Sequence record: NZ_CP072215.1
From: a plasmid
DNA length: 64,000 nucleotides
Reading direction: 5' to 3' (one strand)
A model generated the notes under the pieces. That model was not told the DNA's origin and ran no database searches. It saw nothing but the letters and a program-made list of their open reading frames with translations. The position numbers and the translations under genes were made by a program. Positions 1 through 64,000 of this stretch are shown one piece after another. The number at the start of each line of letters is the position of its first letter. Positions within the stretch are counted from its first letter, which is position 1.

Positions 1-490
1 TCTCATCAGCACAGCTGGATTGCTCATTTCATTCCACATGGTTGTTCCTTTTTTGCAAATATACAAATAATCCATGTAAATATATAGATTAACTTGAATA
101 TATGATGTTAATCTATATGAATACAATGATTATAGTTGCTTTATCGGCTGTTTTTTTCTTTGAACTAGGATGAAAACTGACTAAAATCACAATGTGTTGT
201 GAATATGAAAGAGCTAGGAAAGATGATTAAAGAGTGCAGGAAGAGTTTGAAGGTCAATCAGCTGGAACTTCTCCGAACTGGCGGGCGTGGGCATCAATAC
301 GCTGGTGGCCATCGAGCGTGGAGAAGGCAATCCTAAATTGGCTACTGCTTTCCATTGGAGTTGATTAAAGTGCGGAAAAATGTATAAGATTGCTTCTATT
401 ATCTGTTTATTTTAGTATATTTGTGCTTTAAATAAGTGCGGATAAATGTATTATACGCTGTTTTTACATGTATAAAAATGCTGTTTGTAG

Positions 491-1771
491 ATGAAAAGAT
501 TTGTTTTGCAACAACTTATAGAATGGAAAAACCGTGAGGATAGAAAACCTCTGATTTTAAATGGTGCCCGACAAGTTGGGAAAACATGGCTGCTCCATGA
601 GTTTGCCAAACTTGAATACAAAAAAGAGGCTTATGTGGTATGCCGTAAGAATAACCTTGCACGCCAGCTTTTTTCTCAGGATTTCAATGTTGACAGAATT
701 TTACGGGGGCTGCGTGCGATGACTTCCGTTGACATTACTCCGGGTGATACGCTTATTATCCTTGATGAGATACAAGATATCCCGGAAGCACTGGAATCTT
801 TGAAGTATTTTAAAGAGGAGGTTCCGGAGTATCATATAGCTGTGGCAGGTTCACTTTTGGGGATATCCCTTCATCAGGATGTGTCTTATCCCGTAGGGAA
901 GGTAAATGTCATCAATATATTTCCTATGAACTTTGAAGAGTTTCTTGTCGCCAAGGGAGAAGAAGAAGCTTGTAAATTGCTTATGAGTGGGGATTTTGAA
1001 ACGATAAGCCTCCTGCATGACAAATATACGGATCTCCTTCGGCAATATTATTATGTAGGTGGTATGCCGGAAGTTGTACTCAAATATGTAGAAACGGATT
1101 CCTTGCTGGAAGTCAGAAGAATACAGTCGGAGATTTTGCAAGGCTATGATCTTGACTTCTCAAAACATGCGCCCAAAGAACAGGTTCCGCGTGTCCGAAT
1201 GGTATGGAACAGCATTCCTTCCCAATTATTTAAAGAAAACAAGAAATTCATTTACGGAGCTTTGCGAAAAGGTGCCAGAGCCAATGATTTTGAGATGGCC
1301 ATTCAATGGCTTGTAAATGCCGGGTTGTTGTATAAAGTGCCTCGATGTACCAAACCGGAGCTTCCGCTTGATATTTATGAAGACCTGTCGGCTTTCAAAC
1401 TCTATATGGTTGATTTGGGGCTTATGGGTGCTATGGTCAAGACAGATCCGGCCCAAGTCTTGATTAAAAACGACATATTTAAGGAATACAAGGGAGGAAT
1501 GACTGAACAGTATGTATTGCAGCAGATGAAAAGTAAGGGCGTGTCACCGATTTATTACCATAACACAGACAATTCGCGTCTTGAGTTGGATTTTGTTATT
1601 CAACGTAATGCCCAAATGGTGCCGATAGAAGTGAAGGCCGAAGGGAATGTCCGGGCCAATTCGTTGACAGCATTACTGGGAAAAAGACCGGAATTGCATG
1701 CGGAGAGATTTTCTATGTTGCCTTATAAAGTACAGGGTAATCTTACAAATTTTCCGCTATATGCAATATAG
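491..1771 (+). CDS. AAA-family ATPase (DUF4143-type)
   Basis: 426-aa ORF with a Walker A P-loop (GARQVGKTW). The domain layout is that of the widespread DUF4143 AAA ATPases, and coding continuity is clean. Confidence 0.75.
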   Translation: MKRFVLQQLIEWKNREDRKPLILNGARQVGKTWLLHEFAKLEYKKEAYVVCRKNNLARQLFSQDFNVDRILRGLRAMTSVDITPGDTLIILDEIQDIPEALESLKYFKEEVPEYHIAVAGSLLGISLHQDVSYPVGKVNVINIFPMNFEEFLVAKGEEEACKLLMSGDFETISLLHDKYTDLLRQYYYVGGMPEVVLKYVETDSLLEVRRIQSEILQGYDLDFSKHAPKEQVPRVRMVWNSIPSQLFKENKKFIYGALRKGARANDFEMAIQWLVNAGLLYKVPRCTKPELPLDIYEDLSAFKLYMVDLGLMGAMVKTDPAQVLIKNDIFKEYKGGMTEQYVLQQMKSKGVSPIYYHNTDNSRLELDFVIQRNAQMVPIEVKAEGNVRANSLTALLGKRPELHAERFSMLPYKVQGNLTNFPLYAI

Positions 1772-2076
1772 GTGTATCCTTTTCCCATGCCGGTCATACC
1801 GTTAGAACTGATTGATAAGTATGATGCGTATGTTGGCCGGTATGTCTATCTTTGTGGCAATGAAAACAGAGAGAGGATTGATTTACGCCTTGTTTTCCGG
1901 GACGGAAAGGAGATTGGCACGGATGATCTGAATCTGTATTATAATTGATGTGACGGCTTGGATGTCCCCCGGATGAATGTTCGGGGGATTCTTTTTCTTT
2001 TGGGCGTTCCTGTGGGACGGTCGGGCTTTACGTTTCAAGTCCTCGCCTAAAGGCTGTGGGCTTTACTCTGCAATCC

Positions 2077-3183
2077 CTAACGCATGGCTGAAAACTCTTC
2101 TTGCCGGTGTTCTTCTTCTTCATACAGCCTCATGCGTTCTTGTAATGCTTCTTTTAAATTGTCGCTTTTTTTCAGTCCGAGTTTGGCACGTATGTTCGCT
2201 CGTTGGCTGGTTATGTTTCCGCTACTCCGATGTAATAATTCGCATATTTGGCTGACGGTCTTGTCTTGCAGTATTAAACGGCAGATGTTTAATTCGGACG
2301 GGGATAAATTGGGATATATTCTCCTGATTGTATCAAGTTTACTTTTTTCCTTTTTCTGGTATGCGGCAAGGGCTGTAAAAAGATTTTCTTTGGATTGTTC
2401 CCCTATTATGTTTAACAGGGAGCTTGTCTTTTCTTCCGGGTTATTCTCGCTTAACAACTCGGCGAACGCGAATAGTTCTTCCTTTTTCATTTGGAGACGT
2501 TTCAAAAGCATTTCCTCTTCCTCTTTTAGCAAGTTGCTACTTTTTAGCAAGCTGCTGATATTACTGTGTAAGGATCTTCCTAATAAGGGGATCATGGTGT
2601 ATATGATGATGATCAAAGGCAGATAACTGTATAGGAACGGTTCGTCGGTGATAAGTGTGCAGATTGTATAGGAAGCTATGGTAAGGGAGGACAATAGGAT
2701 GGAGATATTACTCATATAGGCACAGATGGAAAGCATGGTAAATAAGAGAGAGATAGTAATGTTACTCATTATCAATGCTCTTTGATAACTATATTCATAT
2801 CCGCTACATATTGAGCAATAAATTATTTCGATAAAAATCTCGATATGTATGGCTATCAGTATAATGGAAAAGGTCGTGGTCAGATTTACTCTCTTTTTAA
2901 AATAAGCGAGAGTGCACATAATGATAAACAGGAATAATACGCTGTTAATATAATAAAACTGTTCATTGGGAAATGGAACTGAATATATGTATATGGGTGC
3001 GCATAAGACCAGCATGAGCAGGGATAGATGAAAGACTCGTTTTTGTTGATACGTTATTATCATTTCTCTTTCTTTTTTGTCGTAAGTTTGAGTTTTTATT
3101 GAACTTAGAAAAGAGGCGGCTTTTGTGCTGATTTTCATGTGTTTTATTGTTTTAAGTGTTATTAAGTATAATGTTTCCTGCAA
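2077..3183 (-). CDS. Membrane-anchored LuxR-family HTH transcriptional regulator
   Basis: The N-terminal two-thirds is strongly hydrophobic with multiple predicted TM helices. The C-terminus carries a LuxR/GerE-type HTH (LSPSELNICRLILQDKTVSQICELL...ANIRAKLG). It is divergently oriented to the fimbrial operon. Confidence 0.65.
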   Translation of the reverse strand: MQETLYLITLKTIKHMKISTKAASFLSSIKTQTYDKKEREMIITYQQKRVFHLSLLMLVLCAPIYIYSVPFPNEQFYYINSVLFLFIIMCTLAYFKKRVNLTTTFSIILIAIHIEIFIEIIYCSICSGYEYSYQRALIMSNITISLLFTMLSICAYMSNISILLSSLTIASYTICTLITDEPFLYSYLPLIIIIYTMIPLLGRSLHSNISSLLKSSNLLKEEEEMLLKRLQMKKEELFAFAELLSENNPEEKTSSLLNIIGEQSKENLFTALAAYQKKEKSKLDTIRRIYPNLSPSELNICRLILQDKTVSQICELLHRSSGNITSQRANIRAKLGLKKSDNLKEALQERMRLYEEEEHRQEEFSAMR

Positions 3184-3442
3184 AAATAACTGTTTTTTTT
3201 TTTTTTTTTGTATGTTTAAGTACTTTTCTTTATGATGTTAAGTGTTTTTAATTGTTGTGTAAGCGTGATTGGCTGCTGTGGTAAGTGTTGTAGCTGTTGT
3301 GTGGTTGTCTTTTTAAGTATTTATAAGTTTAAAATACTTGTTTTTTGCTTTGGAGGTTGGTTTATAAGTGCATATCTTTAGCGGTTGAAATTCAGGGGGT
3401 GTAAAAGCCTGGGTTTGGATTGTCATATTAACAAATGATTAA

Positions 3443-4675
3443 ATGACGAAAAGATGTTTTTTTTATATTAAATGTGTATTGTTCGTGCTCGTGTTGAGTA
3501 TAAGCGGAGAAATATCCGCTCAGGAGAAGCGTGATTCGGTAAGGATCTATTTTCATCAAGGAAAGGTAAATATAGATACATGTTTACTTGACAATGGGAA
3601 CGAGATGGAGCGGTTTGCTAAAATCTGTTCCGCATTGAACGACTCCGTCCGTCTTATCAGGAAAATTCAAATAATAGGAGGAGCTTCCCCGGAAGGAGGG
3701 GGGCTGTTGAATGGAAGGCTGTCTGAAAAACGAGCAGAGGTTTTGTGGCGGTATATATCACCTTATATAAAGATTCCGGTATTGGAGAAGGATTTTCATT
3801 TTTCGGGAAGCGACTGGAACGGACTTATAACGATGGTGAGAGCGGATGTGAATGTTCCGGAGAGGGAGGATGTCCTTCGTTTGTTGGAGAAGATCGTCCG
3901 TTTGGAAAACCAGGACAGCCCTTATTTGGGGGGAGAACTGAAAAGACTGAAAGGGGGGAGGCCATACTCATATTTGTATAAATTCCATTTTCCGAAACTT
4001 CGTTCGTCGATGGTGAAAATATGCTATGATAGTGATCCGATAAATCCCGTCAGAGATACGGTATATATACATACACGTGATACGTTGTGCATCCGTGATA
4101 CCGTTACCGTCATAGCTCCGGTAAAGAAACGGCCGTTTTGCATGGCGGTGAAAACAAACTTGCTTTATGACGCTGTTTTGATACCTGACATCGGGGTTGA
4201 GTTCTGTTTGGGGAAGAACTGGTCTGTGGCCGGGAATTGGATGTATGCCTGGTGGAAAAGTGATCGGAAGCATAATTATTGGCGTATCTATGGGGGAGAT
4301 GTGGAGTTGCGCCGCTGGTTCGGTCGGAGAGCGGTGGAAAAACCGTTTTCCGGGCATCATGTCGGATTGTACGGGCAGATCGTCACCTATGATTTCGAAT
4401 TGGGTGGGAAAGGTTACTTGGGGGATAAATGGAGTTACGGGGGAGGCGTGGCTTACGGCTACTCGTTACCTGTGGGACATCGGTTCAATGTGGATTTCAC
4501 GTTGGGAATCGGCTACCTTGGAGGATCGTACAAGGAGTACATCCCTTTGGACGGTCACTATGTATGGCAGACCACTAAAAACCGCCGCTGGTTCGGCCCG
4601 ACCAAGGCGGGTATCTCTTTGGTGTGGTTGATCGGGCGGGGGAATTATAGCCGGAAGAAAGGAGGCAGGCAGTGA
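3443..4675 (+). CDS. Fimbrial-operon outer-membrane protein (DUF3868/DUF3575-like beta-barrel)
   Basis: Signal peptide, then a C-terminal half rich in aromatic/Gly residues typical of DUF3575 beta-barrels. First gene of a three-gene Mfa-like fimbrial cluster. Confidence 0.55.
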   Translation: MTKRCFFYIKCVLFVLVLSISGEISAQEKRDSVRIYFHQGKVNIDTCLLDNGNEMERFAKICSALNDSVRLIRKIQIIGGASPEGGGLLNGRLSEKRAEVLWRYISPYIKIPVLEKDFHFSGSDWNGLITMVRADVNVPEREDVLRLLEKIVRLENQDSPYLGGELKRLKGGRPYSYLYKFHFPKLRSSMVKICYDSDPINPVRDTVYIHTRDTLCIRDTVTVIAPVKKRPFCMAVKTNLLYDAVLIPDIGVEFCLGKNWSVAGNWMYAWWKSDRKHNYWRIYGGDVELRRWFGRRAVEKPFSGHHVGLYGQIVTYDFELGGKGYLGDKWSYGGGVAYGYSLPVGHRFNVDFTLGIGYLGGSYKEYIPLDGHYVWQTTKNRRWFGPTKAGISLVWLIGRGNYSRKKGGRQ

Positions 4676-5592
4676 TACGGATACGCTTTAGTCTGGTGTT
4701 CATATTTTTATGGATAGGACTGACGGCTTGTGAGCATAAGGATTTATGTTACGATCATCCGCACTTTGCCACGGTGCGGGTAATATTCGACTGGACCAAG
4801 ATTTCCAATCATGACAAGCCTGAAGGCATGAGGGTCGTATTTTATCCGACCGACGATGAAAGCAACACGTGGATATTTGATTTCCCCGGAGGAGAGGATG
4901 GGGAAGTGGAGCTTCCCGAGAATGATTACCGGGTAATTTGCTTCAACTACGATACCGACGGGATGGTTTGGAAAGAAAACGGCAGTTACACGCTTTTTAC
5001 TGCCGATACGCGTGATGTGCAGTCGCCGGATAACCGGACAATGGCTGTCACCCCACCTTGGCTGTGTGGCGACCATATAGACGAAGTTATCCTCAAGGAC
5101 ATTCCGGGAGGAAGCGCGGAGATAGTACGGCTGACTCCCGTAAACATGGTATGTCACTACACGTATGAGGTGAACGGTCTTCGGGGACTGGATAGGGTGG
5201 CGGATTTGCGGGCCGCTCTTTCCGGCATGTCCGGCTCGCTTAACATGTCCGCCGACAGTTTGCCCGCCGGTCTTTCGGAGAGCCTGCTCTTTGATGGAAT
5301 GGTTTCACGGAATCAGATTATAGGCGGATTCTATACGTTTGGACATTCCGCACTTGAAGGAGAGCCCAATGTTTTCCGGTTGTATCTCAAGAACCGTTCA
5401 GGCAGCATGTCTGTATTGGAACAGGACGTGAGCGGCCAAGTGCATGATGTCCCGGTAGTGGGGCATGTCGGTGATGTGCATCTGGTGTTGAATTTTGATT
5501 ATGAGGTTCCATCCGAGCCGGGAAGTGACGGTGCGGGATTTGATGTGGACGTTGATGATTGGGATGATGTGAATATGGATATAGTGTTGTAA
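4672..5592 (+). CDS. FimB/Mfa2-family fimbrial anchor lipoprotein
   Basis: Lipoprotein signal (LTAC lipobox). Start overlaps the upstream stop codon (ATGA), and it sits immediately upstream of a fimbrillin-like gene. Confidence 0.5.
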   Translation: MIRIRFSLVFIFLWIGLTACEHKDLCYDHPHFATVRVIFDWTKISNHDKPEGMRVVFYPTDDESNTWIFDFPGGEDGEVELPENDYRVICFNYDTDGMVWKENGSYTLFTADTRDVQSPDNRTMAVTPPWLCGDHIDEVILKDIPGGSAEIVRLTPVNMVCHYTYEVNGLRGLDRVADLRAALSGMSGSLNMSADSLPAGLSESLLFDGMVSRNQIIGGFYTFGHSALEGEPNVFRLYLKNRSGSMSVLEQDVSGQVHDVPVVGHVGDVHLVLNFDYEVPSEPGSDGAGFDVDVDDWDDVNMDIVL

Positions 5593-5637
5593 TATGAGTT
5601 TATTAATTATATGTATCAATTTGATTTATTTTTATTT

Positions 5638-6774
5638 ATGAAAAAAAGTACAGTAATGCTTTGGGCAATCTTTGGAGCTCTACTCATGGGTTGCTCAGAC
5701 GAGGAGATTGCGAATGTGGAAACCTCCTCACGGAATGCGATTGGTTTTAACGTGTTAAGTAATGCGGCGGAAACGAGGGCTACCCCTACTACCAACACCA
5801 ACTTGAAGAACACCGATTTCGACGTGTTCGCTTTTACGGCGGATGGTACTGCCTTCATGGGAAAGGTAGACACGGATTTTGGACATGACGGAGTGAATAT
5901 CGTGTACAATAATGGTAAGTGGGATTATAAAAATGCGAGCGACCTTCGTTATTGGCCTACCGAGGCTTTGGACTTTTACGCATTCAATCCCGGAACGGTT
6001 GATGAAGCCATGCAGTGGAGTTATATGTGGGAAGCCACCAAGGATACTCAAAAGATAACTTATTCCTGCTCCGATGAGTATGGATCTGGTATCAATGCTC
6101 ATGAAAACTACGACGTGATGTATGCCATAGCCAAAGGCCAGACAAAAGACAAGAACAACGGAGTAGTGAAATTTAACTTCAAGCATATTCTGTCACAGGT
6201 CGTATTCAAAGCAAAGACCGAATACGATAACATGCAGGTGAATATAAAGGACATCAAGATTTTTAATGTAAAAATGGGCGGCGTCTACACATTGCCTGCG
6301 ACAGCCGATGGAACGGGAAGTTGGGCTGTGGGTGATTGGCCTGAAAGCTCTACAGGAGGAGGTTTTATTACCGTAGTGCAAGGCAAATTCATCGAGGTCA
6401 ATAGTAATACCACAGCTACCGATATTTCCGAAAAAACTCCTATGCTGAATATACCACAGAAGCTGACAGCATGGAAAGTTTCCGAAGAAGCCACCAATAC
6501 CAAGATAAAAGCCGACGGTGCGCATCAATGTTACCTGTCGATCACCTGCAAAATCCAGCAGTCCGGAGGTTATCTGTTGGGTTCAGCAGATAGTTACGGA
6601 ACAATTTATGTTCCGTTCGGAGATACATGGGTAGCGGGCAAGCGTCATATCTACACGTTGATTTTCGGTGGTGGTTATACTGATCAGGGAGAGGCTGTGT
6701 TGAATCCGATCCAGTTTGATGCAGAGACAACAGGCTGGGTTGATGCAAATAGCAACGTAAACGTTAAACCTTAA
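5638..6774 (+). CDS. Fimbrillin-family lipoprotein (Mfa1/FimA-like structural subunit)
   Basis: Lipoprotein signal (MKKSTVMLWAIFGALLMGCSD), size about 380 aa, and operon position. The start is chosen at the internal Met that gives a canonical signal peptide. Confidence 0.5.
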   Translation: MKKSTVMLWAIFGALLMGCSDEEIANVETSSRNAIGFNVLSNAAETRATPTTNTNLKNTDFDVFAFTADGTAFMGKVDTDFGHDGVNIVYNNGKWDYKNASDLRYWPTEALDFYAFNPGTVDEAMQWSYMWEATKDTQKITYSCSDEYGSGINAHENYDVMYAIAKGQTKDKNNGVVKFNFKHILSQVVFKAKTEYDNMQVNIKDIKIFNVKMGGVYTLPATADGTGSWAVGDWPESSTGGGFITVVQGKFIEVNSNTTATDISEKTPMLNIPQKLTAWKVSEEATNTKIKADGAHQCYLSITCKIQQSGGYLLGSADSYGTIYVPFGDTWVAGKRHIYTLIFGGGYTDQGEAVLNPIQFDAETTGWVDANSNVNVKP

Positions 6775-6962
6775 ACAAAAAGTTTATCAATATCGTACCC
6801 GTTGGCAGGTTAAACATACGCAAGATTAATCCCGCCAACGGGTTCTTTATAGGGAATCGCATTTTCAATATACTTTTTGATGTGTAGGGGTGCTTTTTGC
6901 GTACCTTTTTCCTGGAGAATTTCTTTTGTGGAGTGTTTGCCCTGTATATTCCCGATACGCTG

Positions 6963-7220
6963 TTATAGCAGGGAACTGTTTTTATCCAAGTAGTCAGATA
7001 TAGCCTCTTGCAATACCGATTTTAGCGAATCGCCTTTGCGGATCGCGATCAGCTTTAAGTTCTGGTGATAGGTTTCGTCCATGACAAAATTACAATGCAC
7101 GGTTTTCGCTTTCTTCGGCTTTTGAGCCTCTTTTTGCCCGGCCGTGGATTGGATCAGGCTGTCTAATCCCCCGGTCAGCCCGGCCGACATACTGTTTTTT
7201 AAATCGTTCTTCTTTGCCAT
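6963..7220 (-). CDS. Small partition-associated DNA-binding protein (RHH/ParG-like, putative)
   Basis: 85-aa ORF immediately downstream of parA, 4 bp from its stop. Basic N-terminus with a possible ribbon-helix-helix C-terminus. Confidence 0.4.
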   Translation of the reverse strand: MAKKNDLKNSMSAGLTGGLDSLIQSTAGQKEAQKPKKAKTVHCNFVMDETYHQNLKLIAIRKGDSLKSVLQEAISDYLDKNSSLL

Positions 7221-7224
7221 ATGG

Positions 7225-7983
7225 TTACTTTATTTCTGTTAGCAGTTCGTTACATACCTTTTCGTAGTCCTCTGCCCCGGCAGATTTGGGGGCATAGTGA
7301 AAAATATCCTGCCCTTGTGTCGGGGCTTCGGCCAGCGTAATGGCGTTGCGTATATGGGTGCTGAACACTTTGCCCTGGAATGTTTCCTGTACCAGTTCCG
7401 AAACGCTCTTGTTCAGGTTCTTTCTTCCGTCGTACTGGGTTATCAGAACCCCGGCTATCGAAAGATCCGAGTTCAAACGTTGCTGCACCTTGTGGACGAC
7501 CTGCATAAGTTTGGCCATTCCACGCATTGCCAGGAATTGAGCCTGAACCGGGATAATCAACCGATCCGAGGCCGTCAGTGCGTTAAGCGTGAGCAGCGAC
7601 AGCGAGGGGGGACAGTCGATCAGGATATAATCGAATTTCTCCTTTTGGCCCTTGATAAGGTGGGCTAAGATAAGCTCCCGTCCGGCCTCGTTGATTAACT
7701 CCGTTTCAACGGCCGAGAGATCCAGGCAGGAGGGAACGACGCTAAGGCCGTCCTTATGCTCGTAGATCGGCAGGTCGTATTCGCCTTTCATCGCACCGTA
7801 GATCGTTTGGGGAAGCTCCGCAGAGAAGCCCAGCGATTCGGTCAGGTTGGCCTGCCCGTCAAGGTCGATCAAAAGAACCTTGTACCCTTTTTGACGTAAC
7901 GCACCGCCCAGGTTGATCGTGGTTGTGGTCTTTCCTACTCCCCCCTTGTGATTCAATACGGAGATTACTTTTGCTTTGCTCAT
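7225..7983 (-). CDS. parA: ParA/Soj-family partition ATPase
   Basis: Deviant Walker A (KGGVGKTTT) and the conserved ParA motifs (LLIDLDGQANLT, DCPPSLS). Confidence 0.9.
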   Translation of the reverse strand: MSKAKVISVLNHKGGVGKTTTTINLGGALRQKGYKVLLIDLDGQANLTESLGFSAELPQTIYGAMKGEYDLPIYEHKDGLSVVPSCLDLSAVETELINEAGRELILAHLIKGQKEKFDYILIDCPPSLSLLTLNALTASDRLIIPVQAQFLAMRGMAKLMQVVHKVQQRLNSDLSIAGVLITQYDGRKNLNKSVSELVQETFQGKVFSTHIRNAITLAEAPTQGQDIFHYAPKSAGAEDYEKVCNELLTEIK

Positions 7984-8269
7984 AAATTCAGTTTTTTAAA
8001 TGGTTGTCATGTCCGCAACATATAGTCAAAATACTAATATACTAAAAGACTAAAAGTAGTATTTTCGTTTTTTGCGTGTTTTTTGTACCGATCGGGGAAG
8101 CGTACCGAAATAAATCCTGTTTCCGTCTTTCGGTACGTTTTGTTTCTGTACCGGAATTAATCAAAGATTAGAATAACCATAAATGTTTTTATACGTTAAT
8201 CATACGTATGTATATATGTATATATTTGTTTTGAGTATCTTTGTGTGCTATGAATAAAAAATAAAAGAC

Positions 8270-8599
8270 ATGAGCACTTATTCGTATAAAAATCCGAAGT
8301 TTATAAATTCCCCTAAAGGGGTGGTTGAAGTTGTAGAAGTGATTTATGACGGCAAAGATGATCCGGCCTATTCACTGGCTATTATTAAATGGGAAAATAC
8401 CTATAAATTAGGTATTCGTTGGAACATCGCTTATAGTGAATGGGACGATTACCGCAAACAGAACGGGCAAGATGAATGTATAGGTAATCCACAGTCGAGA
8501 GGTATTCCCACCTGGTTTGTTTTGCCCGATGATATGATGTTTAGTGAGAAGTTCAGCGGTGCGATGCAGAGGCTTGATGAATTAAGAAAAGGTAAATAA
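8270..8599 (+). CDS. Hypothetical protein
   Basis: 109-aa ORF ending directly before the RhuM-family gene. No recognisable motif. Confidence 0.35.
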   Translation: MSTYSYKNPKFINSPKGVVEVVEVIYDGKDDPAYSLAIIKWENTYKLGIRWNIAYSEWDDYRKQNGQDECIGNPQSRGIPTWFVLPDDMMFSEKFSGAMQRLDELRKGK

Positions 8600-8602
8600 G
8601 TA

Positions 8603-9439
8603 ATGGAACAGGGAGAAATCATATTATACCAGCCGGATGAAGCGGTCAGGTTGGAAGTGAGGCTGGAAGATGAAACCGTTTGGCTGACACAGGCGCAAAT
8701 TGTGGATCTTTTTCAATCCAGCAAAGCAAATATAAGCGAGCATATAAAAAACATATATGATCAGAAAGAATTAGAGGAAAGTTCAACTGTTCGGGATTTC
8801 CGAACAGTTCGACAGGAAGGCAAACGGCAAGTGATGCGCAATCTGACTTATTACAATTTGGATGCGATCATATCCATTGGGTTTCGTGTCAATAGTAAAA
8901 GAGGTATTTTATTTAGGCAATGGGCGAATAAGGTTTTAAAGGACTATCTTTTAAAAGGGTATTCCATTAATAAACGTTTGTCAGAACTTGAAAGGACTGT
9001 CGCTCAACATACCGAGAAGATAGATTTTTTTGTGCGTACTGCCTTGCCCCCGGTCGAAGGCATTTTTTATAACGGCCAGATTTTCGATGCGTACAAGTTC
9101 GCTACCGATCTGGTAAAGTCGGCCAGGCGTTCGATCGTGCTTATCGACAACTATGTGGACGAAACGGTCTTGCTCATGTTGAGTAAACGCAGCGTCGGTG
9201 TCTCGGCCACCATTTACACCCAGCGTATCACGCAGCAACTCCAACTTGATCTTGACAGGCATAACAGCCAGTACCCACCTATCGACATCAGGACGTACCG
9301 GGACAGTCACGACCGTTTCCTGATCGTTGATGAAACGGACGTGTACCATATCGGAGCCTCGTTAAAGGATCTGGGGAAAAAGATGTTCGCTTTCTCAAAG
9401 CTGGATATTCCGGCGGCTGTGATTACTGACCTGTTATAA
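8603..9439 (+). CDS. RhuM-family virulence/DNA-binding protein (full length)
   Basis: N-terminus EIILYQPDEAVRLEVRLEDETVWLTQAQI and the central GFRVNSKRGILFRQWA motif are characteristic of the RhuM family. A diverged inverted paralog lies at 23586-24438. Confidence 0.65.
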   Translation: MEQGEIILYQPDEAVRLEVRLEDETVWLTQAQIVDLFQSSKANISEHIKNIYDQKELEESSTVRDFRTVRQEGKRQVMRNLTYYNLDAIISIGFRVNSKRGILFRQWANKVLKDYLLKGYSINKRLSELERTVAQHTEKIDFFVRTALPPVEGIFYNGQIFDAYKFATDLVKSARRSIVLIDNYVDETVLLMLSKRSVGVSATIYTQRITQQLQLDLDRHNSQYPPIDIRTYRDSHDRFLIVDETDVYHIGASLKDLGKKMFAFSKLDIPAAVITDLL

Positions 9440-9680
9440 TATCCTTTGTCTTATGAATGGGCTGTCGCAAAAGAAAAACCCGTTCTTGATGAACGGGTAT
9501 ATCCTTGACTTGGTTACGTGTTTTGATAACAGAGGCTTTACCAAGCATTACAATGCAAAGATAGTAATTATAGGTTAATTAGCGAATTTCTTTTTTGGAT
9601 AGATCCGGAAATAATGCCTCCTTGAAAGAGGTGGATAAGGTGATTAAAACAATAGATAAGGAAGAACAAAAGCAAAAGGG

Positions 9681-10319
9681 ATGAATGTGGTTATTTATTC
9701 ACGTGTAAGCTCGCAGTCGGCCAGGCAATCGACCGAACGGCAGGTTGTCGATCTGGAGAGGTTCGCAGCCGGACGGGGGTACGAGGTGACGGCGGTCTTT
9801 GAGGAAAAGATAAGCGGACGAAAGGCCAATATCGAACGCCCGGTTTTAAGCCGTTGCCTGGAATACTGCACAGATCCGCAGAACCGGGTGGATATGTTGT
9901 TGCTGACCGAGATCTCACGCCTGGGGCGTTCAACCCTGGAGATCCTAAAGTCACTCGATACGCTGCACACGCATAAAATATGCGTGTATATTCAAAACCT
10001 GAACCTGGAAACGTTACGGCCGGACAAGACGGTAAACCCCTTGTCCTCTCTGATCACTACCCTGTTGGGGGAACTGGCCGCGATCGAACGCCAGGGGATC
10101 ATCGACCGCCTTAATAGCGGACGGGAGTTGTACATCCAGAAAGGGGGCAGGCTGGGACGGAAGCCGGGAAGCCGGAAAACGGCCGAACAGAGGAAAGAGG
10201 AATACCGGGAGGCGATCGCCTTGTTAAAGAAAGGCTACTCGATCCGGAACGTGGCGAAGCTCACGGGAAAGGCCGTTTCGACGATACAACAAGTAAAAAA
10301 AGACTTCATTAGTAGCTGA
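9681..10319 (+). CDS. Serine recombinase (resolvase/invertase family)
   Basis: N-terminal catalytic motif (YSRVSSQSARQSTERQ) and a C-terminal HTH. Short direct repeats of AAAAACGAGTATTTRCACG lie just downstream at 10330-10400. Confidence 0.8.
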   Translation: MNVVIYSRVSSQSARQSTERQVVDLERFAAGRGYEVTAVFEEKISGRKANIERPVLSRCLEYCTDPQNRVDMLLLTEISRLGRSTLEILKSLDTLHTHKICVYIQNLNLETLRPDKTVNPLSSLITTLLGELAAIERQGIIDRLNSGRELYIQKGGRLGRKPGSRKTAEQRKEEYREAIALLKKGYSIRNVAKLTGKAVSTIQQVKKDFISS

Positions 10320-10557
10320 TTATCGGAACAAATATTGTATTTTTGCAACAAATACGAGTAAATGCACATAATTAAAAACGAGTATTTACACGTGTCTAAA
10401 AACGAGTATTTGCACGAAAATAATCAGAATCTAAATAAAAACGGTTATGGCAACAATGGCGGAGAAAATGGCGGCTTCACTGGAGGAATTAAGAAAGCTC
10501 CAGGAGAAAGACCGCTGTGTCGTCCTGCAAGGGACGGCCGAGATAGGGAGGACGCAT

Positions 10558-11070
10558 TTAACCCGGCTGTTGGATAACGGCTGGTTGCAGGAAGCCTAAT
10601 CCGAAGCCGTCTTTTGCGGCGGCATTTGAAAGACGTTCAAATGCACCGAATACTCGTTGTTGCTCATCTTCGGTCATGCCCGTACCGGTATCTTCAACGA
10701 TAAGTTTCAGCAAACCGTTATCATAATCCGCTGCCAATGATACACTACCGTTATCCGTGAACTTGATGGCGTTTGACAACAAGTTGTTGCCGATTTGCAG
10801 GATACGTTCCTTGTCGGTCAAAACCACCGCATCGGTGTGGCTCTCCACTATCAAAGTCAGCCCCTTGTTCATGGCAATGGGCATGAACTCCGTTTCAAGA
10901 ATATGCGTGATTGCGGAAATCCTGCAAGGGGAAAGGTTGGGTTGCTCCTTGCCGTTGTCCAGACGGAAGAAATCCAGCAGCGTGTTGAGCATCTCCCGCA
11001 TACGCTCGGAAGATTGCCGGATATTATCCACATACATGGTGCTTTTATCCGCGCTACAACTTTTCTGCAT
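10558..11070 (-). pseudogene. Sensor histidine kinase C-terminal fragment (HisKA tail + HATPase_c only)
   Basis: Has the N-box (NLLSNAIKFT) and G-boxes (DTGTGM, GFGLG) of HATPase_c. It lacks a sensor/TM region and a phosphoacceptor domain of normal length, so it is a truncated remnant. Confidence 0.55.
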
Positions 11071-11085
11071 CAGTCCGGCATAGCC

Positions 11086-11961
11086 TCATTTTGTCAATCG
11101 TATTTTTTCGTGGTAGAAGTAGTTTACGATGACAGGTTTGCCTTTTTCCGAGCGTCCGTATGGCAGATCGTTTATACGATACGGGAAGCCCTGCTCCTTG
11201 GCGTAATTTGAAATGTCCTGCTCCAATGCCTGCCAGTATTCAAGCCTTTTTTTATTGTAAATTTCCTCGTAAAGCGGTATGAGGTCAGGATACTTCTCAC
11301 GGATATACGTCATTATCCCGCCTTTGAACTGCCCGCGTAAATTCAGGTTTTCAAGCCAGATTAAATCAGCATAATCTTTTACCTCCTCTATTATTGCCTT
11401 TACGTCTGTTATTCTGGGGAATATGGGCGAGACGAAGCATACGGTGCGGATACCTGCCTCGTATGTCTGACGCATCGCTTTCAGACGGCGTTCAATGCTT
11501 ACGGCGTTGTCCATATCTGCGCAGAACTGCTCGTCGAGCGTATTGACAGACCATGACACAGTCACTTTGGGAAAACTCTTCAACAGGTCGAGATCGCGAA
11601 GGACAAGATCGGACTTTGTGCATATCATAATCTCGGCATCGCTTCCTCGCAGCTCTTCGAGCAGCCTTCGGGTACGGTGGAATTCTTCTTCATACGGATT
11701 GTAACCGTCCGTCACAGACCCTATTACAACACGTTCACCGTCGTATTTATGAGGATTCGTTATCGGCTTCCAGTTTTTTACATCTAAAAACGTACCCCAC
11801 GGCTCGGTGTGCCCGGTGAACCGTTTCATGAACGATGCGTAGCAATACCTGCAGGCGTGGGGACACCCTACATAAGGGTTGACCGAATATCCTCCCACCG
11901 GCAGAGAGGATTTGGTCATTACACTCTTTACATCTATTTCCTTTATTGTATCCATATTCAT
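11086..11961 (-). CDS. Radical SAM protein, spore-photoproduct-lyase-like (SPL family)
   Basis: CxxxCxxC cluster (CPHACRYC) near the N-terminus. Length and downstream motifs match SPL-family rSAM 'DNA repair photolyase' proteins. Confidence 0.75.
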   Translation of the reverse strand: MNMDTIKEIDVKSVMTKSSLPVGGYSVNPYVGCPHACRYCYASFMKRFTGHTEPWGTFLDVKNWKPITNPHKYDGERVVIGSVTDGYNPYEEEFHRTRRLLEELRGSDAEIMICTKSDLVLRDLDLLKSFPKVTVSWSVNTLDEQFCADMDNAVSIERRLKAMRQTYEAGIRTVCFVSPIFPRITDVKAIIEEVKDYADLIWLENLNLRGQFKGGIMTYIREKYPDLIPLYEEIYNKKRLEYWQALEQDISNYAKEQGFPYRINDLPYGRSEKGKPVIVNYFYHEKIRLTK

Positions 11962-12626
11962 TGTATTCGTCTGGTAAATTGTTCCGGCAATTCCTGAATC
12001 ATTCTTTCGTCGCCCATAATCGGCAGCAAATCCTCTTTCATGAACACCGGTATGCCATGAGCCTTTGCCTGTTCTGCAATGCTAAGCACCCATTCGGGGC
12101 GCGAATATGACTTTCCTTTTCGGTTTCCGGTCTCTGTGCCTATGACAATCCAGTCAATTCCCTCGAAATCAATCTCGCCGATATCATCGAAGAGAGGTTC
12201 AAACGTGACATGGTAGTGTCGTGCTTTGATATTCTTTTTCAAATCATCAATCCTCCTTTTCTCGGAACTGCGCGTAACGGTCACGCCCATCCATACGTTC
12301 TCGTCGTCAGAGGAGAAACTGATTTTGTCAGGGCGCTTCGTCAGAAAGATATAGGCGTGCTGGGGATTGCTGCTGATCCGCTCGAAAATTTCTGCGTTCC
12401 ATTCAGGCTTCCAATCGGAGAAATCGCTCATTCCTGTCATGAGCCACACATGAGGACGGGACGTATCGATGATGCGCAGTTTTCGTTCCATGTATTCAGG
12501 CACGGAAAAGTCGTCGGTAATGTGGAAACGGCGGCAGTTGTTACGGGCATAGCAGTAAGGGCATCCTATAGTGCACCCTACCACTATGTTCATGTTTTTT
12601 ATCAGGGATTTAATGCAGACACTCAT
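11958..12626 (-). CDS. DUF5131 / phage Gp37-Gp68-family protein with its own CxxxCxxC motif
   Basis: CTIGCPYC motif at residues about 18-25. Start overlaps the upstream gene's stop, and its own stop overlaps the start of the rSAM gene downstream, giving a three-gene translationally coupled operon. Confidence 0.65.
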   Translation of the reverse strand: MSVCIKSLIKNMNIVVGCTIGCPYCYARNNCRRFHITDDFSVPEYMERKLRIIDTSRPHVWLMTGMSDFSDWKPEWNAEIFERISSNPQHAYIFLTKRPDKISFSSDDENVWMGVTVTRSSEKRRIDDLKKNIKARHYHVTFEPLFDDIGEIDFEGIDWIVIGTETGNRKGKSYSRPEWVLSIAEQAKAHGIPVFMKEDLLPIMGDERMIQELPEQFTRRIQ

Positions 12627-13399
12627 AACACAACTGTTTCTCCGTCCTCCGGGATAATCAGCCGGCTCATGTCGGCTTCGTGATGCGTTGCCTCATTGCG
12701 CAGAATTGCACGGGTGGTCTGGCAATGGTCGATGGCATCCATGTGTACGGCTATCAGCTTGATATGCGAAGGCAATTCGTCAAGTATCTGCATCACTTCG
12801 TTCTCGTCGGGGATGATAGGACCGTCCGTTTTGGAAAATTCGGGAAAGATTGCACCTCCGGAGTTTACCACGATATAGTCAGGATTGAACCGTTCCACGG
12901 TGTCTCGGATACATGCTTCCCATCGGCAGTCACCCATTATATAAACGGTCGGGAAGCCCTCGGCTTTTAGCACATAACCTGATACAGGTCCCATCATCTG
13001 CCCGATCTGCCCGAAACCATGATGTCCGGTCGTGCGGTAAATGGATATGCCGTCTATTGTTTTTATTTCTTCGATGGGTATCACATTTGTAAATCCGTCG
13101 TTTCTGATGGCGTCCGCGTCCTGGGGCTGAACGTAGAAAGGAATTTCTTTGGGCAAATGTGTGGGGACACTCGGCTCGTAATGGTCGATGTGATTGTGGG
13201 TCAGGAGCACCATGTCCACGCCTCCGATAATATCCTGAATAGGAATGGTGAGGTGTACCCTCGGTGTTTTATTCACACCGAGGGCCGATATCAAAGTGCC
13301 TTTGTCGGCTAAAACGGGGTCAATTAGCATGGTGTGTCCCGCATACCTGATTTTCAAGGTGGCATTGCGCACCAATTGTACTGTAGATGTCTTTTTCAT
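12623..13399 (-). CDS. MBL-fold metallo-hydrolase
   Basis: HxHxDH motif (THNHIDH) and the downstream His/Asp ligands. First gene of the operon. Confidence 0.8.
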   Translation of the reverse strand: MKKTSTVQLVRNATLKIRYAGHTMLIDPVLADKGTLISALGVNKTPRVHLTIPIQDIIGGVDMVLLTHNHIDHYEPSVPTHLPKEIPFYVQPQDADAIRNDGFTNVIPIEEIKTIDGISIYRTTGHHGFGQIGQMMGPVSGYVLKAEGFPTVYIMGDCRWEACIRDTVERFNPDYIVVNSGGAIFPEFSKTDGPIIPDENEVMQILDELPSHIKLIAVHMDAIDHCQTTRAILRNEATHHEADMSRLIIPEDGETVVL

Positions 13400-13529
13400 G
13401 ACTATATGTCTTGTTATTGATTACGGGTGCAAAGTTCGGAAGAATCCGGCGAAACATCTATGCCTGAAAAAACGGTAATTATGCCATTTTGATAAATGAA
13501 ATTATTATCTTTGCAAAAACGACAAGGAT

Positions 13530-14429
13530 ATGGACGAGATAATCAACCCTGATCGACTGGTCAGCGTACCGTTCAACAAGACACGCTGCGGCGTGGATTT
13601 TTACATCAATACTGCCATAAACAAGGACATCGGACTTGTGCTGACAGAAAACAAGCGGTTTAAGACAGACTTCTTCAGCTTCTACTTTTTCCGTAAGGCA
13701 AACGGATATTTGCTACTGAACTTCCGCAAGATTGAACTGCGCGACGGCATGGTTCTCCTGCTTTCACCCCATCAGCAACAAGAGTGGCATGTAGATGAGA
13801 CGGCGTTGGATTACACGTTCCTTATATTCCGCGAAGATTTCATGCGTACTTTTATCGCCGACAAGTTCTTCGTTTTTCGCCTTTTGTATTGTTACCAGAC
13901 AGATACGCCGCCTTACATCAATGCCACACATGACGAAATGAAGGAATATATGCGGCTGCTCGGAAAGATTAAGTATGAGCTGATGAATCCAGTGTCCGAT
14001 ACGTACAATATCATTGTTTCCTTACTATATTATCTTTTGCTGATTATCAATCGTACATACGCTGCCGCCTATTGCTTGCCCGCTGAAATTGCTAAAAACA
14101 ATTTCGCTTTTCGGTTCAAGGACTTGTTGGAACAGAATATCCGCACCCACCAGCGGGTGCAGGAATATGCAGACATGCTTCATGTCAGTCGCATCACACT
14201 CAATAACTCAGTAAAAGCCCAATTCGGAGTATCAGCTACCCATTTGATAAAACAACGTCTGCTTGAGGAACTGAAGAACGAATTGCTATTCTCCAACCGC
14301 ACTGTCAGTGAAATGGCGGATGATTTCAATTTCTCTGATCCGAGCCATCTCATGCGCTTCTTCAAACAGCAAACAGGCAAAACATTTACTCAGTACATGA
14401 CGGATTACAATAAAGGCATATACGAATAA
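13530..14429 (+). CDS. AraC-family transcriptional regulator
   Basis: C-terminal dual HTH AraC signature. Divergent from the MBL/rSAM operon. Confidence 0.8.
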   Translation: MDEIINPDRLVSVPFNKTRCGVDFYINTAINKDIGLVLTENKRFKTDFFSFYFFRKANGYLLLNFRKIELRDGMVLLLSPHQQQEWHVDETALDYTFLIFREDFMRTFIADKFFVFRLLYCYQTDTPPYINATHDEMKEYMRLLGKIKYELMNPVSDTYNIIVSLLYYLLLIINRTYAAAYCLPAEIAKNNFAFRFKDLLEQNIRTHQRVQEYADMLHVSRITLNNSVKAQFGVSATHLIKQRLLEELKNELLFSNRTVSEMADDFNFSDPSHLMRFFKQQTGKTFTQYMTDYNKGIYE

Positions 14430-14476
14430 CTTCTTAATATAGTCGATAGCGGCTATCGAAATATGGTTGTTGATGT

Positions 14477-14665
14477 TCAGGCGTTTTTGTACTGCATGAA
14501 CCATTTTACGATTTCTGGATCTTCGTGCGAGCCGAGTAAGAAAGGCTTGTCGGTATCCAGCGTCTTTATCCGTGCCATGTCGTCGGCCGACAGGGTGAAG
14601 TCTAATATGTCGAGATTCTGCTTCATGCGTTCCGGTTTCACAGACTTAGGAATAATTATGCACAC
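14477..14665 (-). pseudogene. Aldo/keto reductase C-terminal fragment
   Basis: 62-aa ORF matching only the extreme C-terminus of AKR enzymes (IIPKSVKPERMKQNLDILDFTLSADDM). No upstream coding continuation. Confidence 0.5.
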
Positions 14666-14688
14666 TGATATTTATCGCGCCCGGACAG

Positions 14689-15348
14689 GTGTTCGGTGCG
14701 GAAGATGACGGCATGCAGTTCCAACCAGATGGCTACCTGCTTATGTTCCATCCCGACCTGCTGCGGAATACACCTCTCGGGCGGATAATGCGTGAATATT
14801 CGTTCTTTTCCTACGAGACAAACGAGGCATTGCACCTTAGTGTGGAAGAACGGCAAATCATCATGGATTGCTTCCACAAGATTCAATATGAATTGAACCA
14901 TCCGATACACCGTCACAGCAAGAACCTCATCACAGACAGCATCAAGACGTTCCTTGATTACTGCACACGTTTCTATGACCGTCAGTTCATCACACGCGAC
15001 AACCAAAACCGAGACATCCTCGCAAGATTTGAGCGGTTGCTTGACGAATACTTCCATGATGGGGCTGCTAAACGGATAGGCTTGCCCACTGTACAGTATT
15101 GTGCAGACAAGCTCTGCCTCTCGCCCAACTATTTCAGTGATTTATTGAAAAAAGAAACAGGTTCAACCGCCCTGCATTTCATTCATGACAAGTCTATTGA
15201 AATAGCCAAGACGGAACTTGCATCTACAGACGACACCGTTAATGAAATCGCCTATAATCTCGGTTTTCAGTACCCGCAACATTTTACCCGACTGTTCAAG
15301 AAAGAGGTAGGTTACACTCCGAATGAATATAGAGCGCAAGTGTCGTGA
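14689..15348 (+). CDS. AraC-family regulator, probably N-terminally truncated
   Basis: Complete C-terminal AraC HTH. The N-terminus begins mid-domain at the first Met, so a 5' truncation is likely. Confidence 0.55.
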   Translation: MFGAEDDGMQFQPDGYLLMFHPDLLRNTPLGRIMREYSFFSYETNEALHLSVEERQIIMDCFHKIQYELNHPIHRHSKNLITDSIKTFLDYCTRFYDRQFITRDNQNRDILARFERLLDEYFHDGAAKRIGLPTVQYCADKLCLSPNYFSDLLKKETGSTALHFIHDKSIEIAKTELASTDDTVNEIAYNLGFQYPQHFTRLFKKEVGYTPNEYRAQVS

Positions 15349-15369
15349 GAATTGGATTAGTACAGAATA

Positions 15370-16317
15370 TTAGAACCCAACACCTCTCTTGCGCTTAACT
15401 TTCTTCCTTCTGCGAAGTATATCCACCATTTCCTGATTGGCTTCCGCATCAGCAGTGTTATAAGATGAGCCACTGCTTTTTAGCAATCCCCAAGAGCCGT
15501 TGAACAACTCGCTTTGTGCCGTGCCGGACGGTGCGCTTGGTGTAGCCGTTTCATATATTCCGGCTGTTATTCCCATACGTTCCCTGCATCTGTTGTGCTG
15601 CAAAGCCGCGTCAATCTTGGAATAACTGAAACGCCTGTCCACTTTGGAGCCGTTGAAATGGTAGCCATTCATGGAGAATACAACACCCTGCACCTCGCTG
15701 GTCTGCCCCTTATGCTTGAAATGTACTTCCACTCCCTGCCGTTTCAGGTTGGCGATAAGCACGTTCCAGTTGCCGCATCTGCCGACTTCCATTTTGATGA
15801 TGTCGTAAAGCGCATATTTCGTCCTGTCTGGCTCTTTCAGGCGGTTGCGTTTGACATTGTCCTTTCCGCCAGCCATATGCAAGCCGTATTTCAAGGTCAA
15901 TTCCTTGCAGATGCGGGTACTGCGCAGACGCTCGTGCCTGTCCGATATGGTATTGCCGTTGTTGTCTATGCGGTTGAAAGCAATATGCACGTGCGGATGC
16001 TCCTTGTCGAAATGCTGGGCGATGAAGAACTGCGTATTCTTGATTCCCATCCGTTCCATATATTCAAGCGCGATGCCTGCCATGATACGGTTCGTCAGCC
16101 GTAACTCATCCTCTTTGGAAAAACTCAACGCGATATGTCCGACAGGTTTTGTCACCTTATCGTTCATCCGTGACTGGGCATTGAAACTCATGGCGATAGT
16201 TTCCAGATTTTCCATAAACAAGCCTTCGCTTGCTACTATCTGCGTATCCTTCTTCTTGTCGATGATGTAATCCACCGCACCCTTGAAGTCGCTTCCTTTT
16301 ACGATTTTCGCCATCAT
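15370..16317 (-). CDS. mobB: Mobilization relaxase (MobA/VirD2 superfamily; Bacteroides MobB-like)
   Basis: Relaxase motifs: the conserved Tyr region at the N-terminus and the HxH 3-His motif (HPHVHIAFNRI). Confidence 0.8.
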   Translation of the reverse strand: MMAKIVKGSDFKGAVDYIIDKKKDTQIVASEGLFMENLETIAMSFNAQSRMNDKVTKPVGHIALSFSKEDELRLTNRIMAGIALEYMERMGIKNTQFFIAQHFDKEHPHVHIAFNRIDNNGNTISDRHERLRSTRICKELTLKYGLHMAGGKDNVKRNRLKEPDRTKYALYDIIKMEVGRCGNWNVLIANLKRQGVEVHFKHKGQTSEVQGVVFSMNGYHFNGSKVDRRFSYSKIDAALQHNRCRERMGITAGIYETATPSAPSGTAQSELFNGSWGLLKSSGSSYNTADAEANQEMVDILRRRKKVKRKRGVGF

Positions 16318-16706
16318 ATCCCTATCTTGGTTATAAGTTCATGAATCCTTGCCACTGCCACCTTGCAGTCCCACCGTTCATCGTGGAAGCCTCCGGCGTT
16401 TGCCTTACGCGCAAGCTGGTTGAGATTGTTAGCCATGCCGCAGAGTTGGCGGATGTATCCGGCATGTTCCTCCGACAGCCGTTCTTTCACATGACCGTTA
16501 CGGAAACATTCCCTCATGTACTCGCTTGGTGATACGCCCGCCTCATGCGATCGTGTCAGCAGGCGGAAGTAGTCGGCTGCCGTCATTTTCACTGCGATAC
16601 GGTATTTCAGTTTCTCGGTTGCTGTTAATTCTTTGTATTTTCTTACCTGCCTCAAATCCGCAACTAAGCCCTTCAACGTCCTTCTTGCGTGTACACGTCC
16701 TCTCAT
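16314..16706 (-). CDS. mobA: Mobilization accessory protein (Bacteroides MobA / MobC-family relaxosome component)
   Basis: 130-aa basic protein whose stop overlaps the relaxase start. Typical partner of NBU/Tn4555-type relaxases. Confidence 0.65.
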   Translation of the reverse strand: MRGRVHARRTLKGLVADLRQVRKYKELTATEKLKYRIAVKMTAADYFRLLTRSHEAGVSPSEYMRECFRNGHVKERLSEEHAGYIRQLCGMANNLNQLARKANAGGFHDERWDCKVAVARIHELITKIGI

Positions 16707-16740
16707 TACTGAATTATCAGATAAATTGAGGCAGAAACAC

Positions 16741-16822
16741 CCACTTCTGCCTACAACATCCCCTTACCCCACAATGCGACTTGAGACAATACGCAGTATC
16801 ATACCCATAAGTTGTAGGCGTT
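16741..16822. promoter_or_regulatory. Candidate oriT of the mobA/mobB module (inverted repeat GCCTACAAC...GTTGTAGGC)
   Basis: Inverted repeat immediately upstream of mobA, the usual position of oriT in NBU-like elements. Sequence-only inference. Confidence 0.3.
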
Positions 16823-18062
16823 ATCCAAAATCAGTCTGAAAAATATCTGCGTAAGCATTGTTACAGGTATAGATATTCAGCACATACCGCCTTGATGTCC
16901 TGATCCACTTGGCTGGTACAGAGATAAACCTGAAGACAAACGCTTTTATGCGACTTGTTGCATTGAGTCCGAACCTCTTTACGTCAAGTCTTTGGATAAT
17001 GGCCTTGTAGAAGTTACGGATAAGTGCTGTAAGAAGAAGGAACACAGTGTTCTCGGCCATGAAGGATTTGGGCAATCTGTCCCACCCGAAACCATTGTTC
17101 ATATCATCAAAGATACGTTCCTTTCCTCCACGAAGGTTATAGAACTCGACAATTTCTCTTACGGAAGATTCATAGTCGTTAGTCAGGATACAACGGTATG
17201 TGTATTCTCCTTCCCAAAGATCCTGCACACCATCCATCCGTTTCTGTCTTTGAATCACAAGTCGGTATGCTTTACCCTTCCACTTCTCAACAAGGATAGA
17301 GTTCAATTCAAACTCAATGCCATTGATTTCCTCAGTCTTCCAGCCTCTGAGAGCAAATATGTCATTGTAGAGCGAACTGCAGCGGTTAGTGCGGATATAG
17401 AAGGACTTGCAGTGTTTCTCTATTTCCTCCACGATTTCCTCGGAACATGATCCGCAATCAGCTCTGAAACGATTGATAGTGAGCCTGTTCTGTTCAAATC
17501 TCTCAAAGAACCTCTTCAGCGTGTCCTTCTGATGAAAACGAAGGTTTTCGTTAAGCCAGATGAGCAGAGCTAAGTTTACTTAAGCTCTGCCATGGCGAGA
17601 AAACGTGCCATGAAATGGAACTTTTGTGTTACCATCGCTATTCTCAATGCCAACAATCAAGTCACCAATAACCGCCACGCCAGGGCGATAACCAGAGAAC
17701 TTCTTGTATGTAGGCTTTGCATCATACTTCTCACCCTCTTTCAGTTGGTCAGATGCAAACATACAATTGAGCAGTAAAGTATTGAGAGTGTCAGCCGTGT
17801 TGAAATCGTAGTTCTTACCCGTATCTGATGTGTATGAGATGTTTTCTTGCGTCAGTTCCTTTATCGCTCTGAGGATAGTATCAGAACTACAAGTATGAAG
17901 TGTCGGATGAAGCGAGAGATGGTTCATCAAATGAGTAGTGACATCCTCAATACATGAGCCACCACAGAAGTAGATACTCATGAGAGAACGGATGATTTCG
18001 CTGTACTGATAACCTAACGATCTACACCTTAGACCGAGGGTTGAGTCGATTACAGATGACAA
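16821..18062 (-). pseudogene. IS1380-family transposase, disrupted (two ORF fragments)
   Basis: A 160-aa N-terminal-like fragment (17580-18062) and a 203-aa C-terminal-like fragment (16821-17432) are separated by a non-coding gap and frame change. Confidence 0.6.
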
Positions 18063-18438
18063 TGTGGAGTCAAATTGCTCATCAGGTAGGGCGGAAGGAT
18101 TTCGAGGAATTTGGACGACGCATAGGGTTGGGCAATAAATTGATAAAGCGTGAGCTTGATGAGTTTGTCAAAGAGAAACCATTGGTGCAAGTATTGATAG
18201 ACCGTTCCTTTTTATCGGAAGAACTGAAAAAGTAATATAGGATGTCTATGGGGTACAGGTGTAAGATGCTTTCTTTCTGATGAAGGGCGGATAAAGCATT
18301 CTTCAGGAAAGTACTTCTCCTTTTCCCATACCGGTCATACCGTTAAAACTGATTGATAATTATGACGCGTATGTTGGCCGGTATGCCTATCTTTGTGGCA
18401 ATGAAAACAGAGAAAGGATTGATTTTGTAAGTATTATC

Positions 18439-19647
18439 ATGGCAAAAGAACTGATTCGTGTCCCTAGGGTGCTTGGGGAAAGCTATAATTCCGTGCTGAT
18501 TGAACGGTTGTATGAGGCAGGTGGAAATGTCATGCTCGATCTGATCATATACCTGGGCAGCTATCACCTCAAAGACTTGTTCGGGACTTCCTGGTTCTCC
18601 GTAGAAGACTTCTGCCGTAAGATGGGGTATGACCGTACCAACTTGCAGCGCAAGCTGGATAGCCGGCAGCTCGCGGCCATGTTCGGAAAGAATATGCAGC
18701 CGGAATATGTATGTACCGACACGGCAGGACAGAGAATCAGCCATCCTATCGAGACGGTTTTTGAGGCGGCTCTCTATAAACTGGGATTGGAGAACCTCTG
18801 CTATCCGACCATTGGCGAGGATGGCCGTACATCCTATAATTTCGTGCAGATCTTGAAACGTTTCGACATAATGACCGATTTCAAGACGAAGAAGTCAACG
18901 AAAAGGCTGTACTCGGCAGTGGTAAGCCCGGAGATAAAGAATTTCATGTTCTCGCTCTATAACCTCTTGGAACTTCAGGATTACCGTAGCCTGCCCAGCC
19001 GTTACCGCTATTTCTATCTGGAACTTTCCAAGATGGTTTACCTGATCAAGTATAAGACCACCAAGAATGAGGCTCCTTTTTATGTGCTGACAGTCGATCA
19101 GCTGGCTAAAAAGCTCGGCATAGAGATTGCCGAACCCAAAGACCGGAAAAAGAAGGTCGCCTCGATACTGAAAAAGATGAATACTTACCTGAAATATACC
19201 AATTTCAATTTCTCTTTTGTGAAAGGCGATCATGAGAGATGGGCATATACCGTGTTGTTCTCGTTTCCTAGGCATACGCTGCACTATTTTGATGAAGGAC
19301 AATATGCTGTCGTGGTGAAGAAATTCTATAAGAACCTGCTTGGGCTGTATGTCGAGATTGCCTACCCGGACACGGATATGGCTGTCAGGAGGAAGAAGAT
19401 CAAAGAGGTGGAGGAAGATGCCGGACTGTATAAAGAGTTCCTTTTATGGGCAAACTCCCCGGAAAGCGTAGAAAAGAAGAAACAGATATATATCAGTGAT
19501 TTCGTGGCTGTATTCGGCAGGTTTCCGGAAGGATGGGCACAGGAAGAGTTGGAGAGTGCCAATGGAACGGAAGTTGCTCCTGCTCCTGAAGAGTTCATAT
19601 CTCCGGAGACGGACGGGGCGGTGAACATGGACGATCCAGCTGTGTAG
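18439..19647 (+). CDS. Iteron-associated protein (putative replication-initiator/DNA-binding protein), paralog of 60637-61767
   Basis: 402-aa ORF whose stop codon lies inside the first repeat of a roughly 32-bp-periodic iteron array. It shares clear similarity in its N-terminal half with the 376-aa ORF next to a second iteron array. Confidence 0.4.
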   Translation: MAKELIRVPRVLGESYNSVLIERLYEAGGNVMLDLIIYLGSYHLKDLFGTSWFSVEDFCRKMGYDRTNLQRKLDSRQLAAMFGKNMQPEYVCTDTAGQRISHPIETVFEAALYKLGLENLCYPTIGEDGRTSYNFVQILKRFDIMTDFKTKKSTKRLYSAVVSPEIKNFMFSLYNLLELQDYRSLPSRYRYFYLELSKMVYLIKYKTTKNEAPFYVLTVDQLAKKLGIEIAEPKDRKKKVASILKKMNTYLKYTNFNFSFVKGDHERWAYTVLFSFPRHTLHYFDEGQYAVVVKKFYKNLLGLYVEIAYPDTDMAVRRKKIKEVEEDAGLYKEFLLWANSPESVEKKKQIYISDFVAVFGRFPEGWAQEELESANGTEVAPAPEEFISPETDGAVNMDDPAV

Positions 19648-19985
19648 AACCGTCCACGTTTCACGGTTTTTTATAGAATTAGTTGTGTAGAAGTGTCCCT
19701 ATTGGGGTGATTAGATGTGTGGAGTCATCCGCTTTGCCTGTTTTAGTTGTGTAGAAGTGTCCCGTTTGTTGCTTCTAGTTGTGTAGAACCGTCCACTCCT
19801 TTTGCTTTAGTTGTGTAAAAGCGTCCGGTTTCACTTGTCAGCTGTGTAAAACCGTCCACCCGTTAATGAAGGGAATAGGTAATCCCTGTTTTTTTTATAT
19901 GTCGGTATATCAGTGAAATAAAAGAGAGAAATTTTTAAATAAAAGGTATCGGCTGTGTAAAACCATCCACCAAAATACATAATAA
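19625..19985. repeat. Iteron array: about 8 copies of AGYTGTGTARAASYGTCC spaced roughly 25-50 bp apart, followed by an AT-rich stretch
   Basis: Repeats begin at approx 19630, 19681, 19707, 19746, 19777, 19811, 19843 and 19952. An AT-rich segment lies at 19870-19950. Confidence 0.8.
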
Positions 19986-20528
19986 AGACCTAAACTCCTA
20001 ACCCCTTTAAATATCCCCAAAGCGATAACATAGAAATGACTGGGAAAATAAATTTTCCCTTCACATGCCCTATACGTACTTTCGGAAAAAGATTTTTCGG
20101 AAGTATGTGTTGATTTTCACGCTTTTTTATATGATTGGAAGGCGGTTCTGTTCATCTTCTGTATCCGAATTAGTTTTTCAGGGCGTTCCCTTCTGACCGG
20201 GCTATTCGTTGCAAGTCCTCGTTACCCTCCAGGCTTTTCCCTGCTATCCCTAACGCTCTACGCTCCGGCTATGCCGGAAGAGAGGTATGATGATTTTTTC
20301 CTGAACTGATAGGAACATTGCGAAGGTAGGCGTGGCCGGAACGCCCGATATTGAAAAGCCAAATCTCCATCCTCCCATTCCGGGAGGTAGTATTTACCAG
20401 TTCAATCCCGTTCTGATCCGTCTTTCCCGCTTTCTCTTCAATGCACTGTTCCCAATCAGTTGAGGAAAAATTTATGGTTGGGGCGACAAGCGATGTTTGC
20501 GAGTATTAATCTTTTAATTTTTGGCAGT

Positions 20529-21155
20529 ATGAAAACGAAGAGAACCGTATTTGAAGTGAATGACGTTTATCGGGTGATGGAAAACAGCGAGTTGATTTAT
20601 ACCTTGACGAACAGTGAGAAACTGAAACGTGAAGAATATAAGTATGAACAGATGGAAATAGAAGGATTGTGCTTGTCTGATGTACTGGAAACACTAACAC
20701 CCAGCCGTAAAAAAGTCGCTTATGCGGCGATTGAGCTATATAAACGGCTGAAAGAAGGGCAAGTTGAAAGTCCTGCGCTTTTATCCAGCAATAATGTTTA
20801 TAAAATGATGCATCCTGTTTTGTGCGATATAGCTACTGAAGAGATGTGGGTGCTGTTGCTGAACAGTTCGTCCAAACTCATCCGTAAAGTCCGTATCTCA
20901 TGCGGCGGGATAAATACCGCCCCTGTGGATATACGGGTTATCATGAAGCAGGCATTGTATTATAACGCCGTATCTTTTATCATGGTACATAACCACCCAT
21001 CAGGAGCACGCAAGCCCAGCAGTGCGGATGACCGCTTGACGGAAGCAGTTAAAAAAGCCGCTGAAACATTAGACATCCGTTTGGTTGACCATGTGATTGT
21101 GGCAGGCAATAACTATTATAGCTATGCGGACGAGGGAAGATTGCAAAATAGGTAA
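20529..21155 (+). CDS. RadC-like JAB/MPN domain protein
   Basis: JAMM motif HNHPSG...D and the HVIV C-terminus. Start placed at an internal Met; the upstream extension of the ORF is unlikely to be coding. Confidence 0.75.
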   Translation: MKTKRTVFEVNDVYRVMENSELIYTLTNSEKLKREEYKYEQMEIEGLCLSDVLETLTPSRKKVAYAAIELYKRLKEGQVESPALLSSNNVYKMMHPVLCDIATEEMWVLLLNSSSKLIRKVRISCGGINTAPVDIRVIMKQALYYNAVSFIMVHNHPSGARKPSSADDRLTEAVKKAAETLDIRLVDHVIVAGNNYYSYADEGRLQNR

Positions 21156-21322
21156 GGTGGACGGGAGAAATCCCGTCTGCCCGGGATTTCGGCTTCGGGG
21201 TTCTTTTTTGGCAGTCACCCCAAAAAAGAACCAAAAAAATGCTTCCCGGACTATCGGATGCGACATCGTAAAATACGCAAAGACGTGGCTTTTCAGAATA
21301 AATACATATCTTCGCGCCAAAG

Positions 21323-21742
21323 GTGATCGGAATGAATGTATTTTCTACTTTTGATACAGGCGTTATGGTGGCTCTCTTACTGGGCATTGAGTTTCTTAGA
21401 AGTGATATCCGAACGATTCTCTATTGTAAAAGGAATGATCCCAGGATTCTTAAGAGTTGCTTATATACGCTGCTTATATTATTGACCAGCCTTTATTCTA
21501 TTGTGGCCGGAGCCATGCTTCATCCGGAACCCGTACCTGTTTATGAGTTGATACCCGGTTTTCAATATGGGGTTTATGGCTTTTCTTTTTCGTTTATATT
21601 GCTCGCTGTTGCATGTCTTTATCGTAAAACATTACCTTTTGTCCTTTTGGGCTACGCTATGATATATGTGATCGGTGTATTGATACCACTACTTAGGTAT
21701 GTAGTGTCTATGATGGATTATTTCACTCGCACAAGGGTATAG
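21323..21742 (+). CDS. Hypothetical membrane protein
   Basis: 139 aa with 4 predicted TM segments. Confidence 0.4.
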   Translation: MIGMNVFSTFDTGVMVALLLGIEFLRSDIRTILYCKRNDPRILKSCLYTLLILLTSLYSIVAGAMLHPEPVPVYELIPGFQYGVYGFSFSFILLAVACLYRKTLPFVLLGYAMIYVIGVLIPLLRYVVSMMDYFTRTRV

Positions 21743-22090
21743 CAGGTTAATTTCTTGATTGTATCGGATTGCCCTTTCTGTGGGCTGCCTCCCCCGGCTT
21801 CTTTCCTCCGATCCGAGTCCGGCTTTTTGCTCGGCAAAGGTTTCGGGATTCCGCAAATGGCAAGTTACGGCCATGCGCCTTTACTGTATGGAAAATAACG
21901 ATGAAGAAGTGTCTTCCCGACATTTTCCATAAGTGAAACTTGGCTTATTGCTTGCAATCCAGACCTTGATATGCCGAAAAAAGGCTCAGAACTCAGATGG
22001 GGAATGACATCAAAAAAAAGGTCGGCTGACCAAAGACCTTCCCGATACAAAAAATGAAAAGGTCTTGAATCTAGCTGAAGAATAAATCAG

Positions 22091-22489
22091 ATGTTCAACT
22101 TAAATAATGCTAATATGGAAAATTTGATTACACAAATCAACAAAGAGAGATTGGTTAATAGCGACACAGCTCTTATGATGAAGGAATTATACTATTACGT
22201 GCCTTGTGAGTATTGGTATGACAAACAGGATAGGCTACGCACCGATATTGAGGGAAGGAATACCCCGATGTATATGTGCGAGTGCCCGACACTGGCAGCA
22301 TGTATCCAATGGATGATACAGACTCGTGAATATACGTTTCAAACAGAACAAAACGTGGCGGTCTGGCATGTGGTTGTGAGGGCTGGAGATTATGTGTTGT
22401 ATGACTCCGAAAGTAATGCGGACGCTTTTTGTTGTTTGGAAGAAGCATTGGAAAAAGCGGTACAGGAGTGCATGGAGTTATTGTATTAA
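22091..22489 (+). CDS. Hypothetical protein (Cys-rich)
   Basis: 132-aa ORF preceded by a partial copy of the conserved leader-element 3' module. Confidence 0.4.
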   Translation: MFNLNNANMENLITQINKERLVNSDTALMMKELYYYVPCEYWYDKQDRLRTDIEGRNTPMYMCECPTLAACIQWMIQTREYTFQTEQNVAVWHVVVRAGDYVLYDSESNADAFCCLEEALEKAVQECMELLY

Positions 22490-22601
22490 AATTAAAAAAA
22501 ATCAGTCCCCGTGAAGGGGACTTTCCTATAATCTTGCTGAGAGGTGGAATTGCAGACGATCTTTGAGAATCATCTTTGAAGGATGGGCAGAGGTTTATTC
22601 G

Positions 22602-23198
22602 TTATTTGTTATTTTTGTTCTCGGATTTCAGCGCAATTCCATTCCTTCTTAATAGGCGATATACTGTTCCGCTACTGCCTATGTTTAATATTTTCTGTAT
22701 CTCCCTTACCGGCGTTCCGGATTCATAGAGTTGGATGCAGCTTTTCTGCTTGGCGATGTTGTTTTTGTTGATAAGTGTCTTTCTGCCGAATTTGACACCT
22801 TTTTCCTTGGCGATTCTTCTGCCTTCTTGGGTTCTCTCATAGATAAGGTCTCTTTCAAACTGAGCGAAAGCACCGAGAATGTTGTTCATCAGTTGGCCGA
22901 TTGCGCCTTCCGTACTGATGTTGTCTTGCAGTGAGGTGAATTGGATGCCCCTATTCTTGAAATCTTCCAATAGCGTAAGGATATTCTTCAGCGAACGGCC
23001 AAGCCGGTCCAGCTTATATACGACAAGTGTGTCGCCTTCCCGGAGAAAGCTCAGGCAGGCATCCAGTTCCGGGCGGTTTTGTTGACGTCCGGTCATTTTC
23101 TCAGAGAAGATTTTCTCGCATCCGGCAGCCTTCAACGCTTCCAGTTGCATATCCAGATGTTGTTCCTTGGTGGAAACACGGGCATATCCTATTTTCAT
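22602..23198 (-). CDS. Serine recombinase (Hin/Gin/resolvase-like DNA invertase)
   Basis: MKIGYARVSTKEQ...LDRLGRS catalytic domain and a C-terminal HTH. Confidence 0.9.
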   Translation of the reverse strand: MKIGYARVSTKEQHLDMQLEALKAAGCEKIFSEKMTGRQQNRPELDACLSFLREGDTLVVYKLDRLGRSLKNILTLLEDFKNRGIQFTSLQDNISTEGAIGQLMNNILGAFAQFERDLIYERTQEGRRIAKEKGVKFGRKTLINKNNIAKQKSCIQLYESGTPVREIQKILNIGSSGTVYRLLRRNGIALKSENKNNK

Positions 23199-23239
23199 CC
23201 TGTTTTCGTATTTAAATGTGTAATGAAGGTTTTAATTCT

Positions 23240-23569
23240 TCACTTTTTCAAATATGAAGACATTAATTCTTCATATTCCTCACGGCTGTATTGGTTGAAC
23301 CCCTTTTGCTTCATTGCCAAAAGAAGCCTTTCCAGTTCTCCGATAGTCACTACCTGTTTGCCGATAACGGTAAATTGTTCCCATTCTCCCTTTTCGTTGA
23401 GCAGGTATTCCCGGTGTGCAAAACAGTAAAGAGAACCATCGATGTCATTCCGTTTCTGCCATTGACGCAGGTGCTTCAAACTGGTGAAATCACGGGTGAC
23501 AGTACGTGGAATGGGAACCAATACGTCAATTTCCATCTTGAATTTTATATTCTCTTCCGCTTCTCGCAT
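23240..23569 (-). CDS. Hypothetical protein
   Basis: 109-aa ORF between the recombinase and the RhuM remnant. Confidence 0.35.
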   Translation of the reverse strand: MREAEENIKFKMEIDVLVPIPRTVTRDFTSLKHLRQWQKRNDIDGSLYCFAHREYLLNEKGEWEQFTVIGKQVVTIGELERLLLAMKQKGFNQYSREEYEELMSSYLKK

Positions 23570-23585
23570 GGGTGATTAGCTTATT

Positions 23586-24438
23586 TCATAATACATCAAT
23601 TATCGTATGGGCAGGAAGTTCCAGTTTGGAGAAAGCAAACATTTTCTTGCCCAAATCCTTTAGCGATGCCCCAATATGATATACTTCCGTATTATCAATG
23701 ATTAAGAAGCGGTCATGACTACTTTTGTAGGTTCTAGCTTCAATGGGAGGATATTGGTCATTGTGTTTGTTTAAATCAAGTTGGAGCTGTGCGTTTATTT
23801 TGTGTATAAATAGTAGCTGATACTCCACTGTTTCGTTTGCTCAACATGAGTAACACGGATTCATCTACATAGTTGTCGATAAGCACAAGTGAGCATTTGG
23901 CAGACTTTATTAAATCTGTAGCAAACTTATACGCATCGAATATCTGACCGTCAAAGAATATACCTTCCACCGGAGGCAATGAGGTGCGTACAAAGAAGTC
24001 TATCTTTGCATCATGTTCAGCAATGGTTTTCTCTATTTGGAAGAATCTATTGTTCATTCTATATTCCATGTCATTGAGCCGTTGGTTTATAGAATAACCT
24101 TTCAATAAATATTCTTTTAAAATTTTATTTGCCCATTGCCTGAATTGCGTACCTCTTACGCTTTTAACTCTGTATCCAACTGAAATTATTACGTCTAGAC
24201 TAAAGAACTTGACAGGCTTATCGGAATTAGCAATGTGCAAAAAATGCACATTGCTTTTCTCTTCCAATTCCTTTTCCTTAAAAACATTATTTATATGTTT
24301 GGTAATAACGGTTCTGTCACGTTGAAAAAGTTCTGCTATCTGCGCTTGTGTGAGCCAAACGGTTTCATCTTCTAAACGTACTTCCAACCTTACAGCTTCA
24401 TCCGGTTGGTATAGTATGATTTCTCCTTGCTTCTCCAT
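23586..24438 (-). pseudogene. RhuM-family protein, frameshifted (220-aa + 80-aa overlapping ORFs)
   Basis: The N-terminal 33 aa are identical to the 8603 copy but nucleotide identity is only about 80%. A frame break around 23780-23830 separates the C-terminal 80 aa, which align to the C-terminus of the intact paralog. Confidence 0.6.
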
Positions 24439-24871
24439 TATATGTTTCGCTTTTATTATATTGTTGCAAATGTACGAAAAAGAAACGTTATAAAGTCTGT
24501 TTTTTCCGTAAGTATTACCTTAAAAATTTGTTCCCTTTTTATTTTAATAAAACAGAAACATTCTGCTGTTTTAAAAATCAGTTATCTGTTTGCTATTCAT
24601 AGTTAGGGTATCAAATAACTAAAATTCAAATGGAAACGCAAATCTATATTTTATGCAGATTTGTTTGTTAGAAGCGGAGAAAAGGACACAAGACATGATA
24701 AGAATCATAGGTCGGGGAGCGCCGCACGGCAAGGGGGGCACTAGCCTCCCGACGAGTGCAGCCGTTGGCCGGGTTATCGGTGAAAATGGAAAAAAGTTGG
24801 CTTTTCTTTTGGTATTGTTATAACTTTGTCTATATTTGTGTTGTGATAATCAATTTTAAAGTTATAACATT

Positions 24872-25120
24872 ATGGTAACAAACATTATTCAGATTGGAAA
24901 CAGCAAGGGGATAATACTTCCTTCCGAGATATTGAAACAGTTGCGTTTGTCCTTGAAATCGGCTGTGAGCATTTCTTTGGACGGGAACAATATTGTGATA
25001 AAGGCACAACCACGGCAGGGATGGGCGGAAGCTGCCAAACGTGCCCATGAGAATGGGGATGATGAGTTGCTTATCCCTGATGTGTTTGAGGATGAAAAGT
25101 TTGAGGATTGGACATGGTAG
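24872..25120 (+). CDS. mazE: MazE/AbrB-type antitoxin
   Basis: SpoVT/AbrB-like N-terminus (IQIGNSKGIILPSEIL). Overlaps the downstream toxin start. Confidence 0.7.
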   Translation: MVTNIIQIGNSKGIILPSEILKQLRLSLKSAVSISLDGNNIVIKAQPRQGWAEAAKRAHENGDDELLIPDVFEDEKFEDWTW

Positions 25121-25434
25121 AACAGTATGGAGTGTATTGGGTAGAGTTAGACCCTACCCGTGGGGGTGAAATGGCAAAGACACGGCCATGTGTTGTTGTA
25201 ACTCCTTCAGATTTGAATATGTACCTTACAATAGTAGTCATTGCTCCGATAACCTCCACCATAAGGAACTATCCTTACCGGGTTCTGTGTTCTGTAGCCG
25301 GGCGTGATGGGGAGATAGCCACGGATCAGATTCGCACGGTGGACAAAAGCCGGCTGAAAAGAAAGATTGGAGATTTGAATTTCAGTGAGATAAAAAGACT
25401 GAAGGAAGTGTTTCATCAAATGTTCTGTGAATAA
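25108..25434 (+). CDS. mazF: MazF/PemK-family endoribonuclease toxin
   Basis: GVYWVELDPTRGGEMAKTRPCVVV motif typical of PemK/MazF. Confidence 0.8.
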   Translation: MDMVEQYGVYWVELDPTRGGEMAKTRPCVVVTPSDLNMYLTIVVIAPITSTIRNYPYRVLCSVAGRDGEIATDQIRTVDKSRLKRKIGDLNFSEIKRLKEVFHQMFCE

Positions 25435-25486
25435 TGGAAAGTGTGCAAATAACAGGTTATGTAGCGTATTCAAAAAAGATATTATG

Positions 25487-25882
25487 AAGCCAACTACTTA
25501 TATTAATTGGGACGGTCTGAAAGACATTCCATTCTTCTACTGCGATACAAAGGAAGATGAAGAAAACAAGGATTTCGACATCTATTACCAGGGCAAGCTG
25601 GTGTTGCATGACTACAACCATTGCGGACACTACCTTTACACTGCTGCGCTGCTGTTCAGTAAAATCAGAAACATTACAGCCGACTGGGTGAACCTGCATA
25701 ACCTTTGGATTCTGCGTGATTGCGTGCGCGAGAATTACAATCACGGCATAGGAGTGGACGACCTTATTTTCGGAGAGAATTTCGATGGCAAGAACCTCGA
25801 TACACTCACACCGCTTACCAAGAAACGCTTTGATTATTTGTGTAAGCGGATTAAGGAACTTGACCCATACGCAACAATTTAA
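25487..25882 (+). CDS. Hypothetical protein
   Basis: ORF after the TA module. Start set at an internal Met (MKPTTY). Confidence 0.35.
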   Translation, partial: KPTTYINWDGLKDIPFFYCDTKEDEENKDFDIYYQGKLVLHDYNHCGHYLYTAALLFSKIRNITADWVNLHNLWILRDCVRENYNHGIGVDDLIFGENFDGKNLDTLTPLTKKRFDYLCKRIKELDPYATI

Positions 25883-25981
25883 CACTTCATTGGGCGAAGG
25901 CAGGGCTTGCTGCGGATGCCAGACTTTAAATAATCCATTGGATTAATTATCTTTGCACGCTAATTTTCAAATTATAAAGAA

Positions 25982-26266
25982 ATGACTAAATCGGAAATCG
26001 TAAAGGAAATATCTGCCAGAACCGGCATCGACGGCAAAGCGGTGCTTGCTGTTTTGGAAGGATTCATGAACGAGGTAAAGACTTCGTTGGGTAAGGAGGA
26101 AAATGTCTATCTTCGTGGATTCGGTAGTTTCATAGTGAAGAAGAGAGCGCAAAAGACAGCTCGGAATATCTCTAAGAATACTACTATGATTATTCCGGCT
26201 CATAACATACCGGCATTTAAACCGTCTGACGAATTTTTGAAAATGGTAAAACAACAGAACGCATAA
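25982..26266 (+). CDS. HU/IHF-family DNA-binding protein
   Basis: 94 aa, with the MTKSEIV...GFGSF...R.ARNP-like arm signature. Confidence 0.85.
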   Translation: MTKSEIVKEISARTGIDGKAVLAVLEGFMNEVKTSLGKEENVYLRGFGSFIVKKRAQKTARNISKNTTMIIPAHNIPAFKPSDEFLKMVKQQNA

Positions 26267-26278
26267 TAGGTAAACACA

Positions 26279-26551
26279 ATGAAAGATCAGTTACGATTAT
26301 TGAGAGACTGTATCAATAATGATCGTCCGGCAGTTGTCTTTCAGGGAGACGATTTTTGCGCTCCTGAGATTTTGGAAGCAGCAAAAGAAATTTATCGTAA
26401 ACATGGTTGTTCCGAAGAATTTCTTTTTGACTGGCAGCTGCTTATCAATGAGGTGAAGGCTTACCAGTTAGAAAGTCCGGCAACTGTCAAATTGCCGAAA
26501 CTCTCCCCGACAGAAACGGAACTGGTGCGGGAAGAGATGACTAAACGCTAA
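26279..26551 (+). CDS. Hypothetical protein
   Basis: 90-aa ORF in operon position after HU. Confidence 0.35.
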   Translation: MKDQLRLLRDCINNDRPAVVFQGDDFCAPEILEAAKEIYRKHGCSEEFLFDWQLLINEVKAYQLESPATVKLPKLSPTETELVREEMTKR

Positions 26552-26612
26552 AAAATATTCTCGTTTAATACGCACCTTTTATTCTTCAGGCAGCGTATTG
26601 AACGGGATGGGA

Positions 26613-26990
26613 TTAAAATGTTGGCGAACCTGCTTTTTTCGAAAGTTCCTGCCAATAGTTGAAGTCACTCGGTGAAAGATGCTCTTGCATCCAGTCACGC
26701 ATACCAATATCGTTTCTTTCGTTCACATATCTCGTAAACGGAATCATTGTCTTACATGCTTCAAATCCAAGCATTCTCATATGGCGTGAAATGTTGGGAG
26801 GAAGACCTTCCAACCACTCTTTATAATACATTATCAATCTGTTTTCTTGGATTGGAACCGCTTGTTGGTGGTAAATATAGCTGGCGTTTCCGATTCTAAT
26901 ATCTCTGGCCTTATTTTCCCGTTCTTCTTCAGGTAGCCGACTTAAATATTCAGCTTGTGCTATTCTGCATTTGGAGTTTGGATGTTCCAT
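26613..26990 (-). CDS. Hypothetical protein
   Basis: 125-aa ORF, last of three convergent minus-strand genes. Confidence 0.4.
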   Translation of the reverse strand: MEHPNSKCRIAQAEYLSRLPEEERENKARDIRIGNASYIYHQQAVPIQENRLIMYYKEWLEGLPPNISRHMRMLGFEACKTMIPFTRYVNERNDIGMRDWMQEHLSPSDFNYWQELSKKAGSPTF

Positions 26991-27004
26991 GGTATTTTAT
27001 ATAA

Positions 27005-27331
27005 TTAAGACTCTTCAATGATACGGTTCATCAAATCACATATTTTTTGGCAGCTATGACGGTCTGCGCAAGCAGGATAGGGGCATTTCTCAAAGGATGC
27101 CTGATTATCCGTAACTATGAAACCTCCGGAACGACGTACATAACTTACCGGATGAAAATAAATATCTTCCTTTTTCGGCCTATAAGTACATAGTCTTATA
27201 AGGCTGTTCAGCTCTTTGCAAATTTGCTCACATTTTTCTTTGGGATAATGTGGCAAATCACTGAATGCTTCGTAGGGGACAAAGGCAAATGCTTTGTCAT
27301 CCCACATGACAGGTGTGTAATTCTGTACCAT
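27005..27331 (-). CDS. Hypothetical protein (Cys/His-rich)
   Basis: 108-aa ORF. Confidence 0.4.
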   Translation of the reverse strand: MVQNYTPVMWDDKAFAFVPYEAFSDLPHYPKEKCEQICKELNSLIRLCTYRPKKEDIYFHPVSYVRRSGGFIVTDNQASFEKCPYPACADRHSCQKICDLMNRIIEES

Positions 27332-27376
27332 TTGTTATTTGGAATAAGGATGGCTGGCAGATTCCGTATTTCTGTA

Positions 27377-27631
27377 TCAGTTAGGTAATCCGTCACTATT
27401 TAAGTGCGCCTGGGCAAACTCCCGGAGGTTCGTTTCGGCAATGCACTTTTCATAAATCTCATCCAATACTTCTTGCATATTTTCTACTTTATTGAATTTT
27501 AAGGGGCTGCCGTTTGTTGCGGCTTGCCTTTCCAGTTGTTCGATGATACTGGGAAATATCCCACGCAATAAACCGACGGTAGCTACGGCTGTAGCTGGTT
27601 CTACCTCTATTGTAATCTTTTTCTTTTCCAT
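27377..27631 (-). CDS. Hypothetical protein
   Basis: 84-aa ORF. Confidence 0.35.
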   Translation of the reverse strand: MEKKKITIEVEPATAVATVGLLRGIFPSIIEQLERQAATNGSPLKFNKVENMQEVLDEIYEKCIAETNLREFAQAHLNSDGLPN

Positions 27632-27724
27632 ATCGTTGTATTATGTTATCAAAAGTAATAATTATTAGGATATTGGTAAGCATTTCTTCTGAAAAACTTT
27701 TTAAAGATATTGTTTTAAGATGAC

Positions 27725-28430
27725 ATACTGTGTTTTTGCGTTCACGCAGTATTCTTTCCCACCCTCCCCTTCATCGGAATGACTGTTCTCATTTCCGGTT
27801 TACCCGTAGTCATCCGCTATGCGGCTGATTATGGGCAAACCAGAAAAGAGAAGTTCCAAACGTGGGCGGGATTGCAATGGTCATCATCCGGAGCTTCGGC
27901 ATTGCCGAAACAACCTCCTTCTTCCGTATTGCAGCCCCGTCCTTTTACCGTTTGTCCCGGCAGTCCGTTGCTAACCCGTTCCCCCCTGCCACTTGTGGCA
28001 GGGAGATAGGAATACGGTTTTGCAGGCAAAACCGTATGGCTTGTTTTACTTTCCGTACTGCCCTTTTCCTAGTTTTCTGCCTCCCTTAATGTGCGTTTTT
28101 CATAGCCCCATCTGAGACCCTTTGTTTTTGAACGGCAAATTTATTTCGGTGGATGGATACGAAAGAGTTCCGGTCTTCGCCCTTTGTCCCGAAAAAAATA
28201 ACGCCGGACGGCTTCGCTGTCCCCAACATTTTTTGTCGTCCAAAACTTTTCTTAATCCCTCCTTCCTTATTGTTGTGTGCCGTAAAAAAAAGGCTCATAA
28301 ACTCAGATGGGGCATGAAAGCTCAAAAAAAAAGTCGGCAGAAAGAAAAGGCCATCCCGGAAAGGGGTTTTAAAAAAAGGTCTTTAAATCTAGCTGAAGCA
28401 TAAAATTAGAAGTTTAACAATCCCAAAAAA
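27725..28430 (+). repeat. Conserved structured non-coding leader element, copy C1 (about 700 bp)
   Basis: More than 95% identical to 30790-31485 and 39895-40590. Internal ORFs are not frame-conserved between copies because of indels. Several hairpins show compensatory substitutions between copies. Confidence 0.85.
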
Positions 28431-28439
28431 CAACGAGTT

Positions 28440-28919
28440 ATGTCACGAGTACACTATTTAGAAGGAGATTATGAACAGTTAGTTATTAATGAAACGATAG
28501 ACGGTCTTTTTTCCAGTTATCGTATAGACCGCAATTCATTGCCAAAAGGATTTTTCCTTTATGAGATTAGATGGGATGACAGCTTATCTTCATTGGCAGA
28601 GATTAGCCCCTCTGTGGTGGTGAATCATGCAGGTTCATTCATTACAAAGTCACCCCTTGAATTTGATGCAAACAATAGCATACGGATAACCTATACCAAT
28701 TTTATCGAGTTCTGCCAGTTTGGTGAGTGGGCTTATGAGAAACTGGCTGTATTGGATTGTAATTCCGGTAATGTTGCGGTGATAAGCCCAGACAGGAGAT
28801 TGCAGACCACTGAAGAGATTGAGATTTTTTTGAGTGGGCATTGTGGCTATCATCTGAGTGAGATTAATTGGATGGTGATGAAAGGCGATGTGCTGTTTTT
28901 GAACGAGAACGATTTTTAA
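28440..28919 (+). CDS. Hypothetical protein
   Basis: 159-aa ORF immediately downstream of leader copy C1. Confidence 0.45.
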   Translation: MSRVHYLEGDYEQLVINETIDGLFSSYRIDRNSLPKGFFLYEIRWDDSLSSLAEISPSVVVNHAGSFITKSPLEFDANNSIRITYTNFIEFCQFGEWAYEKLAVLDCNSGNVAVISPDRRLQTTEEIEIFLSGHCGYHLSEINWMVMKGDVLFLNENDF

Positions 28920-28975
28920 TGAGTATAACCGTAACTGCCTCTTGGAATGGGGCAATTACATAAAATATTATAAGT

Positions 28976-29239
28976 ATGAAGTGGATAGATAAGATGGTAG
29001 AACGCATTACCCGAAAAGAAACTGCTTTAAATGACCACTTTTGTGTAAATCGGCATACGGTTGTATGTCAGAGTGGTATGACTGATTATGTTTCTGTAAC
29101 GATTGATAATACCGATGGTTTTGATTTCGATTTTTGGACAAAACAACTTTGTTTTGAGAAGGACTGTAAATATCGCTCGGAGATAAAAGCGGCTTTTGAT
29201 AAAATCTATGGCACAAGGAATATAGAATGTTGTGAATAA
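28976..29239 (+). CDS. Hypothetical Cys-rich protein
   Basis: 87-aa ORF. Confidence 0.4.
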   Translation: MKWIDKMVERITRKETALNDHFCVNRHTVVCQSGMTDYVSVTIDNTDGFDFDFWTKQLCFEKDCKYRSEIKAAFDKIYGTRNIECCE

Positions 29240-29254
29240 TGAAGTCAGAAAAGT

Positions 29255-29980
29255 ATGATACCAAAGGAGATAATGAAACTTTATGAAAAGCTTGCTTTCA
29301 GTCGGGGATATGAAGAAGCCTTTCGGGATTTTTTGGATGTTTGTCTTTACTATTTGTCTGTCGGGATGTTGGCGGAGGATTATCGTAGAGTGGAAAAAAG
29401 ATATAAGCCATATGAAATGGAACTTTTTGTTCAAATGTTTTATAGGGTGTCTGAATATTCGGAAGGATTTTGCGATGTCTTGGGAGATATGTTCATGGAG
29501 TGTGTCAGTCATGGGAATAACGGACAGTTCTTTACCCCGATACACGTTGCTGATTTGATGGCATGTATGGGGGGAAATAGGCTGAAACCTAAACAGTCGG
29601 TCTGTGATTCGTGCTGTGGTTCCGGCAGGATGCTACTTTCCGCTGTAAAAAAATGTGCGGAAGAGAATGATGGAGGAAGGCTTTTTTGTTATGGCTCGGA
29701 TATAGATTTGATTTGTGTAAAGATGACCGTTGTCAATCTGATGATGAATAGCGTACCCGGTGAAGTCGCATGGATGAATACATTGACAATGCAGCATTGG
29801 AGAAGTTATCATATAGATTTACAGCTGATAGCCGGAGTATGGTTGCCTATTTTAAAGATAACGGAAGCAGGTGACACTTCTTTTATTAGGAAACTTGAAA
29901 ATGCAATGGAGGATAATTCTGAATTGAAGAGGTCGATTCAGAGCAACGCAAGGGCTACGCAGCTGACTTTTGATTTTTGA
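29255..29980 (+). CDS. N6-adenine DNA-methyltransferase-like protein lacking the catalytic NPPY/F region (truncated or decoy)
   Basis: HsdM/N6_Mtase-type motifs NGQFFTP and the AdoMet motif I (DSCCGSGRMLL) are present. The protein ends about 90 aa after motif I and no (N/D)PP(F/Y/W) motif is found. Confidence 0.55.
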   Translation: MIPKEIMKLYEKLAFSRGYEEAFRDFLDVCLYYLSVGMLAEDYRRVEKRYKPYEMELFVQMFYRVSEYSEGFCDVLGDMFMECVSHGNNGQFFTPIHVADLMACMGGNRLKPKQSVCDSCCGSGRMLLSAVKKCAEENDGGRLFCYGSDIDLICVKMTVVNLMMNSVPGEVAWMNTLTMQHWRSYHIDLQLIAGVWLPILKITEAGDTSFIRKLENAMEDNSELKRSIQSNARATQLTFDF

Positions 29981-30009
29981 CAAGATAAATATGTAAAAAG
30001 GATTTTGGT

Positions 30010-30333
30010 ATGAAAGCAATAAGAACAAAAGAGGTGAATGAGAACGTCAAAGCGGCGAACAGTTGTTTGCGTAAAGCGAAATGGCAGGCTAAGGAATTGG
30101 CTGTTTTTACAGGTGAAGTAGTGCGTCTGATGGATAAGGAAGGGCATTCTCTACAAGGGTTCTTTAATCGGGTGGAGTTTGTTCTGGTGGACGGCACTAT
30201 TAAATTCCGTGTAGTTATAAATCCTATTCTTGAATGTGAGAACTGTATAATGGCTTCTTGCCATGAAGACTATCTTTATGAGGTGGTCTCGGTGGAAAAG
30301 TTTACCTATAAAAATTATAGGTATCATTTGTAA
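30010..30333 (+). CDS. Hypothetical protein
   Basis: 107-aa ORF. Confidence 0.4.
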   Translation: MKAIRTKEVNENVKAANSCLRKAKWQAKELAVFTGEVVRLMDKEGHSLQGFFNRVEFVLVDGTIKFRVVINPILECENCIMASCHEDYLYEVVSVEKFTYKNYRYHL

Positions 30334-30686
30334 TGATATTGTATTTTAATGATTATAAACTGATTTATATTATAACAATGATGGGCAAAATTAATAATAT
30401 TCCCGTTTTGAATGAAGATGTTATTCGTTTGGTTGTACTCAATGAGGAAATTATTGGGTATATCTATCCACGAAGGACTTCTTATGTGGTGGCATTGGAG
30501 ATAAAGCCGGGACGTACTACCTCTTTGGCTACATCTGTCAATAAACAATGCATGGTTTTGTTGAGTGATAAGGTTCGTTTGGCCACGGAACAGGATTTCG
30601 ATGATTTTCATATATGCTTTGATGGTTTCAGAAATAACACTATGTATTGTTATAATCAGGGAACGGAACCTATATACCTTCAATGA
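30333..30686 (+). CDS. Hypothetical protein
   Basis: 117-aa ORF, start overlapping the upstream stop. Confidence 0.4.
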   Translation: MILYFNDYKLIYIITMMGKINNIPVLNEDVIRLVVLNEEIIGYIYPRRTSYVVALEIKPGRTTSLATSVNKQCMVLLSDKVRLATEQDFDDFHICFDGFRNNTMYCYNQGTEPIYLQ

Positions 30687-30789
30687 AGCACATTCTCCCT
30701 TCTTTTGGATTAGGGAAGGGAGGGTATTTTGCTGTCCGCTACTTTTTGGCAAGCACCCCAAAAAAGTAGCAAAAAACGCTTGGAGTTAC

Positions 30790-31485
30790 TGGTAATCCCA
30801 TTAATTTGCGTTCACGCAGTATTCTTTCCCACCCTCCCCTTCATCGGAATGACTGTTCTCATTCCCGGTTTACCCGTAATCATCCGCTATGCGGCTGATT
30901 ATGGGTAAACCGGAAAAGAGAAGTTCCAAACGTGGGCGGGATTGCAATGGTCATCATCCGGAGCTTCGGCATTGCCGAAACAACCTCCTTCTTCCGTATT
31001 GCAGTCCCTTCCTTTTACCGTTTGTCCCGGCAGTCCGTTGCTAACCCGTTCCCCCCTGTCACTTGTGGCAGGGAGATAGGAGTATGGTTTTGCTTGCAAA
31101 ACCGTATGGCTTGTTTTACTTTCCGTACTGCCCTTTTCCTTGTTTTCTGCCTCCCCTAATGTGCTTTTTTCATAGCTCCATCTGAGAGCCTTTGTTTTTG
31201 AACGGCAAATTTATTTCGGTGGATGGATACGAAAGAGTTCCGGTCTTCGCCCTTTGTACCGAAAAAAATAACGCCGGACGGCTTCGCTGTCCCCAACATT
31301 TTTTGTCGTCCAAAACTTTTCTTAATCCCTCCTTCCTTATTGATGCGTGCCGTAAAAAAAAGGCTCATAAACTCAGATGGGGCATGAAAGCTCAAAAAAA
31401 AAGTCGGCAGAAAGAAAAGGCCATCCCGGAAAGGGGTTTAAAAAAAGGTCTTTAAATCTAGCTGAAGCATAAGTTTAATTTTAAT
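30790..31485 (+). repeat. Conserved structured non-coding leader element, copy C2
   Basis: See copy C1. A perfect stem CCGGTTTACCC...GGGTAAACCGG is present in this copy. Confidence 0.85.
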
Positions 31486-31497
31486 AGATAAAAGACT

Positions 31498-32064
31498 ATG
31501 GCACATCAGAGTAAATATCCTAGTTTAGACAGACAATGGCATAAGATGATGTTTTCTTTCTTTGAGTATCTTCCTATGCAATATCGGCAGGCAACGGAAA
31601 GAGAATGGCAAATTCGTAAGATGATATGGAGTTTTAAGGATGGAAAAGCTTATTTGAATATAGCTTGGATGATAGCGAATAAGTTACATCAAGTTTTTGG
31701 TGATGATGTTAAGAATATTGTTTTTGCTTGTGTTCCGGCTTCTTCCGCTGATAAGAATGAACTTCGTTATAAGGGGTTTGCTTCGGCTGTGTGTAAGTTT
31801 TCAGGTGCTATCAATGCGTATGAACATATACGTGTCAGTGGAGATCGTTTGGCTATTCACGAGAAATTTGACAGCAAGTCGCTTCAAAAAGTACAAGTGA
31901 TAGAATTTGACAAGGACTTTTTTCGGGGTAAGAAAATCTTGGTATTTGACGATATTTTAACAAAAGGGTTTTCGTATGCTCGTTTCGCATGTCAGTTGGA
32001 AAAAATAGGAGGTGAGGTTTTGGGAGGTTTCTTTTTAGGTAAAACAGTTGTCCGTATGTTATAA
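31498..32064 (+). CDS. Phosphoribosyltransferase (type I PRTase) domain protein
   Basis: PRPP-binding loop (KILVFDDILTKG) near the C-terminus. 188 aa. Confidence 0.6.
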   Translation: MAHQSKYPSLDRQWHKMMFSFFEYLPMQYRQATEREWQIRKMIWSFKDGKAYLNIAWMIANKLHQVFGDDVKNIVFACVPASSADKNELRYKGFASAVCKFSGAINAYEHIRVSGDRLAIHEKFDSKSLQKVQVIEFDKDFFRGKKILVFDDILTKGFSYARFACQLEKIGGEVLGGFFLGKTVVRML

Positions 32065-32680
32065 GATGAAAGAAAAAGAGAGTTATATAGAGAAGCAGAA
32101 GGATATCTTTGGAGATACTACTTGGTTCACTTATCGTTATGAGGTGAATGGAATGGTGTATGAAACTTCGGCAGGTTCGTTGGATATATGTAGAAAGGCA
32201 CGTGATAAATGGATGAAAATGATGTCCGTTGCTTTTACCGGTCATAGAACGATACGAACAAATAAATATGCTTTGTCCGTATCGTTGAATGAAGAGGTAC
32301 GTTTCTGCTATGAGAATGGAATCCGTTTTTTCTATATTGGTTGTGCGGTTGGATTTGACATGATGGCTGCTCATACCGTACTTGAACAAAGGAAACAATA
32401 TCCCGATATGGTTTTGGTGGCGGTTGTTCCTTATGTCGGGCAAGATGTGTATTTCAACAAAGAGGACAAACAGAGGTATGCTGATATTTTGCGCCAAGCC
32501 GACAAGGTGGTAGTTCTATCCGAATATTATTATGCCCAATGCTATGCCCACCGTAATGATTACATGATTTCACACGCCTGTAGGCTGATTGCCTATTGGG
32601 ATGGAAAATCTGCCGGAGGAACTTCTTATACGTTTAACAAGGCACAAAAAAAGAAATTGGTGATATACAATCTGTTTTGA
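32048..32680 (+). CDS. SLOG-superfamily (DUF1273/YpsA-like) protein
   Basis: FTGHR motif, a Rossmann-like GxxxG region and a WDGKSAGGT motif typical of DUF1273/SLOG. Overlaps the PRTase gene's 3' end. Confidence 0.55.
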   Translation: MSVCYKMKEKESYIEKQKDIFGDTTWFTYRYEVNGMVYETSAGSLDICRKARDKWMKMMSVAFTGHRTIRTNKYALSVSLNEEVRFCYENGIRFFYIGCAVGFDMMAAHTVLEQRKQYPDMVLVAVVPYVGQDVYFNKEDKQRYADILRQADKVVVLSEYYYAQCYAHRNDYMISHACRLIAYWDGKSAGGTSYTFNKAQKKKLVIYNLF

Positions 32681-32845
32681 TTCAGATTGTATATCGTTGT
32701 TTTCCAGCGGTATGATCAAACGTGGCGATGTCATACTGTCTGGTTGCTGTAAGTGCTAATACTTCCGATGCAAAAGAGAAAGACACAATAAATATGAAAA
32801 GCAATGATAGATGAATTTTACTTAATTGTTTTACCTTTGTAAAAC

Positions 32846-34165
32846 ATTAGTGTCCCATTAAAATTGGGACGAATTAAAAATTAAATAAACTTGGCCCATT
32901 TGGTCCGAATCGTTCTTTGTCATTTTGAAATTTAGTTTTATCAAAGAGGTCTCTCAGATGAGTCTTATCAGTCAATGAGATGCTCAGTATTTGTAACACT
33001 TCATATGTACTTCTGTTCAGTTGCATATCGTGTTGAATGATTGCCACCAAACAGTAAGCGCATATAGCAGCATATATCTGTATTCGAACAGCATTCTCTG
33101 TAGTTCCCCAAAATCTTTTGATTTTAAGGTGCTGCTTGAGCCATTTGAAAAACAGCTCTACCTGCCAGCGATTTTTATAAAGTTCAGCAACTTGAAGCGC
33201 AGATATATGCATCGCATTGGTTATGAATGTAAATTCTCGTTCTTGTTCTTCATCCCAATATTTAACCAATCTAAGTGGCTCTGGATAATATTGTTTAGGA
33301 TAGAATCCTGTCAGAAATACACTTGCGTCTGAAAGCACATTCTTAGGCAGCCTACGTTTCCATTGGATGGATTTGTACCCGAGATTCTTTTTTGCTCTGA
33401 CAACAAAGTAGGCTTCAATTTGATGAATTTTATACAGTATTTTGAAGTTGTTATAACCGCGGTCAAAGATGTAATAAGAGCTTGGTTCATAAGGAATTTC
33501 AATCATAACTTTAGAATCGTGTACGGATGCTTCCGTGATATGAAAGAATGCAGGAATCTGTGTTTCCACATCATATAATGTATGCACTTTGATACCACCT
33601 TTCTTTTTGCGGAATTTTGCCCACCAAAAGACTGAAAGGCACAGGTCAATAGTAGTCGAATCGAAAGCATAAACGTTACCGCCAAGTTTGAAAATATGAT
33701 TAGCACACTTTTGTCGTGCTTCGCTAACCAGGTAGTAAGCATATTCTTCAAAGATGTGATAGTCTCTATCTTGATTTGCTCTTGCCAGCGATGACTTTGA
33801 TACATTTTTACCCATTCCTAAATGATAACATTTGGAATGATGAGCTTCAAGAGCAACTATCAAATCTCGCAGACTTTCACGATTAGAAAGTTGACCAAAC
33901 ATCAAAGCAAGTAGTTGATTCCAGCAGGTGAAGTGCTTCACATATTTATCACCATCATACTTGGTGACTATGCGGTTAAACTTACTTCGATTCAGAAATG
34001 AAGCCAATTGAGCGAAAACGTATTTGTCTTGGAACATATGCCATCGGATTAATCTGATGCAAAGCTACAAATTCAAGTCCGTTCGCTCGGAAAATCGCTG
34101 TAACTAACTAAATTTCAAATATTTCAAAGAACTCTTTTAGATTTTAATGGGACAACAATGTTTGT
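32846..34165 (-). mobile_element. IS4-family insertion sequence, complete with 20-bp imperfect terminal inverted repeats and a 9-bp TTTGTAAAA target duplication
   Basis: IRL CATTAGTGTCCCATTAAAAT at about 32846. IRR is ATTTTAATGGGACAACAATG at about 34146, matching 18 of 20 positions. TTTGTAAAA flanks both ends. Confidence 0.75.
32874..34037 (-). CDS. IS4-family DDE transposase
   Basis: 387-aa ORF filling the IS. DDE-type transposase with the IS4 family YREK-like C-terminus. Confidence 0.85.
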   Translation of the reverse strand: MFQDKYVFAQLASFLNRSKFNRIVTKYDGDKYVKHFTCWNQLLALMFGQLSNRESLRDLIVALEAHHSKCYHLGMGKNVSKSSLARANQDRDYHIFEEYAYYLVSEARQKCANHIFKLGGNVYAFDSTTIDLCLSVFWWAKFRKKKGGIKVHTLYDVETQIPAFFHITEASVHDSKVMIEIPYEPSSYYIFDRGYNNFKILYKIHQIEAYFVVRAKKNLGYKSIQWKRRLPKNVLSDASVFLTGFYPKQYYPEPLRLVKYWDEEQEREFTFITNAMHISALQVAELYKNRWQVELFFKWLKQHLKIKRFWGTTENAVRIQIYAAICAYCLVAIIQHDMQLNRSTYEVLQILSISLTDKTHLRDLFDKTKFQNDKERFGPNGPSLFNF

Positions 34166-34473
34166 AAAAGGTAAAACAATATGCGTTTTTCAGATACAGA
34201 GAACAATATGACCTTTTGCATAGGTGTGTGTTGGTTAGGAACTCCAAATATGGAGTCGTTGCAGAAAATAATGATGAACTTGAATATTATTGATAAGGAT
34301 GGAAACAATGGAAGCTAATGAACTGATGCGATATGCCTATGAATTACTGCAAGGGCATTCGAATGAAGAATGTGCCCGAATATTAAGAGAAGTGGTGGCC
34401 GAGTGTCAGGTGTGTATAAAGAACTGTGAAGAAGGTGTTTTCGAAAATATGCTAAAGTAATAACAACAAGAAT

Positions 34474-34923
34474 ATGGAAATTACTCATAAAAATCAAGGA
34501 GAACTTGACTCAACCATGCTCCCATTCGTGATGAGAGAGCTGGTAGAACTGGTCATGAAGAAAAAGGCATTGCCTTTAGGCGATGCACTGTATTATATAT
34601 ATTCTTCCAAGTTGTATAAATCTTTGCTGGATAAGAGTACCAAGTTATGGTATTCAAGTACATTGTCGCTTTATGAAACATTGGAGAAGGAAAAAACAGA
34701 AGAAAAACGACGGTATAACGGTGACACGAAGATCCTGCTTTTCAAGATGTTCTGCATTGAGAATTATAGGGAGGAAAAGAAACAAAGTGCGGAAGAAACC
34801 TTGTTGTTGTTTTCGGACTATGGGGTTTTTGATTTTTTGGATGAGACTTTTGAAATGCTTCATACCCAAGACCCCGAATATATATTAGATACTATAACGA
34901 CTTATATCAATAAAAGAAAATGA
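34474..34923 (+). CDS. DUF3791-like protein
   Basis: 149 aa, translationally coupled (ATGA) to a DUF3990-like gene. This pair commonly occurs together. Confidence 0.5.
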   Translation: MEITHKNQGELDSTMLPFVMRELVELVMKKKALPLGDALYYIYSSKLYKSLLDKSTKLWYSSTLSLYETLEKEKTEEKRRYNGDTKILLFKMFCIENYREEKKQSAEETLLLFSDYGVFDFLDETFEMLHTQDPEYILDTITTYINKRK

Positions 34924-35402
34924 GACTATTTCATGGATCTACAGTTACCGTGAAACGCCCTAATATACAGAAAGGACGGAAGGCTACGGACTTTGGGAAG
35001 GGATTTTATACGACAACCAACTTTGAACAAGCAAAAAAATGGGCTTTGTTGAAGAAGAACAGGGAACAGAGCGAAAAAGCAATCGTCTCTGTTTATGAAG
35101 TTCCCGATGATATTCTTGATAGGGAATATCCGGTTCTTCGGTTTATGGGTGCAACAAAAGAATGGCTGGAGTTTGTTGTCAACAACCGCAGAGGAAGAGA
35201 AAACGGTGACTATGACCTAATAATGGGGCCTGTCGCAAATGACCAGTTATATGCGACAATTCGGCTTTATGAACAGAGAGTTGTTACGGCTGAAGCCGCT
35301 ATTGAGATGCTGAAAGCGCATAAGTTGTTCAATCAGCTTTCATTTCATACGGTAACAGTCGCTTTGTTGTTGAAGTTTGTTGAATCAATTGAAGTGGGGT
35401 AA
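34920..35402 (+). CDS. DUF3990-like protein
   Basis: 160 aa with the MRLFHGST N-terminus typical of DUF3990. Confidence 0.5.
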   Translation: MRLFHGSTVTVKRPNIQKGRKATDFGKGFYTTTNFEQAKKWALLKKNREQSEKAIVSVYEVPDDILDREYPVLRFMGATKEWLEFVVNNRRGRENGDYDLIMGPVANDQLYATIRLYEQRVVTAEAAIEMLKAHKLFNQLSFHTVTVALLLKFVESIEVG

Positions 35403-35460
35403 AGAATATGTGAAGTGAAAATAGGGGGAAGTTTATCCCCCAATGGTAAGGTTGTTTTTT

Positions 35461-36270
35461 GCGTCCACTTAGTTTTTTCCCACCCACCCTTTCAGCGGAG
35501 TGACTGCCCGGCAGTCTGTTGCTTACCCATATGTCCTAGCCTTTTAGGGCTGTAGATAGGTAGTTGGATATTTCGCTGCCAAATCGGCAGTCCGCTTCAA
35601 TCGTTTGCTTGCTTTTCTCCGAGTGGAGCCTTTCTGCTTTTCCGGTGGTGTAATCTTCTTTTATTGGAAACAGGTGTAGTGGCTGTATGCCTGTGTGGTT
35701 ATGTTCTCCCGCAGAATCCGCAAGTCAGTTCTTCCGTTGCAGCTTTTCATTTTATCGTGCAGTCACTTTTTTCGATACGTGGAATATGATATGCTTCATT
35801 CTTCGGCTTCATTTTTTTAAAAGGAATTGCAGATGTTTCTTCCGGTGTGTCGATAGGCGGCTGACCATCTTTTCGGGATGTGCCATGCTTGCTGTCTAAC
35901 CGGTTGTTTTTTGCATCCTTTCCAAACCTGTTACTGATTTTCAAGTTTTGTCTTTTTCATATCATTTTTTAGGGAAGTCAAATCATTTTCCGTTGCAAAT
36001 ATAGATTGTTGCTAACCCCTTTTACGGGGATAAGGGGACGATTCACAAACACCACGTTGTTATTCGTCTGAAATCTTCCTTTTTTTGCCTTGCACAAAAA
36101 GCGTATTTAACCCGAATTATTCGTTGCCATCTTCACCAATAAAAAAGTTACAAATCTTCCTTTTTCCGGCCAGCATAAAAAGAGTATTTATATCTTTTTT
36201 CATGGTGTCCCCCAAAGCCAACAATCAGTTATTGCACTGTAAAATTGATTAATTAACTTCTAAAAAATCA
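35461..36270 (+). repeat. Leader-element family, variant A (direct repeat of 38495-39460 with an internal deletion)
   Basis: More than 95% identical to the B copy over about 800 bp. The 5' end (TTTCCCACCCACCCTTTCAGCGGAGTGACTG) is homologous to the start of the C copies. Confidence 0.85.
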
Positions 36271-36610
36271 GAGATATGAAAAAGATTGAAAATTCATTCG
36301 CAGTAACAGGCAGGATTTGTAGGGATGCAGAAATCCATTTATTCGAAATAGTAAAGGTTGCACACTTCTCTATTGTGGTCAGTCGCATAGGCAAGATAAA
36401 TGAAGAAAAAACATTTGTTTCCTCTGTTATGAAAGTTGAAGCCTAGAGTAAGATGGAAGACCGCTATGCTTTTTGGATACTGCAAAAAGATGTACTGATT
36501 ACCGTTGAAGGCTACTTTAAGCCGGAAGAATGGACGGATTCTAAAAGTGGGGAGAAACGTAACCGCATTGTGATGGTAGCTACTAAGTTCTACCCGACTC
36601 CGGAAAAATA
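36270..36610 (+). pseudogene. ssb pseudogene (in-frame stop)
   Basis: Aligns with the 39460-39858 SSB gene. Reads MKKIENSFAVTGRICRDAEIHLFEIVKVAHFSIVVSRIGKINEEKTFVSSVMKVEA and then TAG. Confidence 0.65.
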
Positions 36611-36780
36611 AGAACCCCCGGACTAAAAAGAAAAAGCAATCAAACGATTGAAGCGGCACAAGGTCGCTTCAATCGTTTGCTAATGCGGCAGAAGATTATA
36701 AAAAAAGTGTTTCTTAATTTGGTGATTTTCAGATTTATCGGTATTTTTGTATCAAAAATGATACCTAAATATGTTTTTCT

Positions 36781-37119
36781 ATGAAAAGATTATATGATAC
36801 ATATACAATATACGAATTTTCAGATGAATGTATTGTAAAGGAAATCTGCAAGAGAGTTAAGTCTATAAGACTTAGCTGCTGTTTTTCCCAGCAAGAATTT
36901 GCGGATAAGGCAGGAGTATCTATCGTTACTATTAAGAGAATAGAATCTTGTAAAGTAAGTGATATTGCCCTAAGTACATTGCTTAAGATTTTGCGTATAA
37001 GTGGAACTCTTGAAGGCGTTGTCGGTTTGGTTCCGGAACTTCCAGACTCCCCTTTCCTAATCAATGAAAAAACAGGTAAAAGAATACAAAGAATTAACGG
37101 TAAACGTAAGATGGTATGA
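36781..37119 (+). CDS. hipB: XRE/HipB-type HTH antitoxin
   Basis: HTH motif (QQEFADKAGVSIVTIKRIE). Stop overlaps the hipA start. Confidence 0.6.
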   Translation: MKRLYDTYTIYEFSDECIVKEICKRVKSIRLSCCFSQQEFADKAGVSIVTIKRIESCKVSDIALSTLLKILRISGTLEGVVGLVPELPDSPFLINEKTGKRIQRINGKRKMV

Positions 37120-38393
37120 AGAAAGAGCCGATTATAGTGAATGTATATCTGTGGGGGACTTGCATTGGCAAATTGAATTGGGACTTTGAAAAGCATTGTT
37201 CTGTATTCCAATTTACGGATGAATATAGGAAACAAGATTATGATATATGCCCTTCCACACACCCTAAGAGAACCCCTTTGTTTGCGTCTTTCTATGGGAA
37301 TAAAGATAAATTATATCAAGGGCTTCCGGAATTTCTTGCAGATGCGCTTCCTGACAAATGGGGGGCTTCCCTATTTGACCAATGGCTCACGGATAATAAT
37401 ATAAAGGTTACGGAATCATTGCCTCTATTGAAGCTCTCTTATATTGGCAAGAGGGCTATGGGAGCATTGGAATTTGAACCGGAATTTAATGATGATGCCA
37501 TCCATGAGTCAGTAAATATGTCATCATTGGCAACTTTGGCTTCTAAAATATATAATGATCGAGATGCTGCTGTCATATCACCGGAGGATAGCCTCACGAT
37601 GAAAAAGTTGATATATCTTGGAACTTCTGCCGGTGGCATGCGCCCGAAGGCAGTGATTGCCTATAATCTCGAAACGGAAGAGTTTCGTTCCGGCCAGGTG
37701 GATTTGCCTGAAAATTTTAAGCAGTATATCATCAAATTTAAAGAAGCAGATGACTCTCCTACCACAGAGATAGAAATGGTATATAGCGAAATGGCAAAGG
37801 CGGCGGGAATCAACATGATGCCATGCTTCCTGAAAGAAATTGATGGAAGAAATCATTTCGTAACGGAAAGATTTGATCGTAAGAATGGAGAAAAGCTCTT
37901 TAGTCAGACCCTTGCGGCCATTATGCCGGGTGCAGATGATTATATGAAGCTGTGTTGGATAGCAGAGACTCTGAAACTTCCCCAGGAAGACAAAGATCAG
38001 ATATTTATCAGAATGGTATTTAATTATGTCGCAGGTATATCCGATGATCATAATAAGAACATATCGTTTATCATGGATAAGGCAGGGGTATGGCGTTTAT
38101 CACCTGCATATGATGTAATGTTCACGGCAAATACATGGGAAAATTCTTCAGCACACATTCATTCGATGGGCGTGATGGGCAAAAGGTCTGCCTTGACTAC
38201 AAGTGATTTCGTCAACTTTGCCGAGGATTTTGTAGAGGAGCCCGAAAAGAAGATATTACAGGTGTTCGATGCTGTAAGCAAATTTCAATCGTTATGCGCC
38301 ACGTATGGCATAGATAAGGCTATATTTGATAAAATCCAACATGTATTGGATGGATTGGTCACTGATGATTTGGATTTGCTGCAATTAACTTAA
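37116..38393 (+). CDS. hipA: HipA-family serine/threonine kinase toxin
   Basis: HipA N- and C-domains, with the catalytic loop DDHNKN. Confidence 0.8.
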   Translation: MKKEPIIVNVYLWGTCIGKLNWDFEKHCSVFQFTDEYRKQDYDICPSTHPKRTPLFASFYGNKDKLYQGLPEFLADALPDKWGASLFDQWLTDNNIKVTESLPLLKLSYIGKRAMGALEFEPEFNDDAIHESVNMSSLATLASKIYNDRDAAVISPEDSLTMKKLIYLGTSAGGMRPKAVIAYNLETEEFRSGQVDLPENFKQYIIKFKEADDSPTTEIEMVYSEMAKAAGINMMPCFLKEIDGRNHFVTERFDRKNGEKLFSQTLAAIMPGADDYMKLCWIAETLKLPQEDKDQIFIRMVFNYVAGISDDHNKNISFIMDKAGVWRLSPAYDVMFTANTWENSSAHIHSMGVMGKRSALTTSDFVNFAEDFVEEPEKKILQVFDAVSKFQSLCATYGIDKAIFDKIQHVLDGLVTDDLDLLQLT

Positions 38394-38494
38394 AGAACAG
38401 TAGATGGTGATAGTTGCTCCAGTCTTTTCTGGAACGGCTTTCTTTTCTTTTGAGATCTTTATACCCCTATTTGTTATTTTGGAGAAAGTCACAT

Positions 38495-39459
38495 GTTTCC
38501 CACCCACCCTTTCAGCGGAGTGACTGTCCCCGTTTCAGGATTTCTCATAGTCACTCGCAGGCTCCGTGATTGTGTGAAATCCAGGAATGGGGAAGGCAAA
38601 GGAGAGAGGCATATCCGGTCTGCTTTCGGAGCTTCGGCCACATCGAGACAACCTCTTTCCGGCGGCTATGCCACTCTCCTTTTATTTGCCCGGCAGTCTG
38701 TTGCTTACCCATATGCCCCAGCCTTTTAGGGCTGTATATAGGTAGTCGGATATTTCGCCGCTAAATCGGCAGTCCGCTTCAATCGTTTGCTTGCTTTTCT
38801 CCGAGTGGATGCCTTTCTGTTTTTCCGGTTGTATAATCTTCTTTTTCCGGAAACAGTTGTAGTGGCTGTATGCCTGTATGGTTATGTTCTCCCCGCAGAA
38901 TCCGCAAGTCTGTTCTTCCGTTGCAGCCTTTCATTTTATCGTGCAGTCACTTTTTTCGATACGTGGAATATTGTATGCTTCATTCTTCGGCTTCATTTTT
39001 TTAAAAGGAATTGCAGAGGTTTCTTCCGGTGTGTCGATAGGCGGCTGACCATATTTTCGGAATGTGCCATGCTTGCTGTCTGACCGGTTGTTTTTTGCAT
39101 CCTTTCCAAACCTGTTGCTGATTTTCAAGTTTTGTCTTTTTCATATCATTTTTTAGGGAAGTCAAATCATTTTCCGTTGCAAATATAGATTGTTGCTAAC
39201 CCCTTTTACGGGGATAAGGGGACGATTCACAAACACCACGTTGTTATTCGTCTGAAATCTTCCTTTTTTTGCCTTGCATAAAAAGCGTATTTAACCCGAA
39301 TTATTTGCTGCCATCTTCACCAATAAAAAAGTTACAAATCTTCCTTTTTCCGGCCAGCATAAAAAGAGTATTTATATCTTTTTTCATGGTGTCCCCCAAA
39401 GCCAACAATCAGTTATTGCACTGTAAAATTGATTAATTAACTTCTAAAAAATCAGAGAT
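38495..39459 (+). repeat. Leader-element family, variant B (full-length relative of variant A)
   Basis: Contains an extra roughly 170-bp internal segment homologous to the C-copy core (GGAGCTTCGGCC..CGAGACAACCTC). Confidence 0.85.
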
Positions 39460-39858
39460 ATGAAAAAGATTGAAAATTCATTCGCAGTAACAGGTTTTAT
39501 CGGTAAGGATGCAGAAATCCGTAGTTTTGAAACAGCAAGCGTAGCACGCTTTTCTATCGCGGTCAGCCGTGCAGACAAGACAGGTGAAGAAACCTCTTAT
39601 GTTTCCGCTTTCATGGGGATTGAAGCCTGGAGAAAGAATGAAGCACTGGATTCCTTCGATGTATTGAAAAAAGGTGAGCTGATAACCGTTGAAGGCTACT
39701 TTAAGCCGGAAGAATGGACGGATTCTAAAAGTGGGGAGAAGCGTAACCGCATTGTGATGGTAGCCACCAAGTTTTATCCGGCTCCGGAAAAAGAAGAAGA
39801 AAAACCGGATCAGCCTAAACAGAAGGCTGTCTCTAAAAAGAAAAAAGCAAGCAAATGA
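39460..39858 (+). CDS. ssb: Single-stranded DNA-binding protein (OB-fold, short form with Lys-rich tail)
   Basis: OB-fold SSB-like core (ITVEGYFKPEEWTDSKSGEKRNRIVMVATKF). Confidence 0.7.
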   Translation: MKKIENSFAVTGFIGKDAEIRSFETASVARFSIAVSRADKTGEETSYVSAFMGIEAWRKNEALDSFDVLKKGELITVEGYFKPEEWTDSKSGEKRNRIVMVATKFYPAPEKEEEKPDQPKQKAVSKKKKASK

Positions 39859-39892
39859 TTGAAGCGGCCTAGTGCCGCTTTTTTTTGCTACA
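39858..39892 (+). terminator. Rho-independent terminator after ssb
   Basis: GC stem (AAGCGGCC-TAG-TGCCGCTT) followed by a run of 8 T. Confidence 0.6.
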
Positions 39893-39894
39893 TA

Positions 39895-40590
39895 TCCGAG
39901 AGTGTTTTTGCGTTCACGCAGTATTCTTCCCCACCCTCCCCTTCATCGGAATGACTGTTCTCATTCCCGGTTTGCCCGTAGTCATCCGCTATGCGGCTGA
40001 TTATGGGCAAACCAGAAAAGAGAAGTTCCAAACGTGGGCGGGATTGCAATGGTCATCATCCGGAGCTTCGGCATTGCCGAAACAACCTCCTTCTTCCGTA
40101 TTGCAGTTCCTTCCTTTTACCGTTTGTCCCGGCAGTCCGTTGCTAACCCGTTCCCCCCCTGTCACTTGTGGCAGGGAGATAGGAATACGGTTTTGCAAGC
40201 AAAACCGTATGGTTTGTTTTACTTTCCGTACTGCCCTTTTCCTTGTTTTCTGCCTCCCCTAATGTGCTTTTTTCATAGCTCCATCTGAGATCCTTTGTTT
40301 TTGAACGGCAAATTTATTTCGGTGGATGGATACGAAAGAGTTCCGGTCTTCGCCCCTTTGTCCCGAAAAAAATAACGCCGGACGGCTTCGCTGTCCCCAA
40401 CATTTTTTGTCGTCCAAAACTTTTCTTAATCCCTCCTTCCTTATTGTTGTGTGCCGTAAAAAAAAGGCTCATAAACTCAGATGGGGCATGAAAGCTCAAA
40501 AAAAAAGTCGGCAGAAAGAAAAGGCCATCCCGGAAAGGGGTTTTAAAAAAAGGTCTTTAAATCTAGCTGAAGCATAAAATTAGAAGTTTA
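39895..40590 (+). repeat. Conserved structured non-coding leader element, copy C3
   Basis: See copy C1. Confidence 0.85.
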
Positions 40591-40612
40591 ACAAACTAAG
40601 TAGCAGAAGTAT

Positions 40613-40804
40613 ATGCAAATCATTCAATTTGTTTTTTCGGTCATCATCGCTCTTTGTGCAGTGGCTATGTTTGTCGGAGCGGTAATAACGCCAAGTCCGA
40701 TAAAGGTTGTGTCGGTTACGTTGTTGGCTCTTATTTGCCTATTCTCCTTGTTTCTCGTGAAATTGGCTTATTGTGAAATGAAATCTAAAAATGATATACT
40801 ATGA
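40613..40804 (+). CDS. Small membrane protein
   Basis: 63 aa with two TM helices. Confidence 0.35.
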   Translation: MQIIQFVFSVIIALCAVAMFVGAVITPSPIKVVSVTLLALICLFSLFLVKLAYCEMKSKNDIL

Positions 40805-41211
40805 AAGTGTCAGAACAATTTAAAAGTACCATCAAGGCATACCTTGATAATATGGCAGCGGTGGATAGTCTGTTTGCTCCAGTCTATCAAAAACCTACAA
40901 AGAATATAGATAATTGCATTACCTATATTTTAAACCAAGTGAAGAAAAGCGGTTGCTGTGGTTTTAGTGATGATGAAATTTTTGGTATGGCGTTGCACTA
41001 TTATCAGGAAGATAATATTGAGGTGGGTAGCCCATTGAAATGTAATGTAGTCGTAAATCATCATGTTGAATTGTCAGAGGAAGAAAAGAAAGCGGCTCGT
41101 GAGGCTGCTATCAAAAAATTGCAGGAGGAAGAATTGGCAAAGTTGAAGAAGCGTCAACAAGCTAAACGTGAGAACAACACCGAAGTACAAACCCAGTTAA
41201 CTCTTTTTTGA
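40801..41211 (+). CDS. PcfK-like protein
   Basis: 136-aa protein immediately upstream of a PcfJ-like gene. The pcfK-pcfJ pairing is typical. Confidence 0.55.
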   Translation: MKVSEQFKSTIKAYLDNMAAVDSLFAPVYQKPTKNIDNCITYILNQVKKSGCCGFSDDEIFGMALHYYQEDNIEVGSPLKCNVVVNHHVELSEEEKKAAREAAIKKLQEEELAKLKKRQQAKRENNTEVQTQLTLF

Positions 41212-41212
41212 T

Positions 41213-42460
41213 ATGAAACCCAAGACAAAATTACAAATGGAAATCGTGAATGGGAGCAGGAAGTTAGCTCCCGTTTCAGAGGCTCAAAAGCGTTATGCCT
41301 ATAAACATTGCTTTGTGCATTATTTCAAGCGTGATGCAAAGGGGAATTGCTTTTGTTTGGATTGTGGGCATACATGGCGGGATAAGGAAGATAAGAAAAA
41401 CTGTAAATGTCCTCATTGCGGTATGAACCTGAAATTGGAGAATAGCAGGAAAAGGACGGCTGTATATAAAGAATATTTTTGTGTGATTACTACATACAAG
41501 CAATATCAAGTTATCCGTTTTTTTATGGTGGACTGCCGGCTGAAAAAAGGGTCTCCGGCTAATTACTTTATAATTGAGGCGGTACAGTGTTGGATGAATA
41601 AAGAGGGCAAGACAGAAACGCTGTCTTTGCTGCGGGGCATGTCTATATTTTATTACGATGCATGGATATATGGAAGTTCTTTGGAATTGCGTAAGCGGAA
41701 TGTGCATCATGACCGTATTTATGATATTTGCCCGGCAGTTATCTATCCGAGAATGAAAGTGATACCCGAACTTACGAGGAATGGATTTAAGGGTGCCTTT
41801 TATGATATTTGTCCGAGTTCCTTCTTTATGACATTATTAACTGATAATCGGATGGAGATATTATATAAGGCAGGGCAAATGAATTTGTTCTTGAGATTTT
41901 TAGAGAGAAAATACGGTATAGATAAGTATTGGACGTATGTAAAAATCTGTTTAAGACATGACTATGTGATACATGATGCGGACTTGTGGCTGGACTATGT
42001 GGATATGCTGATAGAAAATAAATTGGATGCGAGAAATCCTCATTATTTGTGTCCGTTGAATGTAGAAGAAGCGCATGATTGGGTGATGGGGAAATGTAAG
42101 AAAAAATATTCTGAAAAGGATGAAAAAGACTATATTGCTGCCAAATCACGTTTCTTTAATCTTTCGTTTGCGGATGGAAATATTATGGTTCGGGTATTGG
42201 AAAGCCTTTCGGACTTTTACAAAGAGGGAAAGTTGCTGCATCATTGTGTATTCAGCAACGCCTATTATAAGAGAGAAGATTCGTTGATAATGTCGGCAAC
42301 GGTGGATGGAAGGCGCATGGAAACGGTGGAGTTTTCACTTAGCAGGATGGAGGTGTGCCAGTGTCGTGGAAAGTCTAACCAATTATCAGCCTATCATGAC
42401 CGGATTCTGAATTTGGTACGGGATAATATACCGTTGATAAGGGAAAGGATGGTAGTGTAA
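41213..42460 (+). CDS. PcfJ-like protein
   Basis: 415 aa with an N-terminal Cys4 zinc-ribbon-like motif (CLDCGHTW...CPHCG) and conserved PcfJ-family C-terminal residues. Confidence 0.65.
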   Translation: MKPKTKLQMEIVNGSRKLAPVSEAQKRYAYKHCFVHYFKRDAKGNCFCLDCGHTWRDKEDKKNCKCPHCGMNLKLENSRKRTAVYKEYFCVITTYKQYQVIRFFMVDCRLKKGSPANYFIIEAVQCWMNKEGKTETLSLLRGMSIFYYDAWIYGSSLELRKRNVHHDRIYDICPAVIYPRMKVIPELTRNGFKGAFYDICPSSFFMTLLTDNRMEILYKAGQMNLFLRFLERKYGIDKYWTYVKICLRHDYVIHDADLWLDYVDMLIENKLDARNPHYLCPLNVEEAHDWVMGKCKKKYSEKDEKDYIAAKSRFFNLSFADGNIMVRVLESLSDFYKEGKLLHHCVFSNAYYKREDSLIMSATVDGRRMETVEFSLSRMEVCQCRGKSNQLSAYHDRILNLVRDNIPLIRERMVV

Positions 42461-42559
42461 TGAATAGCCCACACATCTAAATGTGTGGGAGTTCTTTTTT
42501 GGAAGACGCCCAAAAAAGAACCCCAAAAAACGTTGTCGCTACACATCGTTACGCTCGGA

Positions 42560-43045
42560 TTATTTGCTTGTCGGCTTTAGTTTGCCGATACATTTTTCCA
42601 TGTCGGGGGACAATAGGAAAGAAGCCGTCTTTTTCTGCTGCACCCCTGAGTGTGGCTGGACGATGGCATACCTGCATTTTAATATCTTGCCGATAACTTC
42701 CGTACTGTCACGGTGCAGGTACATGGCTTTCATGGCATCCGTTGCTTTCAGGCTTTTTTCGGCTTCCATATAGGCGGAAAAGGACGGTTTGAATAAGGCA
42801 CGGGGACTTTCCGCTTTCTGTATGACAGCGGATAATTGTGCGCTTTTGTTGTTCAGGTAGCACAGGCTGTCCGATACGGTGACGTCTTCTGTTTCCAACA
42901 CTTCCAGTAGTTCGAACTTTAAATCCGTCCAGGTGCCGTGAGAATCTGTCTGAACCCATTCCGCAATGGCCTTCTCATAGCCGGGTTTGCTGCATGAGGA
43001 AAAGGCAATGAGCAGCATACAAAAAAATAAATGCTTGATATTCAT
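42560..43045 (-). CDS. Hypothetical lipoprotein
   Basis: Signal peptide plus lipobox (FSSCSK). Confidence 0.45.
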   Translation of the reverse strand: MNIKHLFFCMLLIAFSSCSKPGYEKAIAEWVQTDSHGTWTDLKFELLEVLETEDVTVSDSLCYLNNKSAQLSAVIQKAESPRALFKPSFSAYMEAEKSLKATDAMKAMYLHRDSTEVIGKILKCRYAIVQPHSGVQQKKTASFLLSPDMEKCIGKLKPTSK

Positions 43046-43098
43046 ATTGATCTGATTTTATAGGTTGTCGTATTATGTGATGGAGCAAATCTATGAGG

Positions 43099-44124
43099 TT
43101 ACTGGCCGTCCTCCGTGGAGGAACAGATGCCACACGAGATTTTCAGATCATCGTTCCAATCCTTGTTTTCCGAAAGTTCGACGTTCTTCAGTTTCCGTAC
43201 CTTGTTGCGGAGTTCATCGTTACTCAGGCTCTCGACATCAGTCGTATCGCCATGAAAGTAACGATGCAGCCATAGAGTGTACTTGTGCCCTTGTTTGTCG
43301 TTGTCAAAGATGCTCCGGAGCTCCTTTACCTGGTTCTTGTCAAGAATCAGGCGTAATAGCCTCATTTGTCCTTCCGTGAATGTCCCTTCCGTAGATACAT
43401 ATACAAGATTGAGGTCGTTTCCGGAATGGCGTAATTGATAGTGGGAGATACAGTCTATAAATGACTCCCCAATGTAGAGAATGTCTATCGGGCGGCTTTT
43501 GTCATGGTTGCTGGTCGCCAGACAGTCGAACTTGCCACCGATAATCCCTTTGAATGTTTCATTTCGTTGAGAAATGGCTTGCACACCGTTTTCATTGTAC
43601 ATCTTGATGCACACGTTGCGGTAAACACTCCCTTTGTTCTTTACCTCACGGATAAAGAAAGTGTCTTTGAAGAACCGGCTTTCAATGCTTTCTTTCAGGA
43701 TACCTCTTTTCTGGAGATAATTGCCCTTGTAGGGTTGTAGCTGGCTCAAGTAGAATTGAAGTTCGTCCGCTCTCATGCTTGTGTTACCTACTTCATACCG
43801 GCTTTTTTCGGGTGTCGTGATGCGGTTGGTGTTGATGTAGTTCTGAAGGATCTCCCCCACCTCGCGCAAGGACGGCATTTTTCCGGTTGTTTCAAATAGA
43901 TGTTCCTGCATCAGATCCATGATACTGCGGCCACGCACGCTGTCACTATGCACGTCCCAATAGGTGTATTGGTTCTGCGAGTTCCGCTTGATGACGATGG
44001 TATGCGTTCCGTTGCTCATTTTGGGACAGGAGTTGGAAGAGCCTTCCACGATTTTCCATCCTAGTTCCAGCAGGAAATCGGGCAGAGAAATGGTTGTTTT
44101 TATCTGATTGAAATCGACTTTCAT
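43099..44124 (-). CDS. Toprim-domain primase-like protein (TraP-like)
   Basis: Acidic toprim motifs (YIGESFIDCIS, DND) in the C-terminal half. Size and context match ICE primases. Confidence 0.55.
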   Translation of the reverse strand: MKVDFNQIKTTISLPDFLLELGWKIVEGSSNSCPKMSNGTHTIVIKRNSQNQYTYWDVHSDSVRGRSIMDLMQEHLFETTGKMPSLREVGEILQNYINTNRITTPEKSRYEVGNTSMRADELQFYLSQLQPYKGNYLQKRGILKESIESRFFKDTFFIREVKNKGSVYRNVCIKMYNENGVQAISQRNETFKGIIGGKFDCLATSNHDKSRPIDILYIGESFIDCISHYQLRHSGNDLNLVYVSTEGTFTEGQMRLLRLILDKNQVKELRSIFDNDKQGHKYTLWLHRYFHGDTTDVESLSNDELRNKVRKLKNVELSENKDWNDDLKISCGICSSTEDGQ

Positions 44125-44259
44125 AACGTTGACTGGATTAGTTGAATCTCATTTTATCTGAGCTTAGATTATAAATGAGAAAGATTATCTTTCATAAAGA
44201 TAAGAAATATCATCTAAATATGGAAGAGAAAGTATATGTTTTTTGATTCGTCTGCATTT

Positions 44260-44679
44260 TTATTTCAAGGTACTGTAAACCAAATCAACAGTAGTGTCTA
44301 TACCGGGAACGGCCTCCAACTGTTTGCTCTGGTTGAATACGCTTTCCCCGTCTTTTTTTATCTGCATGGTGATGATAGCACTCTCTTTTGAATAGAGAAT
44401 GCCTTGCACGGTAATTTGGCTGACAGGCTTTTCCGTGCTGTATTCCGCTTTATCGGTGAAACTCTCATCTACGGAAGCTGCGGAGGTACCGGTGCGTTCG
44501 TTCCTGAATCTCACGCCGTCAAGATTATATATATGCACACTGCCTTTGGGTGAGGAACCGGTTACGGCTACGGTGATGTGATACATGCCGGCTTTGTCTG
44601 TTTCCGATTGGATTTCCTCTTTGTTGCATGAAGCGGCCAATAAGCAGGCTGCCGCTAATAATGAATGAATTTTTCTCAT
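44260..44679 (-). CDS. Hypothetical lipoprotein
   Basis: Signal peptide plus lipobox (LLAASCNK). Confidence 0.45.
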   Translation of the reverse strand: MRKIHSLLAAACLLAASCNKEEIQSETDKAGMYHITVAVTGSSPKGSVHIYNLDGVRFRNERTGTSAASVDESFTDKAEYSTEKPVSQITVQGILYSKESAIITMQIKKDGESVFNQSKQLEAVPGIDTTVDLVYSTLK

Positions 44680-44701
44680 GGTAGGATTCTTTTGTTGAAT
44701 G

Positions 44702-46648
44702 TTATCGGATGATTTTTTGTTCTGTCTTGTGTGTCCCGGTTGGCGGAACTGCTGACTTTTCTTTTAATTTGTCCTCTATCTTTTTGAGGATGGCGTTGAC
44801 ATCTTCAATGATTTTGATGTAGTTCTGCTGGATAATCTCTTCCAGGATTTCCAGTTCCATCTCTTCTTTGCCGTTGCCCAGTTTGACCGGTAAGGAGAAA
44901 CGGGGTATCTCCTTCTCTTCAAAACGGCACATATCCATCTGCACGCTGAAGAATGGCGGCTTGCCTCCGGCAATCTTGCCAATGAAGTGTCCGGCTGCTT
45001 GTCCGGCAATGTCCCTTGCCTTTAAGACTTTTTCTTTTTGCAGGCTCTCCGTGACACTGTTATTGCCACCGGCTTGGTGTGAATAAGATTCTTGCGCTTC
45101 TTTCTTCTCCCCAAGCAAGTTCTCGATGTCTTTGGCGGTCTTCTCATTTCCGGTCATACCGTAAGCCTGCGTTCCGCAGGAGGCTTTCAGGATGTTGGCA
45201 CTTTTCTCTCCATAGTCCCTGACCGCTTGGTTGAAGTCCTGAACGGCGAGAATGGTAGCGACATTGTGCTTCCGGGCGGTTCCGATGAAAGTGTCAATGC
45301 CTTGCAACAGGATGGTCGGAAATTCATCTACCATGAATATGCTGGTCGCTTTGCCGGGATTGTTCATCTGTGACATCAAGACGCTGCCGATGCAGGAAAT
45401 AGCAGGGGAAACGGCTTCCTTGATGGTGGGCGCATTGCCTACGCATAACAGCGTTGGGTGTTCCTTGTTGGTTATATCCAAAGAGAACTCTTCTTCGGGA
45501 AGTGGCGACAACACCCAGAAGATGTATTTGTTGTTCAGGAGTACCAACGGAGTCTGTGCGGATGATACGGCTCCGGCTGTCTGCTGTTGTGCACCCAGTT
45601 TCCAGGCGGTCAGCATGGAGGACATGTTCAATGCGATTTCAGGATCTTCCGACAGCCAGTGGAATACTAGGTTGCTGTCAGAAAGGGCAAGGGCTATCAC
45701 ATGGGGCAGCGTACAGATACCAAGCTTCCTTTCCTTGAAACATTTATAGGCGATTGAATAGACGTAGTTGATGGCATTGTTGGCCCAAAAGTCGGTCTTT
45801 TCCTTCCAGCTTGCTTCCAGATTCTTCATCAGTGTCATGATGATATTGCGGATGAATAGCGATTCGTTTCCCTTTGACATGTATTGCGGAGAAAGTACGT
45901 TCACCCTGACCGTGCGTGACATATCCACAAAGTTGATATAGGCGAAACGGGGTGTTTCCATCCCCTTGTTCCGGAAATGTTCGATGCTTCCGTATGCGAT
46001 ACGTGAGAGGATGGGTGACTTGTCCTTGGTGGGATCACCCTCCCAATCGTACACGAATCCGGCATAGTTGCGCTCGGCGCACTGGTAGATGATTCCCTTG
46101 ATCCAGCTCTCTGATTTACCGCTTCCCGGACCGCCGTCGATATAGACATTCTGCTGCGGCTTATGGATGACCAGCGGCCCGGAGGCGGTTTCAAAGCGGA
46201 AGTAGAAAGCCGATTCTTCCCGGCTTAACCCGAAAATGCTATCATCGGATTGGGCATGACGCCGGATGAAATAAGGCAGAGTCTTGATGACAAGCAGCGT
46301 GTACGCTACGAATAGAATGGGAAATACAAATAGGTTATACCACGCTGATAACCGGCTGAATCCGACAACCAGCATGGATGCCGTAACCAGTGTCATACTG
46401 GTGTAAACCCATTTCTTGTTTTCGTCTTTCACTTTGCCAACCGGAAAGAGAAAAGCGAGGCCTCCGATCAGGATAACGTAGAGAAACCGGAATAGGATAT
46501 CCTTCTCCATCAGCCTTTCCCACATGGCCGGATTACGTAGTGGAGCGTATAATCCCGTAACGATAGCCCACTGAAACAGTACGGCTGTCCCGATGAGCGT
46601 GGATAGCAGGATCAGGATGAATGACAGGTCTTTCTTCTCTCTTTCCAT
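44702..46648 (-). CDS. Type IV coupling protein (VirD4/TraD-like; Bacteroides MobC-type)
   Basis: N-terminal TM helices, Walker A (GGPGSGKSES), a Walker B-like region, and a length of 648 aa. Confidence 0.85.
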   Translation of the reverse strand: MEREKKDLSFILILLSTLIGTAVLFQWAIVTGLYAPLRNPAMWERLMEKDILFRFLYVILIGGLAFLFPVGKVKDENKKWVYTSMTLVTASMLVVGFSRLSAWYNLFVFPILFVAYTLLVIKTLPYFIRRHAQSDDSIFGLSREESAFYFRFETASGPLVIHKPQQNVYIDGGPGSGKSESWIKGIIYQCAERNYAGFVYDWEGDPTKDKSPILSRIAYGSIEHFRNKGMETPRFAYINFVDMSRTVRVNVLSPQYMSKGNESLFIRNIIMTLMKNLEASWKEKTDFWANNAINYVYSIAYKCFKERKLGICTLPHVIALALSDSNLVFHWLSEDPEIALNMSSMLTAWKLGAQQQTAGAVSSAQTPLVLLNNKYIFWVLSPLPEEEFSLDITNKEHPTLLCVGNAPTIKEAVSPAISCIGSVLMSQMNNPGKATSIFMVDEFPTILLQGIDTFIGTARKHNVATILAVQDFNQAVRDYGEKSANILKASCGTQAYGMTGNEKTAKDIENLLGEKKEAQESYSHQAGGNNSVTESLQKEKVLKARDIAGQAAGHFIGKIAGGKPPFFSVQMDMCRFEEKEIPRFSLPVKLGNGKEEMELEILEEIIQQNYIKIIEDVNAILKKIEDKLKEKSAVPPTGTHKTEQKIIR

Positions 46649-46659
46649 GGCCGTTGCTG

Positions 46660-47043
46660 TTATTGGGGTTGTCCGGATGCCGTTCCGTCACCGCTCTCTT
46701 TTTTCTCTGCCTTTCCCAGTAACTCAATGCGTGAGACGGTCAGGCTGACGGATGGGATGTGGCTACCGTCATCCTTCTGGAATACATCGGCATACACATC
46801 GCCGCAGACATATACCTGTGTCCCTTTTTTCAGATACTCAAAGACTTTACTCTCGTAATTCACGAAACAGCATACCCATAGGGTCTGTTCCTCGTTGTTC
46901 ACGTTCTTGTACTTGGTGGATACATGGAAGTTGAATCCTTTTCCGTTCTTGTTCTGCCGGGCATCCGCACCGACATAACCGATAATTTGTCCTGTAAACA
47001 TAATGATGGTTTTTAAAAGTTTATAATCCGAGCTGTGGCTCAT
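46660..47043 (-). CDS. ssb: Single-stranded DNA-binding protein
   Basis: OB-fold SSB core (FTGQIIGYVGADARQNKNGKGFNFHVSTKYKN...LWVCCF). Confidence 0.8.
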   Translation of the reverse strand: MSHSSDYKLLKTIIMFTGQIIGYVGADARQNKNGKGFNFHVSTKYKNVNNEEQTLWVCCFVNYESKVFEYLKKGTQVYVCGDVYADVFQKDDGSHIPSVSLTVSRIELLGKAEKKESGDGTASGQPQ

Positions 47044-48214
47044 TCATATTTTTCATGGCTGGCTCCGCTTCCATGGAAGGCAGCGAAATGCCGAAAGTGC
47101 TGTGTAGCGTTTCAAGGTTGTCGGCTGTAGGATGGTTTGCCGCAACACTTTCCAATAACCGTGATGAAGGGGTAAAACCTTCGTTTTTCATCTGCTCCAA
47201 TACCGGACGGTTGTCTTGCAGGACGGCCTGCGTGAACCGTTCCTCCGGTGTGAGGTACTGTTCCATCCGTGCGGTATGTTCCTGAATCATATTGCTGGCT
47301 TTTCCTACATCGGCAAGGATGTTGTAGATGAATTTGGGATCTTCTTTCAAGGCTCCCAGCCAGTTTTTTAGATACATGGCATTTTCTTCCCGGATATGGG
47401 TGGATATTCCCAGGCTTTGCCCGACGGTAGCGGAGGTGAGTTCGGCAACCAGTTCCTCTTTGGCATATTGCTTGTCTCCGAAAATCACGCCTTTTTCCCG
47501 GTTCAGATGCTCAGGTTCTCCAGTCGAGTGCGCCATCTCATGCAGTAGTGTGGAGTAGAAATTCTCTCCGTCCTTAAACTGCCCCTTCAGGGGTACGACG
47601 ATATGGTTATCTTCTCCCCTTGCATGGTAAGCACTATTTCCTTCCTTGGAATAAATGGGGCAGATCCATTGCTGTTCCCGTACCATCGCATCAATCAGAG
47701 GCACGGTGAGCATCCCTTGCTCGTCCTTGATGGCCGGTATCTTGAATTGCTCCTTCAATGCTTCCCATTTCTCCGGTTTCGTTTCCTGAAGATTGGTCTG
47801 CTGTACGTTGAACACATTGTATGTCTTCAGAAACGGCGTGACCTTATATTCCTGCTGCTCGTTTTTATCCAGGTTCTTATATACGTCGAAAGGTATTTTC
47901 TTTCCGTTCTTGTCTCTTACTGAGAAATTCCAGTAAATGACTGGGAATGACTTTTCTCCTTTCAGTATGTTAAGGCCGTTGTCTTTGGCTTGCATGAAGG
48001 TCATATAGACCGGCAGGCTGTACTGCTCTTTTTCCGAAAGTAGAAACAACATGAAGGAATTTACTCCGTTGTAGGTTCTTCCCTCGATATTTTGCGGAAG
48101 TCCCCCACCCTTTATCCCGAACCAAGGCTTTTGCCAGTTGTCTTCCACCTGCTTTATCTTTTCGATCATCAGTTCGGCGAAACGCTGTAATGCTTTATCA
48201 CTTGCTGTATCCAT
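47021..48214 (-). CDS. ardC: ArdC-like antirestriction protein (N-terminal ssDNA-binding domain + zincin-like metallopeptidase, DUF1738)
   Basis: HExxH motif (HEMAHSTGE) in the C-terminal half and an ArdC-N-like N-terminus. Confidence 0.75.
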   Translation of the reverse strand: MDTASDKALQRFAELMIEKIKQVEDNWQKPWFGIKGGGLPQNIEGRTYNGVNSFMLFLLSEKEQYSLPVYMTFMQAKDNGLNILKGEKSFPVIYWNFSVRDKNGKKIPFDVYKNLDKNEQQEYKVTPFLKTYNVFNVQQTNLQETKPEKWEALKEQFKIPAIKDEQGMLTVPLIDAMVREQQWICPIYSKEGNSAYHARGEDNHIVVPLKGQFKDGENFYSTLLHEMAHSTGEPEHLNREKGVIFGDKQYAKEELVAELTSATVGQSLGISTHIREENAMYLKNWLGALKEDPKFIYNILADVGKASNMIQEHTARMEQYLTPEERFTQAVLQDNRPVLEQMKNEGFTPSSRLLESVAANHPTADNLETLHSTFGISLPSMEAEPAMKNMNEPQLGL

Positions 48215-48217
48215 GAT

Positions 48218-48403
48218 TTATTGGTATAGATTTCTGTTCTCGTAATCAAGCAGCCATTCTCTGGCCGTTTGGTTGTTTGTCTCTTGCTGCTTGGCAGCCA
48301 TCTCTTCTTGATAGGCTTGTGCAAGCTCTTCCTGTGCAAGTAGAAACTCTAAGTCACTGATTTCTCCTGCAATGTTTTTCTGTACTAATTCATCGTAATC
48401 CAT
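48218..48403 (-). CDS. Hypothetical small acidic protein
   Basis: 61-aa ORF in operon position. Confidence 0.3.
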   Translation of the reverse strand: MDYDELVQKNIAGEISDLEFLLAQEELAQAYQEEMAAKQQETNNQTAREWLLDYENRNLYQ

Positions 48404-48421
48404 AATTCCTGATTTTTTAGG

Positions 48422-49894
48422 TTATAAGTCATTGAAAGCCCGGTTGATGGTGCTGGCTATCGGACGGGCCATTTCCTTGCTGTTGTCGGGTTTGGGTGTG
48501 CTGGCCAGTTTGACATCTCCCAGTGTCTTTGTGCTGCCTTCCATCCCGAAAATCTTTTGTACGGCTATCAGTGTGTTGGCTTGCACACCCGTTTCACGCA
48601 TCCGGGTAAGGTCTTCTTGAGTGAGCCGGTACCCTTCTTTCTGTATCTCTTGGATGACATGAAAGTTGTCGGTCTGTGCGGCATCCAACAGACGTGCGGC
48701 CTGCCTTTCATGTTCGCCCTGTTCTTCCGGCTTGGTGCCGAACAGCTGGATGACTTCATGGGTTTGCCTTTCATCCAGACCGTGTTCCTTACCGATTCCT
48801 TTGATAAACTCTTCACTGGGTTTATATCCTTCCTCTTTGAGCTTCCCGATTTTTTCAAAGTCATGTTTGCCCACCGCTTCCTTAAACTCGGCTTCCATAT
48901 TGCGCCCCTCTTCGTGTTTTTGCTCTTTTGCAGCTTCTATGTTGGCCGCATGGGCTTCCAGTTTGGGGGTCATGGCCTTGATCAGCTCTTGTGCCTTGCC
49001 GGGAGTGATACTCTGTATGTTCTGTATCATGACTCCTTTCCTGTCATCCGTCAGTTGGATGTCGGCAATGAAGTAGCCTTCCGGACTGTGCAGCAGCTTG
49101 TTCTCCAGTGCATGGCCGTTGGCGAGCAGGTATTTGTCGGCTTTGGTTAACTTGTAGCCGCCATATTCGCTGGTCTGCCCGATGATGTCGGGAATCTTGA
49201 TTTCCTGGTTGGTGCGCAGGATGACGGAGTTCAGATCCCGGTCAACTTGCAGCAGGATGTCCTTCTTATTTACGGTGATGGGTACGATGTCACCGGCAAG
49301 CAGCTGTTCTTTCTCTTTCTTGCCCAACTTCTTTCCCAGCACCTTGTCCGGGATAACCAACGCCTCTTTGCGGTAGAATACGGAGATTCCGTCATCGTTG
49401 AAACGGAGCTTCCCCGGTTTGCCGTGTATCTCCATCAAATCAGACATGACACCCTTTTCCAGCTTGGTGCCTTTCCCGTCGAGGATGTTCCCTTGCTTGT
49501 AGGCGTATTCATAGAGCGACTGTCCGGTGTAGCATACCTTCAGGCGATGGTCGATGACGGTAAAGCCGTCCTTGTCATGTCCCTTCAGGTTCTCCCACCG
49601 CTTGATGCTGATGCCATCCTTCTCCAGCTCGGCGACATATTTAGGATCATTGGCACGTTCCTTGTCAAAAAGGGCGGATACACGTTCTTTTGATTGGTCA
49701 CGAAGGCTTTCATCGTACTTTGCTCCGGCTTTTTCCCTGATTTCGCTTACGCTCATGCTCAGCTCTTCCCCGTCTTTGCGGAACCGGAAATATCCGTCCC
49801 GGTATTCGGTCTGATAGCCCAGTGATTCGGCGATGCCGCCGAACTGTCCCACGTTGTCGAACATATAGGTGTCTAATGCTTCTCTCAGTTTCAT
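48422..49894 (-). CDS. ICE-associated DUF3945/DUF4099-like protein
   Basis: 490 aa with internal repeated KEEGYxxxE segments. It occupies the position between TraN and ArdC that these families typically take. Confidence 0.4.
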   Translation of the reverse strand: MKLREALDTYMFDNVGQFGGIAESLGYQTEYRDGYFRFRKDGEELSMSVSEIREKAGAKYDESLRDQSKERVSALFDKERANDPKYVAELEKDGISIKRWENLKGHDKDGFTVIDHRLKVCYTGQSLYEYAYKQGNILDGKGTKLEKGVMSDLMEIHGKPGKLRFNDDGISVFYRKEALVIPDKVLGKKLGKKEKEQLLAGDIVPITVNKKDILLQVDRDLNSVILRTNQEIKIPDIIGQTSEYGGYKLTKADKYLLANGHALENKLLHSPEGYFIADIQLTDDRKGVMIQNIQSITPGKAQELIKAMTPKLEAHAANIEAAKEQKHEEGRNMEAEFKEAVGKHDFEKIGKLKEEGYKPSEEFIKGIGKEHGLDERQTHEVIQLFGTKPEEQGEHERQAARLLDAAQTDNFHVIQEIQKEGYRLTQEDLTRMRETGVQANTLIAVQKIFGMEGSTKTLGDVKLASTPKPDNSKEMARPIASTINRAFNDL

Positions 49895-51003
49895 GGCTGT
49901 GGCTTGTATAAGGGTTCTGCGGAAAGGATGTATTCGTTCAACACGGCCAGCTTGATGTGCCGCCCGCCGTTTCGCTCGTAAATCTCGATCTCGAATACCT
50001 TATCATCGGGTATCGTGAATTTGTCGAAACCAAGTATCAGCCGGTTCCGGCTCTTGCCCTTGATTTTCGTATCAAAATCTTTCTGATAGATAGGTTCGAT
50101 GGTCGTTTCTTGCTGGATGGCGTTCTTGCTCTTCTTTTGGTCACGCTGGAAACATTTGACAAACTCGATGTCGTAGTCGATGTATGATTTGTTTTTCAGG
50201 TCAAAGATGAAAAACATGAAGTCCTCATGCACATACAGATTGGCCATTGACAACTCAAACTTGTTCTCGATGACCCCCAGGCTGTAGATGTTGCGCTTCT
50301 TGGTGCGCAGCTCTTGGATGCATCTTTCCATTTCCTCGCTGTTCACATCCACATGGGCGGTATATTTGCGCTGGTCATCAAAATTGTAGGTGAATACGGA
50401 GGTATTGCCCCGTTTGATGGTGATGTGGTAAGTGTTCATGGCCTTATCCACCACAAACAGGTTGGAATATGCCACGGCATCTTTGGCGGTTGATACTTTC
50501 AACTGGTTGTTGTAGGCGGCCAGAGTGAAGGACACCTCGTTGCCGGGCGTTCCGTAAGCGATGTCCTCCGGAAAGAAGAACTCGGCCAGATGGAGGTCGC
50601 TGACTTCTGCCTGATAGTCATGGTGCTGCCATTTCCCGTTGTCCTCGTAAATGTTCGGGTACGAATCCGTGCCGCCTTCGGGAAGGTAGCGGATGTGATA
50701 GGTGTAAACGCTTCCGTCGATGCAGACTACGGTCAGGTTGGTCTCTTCGGTGAATCCTTCCGCTTGCGCCGAGAGCCTGACGATATGGGGCGCCTCTTCT
50801 ACCCGGCTGGCCATGACAAGCTCCTGTTCGCCGATGGCGATATCAGATACTTGCACAGGAAATACCAGGTGTTTCACACAGTCGAAAGAGATAAAGATGT
50901 CTTTTTGGCTGATGGCTTGTTTCCGGGGAGTGCCGTTTTCCTGAGCGAAGAGCGGCAGACTGCACACAAAGCAGTAAAACAGTAGATAAATATATTTCTT
51001 CAT
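49891..51003 (-). CDS. traN: Conjugative transposon protein TraN
   Basis: Signal peptide. Size of about 370 aa and position after TraM. Confidence 0.7.
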   Translation of the reverse strand: MKKYIYLLFYCFVCSLPLFAQENGTPRKQAISQKDIFISFDCVKHLVFPVQVSDIAIGEQELVMASRVEEAPHIVRLSAQAEGFTEETNLTVVCIDGSVYTYHIRYLPEGGTDSYPNIYEDNGKWQHHDYQAEVSDLHLAEFFFPEDIAYGTPGNEVSFTLAAYNNQLKVSTAKDAVAYSNLFVVDKAMNTYHITIKRGNTSVFTYNFDDQRKYTAHVDVNSEEMERCIQELRTKKRNIYSLGVIENKFELSMANLYVHEDFMFFIFDLKNKSYIDYDIEFVKCFQRDQKKSKNAIQQETTIEPIYQKDFDTKIKGKSRNRLILGFDKFTIPDDKVFEIEIYERNGGRHIKLAVLNEYILSAEPLYKPQP

Positions 51004-51015
51004 GTTGTCGATATG

Positions 51016-51201
51016 TTAAACGGTTCTTGAAAAAAAGGCGGTGAATACGGTAATGCCCCATAGAAGAAGCAGGGTAATGCCGAAAGAAACGGTCAGCGGA
51101 CGGATTTCTTTAAAGGCTCGTCCGTTCCGGCGTGATACGTAGATCCGATAGCCGAAAAAGACCGCTGACAGCGCAAGCAGGTAATTGAGAATGTCTATCA
51201 T
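51016..51201 (-). CDS. Small membrane protein between traM and traN
   Basis: 61 aa with two TM helices. Confidence 0.3.
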   Translation of the reverse strand: MIDILNYLLALSAVFFGYRIYVSRRNGRAFKEIRPLTVSFGITLLLLWGITVFTAFFSRTV

Positions 51202-52517
51202 AATTTGTCTATCAATGTTTGAAGGGGATGATTTTTCTTGTTCGTTTTCTCTTGTTCCATTTGCTCATAGAGCTTCTGTAACTCCGCTTGCACGGCTTGC
51301 CTACGCAACTTCGATTCCTGACTCTCTTCTTGGATATACATTTCGTAGTTGGACTTGAGATGTACCTTCACTTGTGAGAGGCTCATGTTCAAGATTTGCT
51401 TGGCTACCTGGGTGGTGGCGTTGACTACGCTGGTCACTTCGCTGGCCATCGTGCCGATGGAAGAGAGCGGCATGTCAATGTTCTGTACAAGACCTTGTTC
51501 CATACGCTTGGCTGCACTGGCTTTCAGGTTATTGGGCAGGTTCAAACCTTCCATGGCATCATTGTCGAAGACAACCACCGATACGGGATTGAGGTTGTCT
51601 CCTACCTTCAGGTTGCTGACTACCACATCGAGGCGGTTGGCTCCCAAAGTGGCGATACCGTAAAACAGCGTGTTGGCCGGTATCTTCATGCCGGATAGGG
51701 TTACGTCCTGAAGCAACCGCATCCGTACCGTACTGCCCGTGACTACGGTCTGGTCGCCGTGGATGCAAGCCCTGAAGAGGTTGCTGTTTCCCGGTGCGGA
51801 GGTCGGTTGGCGGCGTACCCGCTTGCCGTTTTCGGCATGGTAGATCGGGCCTTTTTGCATCAGGCTGTCGGCGGATGGATGGCCGGAAGGGTTGGCAGCG
51901 GCTTTCTCCGTTTTTCCCTCTTGGTCATAATTGACAATCCGTTCATACATGCGCTTGCGGTATTTGTCGGATTCTTCCAGTTCCTTGCGGATGCGTGAGT
52001 TCTTCTTGGCTTCCCGGATAATCTCGTTGAGCGCCTGCTCGTCCTCCAGTCCGTCCAGTTGGCTTTCCAGCTGATGAGAGAAGCGTCCGTTCCGGCCACC
52101 TCCGTATTCTGCCATGACTTCGCTGTACGGATCGTTCTGCATACGGCGGATGCGCTCCAGTGTGGCACGGTCATACCGCTCCTGCTGGTTTTGCAGCTCG
52201 AAGTAAAAATCAGATCCTTTGACCTGAGACTCTTTCAGGATGCGTGCCTTCTCCTGCTCTTCCAGTTTGTCCTGCTTATAGGCTTCCATCTTGTCGTTCA
52301 CCTTGTCGGCCATTTCCGACTGTGGTTCCAAAAAGGCTTGCGAGGCGGCCTGTCTGTCACTCCCTGACGGCACGTTCCCGTCCTCACGGATGAAGAATAC
52401 ATAAAGGAAGAGGATGCCCAGGATTACCGGGATGGCCATCAACAGCTTGTTCTTGTCTTTGATAAGTTTATTCGGTTCCATGGTCGGTTGGTTTAGAGGT
52501 TTCTGACTGGTTTTCAT
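51198..52517 (-). CDS. traM: Conjugative transposon protein TraM
   Basis: Single N-terminal TM segment followed by a Glu/Gln-rich coiled region and a C-terminal beta domain. Start set at the internal Met MKTSQK. Confidence 0.65.
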   Translation of the reverse strand: MKTSQKPLNQPTMEPNKLIKDKNKLLMAIPVILGILFLYVFFIREDGNVPSGSDRQAASQAFLEPQSEMADKVNDKMEAYKQDKLEEQEKARILKESQVKGSDFYFELQNQQERYDRATLERIRRMQNDPYSEVMAEYGGGRNGRFSHQLESQLDGLEDEQALNEIIREAKKNSRIRKELEESDKYRKRMYERIVNYDQEGKTEKAAANPSGHPSADSLMQKGPIYHAENGKRVRRQPTSAPGNSNLFRACIHGDQTVVTGSTVRMRLLQDVTLSGMKIPANTLFYGIATLGANRLDVVVSNLKVGDNLNPVSVVVFDNDAMEGLNLPNNLKASAAKRMEQGLVQNIDMPLSSIGTMASEVTSVVNATTQVAKQILNMSLSQVKVHLKSNYEMYIQEESQESKLRRQAVQAELQKLYEQMEQEKTNKKNHPLQTLIDKL

Positions 52518-53166
52518 TCTTGCCCGGAGAAGCTGCCTGCGATGTGTTGGTGCCGTTGCTTTCCACGGGTTCGGAATAGCGGACAATCCAATCTTCTATC
52601 TTGGCTCCGTGCGCATTTTCCTCGCTGCGGGACAGCATATCATAGATGGTGAACTCCGCTTCGATATTACGTGAGATGCTTCCCCGTGCCCGGTACCCGG
52701 TCTGCGTGAAGATTATCTTTCCGGAAACGGGTATCGTTTGTGTGTTAATCTCTACATCCTTGATGCGTACCCCGTAACGGATATTCTTTTGTATGAGTGA
52801 GTTCAGCATATTCACATCGTTGTACTCGTTCAACAGCTCCTTCCCCTTGTTGCCTATGAGGTTGAGCGCAAGCGAAATGTTCTTCTCGTAGCTGCTCTCG
52901 TCAAAGGCATACCAGTGGGTTACGAAGGTCTTTACATGGTTCATGTATTCGTATTGCCGCATATCGCTGGCAGACAGGCTGCTTGCCTCATAGACTTCTC
53001 CCTGCCTGTCGATGACGAGAGCCTGGCCGTATGCTTTTTCTATTTTGTTGATAAGGAAGATGATACTGCTGGCAAAAGCGATAGTCAGAATGATGCAGTA
53101 CCCGGCTGAAAGCCGGATAGTCAGCTTGACCGCATCATCTGCTCCTTTGAATTTCATCAGATTCAT
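52468..53166 (-). CDS. traK: Conjugative transposon protein TraK
   Basis: N-terminal TM segment, about 230 aa. Confidence 0.65.
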   Translation of the reverse strand: MNLMKFKGADDAVKLTIRLSAGYCIILTIAFASSIIFLINKIEKAYGQALVIDRQGEVYEASSLSASDMRQYEYMNHVKTFVTHWYAFDESSYEKNISLALNLIGNKGKELLNEYNDVNMLNSLIQKNIRYGVRIKDVEINTQTIPVSGKIIFTQTGYRARGSISRNIEAEFTIYDMLSRSEENAHGAKIEDWIVRYSEPVESNGTNTSQAASPGKNENQSETSKPTDHGTE

Positions 53167-53170
53167 AGTT

Positions 53171-54226
53171 CTATTTTTTATTGTTGTCGTTTATGAAACT
53201 TGCCCCGATAGAGGCGGCACCGCCTACGTTGGTCAGCTTGCCGCCTGCCGCTGCGCCTCCCATCAGGGCGATGGTGGCCGCCGTGGTGACGATTGACACG
53301 GTTTTCGAAATGATTTTCCCGGCATCGCTGTGTCCTACGATTTTGGAGGATAGCCAGAAACAGCTGCAATAAGCACCAATCAGGGCGAGATCCATTCCTA
53401 AATATTGTATCTGCTGCGTAGCTGCGTCCACCATGTCGGCACTTTCCGTATAGATGGCCTTGAAGGTCTGCCATATGATTTGGTTCAGAATATTGATGAC
53501 GGTGAATACCATACAGGCGGAGCAGAGCGTACCGAACCAGATACTCAACTGTTTCTGAAAGACCGGCAACATGCTTACGGCAAAGACAAACGGGCCGAGA
53601 ATGACCAGTAGCTTGACAATGACCACGCCGATACCCAAGATGACTACTTGTATGATTCCTACCAATAGGGCGGAAATGCCATGAAGCACAAGGGTGGCGA
53701 GGTTGGCGGGGTTGAGCAGCTGCACAATCTTCTCCACGCTGGAGCGTACACCGGTCATTTCGTCCTCTTCCATCTTTTTATCCAGTTCGTGCTGCATGGC
53801 GCCGGTGCTGTCTTCTCCGGCTGCTACCTCCGACTGGAGGCTGTGTTTGTCGTATTCGGCAATCATCTCTCCTTGTTCGATGGCTGATTGTGCCATGAAC
53901 TGGGCAAATTCCTGCGCACGCTCGGAGGTCAGCGAGGTGGCTTCGTTGATTACTTCCATCGTGCCTACGATGGTTTGGGCGATGGGGGTGTATATGCTTA
54001 GGCAGAAGAACAGTACCAGGCAACGGGCGATTTCCATCATGTCGGGAAATTTGTCCTCATTCGGGCTTAACAGCTGGCTGGCTCCGTGATAGAGATAGTT
54101 GTATGCTAGGTTGCAGATAAAGCAGATGACACCAACACCGAAGGCGATGACTGTCATTTGCGAAACGAGTTCCATCGTCAGACCGTCCGTGATCTGAAGT
54201 CCCCAGAGAAAATTATCTTGATTCAT
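53171..54226 (-). CDS. traJ: Conjugative transposon protein TraJ (polytopic membrane, VirB6-like)
   Basis: 351 aa with multiple TM helices. Confidence 0.7.
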   Translation of the reverse strand: MNQDNFLWGLQITDGLTMELVSQMTVIAFGVGVICFICNLAYNYLYHGASQLLSPNEDKFPDMMEIARCLVLFFCLSIYTPIAQTIVGTMEVINEATSLTSERAQEFAQFMAQSAIEQGEMIAEYDKHSLQSEVAAGEDSTGAMQHELDKKMEEDEMTGVRSSVEKIVQLLNPANLATLVLHGISALLVGIIQVVILGIGVVIVKLLVILGPFVFAVSMLPVFQKQLSIWFGTLCSACMVFTVINILNQIIWQTFKAIYTESADMVDAATQQIQYLGMDLALIGAYCSCFWLSSKIVGHSDAGKIISKTVSIVTTAATIALMGGAAAGGKLTNVGGAASIGASFINDNNKK

Positions 54227-54232
54227 AACGCT

Positions 54233-54829
54233 TTAATTGGTGTGTCGTGTGAAAGCGGCCAACCGTCCCTGGTAATAGGTCTTCCGGTTATGCCCCTTCA
54301 TGGATTTGTAAATGACCGTGGAACGCACGGATTCGTTAAACTCACGCATCTCTTCGGCGGCTTTTTCCACCGATTCCTTCACCTGCTCGATAAAGGACAT
54401 GCGCCCTTCCGAGTTCATCGAGAAGTAACTGGTCACGGTGGCCACCTTGAACAGCAGGTCGGTACTCAGGCTCAGATTGACGGTCACACGCTGAAAGTTG
54501 AGAAATTTCAGGCAGTGGTAATTCGATCCTACGTTCAGGTAAAAGCTGTAGTCGCTGCTCAGGCAGGCTACGTCGTCCAGCAGGTCGGCAAGCTCTTTCA
54601 ATGATTTGAGTTCCTTCAACTGGTCGATCTTTTGCAGGCCGAGCCGCAGTTCCTGGGCATCGATCATTTCATTGATTTGTGTAACCCATTTCTTGACATT
54701 GGCGATCCATTCCGTTGAGTTCAGCAGGGTGTGGCCGGGATCATGCACGACGAACTGGGCATGAACACTGCCGGTTCCCATCAGCCCTATCGAGGCGGCA
54801 AGTCCGAGTATGAGAATGATTCTTTTCAT
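54233..54829 (-). CDS. traI: Conjugative transposon protein TraI
   Basis: Signal peptide (MKRIILILGLAASIGLMGTGSVHAQ). Start set at an internal Met. Confidence 0.6.
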   Translation of the reverse strand: MKRIILILGLAASIGLMGTGSVHAQFVVHDPGHTLLNSTEWIANVKKWVTQINEMIDAQELRLGLQKIDQLKELKSLKELADLLDDVACLSSDYSFYLNVGSNYHCLKFLNFQRVTVNLSLSTDLLFKVATVTSYFSMNSEGRMSFIEQVKESVEKAAEEMREFNESVRSTVIYKSMKGHNRKTYYQGRLAAFTRHTN

Positions 54830-54834
54830 GACGG

Positions 54835-55056
54835 TTATTTGTTGGTGATGAATAATAGGGTGAATATGACACATACCAGCCAGGCTGTCAGATAGCTCTT
54901 GGCATTTTCCTTTTTCGTGGCGAGTGCCCATACCACGAAAATGAGCGCAACGCCCAAAAGTGCGGCGGCAATGCTTCCGGCAAGATTGTATGCGCTGCCG
55001 TTGAAGTCGGTTGACCAGCCTAGAAGGGCGGTCAGCCCTTGGGTGGCGTCATCCAT
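54835..55056 (-). CDS. Small membrane protein (TraH-like)
   Basis: 73 aa with two TM helices, between traG and traI. Confidence 0.4.
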   Translation of the reverse strand: MDDATQGLTALLGWSTDFNGSAYNLAGSIAAALLGVALIFVVWALATKKENAKSYLTAWLVCVIFTLLFITNK

Positions 55057-57655
55057 ACTTTTTCCTCCTTTCCTCCAGATAGCGGTTGATGGCCGTATAG
55101 GTCGAGCCGCTTTCGTTGAACAACTGCTTCAGTCGTACTACTGTCGCCTGGCGCGAATCGAAGGCTACGGCGGCGAAGTCGGACACCTCGTTGCGGAAGA
55201 TGAAGGCATCGTTCGACATCTTGATGAAAAACTCTCTCCAGCGTTCCGTGCGCTGCAACGACTCGATCATATAGGCCTCTTCGTCCGTGATGGAAAGCAC
55301 GGCTTTCACTTCCGGCAGGTTCTGCCGGTGTTCTGAATGGTCGAGGATAATCTTGGTCGCGCAGTTGATGATGATGGAGTCCTTGATACTGGACGGCATG
55401 TTTTTCAAAAACAGGATGTTCTGTGCGGCCAGCGTGATGCTTCCCTCCTTTTTACGGAAGGTTCGGTACAGGTAGGCGATGAAGTCTCCGAATTTCTCGT
55501 CTTGCAGGAAGTCGAGTGCTTCGTCGATGATTAGCTCTTTGGCAAACCCCTGGCGTTTCTTGATTTTATCCACGATCATTTGCAGGGTGATGATGGCAAC
55601 GAGTGGAAAGTACTCTTTCTTAGAGGCATCTTCCATATCGAAGGCTATCAGCCGGTCATGCACGATATCCACGTTCTCGGTAGCGTTCAGCAGGAATGAC
55701 AGCTCTCCGTCCGTATAGGGTTCCAGTAAAAGCAACAGCTCCTCTATCTCGAATTTCTGTTTCTCAAACTCGGTCATCCGTTTGCTGAACACTTCCTTCA
55801 GATAAGCCCGGTAAGTTATCAGCGTCGGGAAGATACGCTCATGCTTCTCTCCTATTGAAGAATTGTTCACATAGTCGTAAAATCCGATGACGGATTTCCT
55901 GAGAATGGCGTTTTCGGCAGGCAGCATGGGTTCACGTACCTTCCAAATGTAGCTGATAATGGCGACGATGGTCTTTATCTGGTCATCGGCAGACTCGGCA
56001 TCCGTGGTGTCGATGTACAGGTATTTGCCGTTCTTGTCACGGTCACACAAGAAGGGGTTGAACGCAAATTTCTTCTGCTCGGTAGAGTCGAAGTATTTGC
56101 CCCGGTTCAAGGCTATCATCGAGCGGTAAGAGCCGCCGATGTCAATGATCATCACATCCCGGCCCAGCTCATAGCTTTGCAGGATGTAATTGTTCAGCCA
56201 GAAAGATTTACCGGAACCGGACGGGCCGATAACGATGCGGTTCTTGTTGTTCAGCGCCGGATAATCCCAGAGGTTTATCTTGGCGGGAGTACCGAAACGG
56301 TCATGGTAGATATGCCCTTTCTCGTCCGAAAGGTACATCCCCTCTTTTTGCAGATAGCAGATGGCCTGCTTGGTCGTGTTGACGAAGCCCCGGTAATTGG
56401 CCCTGGCATTGCCGGGTATGTTGCAGAAGAACAGGTTGCACAGCTCGGCGTTCTCCACATAGCACGAACTTTGGTTCATAAAGCTGAAGCCTTGCTGTAC
56501 CAGTGCGGTTTTCCGCATGAGCGAGGTGCGGTCTGTATCGTTCAGCACGACATTGAAGGCGGTATAGGCGGTCTGGTAGTCGAACTGGGTAATCTCATCG
56601 CAGAAGGCTGCCTGCTCGCGTTGCTTCTCTGCCGCCGGAGGGTAGAAGTTGGTGATGTAGTTCAGCGCGTCTTTCTCCGCACCGATGGCCGTTACGGTGG
56701 CATCTGGATCGGTTATCTCTATCACGATGTTTACGATGTGGTTGAACGGCAGGCCAAGTCCTACGGGGTACAGCATCGAGCATTTGCTCCGTATGCTGTC
56801 CGGTATCTCTATGTTTCCCCCGTATGCCTTCGACTTGCCGGTGTGCGGCACGGCCAGTTCCTGAAGATGCTCGCCTTCGTTGGTCAGCGAAAGGATGGAA
56901 ACGTGCTGCTGCCCTATTTTCATGCTTCCGCTTTCACTGACAGCCATAGGGTTGACGCTCTTCTGCGTGGCATCGTTTTCCGGTGTCTCGTAAGAGAGGT
57001 TGACGTAGTCGTAGATGGCGTTGTTCAGTTCCGTATCATCCATCTTGCGTATCTCAAACTGCTGGATGGACGACAAACCGTTCTCAAAGTTCATCAGAAA
57101 GGCTTCCATTTCTGTCAGCCGTTGCTGATATTCCTTATAAGGTTGCTTGAACGGGTAGTGCAGCTTTCGCATCAGCGAGGTGCCCGATGCGCTTTTGCGT
57201 ATCTTACCGTTTCGGCTGCCGTTCGTGAACGTCACATACAGGTTGGTGTAACTGTTCAGTATCTCCTTGCCGTTGAAATGACGGTTGTTCTCCGCTATCA
57301 GGGCATTGGAAGAGTATTCTGCATGATGGTATCGCCCCGTATAGTAGAAATTCTGCTGATGGATGACCGTGCCTGCCGGAAGCAGCTTCAAAAGAGCCTC
57401 CAACCGCTCATGGATGTATTGCGCCTCGCTTTCCGACAAGGTGAACACTTCGGGCAGAAGCAGCCGGTAGCCGACGGTGATGTCACCGTTCCCGTTGATG
57501 ACGGCGTTCTCCGTGATGGTCTGGATAGGCAAGACACTTTCCAGATCCACGGATTTGTCCTTCACCTCTATCTCTGTCTGCCGGATATACAGCAGAGCAA
57601 TCAGCAGGCACAGCGCACAGATTAGCAGGGATATGAGTATGATGATTCCTATCAT
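55049..57655 (-). CDS. traG: TraG-family conjugative ATPase (VirB4-like)
   Basis: 868 aa with Walker A (GPSGSGKS) and VirB4-like C-terminal motifs. Confidence 0.9.
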   Translation of the reverse strand: MIGIIILISLLICALCLLIALLYIRQTEIEVKDKSVDLESVLPIQTITENAVINGNGDITVGYRLLLPEVFTLSESEAQYIHERLEALLKLLPAGTVIHQQNFYYTGRYHHAEYSSNALIAENNRHFNGKEILNSYTNLYVTFTNGSRNGKIRKSASGTSLMRKLHYPFKQPYKEYQQRLTEMEAFLMNFENGLSSIQQFEIRKMDDTELNNAIYDYVNLSYETPENDATQKSVNPMAVSESGSMKIGQQHVSILSLTNEGEHLQELAVPHTGKSKAYGGNIEIPDSIRSKCSMLYPVGLGLPFNHIVNIVIEITDPDATVTAIGAEKDALNYITNFYPPAAEKQREQAAFCDEITQFDYQTAYTAFNVVLNDTDRTSLMRKTALVQQGFSFMNQSSCYVENAELCNLFFCNIPGNARANYRGFVNTTKQAICYLQKEGMYLSDEKGHIYHDRFGTPAKINLWDYPALNNKNRIVIGPSGSGKSFWLNNYILQSYELGRDVMIIDIGGSYRSMIALNRGKYFDSTEQKKFAFNPFLCDRDKNGKYLYIDTTDAESADDQIKTIVAIISYIWKVREPMLPAENAILRKSVIGFYDYVNNSSIGEKHERIFPTLITYRAYLKEVFSKRMTEFEKQKFEIEELLLLLEPYTDGELSFLLNATENVDIVHDRLIAFDMEDASKKEYFPLVAIITLQMIVDKIKKRQGFAKELIIDEALDFLQDEKFGDFIAYLYRTFRKKEGSITLAAQNILFLKNMPSSIKDSIIINCATKIILDHSEHRQNLPEVKAVLSITDEEAYMIESLQRTERWREFFIKMSNDAFIFRNEVSDFAAVAFDSRQATVVRLKQLFNESGSTYTAINRYLEERRKKYG

Positions 57656-57963
57656 GGTTGCTGTTTTAGGATGAATTTGAAAATCTGCCGTTTGTCCGTT
57701 ATCTGCCGGGGGGTGGCGTTCTTGATCCGGAGGCCGGTCAGGTAGTCCGGGTTACCGGCCTTGTGTTCCTTTTTCAAGGTTTGGAACAGCAGACCGGATA
57801 GAAACAGAATGGCGGAAATGATTCCGATGATGAGTATCGGGTGCAGCTGCTTGAATATGCTCACGATGATGATGATGGCCGTCAGCAGCATGAAGATGGC
57901 GAACTGTCCCGATGACAGACCGAAGAACTTGATCGGCTTGTTGATTTTACGCATGGTTCTCAT
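57652..57963 (-). CDS. traF: Conjugative transposon protein TraF (VirB3-like)
   Basis: 103 aa with two TM helices, overlapping the traG start. Confidence 0.65.
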   Translation of the reverse strand: MRTMRKINKPIKFFGLSSGQFAIFMLLTAIIIIVSIFKQLHPILIIGIISAILFLSGLLFQTLKKEHKAGNPDYLTGLRIKNATPRQITDKRQIFKFILKQQP

Positions 57964-57975
57964 GGCTCTTCGTTT

Positions 57976-58320
57976 TTAGATAATCAGGAAGGCTACCATG
58001 ATGACTACCACGGCGATGATCCAGCCGAGCAGGTATTCCTTGGCATGGGGATTGTTCGTGGCAAGCGAATAGATGACAAAGACCAGAGCGATGCCGAGTA
58101 CCGCCGCCAAAATGTATTTGGCTACGTCCAGAATGGTGTCCGCACCCTCTTTGGCTTTGTCTGTCACTTCGGATAGGCTGTTAATCTTCAGGCCGCTTTG
58201 TGCCTCCGCCACTTGTGCCGTTCCCAACAGCGTGAAGAATATGAGAAAGGTGAAGATAACCTTTCCATAGCGGTTAATGACTTGGTTCGCTTTTTCTCTT
58301 ACATTTTCGATTGCTTTCAT
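57976..58320 (-). CDS. traE: Conjugative transposon protein TraE (VirB2/pilin-like)
   Basis: 114 aa with a signal/TM segment and a second C-terminal TM helix. Confidence 0.65.
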   Translation of the reverse strand: MKAIENVREKANQVINRYGKVIFTFLIFFTLLGTAQVAEAQSGLKINSLSEVTDKAKEGADTILDVAKYILAAVLGIALVFVIYSLATNNPHAKEYLLGWIIAVVVIMVAFLII

Positions 58321-58338
58321 TTTGTTCCTATTTTTTAA

Positions 58339-58707
58339 TTAAACATGAATCGTTTTCAGTCTCTCCCATTGCACATCCTTATACTTGATGGATATGGGCT
58401 CTTCTTTCGGCTGTTCCGGCAGTGGTTTGCCTGAGTAGTAGTAGGCTCTTCCATGCAGGTACATATCGGCTATCTCGGCAGCCAATTCCTCTTCTTCCAG
58501 CTCAGGCTGAAATACCACGCAGATGACCGGACAGGCTCTCTCCTGCCCTTCCTTGCGCACCGCCTCCCTTATCGGCTTCTCTTTCTCCTTTCCGGAAGAA
58601 AGTGCTTTCTTCTTTTTCCGAAAGTAAAAGTGAAGCGTGACACAGGCGAGTATGGCAACCAGTATCAAATCCACTACGTTCATAAGAGTTGCCAGATAAT
58701 GAGCCAA
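58339..58707 (-). CDS. Hypothetical protein (TraD-like position)
   Basis: 122 aa with one N-terminal TM helix. Confidence 0.35.
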   Translation of the reverse strand: MAHYLATLMNVVDLILVAILACVTLHFYFRKKKKALSSGKEKEKPIREAVRKEGQERACPVICVVFQPELEEEELAAEIADMYLHGRAYYYSGKPLPEQPKEEPISIKYKDVQWERLKTIHV

Positions 58708-58892
58708 GTGACCAATGCCGTGATATAGGTGATGATGGCCTCTTTGGTGCGCTCGTGGTTGCTTATCAGCTTTTTAAGTACCGCTAGTCCGGCACATAGA
58801 AAGCCTACCCCTATCAGCATGGCGCCTATTTCACGGTATAAGGAGATCAGGCCGGATACATTTGTATCGGCTAACAATATGATAATAAGCAT
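58680..58892 (-). CDS. Small membrane protein (TraC-like position)
   Basis: 70 aa with two TM helices. Confidence 0.3.
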   Translation of the reverse strand: MLIIILLADTNVSGLISLYREIGAMLIGVGFLCAGLAVLKKLISNHERTKEAIITYITALVTWLIIWQLL

Positions 58893-58910
58893 GGTGATAT
58901 GATTTGTCGG

Positions 58911-59489
58911 TTAGTAGAGCAGTATCTTTATTCCTACGTTCCAGACAGTGTTCCACTTGTCAATGGATAGGGGATTCCAATGTTGTTGTATGCGGGCAAG
59001 CAATGCCGTTCGGGGCAGGATGAATACTTCCAGTTCCGTTTCCAGTTTCGGGCCGATGATGAAGTTGTATTCCTTATCGGGGTGGCGGACGTATTCTGTA
59101 CCGATGAATCCTCCCAGGCCGATGCCCCAGTAAACGGATTTCAGGTTGCAGGCCAGGGTTCTGTAATAACCGCCGTCCACAAAAAAGTCCTTACCCTTGT
59201 CATGTATCGTTTCGGGAATCGTTTCTTCCGGGTTCAAGGTAGAGACTTGCGGTAGGTTGGCTGTATATTCGTAAGGTTTCTCAAAATAGCTAAACCCGGC
59301 TTTCCAATAGCTTGTCCGGTTGATGTATCTGGAAAAGGACAGGTTGTAATAGTTGCCTGCATTGCCGAACAGGTTAGTGCCGTAGTTCAATTCAAGTGCC
59401 GGGATGTTCTCATAATGGCGTTGCGCAAAAGCGCTTACGGTGCATAACAGCAGGCTAAGGCTGATAGCAGTCAGTCTGATGTGTTCCAT
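58911..59489 (-). CDS. Secreted/outer-membrane beta-rich protein
   Basis: Signal peptide, aromatic-rich sequence and a C-terminal ...LLY. Confidence 0.4.
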   Translation of the reverse strand: MEHIRLTAISLSLLLCTVSAFAQRHYENIPALELNYGTNLFGNAGNYYNLSFSRYINRTSYWKAGFSYFEKPYEYTANLPQVSTLNPEETIPETIHDKGKDFFVDGGYYRTLACNLKSVYWGIGLGGFIGTEYVRHPDKEYNFIIGPKLETELEVFILPRTALLARIQQHWNPLSIDKWNTVWNVGIKILLY

Positions 59490-59798
59490 GGGAATTACTC
59501 TTTAGGTTATTAATGTTATATATTTTTCTATTTGTCTCATACGGTGTTTCCAATTTACGCGGATTCCTGTCGGCAGAACCGAATCAAGGTGCTTATCGCG
59601 TTGTTTTCGCTCCAAACATATAGATTATATACGGGAGGACAAATTTTATGAAGGGCTTTTAAAGGGCCTTTCGTGTTTATTTAATGTGCATTAAAAAATA
59701 CATGTGCCGTAAACCGGCAGGTGTGGAATAATTCTACAGAAAAAAGCCGGATAGGATTAGTTGTGTAAAACTGTCCTGCCCGGCTTATAGGGTTTGGT

Positions 59799-60488
59799 TT
59801 ATATGCGCTTTCGGATGTTGCTCAATGCTTGTGGCGTGATGCCGATATAACTTGCTATGTCTTTTAAGGGTATTGAACGTAACAGCCATTTTTCATTGGC
59901 CAAAAGCGCTTTGTAACGCGCTTCGGCATCCAGTGTGTAAAACTCCTCTTCCCTTATTATTTTGCGGTTGATGGATCTTACCAAATGTATTCTGGCCAGC
60001 TTGTTGAAATTGATGGATAACTCATATAGCTGATGAAGATCTTTTTTGGGCAATCTCCAGATCTTGCATGGCTCCAATGCCTTGATATTGTAGTGGGCAT
60101 GGTGTTCTTCATGTGAAAGGAAAAAATTGATGAACTCTTTGGCTTGGATAAACCGTGCTGAAATCTCTCTATTCTCTTTGTCCGGAAACCATAACCGGAC
60201 GATGCCGGATTCCAGATAATAGAGGTAGCATACTTCCTCGCCCCTGGTGACGAGGTGTTCTCCCTTTTTGATATGGATAAGCTCGAAATGAGCATCAAGA
60301 TACGCCTTTTCTTCGTCTGTCATCCGCACGTGAAGATGGGCGCCCATTACCATGAGCGTCTCATCTATCAGGGTGGCAATTGTTTGAACCATTGAATTTG
60401 TTTTATGTTTATATAAGGGTACGGAAACGTACCCTCTAACATGGACGTGGCGTTCCAACAACAAAGGCACGCCCCGTACCAGTTTCAT
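59799..60488 (-). CDS. Crp/Fnr-family transcriptional regulator
   Basis: cNMP-binding-like domain plus a C-terminal HTH (IASYIGITPQALSNIRKRI). Confidence 0.7.
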   Translation of the reverse strand: MKLVRGVPLLLERHVHVRGYVSVPLYKHKTNSMVQTIATLIDETLMVMGAHLHVRMTDEEKAYLDAHFELIHIKKGEHLVTRGEEVCYLYYLESGIVRLWFPDKENREISARFIQAKEFINFFLSHEEHHAHYNIKALEPCKIWRLPKKDLHQLYELSINFNKLARIHLVRSINRKIIREEEFYTLDAEARYKALLANEKWLLRSIPLKDIASYIGITPQALSNIRKRI

Positions 60489-60636
60489 ACTGGTACAGGC
60501 ATGCGCCTGTTGTTGTTAATTCCTTAACGATAGATGCCACTCTTTTGTTAGACAGACGGACGTATGTAAAAAGCGGGCTGCCAATTTTCTGACAATCCGC
60601 TGCAAAGATACTATTTTATGGTTTTTGTTCCAACTT

Positions 60637-61767
60637 TTAGGGATTTAAGTTGACGGCAAGGTCTTCTGGACGAATGCCTACTACCTTTATATAGATATCC
60701 CGGTAGATGTTCTCCTTAATCTCCTTGTCCTCTTCAGAATAAAGCCATGCGGTAAATTCATGATAATATTCGCCGGTTCCCAATTTAAAGAAATCCTTAT
60801 ATTGATAATGTCTGCTCACGGGAATGCCTTTCTTGTTTAACAAGAAGCATGATTTAAGCGCATCGTGATATTGCGAGGTCAGTATCGCCTTTATCTTTTC
60901 GTCGAAATATTCCAATGTTTCCTGGTCAAAGAAAAACTGTACGGTGTAGGGCCACTTCTCCCCTTTTCCTTTGATGTACTGGTATTGGAATTTGGTTCTC
61001 TCCAGCTTTTTGTTGATACCGTTTAAGATGCTGGTCACCTTCTTCTTCCGGTCATGGTTGTCCTTTACCGTTACATCAAATTCCTTGGCAAGTTGGTCAA
61101 CCGTAACGGTGAAATAAGGTGCTTGTCCTTGGTCAATCTTATACTTGATCAGGTAAATCATTTTCGCCAGGTTCAGATAAAACTTGCGGTAGCCTTTGCG
61201 GTTGGGCAGGTTACGGTAGTCTTTCAGTTCCAGCAGATTGTATTCGGTAAGCAAAGTATTCATCAGATCTTTGCTCAGATGCACGTTGTAATTCCGCTTG
61301 GTGCGCTTTTTCGTGCCGAAGTTATCCTTTATCTCAAAGCGGTCCAGTATTTGAATGAACTTATATTGCGTCTTGCCGTTCATGGCGTATGCTACACTGA
61401 GGTTGGATGTCCCTAAACGGTATAACGCCGCTTCAAAGGTGTTCTCTATCGGATGCTCTATCTTTTGGCCGTTCTGTTCGGTGATATATACCGGACGTTG
61501 GTTGCTGAACAGGAAATCAAGCTGCTTCTCGGTCAGTTTTCGTTGCAACTTGGTTCGTTCATACCCCATGACCTCACAAAAATCGTTGATGGAGAACCAG
61601 CAGTCGCCGAACAGATCTTTCATTTGTGAAGATGCCACGTAAATGATAATGTCAGACATGACAGTGCCGCCTGCATCAAATAGAACTTCCAATACTTTCG
61701 TGTTGGAAGACTCGCTGAGAGTCCTGGGGACTCTGCTCAACTCTTTTTGTGTATTACTTTCCTTCAT
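60637..61767 (-). CDS. Iteron-associated protein (putative replication-initiator/DNA-binding protein), paralog of 18439-19647
   Basis: 376 aa with an N-terminal half similar to the 402-aa protein. The iteron array lies immediately upstream of its start. Confidence 0.4.
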   Translation of the reverse strand: MKESNTQKELSRVPRTLSESSNTKVLEVLFDAGGTVMSDIIIYVASSQMKDLFGDCWFSINDFCEVMGYERTKLQRKLTEKQLDFLFSNQRPVYITEQNGQKIEHPIENTFEAALYRLGTSNLSVAYAMNGKTQYKFIQILDRFEIKDNFGTKKRTKRNYNVHLSKDLMNTLLTEYNLLELKDYRNLPNRKGYRKFYLNLAKMIYLIKYKIDQGQAPYFTVTVDQLAKEFDVTVKDNHDRKKKVTSILNGINKKLERTKFQYQYIKGKGEKWPYTVQFFFDQETLEYFDEKIKAILTSQYHDALKSCFLLNKKGIPVSRHYQYKDFFKLGTGEYYHEFTAWLYSEEDKEIKENIYRDIYIKVVGIRPEDLAVNLNP

Positions 61768-61869
61768 AGGCGGACACTTGTTGTTTACTGATGCAAAGAT
61801 ACGTTTTTTTACGGAGATAGTGAATCTAACTCCCTATAAATGAAGATTCCAAAGCATTTTTTTCGTGCT

Positions 61870-62365
61870 GTTTCTTGATTTAGTTGTGTAAAAGTGTCCC
61901 GACTACGGCTGTTTCCGATCCCCCAGTTGTGTAAAAGTGTCCCGAATGGCCGGTTTAGTTGTGCAGAAGTGTCCCGGATTCCTGATTTAGTTGTGTAAAA
62001 GTGTCCCGAATGCAGATTCTAGTTGTGTAAAAGTATCCCGACTTTCCTGTTCAGTTGTGCAGAAGTGTCCCGAATAGTCGGTTAGTTGTGCAGAAGTGTC
62101 CCGGTTACGAGAAGATGCCAGTAAGTGCTAACTTGCAATAATATAGTTGATTATACGGAAAACCTCCCTTATTAGTTGTGTAAAAGTGTCCCACAAATAC
62201 TTAAATCCCTAAAAACCTAAATAAAACGAAGAAATGATTTTGTTACCGTATTCTTACTTTCGGAAAAAATTTTGAGGTGGAAACAAGTAGAGGTTTGAAT
62301 TCTTTAACATATTGTCCAGGATAATAGGCAAAGGGATTTTTCCGCAGTTGTGTAAAAGTGTCCCG
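61870..62365. repeat. Iteron array: 9 copies of AGTTGTGYARAAGTGTCCCG, the first seven at roughly 30-35 bp spacing
   Basis: Copies at approx 61880, 61925, 61960, 61992, 62024, 62056, 62086, 62174 and 62345. An AT-rich segment lies at 62110-62160. Confidence 0.85.
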
Positions 62366-62459
62366 GTTCAATGCCGGCCTTCACTAAAACGGTGTGCAAA
62401 AATAACGCCTGCCCGACGGATGCAGTCGAACAGGCGTATATATTTTTCCGAAAGTAGAA

Positions 62460-62942
62460 TCAGATGCTCATATACTTCTTCAGTATCGCTTGAATCTCCT
62501 TGTTATGGCTGGTCAATATGTCTTCAAGAATGTTGTTTGCGATGTTGTGCATTCCTAATCCAGTGGCCATAGCAATCTGCTTCAGCTTTCTGTGGGTTTC
62601 GCTGGATATCCGGATTACTTCGGTGTTCTTTAATTTTCGCTCTTCCAGATATTCCGAGAATTTTTTTCCGCAGACTTTGCTTTCTTCTGTTTTTGGAGAA
62701 GACTGCACGGAAGGTTTGGATTCCGGCTTTTCCATTTGTTCCGGCTGAGGTTCTTGGACGGTTTCTTTGACTGGAGCCGATTCTTTCACCTCTTCATGGA
62801 TGGGGTGCTCAATCGCAGGTTGGGGGATAGTGCTTTCCGCAACACTTCCGATCTGCTGGATTTCCTGCTCTTTCTTACTGGCGCTTTGCAGCAAGAGTTT
62901 TCTCATGGCGGCTGATGATGTCCTTTCTTTGTTGGTTGCCAT
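62460..62942 (-). CDS. traB: TraB-like protein (DUF3408-type, Pro/Glu-rich N-terminus)
   Basis: 160 aa, immediately downstream of the ParA-like traA. Confidence 0.5.
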   Translation of the reverse strand: MATNKERTSSAAMRKLLLQSASKKEQEIQQIGSVAESTIPQPAIEHPIHEEVKESAPVKETVQEPQPEQMEKPESKPSVQSSPKTEESKVCGKKFSEYLEERKLKNTEVIRISSETHRKLKQIAMATGLGMHNIANNILEDILTSHNKEIQAILKKYMSI

Positions 62943-62946
62943 AGCT

Positions 62947-63645
62947 TTATTCTCCTATATGGTTACAGATTAATTCCAATACCTCTTCACAGAAAGCATC
63001 ACAGGGATGATGGTACGCTTTACTCAGCGTACTTAAATTGCGTTGATAGTCAACCCTTGAATCCTTGATGTAGTTTTGCATCAACTCGAAAGGCAAGGTT
63101 TTTTTATTTTTCAAAATTTCTTTGAACTCCAGCACATTCGGAAGAACACGGTTCATAACACCACGCACGGTAGTCTTTTTACCAATCTTTCGACGGCTTT
63201 CGATAATCCCTTCATAGATGTTATAGTAAAAGGTCAATGTAGGTCTTAAATCGGTCTGGTTCGGTTCGAAGGGAATGATGATCACGTCAACGAAGTGCAG
63301 CGTTTCAACTACACCGTTTTGTTTCAGGTTACCCGGAAAATCGACAAGTATAATGTCGTAATTGTCCTGAAGGAAATCCAGTTGGTTGATGAACTCTGAG
63401 GAAGAGATATTGATAACCTCATATTCTTCTTCCTTTTTCATGATTCCGTCCTCGGCTTCGTCCTCACGTAATTTTCCGATAGTGTTCTGCATGTCGTCGA
63501 TATCCACCACGGCAATGGATAAGCCCCCCTCTTCGTTTGACTGCGAATGAATATAACCTGCAAACAAAGCTGTCAGCGTAGACTTCCCTACCCCGCCCTT
63601 GGGATTCTCAAAAGCTACGACTACTCCTGGTAATATTTGTCCCAT
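62947..63645 (-). CDS. traA: TraA, ParA-like ATPase of the conjugative element
   Basis: Deviant Walker A (NPKGGVGKSTL). Start set at the internal Met MGQILPG. Confidence 0.75.
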   Translation of the reverse strand: MGQILPGVVVAFENPKGGVGKSTLTALFAGYIHSQSNEEGGLSIAVVDIDDMQNTIGKLREDEAEDGIMKKEEEYEVINISSSEFINQLDFLQDNYDIILVDFPGNLKQNGVVETLHFVDVIIIPFEPNQTDLRPTLTFYYNIYEGIIESRRKIGKKTTVRGVMNRVLPNVLEFKEILKNKKTLPFELMQNYIKDSRVDYQRNLSTLSKAYHHPCDAFCEEVLELICNHIGE

Positions 63646-63699
63646 AATGTACGTTTTTAAGTATGTGCGCAAATATATAAATAATAAATTAAATAATTG

Positions 63700-64000
63700 C
63701 ATACTTTTATAATTAATTTATTATACACTTTTTTACTTAATTGTATAAGTAATTACATATATAAATATAAATATAAATATGTACATACTTAATCTTATAA
63801 TTAAGTATGTATGTTCATACTTTGTAATAATATAATTAGTAATTATGTATTTTGTAACTAATGGCTTTCCGTTCGCCTGTTACAATGTGCGTAGTTACTT
63901 TGTAACAAAGTGAGCGGTTAATCTGGATTAAGAAATCAAGACTTTTGTCTGGTTTTGTTTCACAGCTGAGTATTATTGTATATCTTTGCTAATGCAAGGT
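63700..64000. promoter_or_regulatory. AT-rich region with short inverted and direct repeats upstream of traA; candidate oriT and promoter region
   Basis: More than 80% AT with repeated TTGTAAC/GTTACAA motifs (GTAACTAATGG, GTTACAATGTGCGTAGTTACTTTGTAACAAAGTG). In CTnDOT-type elements oriT lies upstream of traA. Confidence 0.35.

Follow-up and report, generated by a model that had tools for sequence, protein, structure and literature searches.

Three palindromic hairpins in the same orientation lie in the 64,000-nucleotide stretch of plasmid record NZ_CP072215.1 analysed here (hereafter the window), and the question that they raise is what a repeated palindrome does at the 3' ends of ICE genes. 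A first-pass annotation of the window had placed them, together with leader elements, in a cassette-boundary architecture, and had proposed a recombination site among other functions. The analysis described below indicates instead that the hairpins are copies of a palindromic repeat found between ordinary genes across Bacteroidota, and not a special boundary signal of the ICE.

Three copies of one asymmetric hairpin in the window

All three hairpins exist, shifted by 1-3 nt from their first annotation, at 21199-21239 (copy 1, c1), 30738-30776 (copy 2, c2) and 42491-42530 (copy 3, c3), each with an A-run downstream on the + strand. Every copy consists of a 12-13 bp T-run/A-run stem closed by GG/CC, a loop of 7-8 nt, and a 3' flank that reads NAAC(C), A6-7 and then YG(C/T)T. 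The c1 palindrome (21199-21232, + strand) has a 13-bp stem formed by GGTTCTTTTTTGG (21199-21211) and CCAAAAAAGAACC (21220-21232) around the loop CAGTCACC, and its unpaired tail (21233-21243, + strand), in which A7 (21233-21239) precedes TGCT, is the conserved 3' flank of the module. In the c2 palindrome (30738-30770, + strand) the 12-bp stem is formed by GCTACTTTTTGG (30738-30749) and CCAAAAAAGTAGC (30758-30770) with the loop CAAGCACC; T5 stands against A6, leaving one bulged A, and the unpaired tail (30771-30780, + strand) is A6 (30771-30776) followed by CGCT. The c3 palindrome (42491-42521, + strand) pairs GTTCTTTTTTGG (42491-42502) with CCAAAAAAGAAC (42510-42521) in a 12-bp stem around the loop AAGACGC, and continues into an unpaired tail (42522-42533, + strand) of CCC, A6 (42525-42530) and CGT. 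The loops measure 8, 8 and 7 nt, which corrects the earlier description of a seven-nucleotide loop in all copies.

A search of the 64-kb window for TTTTTGG-N7-CCAAAAA with up to two mismatches returned only the c1, c2 and c3 loci and one weak site; the 7 matches observed were reached in 0/100 shuffles (mean, 0.88 matches), and a generic scan of the window for T-rich/A-rich hairpins revealed no further copy of this type. Whether treated as RNA or as DNA, each of the three copies was predicted to fold into a hairpin on either strand (z-scores, -2.7 to -6.0). Rfam 15, applied with gathering thresholds, gave no match in the window at or near the gathering score; the module is a short, strongly constrained palindrome without an entry in Rfam.

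The hairpins lie in terminator zones downstream of leading-region-like genes

The stop codon of a + strand gene lies 35-56 nt upstream of each copy, namely that of RadC (21155) for c1, of an unassigned 117-aa ORF (30686) for c2 and of PcfJ (42460) for c3, in agreement with the earlier placement of the palindrome after the last gene of a transcription unit; c3 lies between the convergent genes PcfJ (+) and an ORF at 42560-43045 (-). A gene-specific GC hairpin is located directly 5' of each copy. Two such hairpins follow the RadC stop (21160-21199, + strand; terminator-like matches and folds), and the second (21180-21199) abuts the c1 T-arm, which is its T-tract. Upstream of c2 by 12 nt, the terminator search and the folds identified a canonical terminator-like hairpin with its own T-run (30692-30725, + strand). 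At c3, the GC hairpin CCCACACAT-CTAA-ATGTGTGGG (42468-42489) is terminator-like on both strands and has the c3 T-arm as its + strand T-tract; a C-G to U.G change in orthologues preserves the + strand pair. Because the GC hairpin ends 0-2 nt before GTTCTTTTTT, the T-arms of c1 and c3 are the T-tracts of canonical-looking terminators, a point absent from the first-pass annotation, and the T-arm doubles in this way as the T-tract of an abutting GC hairpin also in loci L131, L193, L217 and L231.

The palindrome itself has no U-tract downstream on either strand: A6-7 comes next on the + strand, GC-rich sequence on the - strand. The mark of an intrinsic terminator, a GC-rich stem-loop with a U-tract within 0-2 nt, is shown by the upstream GC hairpins that use the T-arm and not by the palindrome, as had been concluded before for both strands from the A-run that follows each copy. 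The A-run does not act as the T-tract of a minus-strand terminator in the ICE, and a GC hairpin abuts it in only 3/22 family copies, which rules out an origin of the module from face-to-face convergent terminators. An upstream terminator hairpin was likewise ruled out as a universal partner, since a strong GC hairpin abuts the T-arm of just 6/23 copies. Promoter readings (Bacteroidetes -33/-7, sigma-54, UP element) were rejected because the boxes, compared by eye, lie at no consistent distance, and small-ORF or frameshift readings of A6G/A7, as well as an in-frame TAG from the conserved CTAG, were rejected because the frames disagree between copies.

The genes between 18 and 43 kb encode RadC, LPD28, an N6 methylase, YpsA-SLOG, DUF3791/DUF3990, HipA, SSB, PcfK and PcfJ, with a relaxase at 15.4-16.3 kb and a Toprim primase at 43.1-44.1 kb. 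The block is leading-region-like in the sense of PMC11541004.

Pairing is preserved in orthologous copies

The c3 hairpin is kept in 61 metagenomic contigs that carry PcfJ orthologues. Two independent U-A to G-C double changes were found at different stem positions in PcfJ lineages (TTGTTTGG/CCAAACAA and T5GGG/CCCA5), one PcfJ-linked variant has G.U at the position of the TTGTTTGG/CCAAACAA change, and L269 carries an inverted loop between unaltered arms. Of the cells in the PcfJ alignment, 99.4% are paired, and 0/500 shuffles attained the observed score for pairing or covariation. The wobble pairs were contradictory as to the folding strand; in L263 a + strand G.U occurs once, as does a C.A that would be U.G on the - strand.

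The c1 orthologue behind a RadC of 83% identity has a 44-nt core that is 100% identical, including the loop, A7 and TGCT, and its flanks of 50-60 nt are 73-75% identical. A lineage with 76% RadC identity keeps a core of 91% identity despite a different downstream gene, and one with 62% identity has a plain GC hairpin only. Orthologues of c2 are present in L240, L241 and L262, and the module stays with the upstream gene where the downstream DNA differs (L262, L323).

Covariation extends to the outer stem, which is GTTC/GAAC or GCTA/TAGC in the copies of the window, and the earlier observation of this change extends to the family as a whole: of the three pairs that flank the 9-bp core, each is Watson-Crick in 18/22 family copies, for a total of 62 Watson-Crick pairs versus 38.2 +/- 3.5 in shuffles, with 0/5000 shuffles reaching 62. 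Pairing, rather than exact sequence, is preserved by selection, and the compensatory changes in orthologues and the better conservation of the core relative to its flanks uphold the view that the structure is maintained. On the best-supported reading, purifying selection has kept each palindrome in the ICE along with the 3' end of its upstream gene (RadC, the 117-aa gene or PcfJ).

The module belongs to a family dispersed between genes of Bacteroidota

Species-representative genomes were scanned with the pattern CTTTTTTGG-N7,8-CCAAAAAAG, which yielded at least 117 loci. Among the matches listed, an A-run is present on exactly one side in 36/117 exact-core sites, and a C..CC loop in the A-run orientation occurs in 22/36 of these one-sided sites versus 1/80 sites without an A-run; these figures show that the asymmetric module forms a real family, with the consensus N3-4 CT6GG CAT(C/T)GCC CCA6G NAAC(C) A6-7, followed by YGCT or GCTCTAG, with a unit length of ~45-50 nt and a loop of 7-8 nt that is usually C..CC. 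Members among the matches listed belong to Bacteroidales, Rikenellaceae, Crocinitomicaceae, Flavobacteriales, Saprospiraceae, Lewinellaceae, Roseivirga and Aureispira, and further ones to two MAGs labelled Peribacteria and Margulisiibacteriota and to two Pseudomonas shirazensis isolates; the c1 and c3 orthologues in Parabacteroides massiliensis are two further loci of the scan. The module is a dispersed intergenic repeat of Bacteroidota that is found in gut Bacteroidales as well as marine Saprospiraceae; relatives occur in one Pseudomonas species, P. shirazensis, and Planctomycetaceae carry related T6GG/CCA6 palindromes.

Several genomes carry the module more than once, with at least four contigs of one Saprospiraceae MAG, at least three of a Lewinella MAG, at least two of a Bacteroidales MAG and at least four copies in P. 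shirazensis. Copies within a genome have long lineage-specific flanks in common, and between genomes the core alone is common. The module lies 14 nt after the PepSY_TM stop in L166 and L224 and is present in a lineage of 98% identity, and it is absent downstream of PepSY_TM orthologues at 86, 80, 75 and 74% protein identity. In the MAG labelled Peribacteria, two 99%-identical units of 160 nt (L145, reverse strand, 6757-7740) start exactly at the hairpin foot and bracket a small toxin-antitoxin pair, with a HicB-like gene following, a layout like that of a cassette array. Two inverted copies in P. shirazensis are 640 bp apart, inside ~300-bp inverted repeats.

All copies are intergenic, and the neighbours of the chromosomal ones are unrelated housekeeping genes, for example FtsY, ThiG, HisA/F and PNPOx. 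Where an upstream gene ends within 120 nt, it is co-oriented in 13/15 cases (~10 to 2 after removal of related loci), and divergent gene starts adjoin some copies (Lewinella, L174, L229). The first-pass annotation had held that random occurrence of the motif in Bacteroides chromosomes, with no positional bias, would speak against its proposal; chromosomal copies are indeed widespread, but a bias toward gene 3' ends remains. Chromosomal copies that start 15-115 nt downstream of a stop and lack a canonical terminator in the vicinity include L166/L224, L192, L138, L140 and L126, and in L124 a different GC hairpin is likewise followed by A7-CTCTAGCGCT.

Among the top families of the 94 neighbouring ORFs, no recurrent recombinase or transposase, and no RAYT or Y1 transposase, was found, and no tRNA or tmRNA was found adjacent to copies. 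In 16 + 8 family loci the motif itself matched no Rfam family, a run at E<=1 included; a TwoAYGGAY match adjoins the Pseudomonas copies only. In IMG/VR, the 16-nt core gave chance matches only and the family-specific pattern gave 0 viral matches. A literature search on the motif sequence and on Bacteroidota terminators or REPs returned no description of the motif.

Cassette turnover maps to the leader repeats

Leader repeats of ~690 nt are located upstream of leading-region cassettes, with five copies in the window: type-1 leaders at 27735-28420, 30805-31490 and 39907-40594, which are 97% identical, and type-2 leaders at 35476-36190 and 38496-39374. Either strand folds very strongly when single-stranded (z -6.3 and -6.5), and a long hairpin forms around CCGGTTTACCCGTAATCATCCGC...GGGTAAACCGG. 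The repeats are candidate single-strand promoters or structured 5' leaders. The type-2 leaders also hold small hairpins, CTTTTTTTG-CCTTG-CAYAAAAAG, at 36079-36101 and 39263-39285, which are built in the T-arm/A-arm style and lie outside the family.

In the related ICEs L240, L241 and L262, the c2-bearing cassette is joined directly to the PcfK/PcfJ cassette via a single leader copy, and the 9.1 kb that separates leader copies 30805 and 39907 in the window is missing. This indel is a crossover within 97%-identical leaders; turnover therefore proceeds by leader recombination, and the hairpin stays with the upstream gene. No recombination endpoint was found in the loop in the 61 PcfJ contexts or in the L240, L241, L262 and L251 variants. 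In L262, different cargo starts right after the A-run, outside the palindrome, and in L251 an IS1182-like insertion sequence (3750-4500) immediately after the PcfJ stop has removed the hairpin from the junction. Only one of the five leader copies is preceded by a hairpin; the other 4/5 have none upstream, which rules out a hairpin-leader link, and the DNA downstream of c1 has only 130 nt in common with the leader 3' end. The proposed cassette-boundary architecture is therefore contradicted by the leaders, and also by the presence of the motif beside housekeeping genes in Bacteroidota and Pseudomonas. The palindrome is not the cassette recombination site that had been suggested: the cassette indel lies inside the leader repeats, no recombination junction maps to a loop, and each of the three copies has a loop sequence of its own. 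A tempting model, in which ICE cassettes are delimited by a hairpin recombination site, is thereby set aside.

Other repeats and insertions were seen in the same elements. Iteron arrays of the AGTTGTGTARAAGTGTCCC type with a 32-bp period lie at 19635-19970 and 61872-62366 (4-6 and ~10 units, respectively), of which one adjoins an HTH_36 ORF (18439-19647) and the other is inside the tra-side region, and the P. massiliensis ICE carries a group II intron (RF00029; L227, 808-904).

A proposed REP-like palindrome and its alternatives

Each site may well be one copy of an asymmetric REP-like dispersed extragenic palindrome located in terminator zones, a reading to which we give about an even chance. 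Upon read-through of the upstream terminator, the RNA would fold into a stem-loop of 12-15 bp with an A-rich tail, and this stem-loop could act, as REPs do, as a 3'-end barrier or insulator between transcription units; as DNA, the family would spread or persist via some hairpin-recognising process. Against the REP-like reading, the conserved unpaired A-run is left without account, and REPs are normally lineage-specific, a 50-nt core conserved across phyla being unusual for them. It is possible, if rather unlikely, that the module is instead a unit of DNA alone, in which the hairpin in single-stranded DNA (lagging-strand template or transferred strand) and the NAAC-A6-YGCT flank form the substrate that a hairpin-specific HUH enzyme recognises and cleaves (RAYT or IS200/IS605-like) or a priming signal, and the ICE copies are passengers without a transcript role. 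Such a unit would suit the dispersed, multi-copy and sporadic distribution, the L145 unit that begins exactly at the hairpin foot, the inverted loop of L269, in which the kept arms indicate pairing in DNA, the inverted REPIN-like pair in P. shirazensis, the selection for pairing over sequence beside a conserved single-stranded flank, as in IS200/IS605 ends, and the leading-region-like surroundings (relaxase, SSB, methylase and toxin-antitoxin genes). However, the top families of the 94 neighbouring ORFs include no Y1 transposase and no other recurrent enzyme, no target-site duplication or empty-site pair was found, and the chromosomal copies disfavour a conjugation-specific role. Vertical inheritance of the ICE copies with their upstream genes, and their better conservation than the flanks, further suggest that the ICE benefits from them. 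A dedicated, non-mobile 3'-end signal, read as 'hairpin plus A-tract' by a host factor (RNase, RRM-type RNA-binding protein or RNA polymerase) that terminates, processes or stabilises mRNA, would account for the orientation-specific conservation of the unpaired A-run, the chromosomal copies that follow a stop with no canonical terminator nearby, the A7-CTCTAGCGCT behind the unrelated GC hairpin of L124 and a core conserved across orders. We consider this quite improbable: the module is missing at orthologous sites of related genomes and is embedded in dispersed longer repeats, and rA:dT hybrids are not expected to favour transcript release. According to published surveys, moreover, Bacteroidota terminators come close to the typical hairpin-plus-U types (PMC13613805; RNIE counts, PMC3152330).

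A palindromic operator or architectural site in double-stranded DNA, bound by a dimeric regulator or by a nucleoid protein that recognises phased A-tracts, is very improbable; two A-tracts do lie ~11-12 bp apart, and an unrelated palindrome with the same arms, CTTTTTTGGAATCAATTCCAAAAAAG, is found directly upstream of Bacteroidetes -7 boxes (TAnnTTTG), where its T6GG can supply the -33 TTTG, but the compensatory T/A to G/C changes keep pairing while altering the protein-readable sequence, the outer-stem covariation points in the same direction, no promoter motif lies at a fixed distance and the flanking genes are functionally unrelated. Extremely improbable is that the palindrome delimits the ICE cassettes as a site of site-specific recombination, whether one resembling integron attC or the core site of a tyrosine recombinase. 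The inverted arms of 9-13 bp, the 7-8 bp spacer and a third direct half-site (CCAAAAAAG ... CAAAAAA) have the appearance of one, and the cargo change in L262 right after the A-run and the bracketing of a toxin-antitoxin cassette by the two L145 copies would fit; yet the 9.1-kb indel is a crossover in leaders, none of the 61 PcfJ contexts has a junction in the loop, the copies could not recombine mutually because their spacers are different, the attC R''/R' boxes (RYYYAAC...GTTRRRY) are not in that order, and chromosomal copies lie beside housekeeping genes with no integrase nearby.

The conserved A-run and the constancy of the core across phyla leave room for a more novel reading, which we judge distinctly unlikely: the ~50-nt module (T6GG, loop, CCA6G, NAAC, A6, YGCT) would be an undescribed cross-phylum element, either a new class of REP-like mobile DNA read by a conserved hairpin- or single-strand-specific enzyme or a non-canonical 'hairpin then A-tract' 3'-end signal read by the RNA machinery of the cell, and the ICE would have recruited it to insulate leading-region transcription units. 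Should the module prove to have a dedicated reader (a transposase or an RNA 3'-end factor), it would add a REP-like system of a new kind to a phylum in which repeats of this sort have received little study, and would be of use in annotating transcription-unit ends in Bacteroidota.

Comparison with known systems

The REP/BIME elements of Enterobacteria and Pseudomonas, which are mobilised by RAYT and include REPINs, are likewise short extragenic imperfect palindromes (20-40 nt) at gene 3' ends, occur in composite lineage-specific repeats, sometimes as inverted pairs (as the module does in L231), and are able to fold in RNA or in single-stranded DNA. REPs are dispersed in many copies per genome; for the module, the figures are at least four contigs in one Saprospiraceae MAG, at least three in a Lewinella MAG and at least four copies in P. 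shirazensis. Their stems are GC-rich, whereas that of the module is A/T-rich, and the module differs further in a core common to several orders, even phyla, and in having no linked RAYT. A GTAG or CGTC tetranucleotide stands at one end of REPs (PMC3733652); the module lacks this tag and is flanked by N3-4 and by NAAC plus the A-run (NAAC-A6-YGCT tail). The resemblance to intrinsic (Rho-independent) terminators, including tandem or 'V-shaped' ones, lies in the terminator-zone location and in the T-arm that is the T-tract in c1 and c3, and a longer form in Planctomycetaceae, GGGGA...TCCCC followed by a T-run, is that of a normal terminator; in the palindrome, the order of hairpin and then U-tract is absent because the A-run follows on the + strand and T-runs precede on the - strand.

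Integron attC sites are also imperfect palindromes at cassette 3' ends and work as folded single strands, but they have R'' (RYYYAAC) 5' and R' (GTTRRRY) 3', the reverse of the GTTN at the 5' foot and NAAC at the 3' foot of the module, which is not associated with an integrase, forms no arrays in the ICE and is bypassed by a cassette turnover that maps to the leaders. Tyrosine-recombinase core sites resemble it in their inverted arms (9-13 bp) around a spacer of 7-8 nt, the core-site overlap being 6-8 bp, but require identical overlaps and a recombinase; the spacers CAGTCACC, CAAGCACC and AAGACGC differ, and no recombinase recurs at the chromosomal copies. With the subterminal hairpins of IS200/IS605 and with PATEs, the module has in common a hairpin with a conserved single-stranded flank, pairing that is kept while sequence drifts, and repeat units of which some begin at the hairpin foot (L145, Saprospiraceae); in contrast to these, no second end, no tnpA/tnpB nearby and no defined target tetranucleotide was found for it. 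The Frpo/ssi single-strand promoters (PMC11541004) occur in a comparable leading-region-like block with methylase, SSB and toxin-antitoxin genes; Frpo are long hairpins with -35/-10 boxes upstream of genes, whereas the module is a 34-nt hairpin downstream of them, has no promoter boxes and is also chromosomal.

Related hairpins and neighbouring repeats

Several other repeats were encountered alongside the family. A second module lies 15-90 nt downstream of chromosomal copies (L224, 2400-2450; L124, L166, L131, L140, L165, L164), has a stem that is wholly different between genomes and covaries, and encloses the conserved loop AAACTCGCT...GCTCA(A/G)ACA; Rfam contains no match to this second module, and the ICE copies are not followed by it. 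In P. shirazensis (L231, 4819-5545; L174, L223), the AT-rich module is positioned near the outer ends of the ~300 bp inverted repeats, which contain TwoAYGGAY (RF01731) matches and a central classical REP and form a REPIN-like composite in a GC-rich genome.

Planctomycetaceae MAGs carry at least 12 copies of GGGGA-CT6GG-N8-CCA6G-TCCCC (L122, L130, L132, L139, L151, L172, L173, L196, L200, L201, L206, L214), usually followed by a T-run, the normal terminator form, then by a second T-run/A-run hairpin and GCCAAAAAACG, and adjoining other REP-like repeats (CCCTCACCCCCGGCCCCTCTCCCGCAAGGGGCGAGGGG). Another repeat family in Flavobacteriia (L127, L136, L141, L148, L158) has the same CT6GG..CCA6G hairpin between GGGATTGTAGYGGAAAT and ATTGGAACGGAAAGCCCGACC. 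The unrelated perfect palindrome CTTTTTTGGAATCAATTCCAAAAAAG, often in tandem, occurs in rumen and gut Bacteroidales (L129, L133, L183, L189, L202, L209, L221) 3-4 nt upstream of the Bacteroidetes -7 box, and the location of its T6GG arm at the expected place of the -33 TTTG suggests a palindromic promoter or operator.

Follow-up and report, generated by a model that had tools for sequence, protein, structure and literature searches.

The block of genes at positions 24872-48214 of the window analysed here, a 64,000-nt stretch of plasmid DNA (sequence record NZ_CP072215.1), was described in an initial annotation as an accessory island with the composition of a conjugative leading region. This description raises the questions of what element carries the block, on which side of the origin of transfer it lies, and how its gene cassettes are expressed.

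A mixed cassette array on a pMMCAT-family plasmid

The region proves to be an array of gene cassettes carried by pMMCAT, a conjugative plasmid widespread in gut Bacteroidales. Positions 24800-48300 match, at 100% identity, circular plasmid records of 72-111 kb from four species, which plasmid record comparison assigns to the pMMCAT family; the Bacteroidales ICE proposed at first is contradicted by this identity. An ICE was also rejected on the full plasmid annotation (taken from NZ_CP102939.1; window coordinate = record coordinate + 3373), which lists rep, ParA and tra genes without any chromosome at the flanks. Features in common with the published account of this plasmid family (Garcia-Bayona et al., bioRxiv 10.1101/2024.04.29.590671) are an Mfa fimbrial locus with LuxR, a radical-SAM pair, five toxin-antitoxin pairs and a 'putative anti-CRISPR', and the window fits the eps-deficient variant of ~72-76 kb reported there from China. 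A term search of the same paper returned neither 'leading region' nor oriT, ssb or repeated leaders.

Pfam confirmed the gene content listed initially (mazEF, HU, HsdM-like fragment, hipBA, ssb, PcfK/PcfJ, toprim, T4CP and ArdC), while most other ORFs had no family match in Pfam, PHROGs or NCBIfam. On the plus strand, mazE (24872-25120) and mazF (25114-25434), in a segment 87% identical to 5.6-kb Bacteroides plasmids, are followed by an ORF (25427-25882), HU (25982-26266) and a further ORF (26279-26551). Cassette 1 (28440-30686, plus) contains LPD28 (28440-28919, Pfam), an 87-aa ORF, an HsdM-like methyltransferase fragment (29255-29980) and ORFs of 107 and 117 aa, with a terminator-like hairpin (30692-30725) and a conserved hairpin (30735-30777) downstream. 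The methyltransferase fragment, whose best PDB match is EcoR124 HsdM, covers positions 21-121 of the 311 in the Pfam N6_Mtase profile and has FFTP and motif I (CDSCCGSG); the NPPY/F motif is absent from it. Cassette 2 (31498-32680, plus) consists of a ShosT-like phosphoribosyltransferase gene (31498-32064), with weak matches to type I PRTs, and a SLOG/YpsA-family gene (32048-32680; Pfam YpsA; PDB 2nx2, E = 4.5e-10). Next come a minus-strand IS4-family insertion sequence (32825-34180; transposase 32874-34037; 40-bp terminal inverted repeats at 32825-32864 and 34141-34180), missing in the related contig L002 and in plasmid NZ_CP103120.1, and a plus-strand DUF3791/DUF3990 pair (34474-34923 and 34920-35402, Pfam) that has no structured leader. 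The remaining plus-strand units are an ssb paralogue (36276-36611), inactivated in the window by an in-frame TAG at codon 57 and intact in NZ_CP102939.1, where this codon is TGG (111 aa); hipB and hipA (36781-37119 and 37116-38393); a 132-aa ssb (39460-39858) followed by a terminator-like hairpin (39861-39881); and a cassette at 40613-42530 with a 63-aa membrane-like ORF, PcfK (40801-41211), PcfJ (41213-42460) and terminator hairpins at 42468-42489 and 42488-42530.

The unidirectional arrangement claimed for the region holds for the cassettes; the opposite strand carries three ORFs at 26613-27631, the IS4 element and the tail of the transfer backbone (42560-48214), which is convergent with the cassettes. 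This tail comprises a 161-aa ORF, toprim (43099-44124), a 139-aa ORF, T4CP (44702-46648), a backbone ssb (46660-47043) and an ArdC-N plus zincin gene (47021-48214), all four named genes by Pfam, in an order common to CP103159.1, NZ_CP103120.1 and CP126057.1; upstream the minus-strand backbone runs on into DUF3945, TraN, TraM and the rest of the tra operon. At the other end, the same-strand block has an upstream extension at 20460-22489 (plus), with RadC/JAB (20460-21155, matched as RadC by both Pfam and NCBIfam), an ORF (21323-21742), a partial leader core (21775-22019) and another ORF (22091-22489).

Gene classes of plasmid leading regions are indeed present, namely ssb, ArdC, an MTase-like gene, toxin-antitoxin modules and a PcfK-domain protein. 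In Pfam, the Cas9 inhibitor AcrIIA9 is assigned the PcfK domain (PMC6739104), and PGAP names a fused PcfK homologue in CP126057.1 'AcrIIA9 family'; no AcrIIA9 entry of NCBIfam matched the PcfK protein of the window. By domain, the experimentally known anti-defence families in the island are ArdC-N plus zincin and PcfK. A purely anti-defence reading is nevertheless at odds with mazEF and hipBA, which are addiction modules, and with PADLOC, which matched the phosphoribosyltransferase at 31498-32064 to ShosT (E = 1.2e-10) and the DUF3791/DUF3990 pair to the defence candidate PDC-M13 (E = 1e-19 and 6e-53). The cargo is therefore mixed, with anti-defence-linked genes (PcfK, ArdC), toxin-antitoxin or defence-like ones (ShosT-like, PDC-M13) and unknowns. 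Of the two cassettes singled out earlier as anti-defence candidates, cassette 1 (28440-30686) received no functional assignment, and cassette 2 resembles a toxin-antitoxin or defence pair. DprA-like ShosA has been placed in the SLOG superfamily, as is the second gene here. The cassette shares with ShosTA (PMC11961720, PMC12961424) a two-gene organization in which the first gene has a PRTase fold matching ShosT; it differs in that the second gene matches YpsA and not the PADLOC ShosA model, in that the 188-aa PRTase seems to be without the fused pyrophosphatase domain of ShosT, and in its location on a plasmid behind a hairpin leader, the predicted promoter.

The proposal that the set is modular and exchangeable was borne out. 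A single leader core precedes at least seven first-gene families in metagenomes, and related contigs and plasmids differ by whole cassettes, absent or added. Near-identical leader copies could supply the homology for cassette gain, loss and swap. Deletion junctions in relatives (32826|38566 and 32774|36477) lie at the IS end and within coding or leader sequence rather than at matching points of the leaders. An integron-like array was rejected, since Pfam revealed no tyrosine integrase or attI among the window ORFs and the recombinases are of the resolvase family.

Transfer polarity and the position of the array

The statement that the relaxase lies outside the window is correct for the main mobC-relaxase, which begins ~50 bp past the right end (record 60676-62411, plus strand, in NZ_CP102939.1) and is divergent from traA, but a MobA/VirD2 relaxase with MobC was detected by Pfam inside the window, at 15370-16706 (relaxase itself 15370-16317), and if this one drove transfer the polarity would be reversed. 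From gene order, the main oriT is expected in the AT-rich intergenic region between traA (ParA) and mobC, the left part of which occupies 63703-64000, with mobC and the relaxase just past the window; no nic site was recognised in the traA-mobC intergenic sequence and its inverted repeats. With oriT so placed, first the tra operon and then the island lie on the side opposite mobC-relaxase. The usual rule is that the relaxase enters the recipient last (PMC11541004). As the main mobC-relaxase is on the plus strand, this rule makes the minus strand the probable transferred strand and thus the template for the cassettes. Given the rule, we infer that the island is on the leading side of the main oriT, with its plus-strand genes templated by the strand transferred.

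The island extends from ~21 kb to ~39 kb from oriT, behind the whole tra operon. Counting ORFs from oriT, ArdC is about the 20th, the backbone ssb the 21st, PcfJ/PcfK the 26th and 27th and the next ssb about the 29th, these being the only such genes among the first ~30; the remaining island spans ORFs 30-55. Both here and in CP103159.1 the cassettes share the strand of the relaxase gene, and in NZ_CP103120.1 and CP126057.1 they are again convergent with the tra/T4CP backbone. The array thus resembles the leading-region islands of Samuel & Burstein (Nature 2024) in lying on the non-relaxase side of oriT, in the presumed use of the transferred strand as template, and in shared classes (ssb, ArdC, MTase-like, toxin-antitoxin, an Acr-domain protein and many unknowns), whereas it differs in its distance from oriT, in including ShosT-like and PDC-M13 genes, in the phylum of its host and in having a transfer system of MPF-B type.

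Conserved hairpins with an inverted -7 box

Each cassette was said to be headed by a structured element. This is so for five units, but not for the rest of the ~ten transcription units. The leaders belong to two families. Family A has three copies of ~690 nt with 95-99% identity, A1 (27735-28439), A2 (30805-31497) and A3 (39907-40612), and family B two, B1 (35476-36275) and B2 (38496-39459), the latter with an additional module of ~190 nt homologous to the 5' part of leader A. They head the LPD28-to-MTase-like unit, the PRTase-SLOG pair, the two ssb genes and the TM-PcfK-PcfJ cassette, all of them without an ordinary promoter. Other units have ordinary plus-strand boxes, at 24831 for mazEF (TTTG-N19-TATATTTG), at 25948 for HU (TAnnTTTG) and at 36742 for hipBA (TTTG-N20-TATTTTTG). 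A sixth, diverged copy with a partial A-type core (21775-22019) precedes the ORF at 22091; the 3' end of leader A is 75% identical to 21977-22099, and the inverted box in this core is a 5-of-6 match only (AACCTTTG), as in the diverged A subfamily to which it belongs.

Every leader ends in a conserved hairpin of 200-290 nt. A box scan found exactly one TAnnTTTG, the Bacteroides -7 box, per leader, in all five on the strand opposite the genes, and no plus-strand TAnnTTTG between leader and ATG in any of the five. Leader A1, which folds with z = -8.4 against shuffled controls, consists of a run of hairpins in its 5' half (27735-28100) and a hairpin core at 28106-28312; its minus-strand box TAAATTTG is at 28143-28136, with a -33 TTTC 17 nt upstream, and the predicted mRNA 5' end at ~28284 would leave a 156-nt A-rich 5' UTR. 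The corresponding core, inverted box and predicted 5' end are at ~31176-31382, 31213-31206 and ~31354 in A2, and at ~40279-40485, 40316-40309 and ~40457 in A3. In B1 the hairpin domain is at 35974-36260, the minus-strand box TATATTTG at 36003-35996 and the predicted 5' end at ~36242 (~34 nt 5' UTR), and in B2 they are at ~39158-39444, 39187-39180 and ~39426.

Homologues of the A-core were gathered through the downstream 5' UTR motif alone. The exact inverted box is kept in 75 of 79 distinct A-cores, with AA, CC or TT as 'nn', and among 83 distinct extracts it lies at one fixed site in 71 and ~60 nt closer to the motif in eight. All 11 B-cores keep it as well ('nn' = AT, AA, AC or CC), even copies whose flanks can no longer be aligned. 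Among box-bearing homologues only the 'nn' bases of TAnnTTTG vary. A nearly invariant -33-like TTTC lies 17-18 nt upstream of the box in A-cores; no recognisable -33 element was found in B-cores. Conservation of the A-core ends at the stem base beyond the box and extends rightwards to the ATG, and leader cores are 75% identical between plasmids, as against 59% for their PcfK proteins.

Across 32 representative sequences, pairing in the 207-nt A hairpin amounts to 92.4%, compared with 44-57% when partners are slid, and compensatory changes occur at 14 pairs; on four of five measures the observed values lay beyond all 500 shuffles. In the B domain the compensatory pairs number 17. As minus-strand DNA, the A-core folds at -40.4 kcal/mol (z = -4.6) and the B-core at -41.3 kcal/mol (z = -3.9), and in both families TAAAT or TATAT is left unpaired in an internal loop while the TTG pairs into the basal stem. 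The A and B cores have no sequence similarity and the same geometry of box and hairpin. The A structure contains 154 plus-strand G-T pairs versus 28 A-C pairs, G-T being equivalent to A-C mismatches on the minus strand, a count biased by the derivation of the structure on the plus strand; in folding energy the minus strand has only a slight advantage. A sigma-70 consensus scan gave no site within the hairpin cores, and Rfam searches no match, STAXI included. The geometry does not extend to PcfK loci at large: in 46 IMG/VR PcfK contexts there were 32 inverted and 14 forward boxes, a strong downstream-pairing arm was present in only 5 of 31, and overall the contexts showed no difference from controls (p = 0.49).

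Candidate single-strand promoters and rival explanations

In duplex DNA the box should fire leftwards, away from the cassette genes. Should the relaxase enter last, the cassettes would have the transferred strand as their template, and on this footing the hairpins can be read as Frpo-like single-strand promoters: the five hairpins probably (roughly 55%) allow the cassettes to be transcribed off the single strand as soon as it has arrived. The minus strand of the window would enter the recipient 5' to 3' from the oriT between traA and mobC, so that the body of a cassette arrives first and its hairpin after it. The hairpin would then fold on the single strand, with the promoter arm as non-template strand, the -33 element and spacer as duplex, the first five -7 bases in a pre-opened internal loop and the start site in the basal stem. 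The promoter would be of the Bacteroides sigma-A type (-33 TTTC, a 17-18 nt spacer and -7 TAnnTTTG, on the strand opposite the genes), and RNA polymerase could leave the hairpin base along the transferred strand into the cassette ahead of the complementary strand, whose synthesis hairpin transcripts might also prime.

This reading is modelled on the Frpo/ssi elements of F, ColIb-P9 and pESBL (Masai & Arai 1997; PMC11541004; PMC12672017), which are likewise large imperfect hairpins upstream of leading-region operons, on the transferred strand (here the minus strand, assumed to be transferred), with promoter elements rebuilt in the stem and transcription out of the hairpin base into the genes (here predicted). 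Frpo in F is directly upstream of ssb, as is the B-type hairpin. Both systems have several sequence classes per plasmid, one hairpin per operon; on pESBL, hairpin promoters of three classes serve six leading-region operons, one for each (PMC12672017). The leaders differ in using the Bacteroidota -33 TTTG/-7 TAnnTTTG rather than TTGACA/TATAAT, in their sequence as far as Rfam with STAXI goes (Frpo itself lies outside this comparison), in their length of 700-960 nt, which includes a long additional 5' half that is structured, and in belonging to an array behind the tra operon, 21-39 kb from oriT.

The box and its -33 element also make a complete promoter in duplex DNA, and the leaders might be ordinary double-strand regulatory regions in which this promoter yields a leftward antisense or non-coding RNA, or serves the ORFs at 26613-27631, while the hairpin is a structured 5' UTR and the cassettes are expressed by read-through or from non-consensus promoters. 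The three minus-strand ORFs downstream of the leftward A1 promoter, the many plus-strand G-U pairs among the proposed pairs and the highly structured 5' halves of the leaders would suit this explanation, which we still consider unlikely: between plasmids, conservation reaches no further than ~35 nt past the leftward start, the operon at 26613-27631 comes with a box of its own (27657), A2, A3, B1 and B2 lack a minus-strand gene that they could drive, and the small minus-strand ORFs that PGAP calls in the leaders are not conserved. RNA structure, for which Rfam offers no counterpart, does not explain why an opposite-strand TAnnTTTG should be conserved, with 'nn' free, in two unrelated families. 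It is very improbable that the hairpin arms are the inverted repeats of Bacteroides-type invertons assembled in the OFF state, in which a resolvase-family enzyme would flip the promoter to face the cassette. Like such invertons, the leaders have a promoter between inverted repeats that points away from the genes as assembled, and the plasmid has serine recombinase genes (two of the resolvase/invertase family, at 9681-10319 and 22602-23198); invertible promoters are common in Bacteroides and occur on pMMCAT itself, and flipping the inner segment in silico places TTTC-N17-TAAATTTG straight towards the cassette. Yet the 103 A-core instances drawn from independent metagenome assemblies and plasmids are all unflipped, and at ~75 plasmid places no record exceeds the 74% match to the flipped form expected from the quasi-palindrome. 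The arms are bulged and are not known to resemble any invertase site, and the interior is paired from end to end, with compensatory changes (helices 4-8), a feature that an inverton could do without.

Frpo also primes DNA synthesis, and the leaders could mainly be DNA-processing or recombination elements, that is, single-strand initiation sites, or homology blocks or sites for integron-like exchange, with expression from elsewhere. Priming and transcription are compatible, so this explanation overlaps with single-strand promoters. A toprim protein and three ssb genes on the plasmid, the variable cassette content of relatives and leader copies that are 97-99% identical within the plasmid and ~75% identical between plasmids, a difference suggesting homogenisation by recombination, would all be in keeping with such a role; as the main function it appears quite unlikely, because recombination needs neither a promoter consensus nor its placement at one fixed site of the hairpin, the integron integrase and attI are missing in Pfam searches, and the deletion junctions do not fall at equivalent leader positions. 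It is improbable, finally, that the region is a mosaic of plasmid cargo (addiction modules, defence-like systems and polyvalent-protein remnants) whose likeness to leading regions is compositional only, with no role in entry. Such an origin would agree with mazEF, hipBA, the ShosT-like module and PDC-M13, which resemble toxin-antitoxin or defence systems, with the ongoing decay seen in the IS4 element and the nonsense-mutated ssb, and with the distance of the array from oriT. Against it stand the uniform orientation relative to the relaxase in all relatives examined, the convergence of tra operon and cassettes also in pBUN1, a plasmid of different cargo with an unplaced relaxase, the conservation of the leader cores under selection, and the presence of ssb, ArdC and the PcfK (AcrIIA9-domain) protein.

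On balance, with better than even odds, the region is best explained as the establishment or accessory array of a pMMCAT-family conjugative plasmid, its cassette proteins having roles that we infer from their families. In its leaders, the Frpo/ssi principle of F and IncI1 plasmids may have been rebuilt with the Bacteroidota promoter consensus.

Plasmid background and cargo of the cassettes

Circular plasmids of B. cellulosilyticus (72.5 kb), B. zhangwenhongii, P. vulgatus and P. distasonis carry the region 24800-48300 with 100% identity, and what the initial annotation had taken for an ICE is thus a plasmid. Partial similarity extends to several further Bacteroidales plasmids, which cover only 35-66% of the region. 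The full annotation matches pMMCAT, in particular the eps-deficient variant (bioRxiv 10.1101/2024.04.29.590671), in having an Mfa fimbrial locus with LuxR, a radical-SAM pair, several toxin-antitoxin pairs, a complete Bacteroidetes-type tra operon and a rep cluster. pMMCAT is reported to be among the most pervasive human-gut conjugative plasmids and to cross several Bacteroidales species inside one person; the paper describing it (bioRxiv 10.1101/2024.04.29.590671) mentions no leading region, oriT, ssb or repeated leaders.

To the left of the island, two inverted RhuM-resolvase pairs (8603-10319, plus strand; 22602-24438, minus strand, with a truncated RhuM) flank a 12-kb segment that contains a radical-SAM 'mobile pair', an MBL-fold protein, AraC regulators, a MobA/VirD2 relaxase with its MobC (15370-16706, minus strand), a DDE transposase fragment, a probable rep gene (18439-19647) and RadC. 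It may have been inserted as a module, or may be able to invert. Between the probable rep gene and RadC, in a gap of 812 nt, the Flavo-1 RNA family matches weakly at 20191-20274 (minus strand), below threshold with 26.9 bits (gathering score 42, E = 0.096).

ORFs were called over the whole window and scanned against Pfam, which upheld the gene list first drawn up from the sequence. Pfam matches on the plus strand comprise mazE/mazF (24872-25434), HU (25982-26266), LPD28 (28440-28919), an N6_Mtase fragment (29255-29980), a YpsA/SLOG protein (32048-32680), DUF3791/DUF3990 (34474-35402), hipBA (36781-38393), ssb (39460-39858), PcfK (40801-41211) and PcfJ (41213-42460); those on the minus strand are a toprim protein (43099-44124), the coupling protein (44702-46648) and ArdC (47021-48214). 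A second, very divergent ssb (46660-47043, minus strand) shares 27% identity with the ssb at 39460-39858, and an IS4 element with 40-bp terminal repeats occupies 32825-34180. Most other ORFs had no match in Pfam, PHROGs or NCBIfam. The 'pseudo-ssb' (36276-36611) is interrupted by one TAG at codon 57 (36444-36446), which reads TGG in the otherwise near-identical plasmid NZ_CP102939.1, so its inactivation is very recent. The mazEF segment (24802-25910) is ~87% identical to many 5.6-kb cryptic plasmids of B. fragilis, B. ovatus, B. thetaiotaomicron and P. vulgatus, which suggests that small and large Bacteroides plasmids exchange modules.

Two cassettes had been described as lacking recognisable functions and proposed as anti-defence candidates. 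In the first (28440-30686) this holds for all but LPD28 and the N6_Mtase fragment, which carries an FFTP motif and motif I (CDSCCGSG), lacks NPPY/F, and has EcoR124 HsdM as its closest solved relative. It does not hold for the second (31498-32680), in which a PRTase matching ShosT (PADLOC, E = 1.2e-10) is followed by the SLOG/YpsA gene. This pair resembles the ShosTA toxin-antitoxin/defence pair, whose ShosA is DprA-like (PMC12961424). DUF3791/DUF3990 matches the defence candidate PDC-M13 (PADLOC). Elsewhere in the island, ArdC belongs to a known anti-restriction family. The Cas9 inhibitor AcrIIA9 has PcfK as its Pfam domain (PMC6739104), and a fused PcfK homologue in the comparison plasmid CP126057.1 is annotated as AcrIIA9 family. 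A direct AcrIIA9 assignment of the window's own PcfK was discarded, as it had no NCBIfam match and none of its 120 best homologues bears that name. The cargo of the array is mixed: ArdC and PcfK fit the anti-defence locus proposed at the outset, but the ShosT-like and PDC-M13 matches are defence-like. Taken as a whole, the initial annotation was confirmed in part as observation and supported in part as interpretation.

Structured leaders and their inverted -7 box

Five long non-coding elements, here called leaders, each head a cassette. Family A has three copies that are 95-99% identical (27735-28439, 30805-31497 and 39907-40612) and family B has two (35476-36275 and 38496-39459); a partial, diverged A copy lies upstream of ORF 22091. 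The first A leader folds far above shuffled sequence (z = -8.4). No Rfam family scored at gathering threshold anywhere in the window, and none of relevance appeared at E <= 1 over 17-50 kb; STAXI, considered as a candidate, is an Enterobacteriales motif without a match to the leaders.

Conservation between diverged plasmids is limited to the 3' ~320 nt of the leader (~75% identity for A, ~71% for B), called here the A-core and B-core. The B-core stands upstream of ssb in every annotated relative, and the A-core upstream of many different genes: in metagenomes it heads at least seven first-gene families, among them LPD28, a PRTase, a small membrane protein and several without annotation, and on this plasmid three leader copies with 97-99% identity precede three unrelated cassettes. 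In comparison with the orthologous PcfK locus of another plasmid the leader is 75% identical and the PcfK proteins 59%. Related contigs lack whole units, with junctions of 32826 to 38566 or of 32774 to 36477. The variety of first genes and these missing units bear out the proposal that the cassettes are modular. The junctions came from a genome-collection scan with the motif CCCGGCAGTCYGTTGCTWACCC, common to A and B, which returned only five short MAG contigs, informative on junctions and not on diversity.

In their 5' halves the leaders consist of successive strong hairpins (27735-28100, 30805-31170, 39907-40270, 35476-35950 and 38496-39130), and both families share two motifs there, TTTCCCACCCnCCCnTTCAnCGGAnTGACTG and CCCGGCAGTCYGTTGCTWACCC; these halves show no conservation in diverged plasmids, and may serve as insulator or terminator, priming site or recombination substrate. 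PGAP calls minus-strand small 'hypothetical proteins' inside every leader (27829-28029, 30899-31099, 35747-35944, 38551-38712 and 38931-39128). We rejected these as genes, since their translations are unrelated between diverged leaders; they are likely false calls due to the purine-rich minus strand. A conserved GGGGTTCTTTTTTGG...CCAAAAAAGAACC-like hairpin with T/A runs on both sides directly follows RadC (21197-21239), the first cassette (30735-30777) and PcfJ (42488-42530), and is probably a bidirectional terminator at the 3' ends of cassettes.

We scanned for the Bacteroides -7 consensus TAnnTTTG (as cited in PMC4747536). Ordinary plus-strand boxes precede mazE, HU and hipB. In all five leaders, by contrast, the only box is on the minus strand, opposite to the cassette genes, and none occurs on the plus strand before the ATG. 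A -33-like TTTC lies on the same strand 17-18 nt upstream of the box and is nearly invariant in A-cores; B-cores have no clear -33 element. To avoid bias, metagenome homologues were gathered by the downstream 5' UTR motif alone, which yielded more than 102 loci, every labelled one from human gut. The exact inverted box is present in 75 of 79 distinct A-cores, with AA, CC or TT as 'nn', and one A subfamily has only a 5-of-6 box. It occupies one fixed position in 71 of 83 distinct extracts and lies ~60 nt nearer the motif in 8 others. All 11 B-cores keep the inverted box ('nn' being AT, AA, AC or CC), even where their flanks cannot be aligned. A conserved plus-strand promoter in the A-core was also sought and dismissed: no conserved position carries an exact box, and the 5-of-6 matches are scattered.

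Hairpin architecture and alternative explanations

The A-core forms an extended hairpin of 207 nt (28106-28312), the pairing of which is kept at 92.4% over 32 representative sequences, compared with 44-57% in slid controls. It shows 14 compensatory pairs and a covariation score of 0.139 (0.03-0.05 in controls), and on four of five measures the observed values lay beyond those of all 500 shuffles. In the B domain (35974-36260), 17 pairs are compensatory among 11 sequences. As minus-strand DNA both cores fold with significant stability (z = -4.6 for A and -3.9 for B), and although unrelated in sequence they are predicted to adopt the same arrangement: the box begins with five unpaired bases (TAAAT or TATAT) in an internal loop, its TTG is paired into a basal stem of ~25-35 bp and, in A-cores, the -33 element and spacer lie within the next stem. 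Wobble counts and energies were indecisive as to which strand folds. Taking the G of the box as -7, mRNA 5' ends are predicted at ~28284, 31354 and 40457 (family A) and at ~36242 and 39426 (family B); at 28284 the plus strand passes from pyrimidine-rich to A-rich.

A promoter pointing away from its genes could belong to an inverton, its hairpin arms bracketing an invertible segment. Flipping the inner segment in silico does create a near-consensus forward promoter, and the plasmid carries resolvase-family genes, but the flipped state was found in none of 103 assembled instances, no plasmid matched the flipped form, and the interior is itself paired along its full length, with covariation; we consider this explanation unlikely. 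A rival account takes the box at face value, as a leftward promoter in duplex DNA combined with structure acting at the RNA level. Against it, conservation stops ~35 nt beyond the leftward start, four of the five leaders offer nothing to drive, and the small ORFs called there by PGAP are unrelated between leaders. To the left of the first A leader, three conserved minus-strand ORFs of hypothetical proteins (26613-27631) have a box of their own (27657-27650) and would also lie downstream of the leader's promoter if it fired leftwards in duplex DNA. The leaders might also be priming or recombination sites, a role compatible with single-strand promoter activity and not exclusive of it; integron machinery is absent, and the variant junctions do not fall at equivalent leader positions.

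Inferred transfer polarity and proposed expression from the incoming strand

By annotation, traA (ParA; 62947-63702, minus strand) is divergent from the main mobC-relaxase operon, which starts on the plus strand ~50 bp past the right window end, so that the main oriT is expected at ~63.7-64.05 kb. The relaxase had been placed outside the window, which is right for the main one, but a second lies inside, in the RhuM-resolvase-bracketed segment. Under the field rule that the relaxase gene is in the lagging region (PMC11541004), it is the minus strand that would be transferred, traA leading; the plus-strand cassettes (20.4-42.5 kb) would then be templated by the transferred strand and point to oriT. 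We infer this polarity from the rule, and it agrees with the requirements of the hairpins. The traA-mobC intergenic region is AT-rich with many inverted repeats and has no recognisable nic consensus. The tra operon lies between oriT and the array, which is 21-39 kb away from oriT; counted from oriT, ArdC, ssb, PcfJ/K and the next ssb take ORF positions 20-29 and the remaining island genes come later.

The B. fragilis plasmid CP103159.1 has the same layout, with relaxase, oriT and the tra operon through ArdC-ssb-T4CP-toprim followed by convergent cassettes; the convergent backbone-cassette part is alike in NZ_CP103120.1 and CP126057.1, and tra operon and cassettes also converge in pBUN1. Plasmids sharing this backbone are non-independent evidence on layout. 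pBUN1 was dropped as an independent test of polarity, since its own relaxase could not be placed and its MobV gene is part of an inserted element.

The Frpo promoter of the F plasmid, a hairpin acting on single-stranded DNA, is located upstream of ssb. For the IncI1 plasmid pESBL, start sites were mapped experimentally in large stem-loop promoters of three sequence classes, one for each of six leading-region operons; the same paper regards promoters of this kind as probably tuned to the host sigma factor (PMC12672017). By analogy, the leader hairpins would be their Bacteroidota counterpart. On a single minus strand the box-bearing arm would become the non-template strand, and transcription would leave the hairpin base and run into the plus-strand genes. 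The most likely mechanism, to which we assign a probability of roughly 0.55, is that Bacteroides-type single-strand promoters drive exchangeable early-gene cassettes on pMMCAT. A wider formulation, for which we consider the odds even, is that these would be the first Frpo-like promoters of the Bacteroidota, that they arose at least twice independently (A and B) on the phylum's -33/-7 consensus as portable heads for any cassette, and that they allow pMMCAT and its relatives to express ssb, an AcrIIA9-family protein, a ShosT-like module and unknown proteins by zygotic induction off the incoming strand. Our literature search found no paper joining Bacteroidales plasmids with leading regions or single-strand promoters.

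An extension of this scheme to all PcfK loci was abandoned: across 46 IMG/VR contexts there were 32 inverted boxes to 14 forward ones, but hairpin geometry was non-significant overall. On a human gut metagenome contig of chromosomal or ICE type (L119, 9424-10004), a PcfK-PcfJ cassette divergent from a tra operon has a single inverted box (TACCTTTG) in a predicted long hairpin and no forward box, but this box might just as well be the promoter of the tra operon.

Most documented single-strand promoters come from enterobacterial plasmids, and to our knowledge the establishment of Bacteroidota conjugative elements in their recipients is essentially unstudied. If the proposed mechanism is true, a version built on the Bacteroides consensus would extend the single-strand promoter principle to another phylum, with exact start sites, and would allow a search for long hairpins whose internal loop holds an inverted TAnnTTTG. 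The HsdM-like fragment, LPD28, the ShosT-like pair and several unknown proteins would then be candidate establishment or anti-defence factors, and such candidate early proteins bear on gene flow in the microbiome and on engineered conjugative delivery into Bacteroides.

Follow-up and report, generated by a model that had tools for sequence, protein, structure and literature searches.

Structure of the locus and of the repeated elements

The window, a 64,000-nt stretch of plasmid record NZ_CP072215.1, is 100% identical to plasmid NZ_CP059857.1 and is a large conjugative plasmid of gut Bacteroidales (Bacteroides, Phocaeicola and Parabacteroides); the ICE setting assumed in an initial annotation was therefore wrong. 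It carries a series of plus-strand gene cassettes, several of which are preceded by long repeated elements. A toprim-domain gene adjoins the cassette region, and serine 'recombinase family' genes and transposases are annotated in the region. A repeat search of the 64-kb window placed direct repeats at 27735-28420, 30805-31490 and 39907-40594, bearing out the three direct ~700-bp copies of the initial annotation. These copies, C1 to C3, are ~680 nt each and 94-97% identical, and their three-way alignment (aligned core ~27736-28415 in C1, ~30806-31480 in C2 and ~39907-40590 in C3) has a mean column identity of 94% with the flanks counted in.

C1 (27736-28415), which was delimited from the repeats, the alignment and the annotation of the identical plasmid, lies 5′ of an LPD28/hypothetical/N6-MTase cassette with its first ATG at 28440. 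It consists of a hairpin-rich accessory 5′ half (27736-28047), in which a self reverse-complement match marks a ~100-nt palindrome at 27761-27872; a core formed by a ~317-nt imperfect palindrome (28048-28364), defined by the consensus structure and covariation counts and proposed below to act from the minus strand as a single-strand promoter hairpin; and a second conserved hairpin plus leader on the plus strand (28350-28415; GTCGGCAG ... AAAGGTCTTTAAATCTAGCTGAAGCATAA), where the median distance from the end of the motif to the first ATG is 32 nt. C2 (30806-31480; palindrome 31117-31443) lies 5′ of a PRTase-SLOG cassette (ATG 31498) and C3 (39907-40590; palindrome 40220-40537) lies 5′ of a 63-aa ORF/PcfK/PcfJ cassette (ATG 40613). 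Terminator-like hairpins on the plus strand end the preceding cassette just 5′ of C2 (30692-30725) and follow the D2 ssb gene just 5′ of C3 (39861-39881).

Two diverged copies, D1 and D2, have 5′ modules in common with the C type and share with it the motif GGCAGTCyGTTGCTwACCC (5 matches in the window versus 0.06 expected). The existence of this sub-family was thus predicted correctly, but its extents were not, because the real palindromes (35591-36657 and 38746-39899) take in the downstream ssb gene. D1 (35461-36657) has a 5′-module remnant (35461-35590) followed by a 1,067-nt imperfect palindrome with ssb (36276-36611) as its right arm. D2 (38494-39899) has 5′ modules at 38494-38745 followed by a 1,154-nt imperfect palindrome, whose left arm mirrors ssb in antisense but is degenerate and whose right arm is intact ssb (39460-39858). 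What had been called a partial copy of the 3′ module is a complete stand-alone module of hairpin and leader (21725-22100), located 5′ of a 132-aa ORF (22091-22489). Like D1 and D2, this module is directly 5′ of a plus-strand cassette. Of 103 assessable 3′ modules, 41 had a recognisable 5′ half in front of them.

The elements are non-coding, as originally described. The 1-bp indels separating the C copies are real (alignment columns 306, 506 and 694), and the small ORFs within the elements use TTG or GTG starts, are broken by indels and differ completely between lineages, so that no frame is conserved across diverged copies. For this reason, we rejected a protein-coding gene as an explanation of the conservation.

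The elements form a conserved hairpin of one DNA strand

The small hairpins and their compensatory and wobble changes were as initially noted in the C1-C3 alignment: CCGGTTTACCC/GGGTAAACCGG pairs perfectly in C2, has an A:T pair replaced by G:C in C3 and contains mismatches in C1, and CTGCCAC/GTGGCAG and ACGGTTTTGC/GCAAAACCGT have T:G pairs in C2. At a larger scale, a self reverse-complement search of the 64-kb window showed that long imperfect palindromes are almost confined to the elements. An imperfect palindrome of ~315 nt makes up the conserved core, and in the D type the palindrome reaches ~1,100-1,150 nt, with intact ssb as one arm. DNA folds of the elements gave z-scores of −10.5 to −11.3; the plus strand also folded well (z = −6.7), and folding energy did not clearly separate the strands.

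Covariation, which the initial annotation had suggested checking, supported the hairpin in an alignment of 25 representatives (minimum pairwise identity 0.56) chosen from plasmids and from over 100 contigs of human-gut origin. Among these representatives, 83.3% of cells at paired positions were paired, compared with at most 52.8% when partners were slid, and double changes affected 17 pairs and 83 cells, whereas the slid controls had 3-12 such pairs and 8-30 such cells. In 500 shuffles the observed covariation values were never attained. For the D type, alignment of each arm to its own partner scored 87, 56 and 38, versus 13-24 across clades and 10-13 for shuffled sequences, a pattern indicating that D-type arms co-evolve within lineages. 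We conclude that the element is a long, evolutionarily conserved hairpin of one DNA strand.

One of three roles originally listed for the elements, with none chosen, was a plus-strand structured RNA, that is, a long folded 5′ leader or intercistronic RNA governing stability, processing or translation of the cassette mRNAs. The good plus-strand folding, the second hairpin and A-rich motif, which stop 32 nt (median) short of the ATG and show high conservation on the plus strand, and plus-strand G:U in some pairs (for example 313:371) would all suit such an RNA. However, wobble pairs were distributed 78 versus 64 between the strands, and this symmetry argues against selection on one RNA strand. 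Further, a D-type transcript would pair the entire ssb reading frame with a ~600-nt antisense leader. Rfam 15 covariance models gave no gathering-score match in the whole window (matches at E<5 were sub-threshold, mostly to microRNA families), which supports the original view that this is no described RNA family. Although the elements resemble the large structured ncRNAs of Rfam in being long, conserved, hairpin-rich and non-coding, they differ from them in having no gathering-score match, no strand-biased wobble and no plus-strand promoter box. Taken with the lack of a plus-strand −7 box upstream of or inside the elements, the terminator-like hairpins before C2 and C3 and the conserved minus-strand box described below, for which an RNA leader gives no account, these results make a plus-strand RNA unlikely.

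Each element contains a single minus-strand −7 box

Inspection of the elements revealed exactly one Bacteroides −7 box (TAnnTTTG) in each, on the minus strand every time, and no plus-strand −7 box was found upstream of or inside them. The boxes lie at 28136-28143 in C1 (TAAATTTG), 31206-31213 in C2, 40309-40316 in C3, 35996-36003 in D1 and 39180-39187 in D2 (both TATATTTG), and 21835-21842 in the stand-alone module (the variant AACCTTTG). Palindromes of related plasmids likewise have one minus-strand box, except for modules with the AACCTTTG variant and the L071 D type, in which an exact box was not found. In metagenomic data, 79 of 80 unique modules keep the box while its free positions vary (TAAATTTG, TACCTTTG, AACCTTTG). 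The mirrored plus-strand site is degenerate, and differently so in each lineage (AGTTATTG, GATAATTG, TATTGAAG), whereas the minus-strand box is intact. A −33 element is weak, being TTTC in C types and absent from D types and some variants.

The arm carrying the box corresponds to the would-be non-template strand of the minus-strand hairpin, and RNA polymerase positioned there would read into the cassette. In all seven D-type minus-strand folds having an exact box, the box pairs opposite a point 41-47 nt 5′ of the ssb ATG (44 nt in both D1 and D2); in most C-type minus-strand folds that point is ~130-170 nt 5′ of the first ATG. The TAnnT portion is free of pairing both in the consensus structure and in the fold of D2, where TATAT occupies a 5-nt internal loop, and in the left arm of C1 TAAATT is in an internal loop with pairing from TG on. 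Nevertheless, the bubble is not universal, as roughly half of the minimum-energy folds of the C type have some of the box paired.

The same box is a perfect double-strand consensus that would fire leftward in duplex DNA, which raises the possibility of an ordinary minus-strand promoter whose antisense or non-coding transcript would cross the 5′ half or the end of the upstream cassette, with the palindromes as leftovers of inverted duplication. Strong folding of the G-rich minus strand of the 5′ half and small minus-strand ORFs called there by PGAP point the same way. Yet some modules stand alone without a 5′ half, the transcript of the 21725-22100 copy would only be antisense to the upstream gene (21332-21742), the minus-strand ORFs are not kept between lineages, and a D-type transcript would be a frame-broken pseudo-ssb that has lost its ATG in L067 and L068. 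Lineage-specific arm co-evolution, covariation of the hairpin and expression of the promoterless cassettes would also go unexplained. We consider a double-strand promoter distinctly improbable.

Element-led cassettes lack their own promoter box and carry genes typical of leading regions

In the stretch from element to ATG, all seven element-led first genes were without a plus-strand box, whereas 17 of 31 other operon-first genes had one (Fisher p = 0.009). The initial claim that an element precedes every accessory cassette held for several cassettes but not for MazEF, HU and HipBA, which have ordinary plus-strand promoters of their own and no element. The cargo behind the elements resembles that of plasmid leading regions (compared with PMC11541004) and includes ssb, an orphan MTase, RadC, LPD28 and DUF2958, with an AcrIIA9-family gene in a relative. 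The elements thus stand upstream of probable establishment or anti-defence genes without their own promoter box.

The same module type fronts at least six cargo families, and modules group by plasmid lineage rather than by cargo: comparing C2 with the L068 module that leads a PRTase cassette gave 0.68, as against 0.90 for two modules within L068. These patterns, together with the serine recombinase genes of the region and the highly conserved direct motifs, which could be operators, might be expected of a recombination or cassette-exchange site, or of an operator array for a plasmid regulator, maintained as duplex DNA. However, repeat homogenisation is expected whatever the function, as in Frpo1/Frpo2 of F (PMC9849209), homologous exchange needs no 315-1,150-nt palindromes with compensatory changes, integron-type integrase and attC features are absent, and the strand, position and conservation of the box are left unexplained. 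Because modules cluster by lineage and not by cargo, recombination, another of the three roles originally listed, is at most a by-product, and a duplex recombination or operator function appears very improbable.

Integron attC sites share with the elements imperfect palindromes that fold in ssDNA, lie between cassettes and are reachable during conjugation. They differ in being 60-140 nt long, in serving the IntI tyrosine recombinase and in having no promoter role, whereas the elements are 315-1,150 nt and each has a promoter box. An integron attC/cassette array was rejected: nothing in the region is annotated as an integron integrase, and the 315-1,150-nt palindromes sit upstream of the cassettes.

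A candidate single-strand DNA promoter

The remaining role, an Frpo/ssi-like promoter, fits best the combination of a conserved long hairpin, a single canonical −7 box that is directed at the cassette only when the minus strand forms the hairpin, cassettes without boxes of their own and terminator-like hairpins before C2 and C3. With moderate confidence, we propose that the element is such a promoter, working on single-stranded DNA and suited to the sigma factor of Bacteroides. Conjugation would bring the minus strand of the window, the template strand of the cassettes, into the recipient as ssDNA, where the long imperfect palindrome would fold. The cassette-distal arm (left, in the minus-strand reading) would supply the non-template promoter strand with its TAnnTTTG −7 box, TAnnT usually lying in an internal loop between flanking duplexes, and host RNA polymerase could bind the box and use the opposite arm as template. 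Transcription would then exit the base of the hairpin into the cassette before complementary strand synthesis, reading ssb, LPD28 plus MTase, PRTase-SLOG, RadC/JAB, DUF2958 or PcfK/J; in the D type, the hairpin would simply be lengthened over the entire ssb gene. Once the plasmid is double-stranded, loss of the hairpin would leave the box directed away from the cassette and turn expression off. Most likely, then, these would be single-strand promoters active only during transfer that switch on ssb and probable anti-defence genes early, and, if so, hairpin promoters of this kind were not previously described for this phylum.

Both the activity in this model and the identity of the transferred strand are ones we infer. 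The cassettes and the core relaxase operon point the same way, an arrangement suggesting an F-like geometry in which the transferred strand would be the cassettes' template. However, the conserved oriT core adjoins mobC in the order inverted repeat, inverted repeat, conserved box, mobC, which could be equally compatible with the mob genes leading; the search that located this core yielded neither a nic site nor its polarity. CTnERL Hfr-type transfer is said to point to leading mob genes; with that polarity the plus (sense) strand would be transferred and the single-strand promoter model would fail. The cassettes are not adjacent to oriT, and the polarity of the model would bring in ~20 kb of tra genes first.

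A single-strand initiation site might instead serve purely to prime the complementary strand, through the plasmid toprim protein or RNA polymerase, and not be an mRNA promoter. Hairpin-rich modules recur along the plasmid beside the toprim-domain gene, the 5′ half otherwise has no explanation, and priming of DNA synthesis is a further activity of Frpo (Masai and Arai 1997, cited in PMC11541004). Pure priming explains neither the fixed place of the modules upstream of the cassettes (~44 nt from the ATG in D types, mostly ~130-170 nt in C types) nor the missing promoters of the cassettes, and priming by RNA polymerase at the box would require the same strand polarity as the promoter model; it thus seems to have little chance of being the whole function. 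The single-strand promoter model, for its part, accounts neither for the 5′ half of ~310 nt nor for how very strongly the unpaired motifs of the plus strand (AAAGGCTCA..AACTCAGATGGGG and AAAGGTCT..ATCTAGCTGAAG.ATAA) are conserved.

Comparison with known single-strand promoters

In F, the Frpo1 and Frpo2 repeats are 92% identical and each fronts its own cluster of leading genes, with ssb in one of the two (PMC9849209). Folding of the Frpo/ssi hairpin re-creates a host promoter directed into the genes, and conversion to dsDNA is thought to switch it off (PMC9849209, PMC11541004, PMC13478746). Like the elements, Frpo1, Frpo2 and ssp2 (F, ColIb-P9) are non-coding imperfect hairpins of a few hundred nt that occur as high-identity repeats before establishment clusters including ssb. 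The likeness is one of layout. The elements differ in their promoter logic, which would be that of the primary sigma factor of Bacteroides (−7 TAnnTTTG) and not −35/−10. In addition, the 5′ portion of the −7 box mostly lies in a loop and not in duplex, the elements possess a further 5′ half of ~310 nt and another hairpin within the leader, the D type spans the whole ssb gene, and the cassettes lie away from oriT. The published single-strand promoter searches consulted here used the sigma-70 consensus and contain no mention of Bacteroid*. As described in PMC6294495 and PMC8708921, the single-strand promoter of the pLS20 family of Bacillus plasmids is similar in concept, expressing establishment genes from incoming ssDNA in a non-enterobacterial host, although the phylum and sigma factor are different.

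Organization of the repeated elements

A repeat search recovered the three direct copies of the initial annotation as co-linear blocks at 27735-28420, 30805-31490 and 39907-40594, together with a second repeat pair at 35505-36007 and 38687-39191. We refer to the three near-identical elements of ~680 nt, each 5′ of a plus-strand cassette, as C1 (27736-28415), C2 (30806-31480) and C3 (39907-40590), and to the diverged elements as D1 (35461-36657) and D2 (38494-39899). A three-way alignment of the C copies (94% identical with flanks) contained the 1-bp indels that had been described between them and, as stated, small hairpins carrying A:T to G:C and T:G changes; the 5′ modules that the D sub-family had been said to share with the C copies were indeed common to both. 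Five matches to the motif GGCAGTCyGTTGCTwACCC are present in the window, compared with 0.06 expected.

When the C elements were compared with their own reverse complements using nhmmer, the 3′ half proved to be an imperfect palindrome of ~317 nt, and a smaller palindrome of ~100 nt was found within the 5′ half. The D elements are far larger palindromes of 1,067 and 1,154 nt, in which the right arm is an intact ssb with its leader and the left arm is a frame-broken antisense image of the same sequence. Long palindromes were almost confined to the elements in a scan of the whole window. Elsewhere in the window there are three other imperfect palindromes, all of them short (65-160 nt, E 1e-5 to 1e-6), at 6743-6900, 42428-42580 and 60429-60540.

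The conserved core, consisting of the 3′ palindrome, a second small hairpin and an A-rich leader, stands alone at 21725-22100 and in several relatives, and a recognisable 5′ half was present beside only 41 of the 103 assessable copies of this module. Two similar plus-strand motifs, AAAGGCTCA..AACTCAGATGGGG.ATGA and AAAGGTCT..ATCTAGCTGAAG.ATAA, are extremely conserved and may be protein-binding sites or translation signals. At the 5′ end of the element is a C-rich tract, TTTCCCACCCTCCCCTTCA (window 27750-27775), found at the same place in C2, C3 and D2; its minus-strand reading, TGAAGGGGAGGGTGGGAAA, has three G-runs. The C-rich 5′ module of D1 directly abuts the CGGCAGTC module, showing the ~190 nt that separate these modules in the C elements to be an insert inside a GACTG/CAGTC stem.

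The earlier view that the elements are non-coding and belong to no described RNA family held. The small PGAP-called ORFs inside them share nothing between lineages, and we therefore rejected small-protein coding. No Rfam 15 match reached the gathering score anywhere in the window; a permissive Rfam search of 20-42 kb returned only sub-threshold matches, mostly to microRNA, and the elements were absent from both Rfam and the literature searched.

The elements reside on a conjugative plasmid

The 76-kb Bacteroides zhangwenhongii plasmid NZ_CP059857.1 is 100% identical to the window, plasmids of B. cellulosilyticus, B. thetaiotaomicron, Parabacteroides distasonis, Phocaeicola dorei and P. vulgatus are 92-100% identical, and ~75% identical versions occur on plasmids of B. 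fragilis, P. vulgatus and B. uniformis. Because these near-identical sequences are plasmids, we assign the window to a conjugative plasmid and not to an ICE, the host initially assumed. One relative comes from the same collection as pMMCAT, and the repeats are not mentioned in the pMMCAT preprint.

The core transfer module is ordered relaxase, mobC, an oriT region of ~400 bp, ParA/DUF3408 and a Bacteroidetes-type tra operon, with ArdC-like, ssb and coupling-protein genes at the 3′ end of the latter. By annotation, the tra operon occupies about 44 to 63.6 kb on the minus strand; all element-led cassettes lie at 18 to 42.5 kb on the plus strand, where they face tra and run in the same direction as relaxase and mobC. 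A seventh element copy lies outside the window, 5′ of a DUF2958 cassette. Between the PRTase-SLOG and DUF3791/DUF3990 cassettes is a minus-strand IS4-family transposase gene (32874-34037) with its own -7 promoter box at 34067. A block at ~11700-16700, containing a second relaxase and MobC (15.4-16.7 kb), two AraC regulators, an MBL hydrolase and a "radical SAM mobile pair", is missing from the same place in P. dorei CP126057; it probably represents a mobilisable element that inserted here and carries an oriT of its own. The second relaxase/MobC was rejected as marking the relevant oriT, since it lies within an insertion that a close relative lacks.

The long hairpin is under selection

Among the matches listed, a metagenome scan with the core motif gave more than 100 human-gut contigs, which yielded at least 80 unique modules. 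These fell into at least 19 clusters when grouped at 93% identity, the lowest pairwise identity being 0.56. We conclude that the elements are real, non-coding and widespread in human-gut Bacteroidales plasmids. A scan of GTDB representative genomes with a 17-base motif produced mostly chance matches; the five real ones (L013, L022, L029, L036 and L039) are short contigs that end within the element and have been assigned to bins of unrelated taxa (Lactobacillus, Alphaproteobacteria, Oscillospiraceae). The element repeats break assemblies, and plasmid contigs are mis-binned in MAGs.

RNAalifold analysis of 18 sequences gave the same long hairpin on either strand, extending over ~210 nt on the plus strand and to ~280 nt on the minus strand, with compensatory double changes at 14 and 12 pairs, respectively. 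Covariation was then evaluated for a 79-pair structure in 25 representatives, with slid pairing partners and 500 shuffles as controls. The fraction of cells paired was 83.3% (at most 52.8% for slid partners), 17 pairs had double changes (3-12 for slid partners), 83 cells had double changes (8-30 for slid partners), and none of the 500 shuffles matched the observed values. The excess over both controls shows that the long hairpin is under selection.

Which strand folds was a separate question, for which folding of both strands had been recommended. Both were strongly structured; the minus strand was only slightly better in most cases, which was not decisive, and energy was dropped as a basis for choosing. 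Wobble counts were dropped as well, being symmetric: 78 cells were plus-strand G:U and 64 would be minus-strand G:U, and among pairs predicted on both strands the counts were 4 and 7. This symmetry argues against a rival explanation, a structured plus-strand RNA leader, because an RNA folding from one strand should show a clear wobble bias.

Each element carries one minus-strand promoter box

It is established that the Bacteroides primary sigma factor recognizes a -7 element, TAnnTTTG, and a weaker -33 element, TTTG, as reportedly described by Bayley et al. in 2000. An exact -7 box lies 12-75 nt 5′ of the start codon in most ordinary operons of this plasmid (MazEF, HU, HipBA, ParA, IS4 transposase), and the box is therefore a good predictor here. 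Exactly one exact box was found per element, on the minus strand every time: TAAATTTG at 28143, 31213 and 40316 in C1, C2 and C3, and TATATTTG at 36003 and 39187 in D1 and D2. The -33 element is weak. Palindromes of related plasmids likewise have one minus-strand box, except for a D type without an exact box (L071) and modules with the variant AACCTTTG. Among the metagenomic matches listed, 79 of 80 unique modules kept the box and the two free positions varied (TAAATTTG in 42, TACCTTTG in 22 and AACCTTTG in 15).

On the plus strand, none of the 7 element-led first genes had a box between element and ATG, whereas one preceded 17 of the 31 other genes that open an operon (Fisher p=0.009). Strong terminator-like hairpins close the preceding cassettes at 30692-30725 (before C2) and 39861-39881 (before C3), so that the cassettes look like separate transcription units. 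A plus-strand RNA leader would thus be without a canonical promoter box and, at C2 and C3, would lie downstream of terminator-like hairpins; in the D type it would also sequester the whole ssb ORF.

Hairpin geometry and the D-type arms

In the folded minus strand, the box lies on the 3′ arm, which would have the non-template role for a polymerase running from the hairpin loop to its base; the polymerase would then enter the 5′ flank, the template of the cassette. Minimum-energy DNA folds placed the box opposite a point 41-47 nt 5′ of the ssb ATG in 7 of 7 D-type folds with an exact box, spanning three lineages whose left arms are only ~50% identical, and opposite a point about 130-170 nt 5′ of the first ATG in most C types. 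A pure priming site, which may coexist with a promoter role as it does in Frpo, the single-strand DNA promoter of F, fits part of these data but leaves the fixed distance to start codons unexplained. TAnnT was unpaired in the consensus structure, the D2 fold and about half of the individual C folds, and the TTG and downstream bases were paired. A bubble in the hairpin may keep the TAnnT part of the -7 element pre-melted.

The D2 minus strand folds as a single 1,150-nt hairpin (-233 kcal/mol; z = -10.5 for the central 611 nt). Whereas the minus-strand box is perfect, the mirrored plus-strand site is degenerate, each lineage having its own changes (AGTTATTG, GATAATTG, TATTGAAG). In the D type the putative promoter is therefore left in the pseudo-arm alone, and the other arm alone retains the reading frame. 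This split makes sense only if the arms act jointly as a hairpin. Right arms aligned to their own left arms with scores of 87, 56 and 38, compared with 13-24 across clades and 10-13 for shuffled sequence, which indicates that the arms co-evolve. We considered the left arm as a single old, decaying ssb pseudogene; a multiple-alignment test was ambiguous, and the idea was dropped because the pairwise scores point to lineage-specific complementarity. A conventional duplex promoter on the minus strand, producing an antisense RNA, would leave both the covariation and the arm co-evolution unexplained and has no conserved product.

We conclude that the elements are most likely Frpo-like single-strand promoters tailored to the Bacteroides sigma factor. 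F likewise has two repeats, Frpo1 and Frpo2 (92% identical, 5 kb apart), located 5′ of different leading clusters, one with ssb, and they are turned off by conversion to double-stranded DNA (PMC9849209). The single-strand promoter papers searched use the sigma-70 consensus and make no mention of Bacteroid*. The elements most likely belong to a known kind, the single-strand promoter, with an unusual gene-spanning form for ssb, in which dividing promoter and coding sequence between the arms would restrict expression to single-stranded DNA. The complete reading is more tentative, although it may well be correct: a Bacteroidales family serving its own sigma factor, with TAnnT pre-melted in a bubble and, for ssb, a whole gene as one arm of a ~1.1-kb hairpin, such that the promoter is confined to the pseudo-arm and the ORF to its partner, and the gene is hence expressed only from single-stranded DNA.

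Transferred strand and oriT

The single-strand promoter model would require transfer of the window minus strand, and the transferred strand is its weakest step. In F, R388, RP4 and IncI1 the relaxase operon enters last; the same order here would mean that the minus strand is transferred, and the co-orientation of cassettes and relaxase fits that geometry. Conversely, Hfr-type transfer of CTnERL reportedly suggests that in CTnDOT-like elements the mob side may enter first, and the reviews consulted state no direction. The model would fail if the plus strand were transferred, in which case the conserved box on the minus strand would need to function in the duplex.

Four diverged Bacteroides plasmids share an oriT core adjoining mobC, which starts in the window at ~63970-64000 and continues past its end (20160-20250 in NZ_CP059857.1). 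Its parts are a conserved box, a pair of inverted repeats and the promoter of mobC. The box, GAGTGAAACGAAC, comes first, followed by the inverted repeat CAGCTCGGCTG, in which one plasmid has a compensatory G:C to A:T change, the long inverted repeat GCAAGGT..TTTTTGTA/TACAAAAA..ACCTTGC, and the mobC -7 box. The layout is readable in either polarity, a weak ATCCAG motif resembles the RP4 nic core, and comparison of the four plasmids revealed neither nic nor polarity decisively.

Cargo of the element-led cassettes

The first genes behind 126 modules belong to a few families: RadC-like JAB (31), LPD28 (22), DUF2958 (20), PRTase with SLOG (19), a 145-aa unknown (14) and a 68-aa membrane protein preceding PcfK/PcfJ (11); in the D type, ssb is always directly downstream. 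Plasmid leading regions are reported to carry the same kind of cargo: genes for SSB, methyltransferases, toxin-antitoxin systems and anti-defence functions, in the orientation that lets them be transcribed from the transferred strand (PMC11541004). In P. dorei CP126057 (L070 22551-24209), a gene annotated as Cas9 inhibitor AcrIIA9 family lies behind a C-type module where the window has PcfK/PcfJ, supporting an anti-defence role for element-led cargo.

Modules resemble those of their own lineage more than modules with the same cargo elsewhere (for example 0.90 within plasmid L068 compared with 0.68 for PRTase-leading modules across clades, in alignments covering L067, L068 and L072). At the level of sequence comparison, this pattern points to concerted evolution, or to conserved modules behind which the cargo has been swapped. 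Clustering by plasmid lineage and not by cargo fits cassette exchange through homologous recombination at the repeats, which probably occurs, though seemingly as a side effect of the repeats and not as their role.

The plasmids studied here, which are related to the pervasive pMMCAT-type plasmids, rank among the mobile elements most widely shared in the human gut, and the elements would bear on how Bacteroidales elements pass recipient defences within minutes of entry. On the more tentative complete reading, they would act as an "entry-only" switch that is hard-wired, and would be the first single-strand promoter class beyond the sigma-70 -35/-10 framework. Single-strand promoters of this kind would take the Frpo concept into a phylum whose promoter grammar differs and would predict the transferred strand of this transfer system. 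As a sequence-defined class they would mark the true early ("establishment") regulon, within which LPD28, DUF2958, PRTase-SLOG and the 145-aa family would be candidate anti-defence genes, and they would offer a compact part for entry-only expression in Bacteroides engineering.

A gene-free gap of ~880 nt lies 5′ of the RadC/JAB gene (window 19650-20460), with neither a TAnnTTTG box nor a palindrome. It holds a sub-threshold match to Flavo-1 RNA (RF01705) at 20191-20274 on the minus strand (26.9 bits, where the gathering score is 42; E 0.064), and relatives have a C-type module 5′ of JAB in its place.
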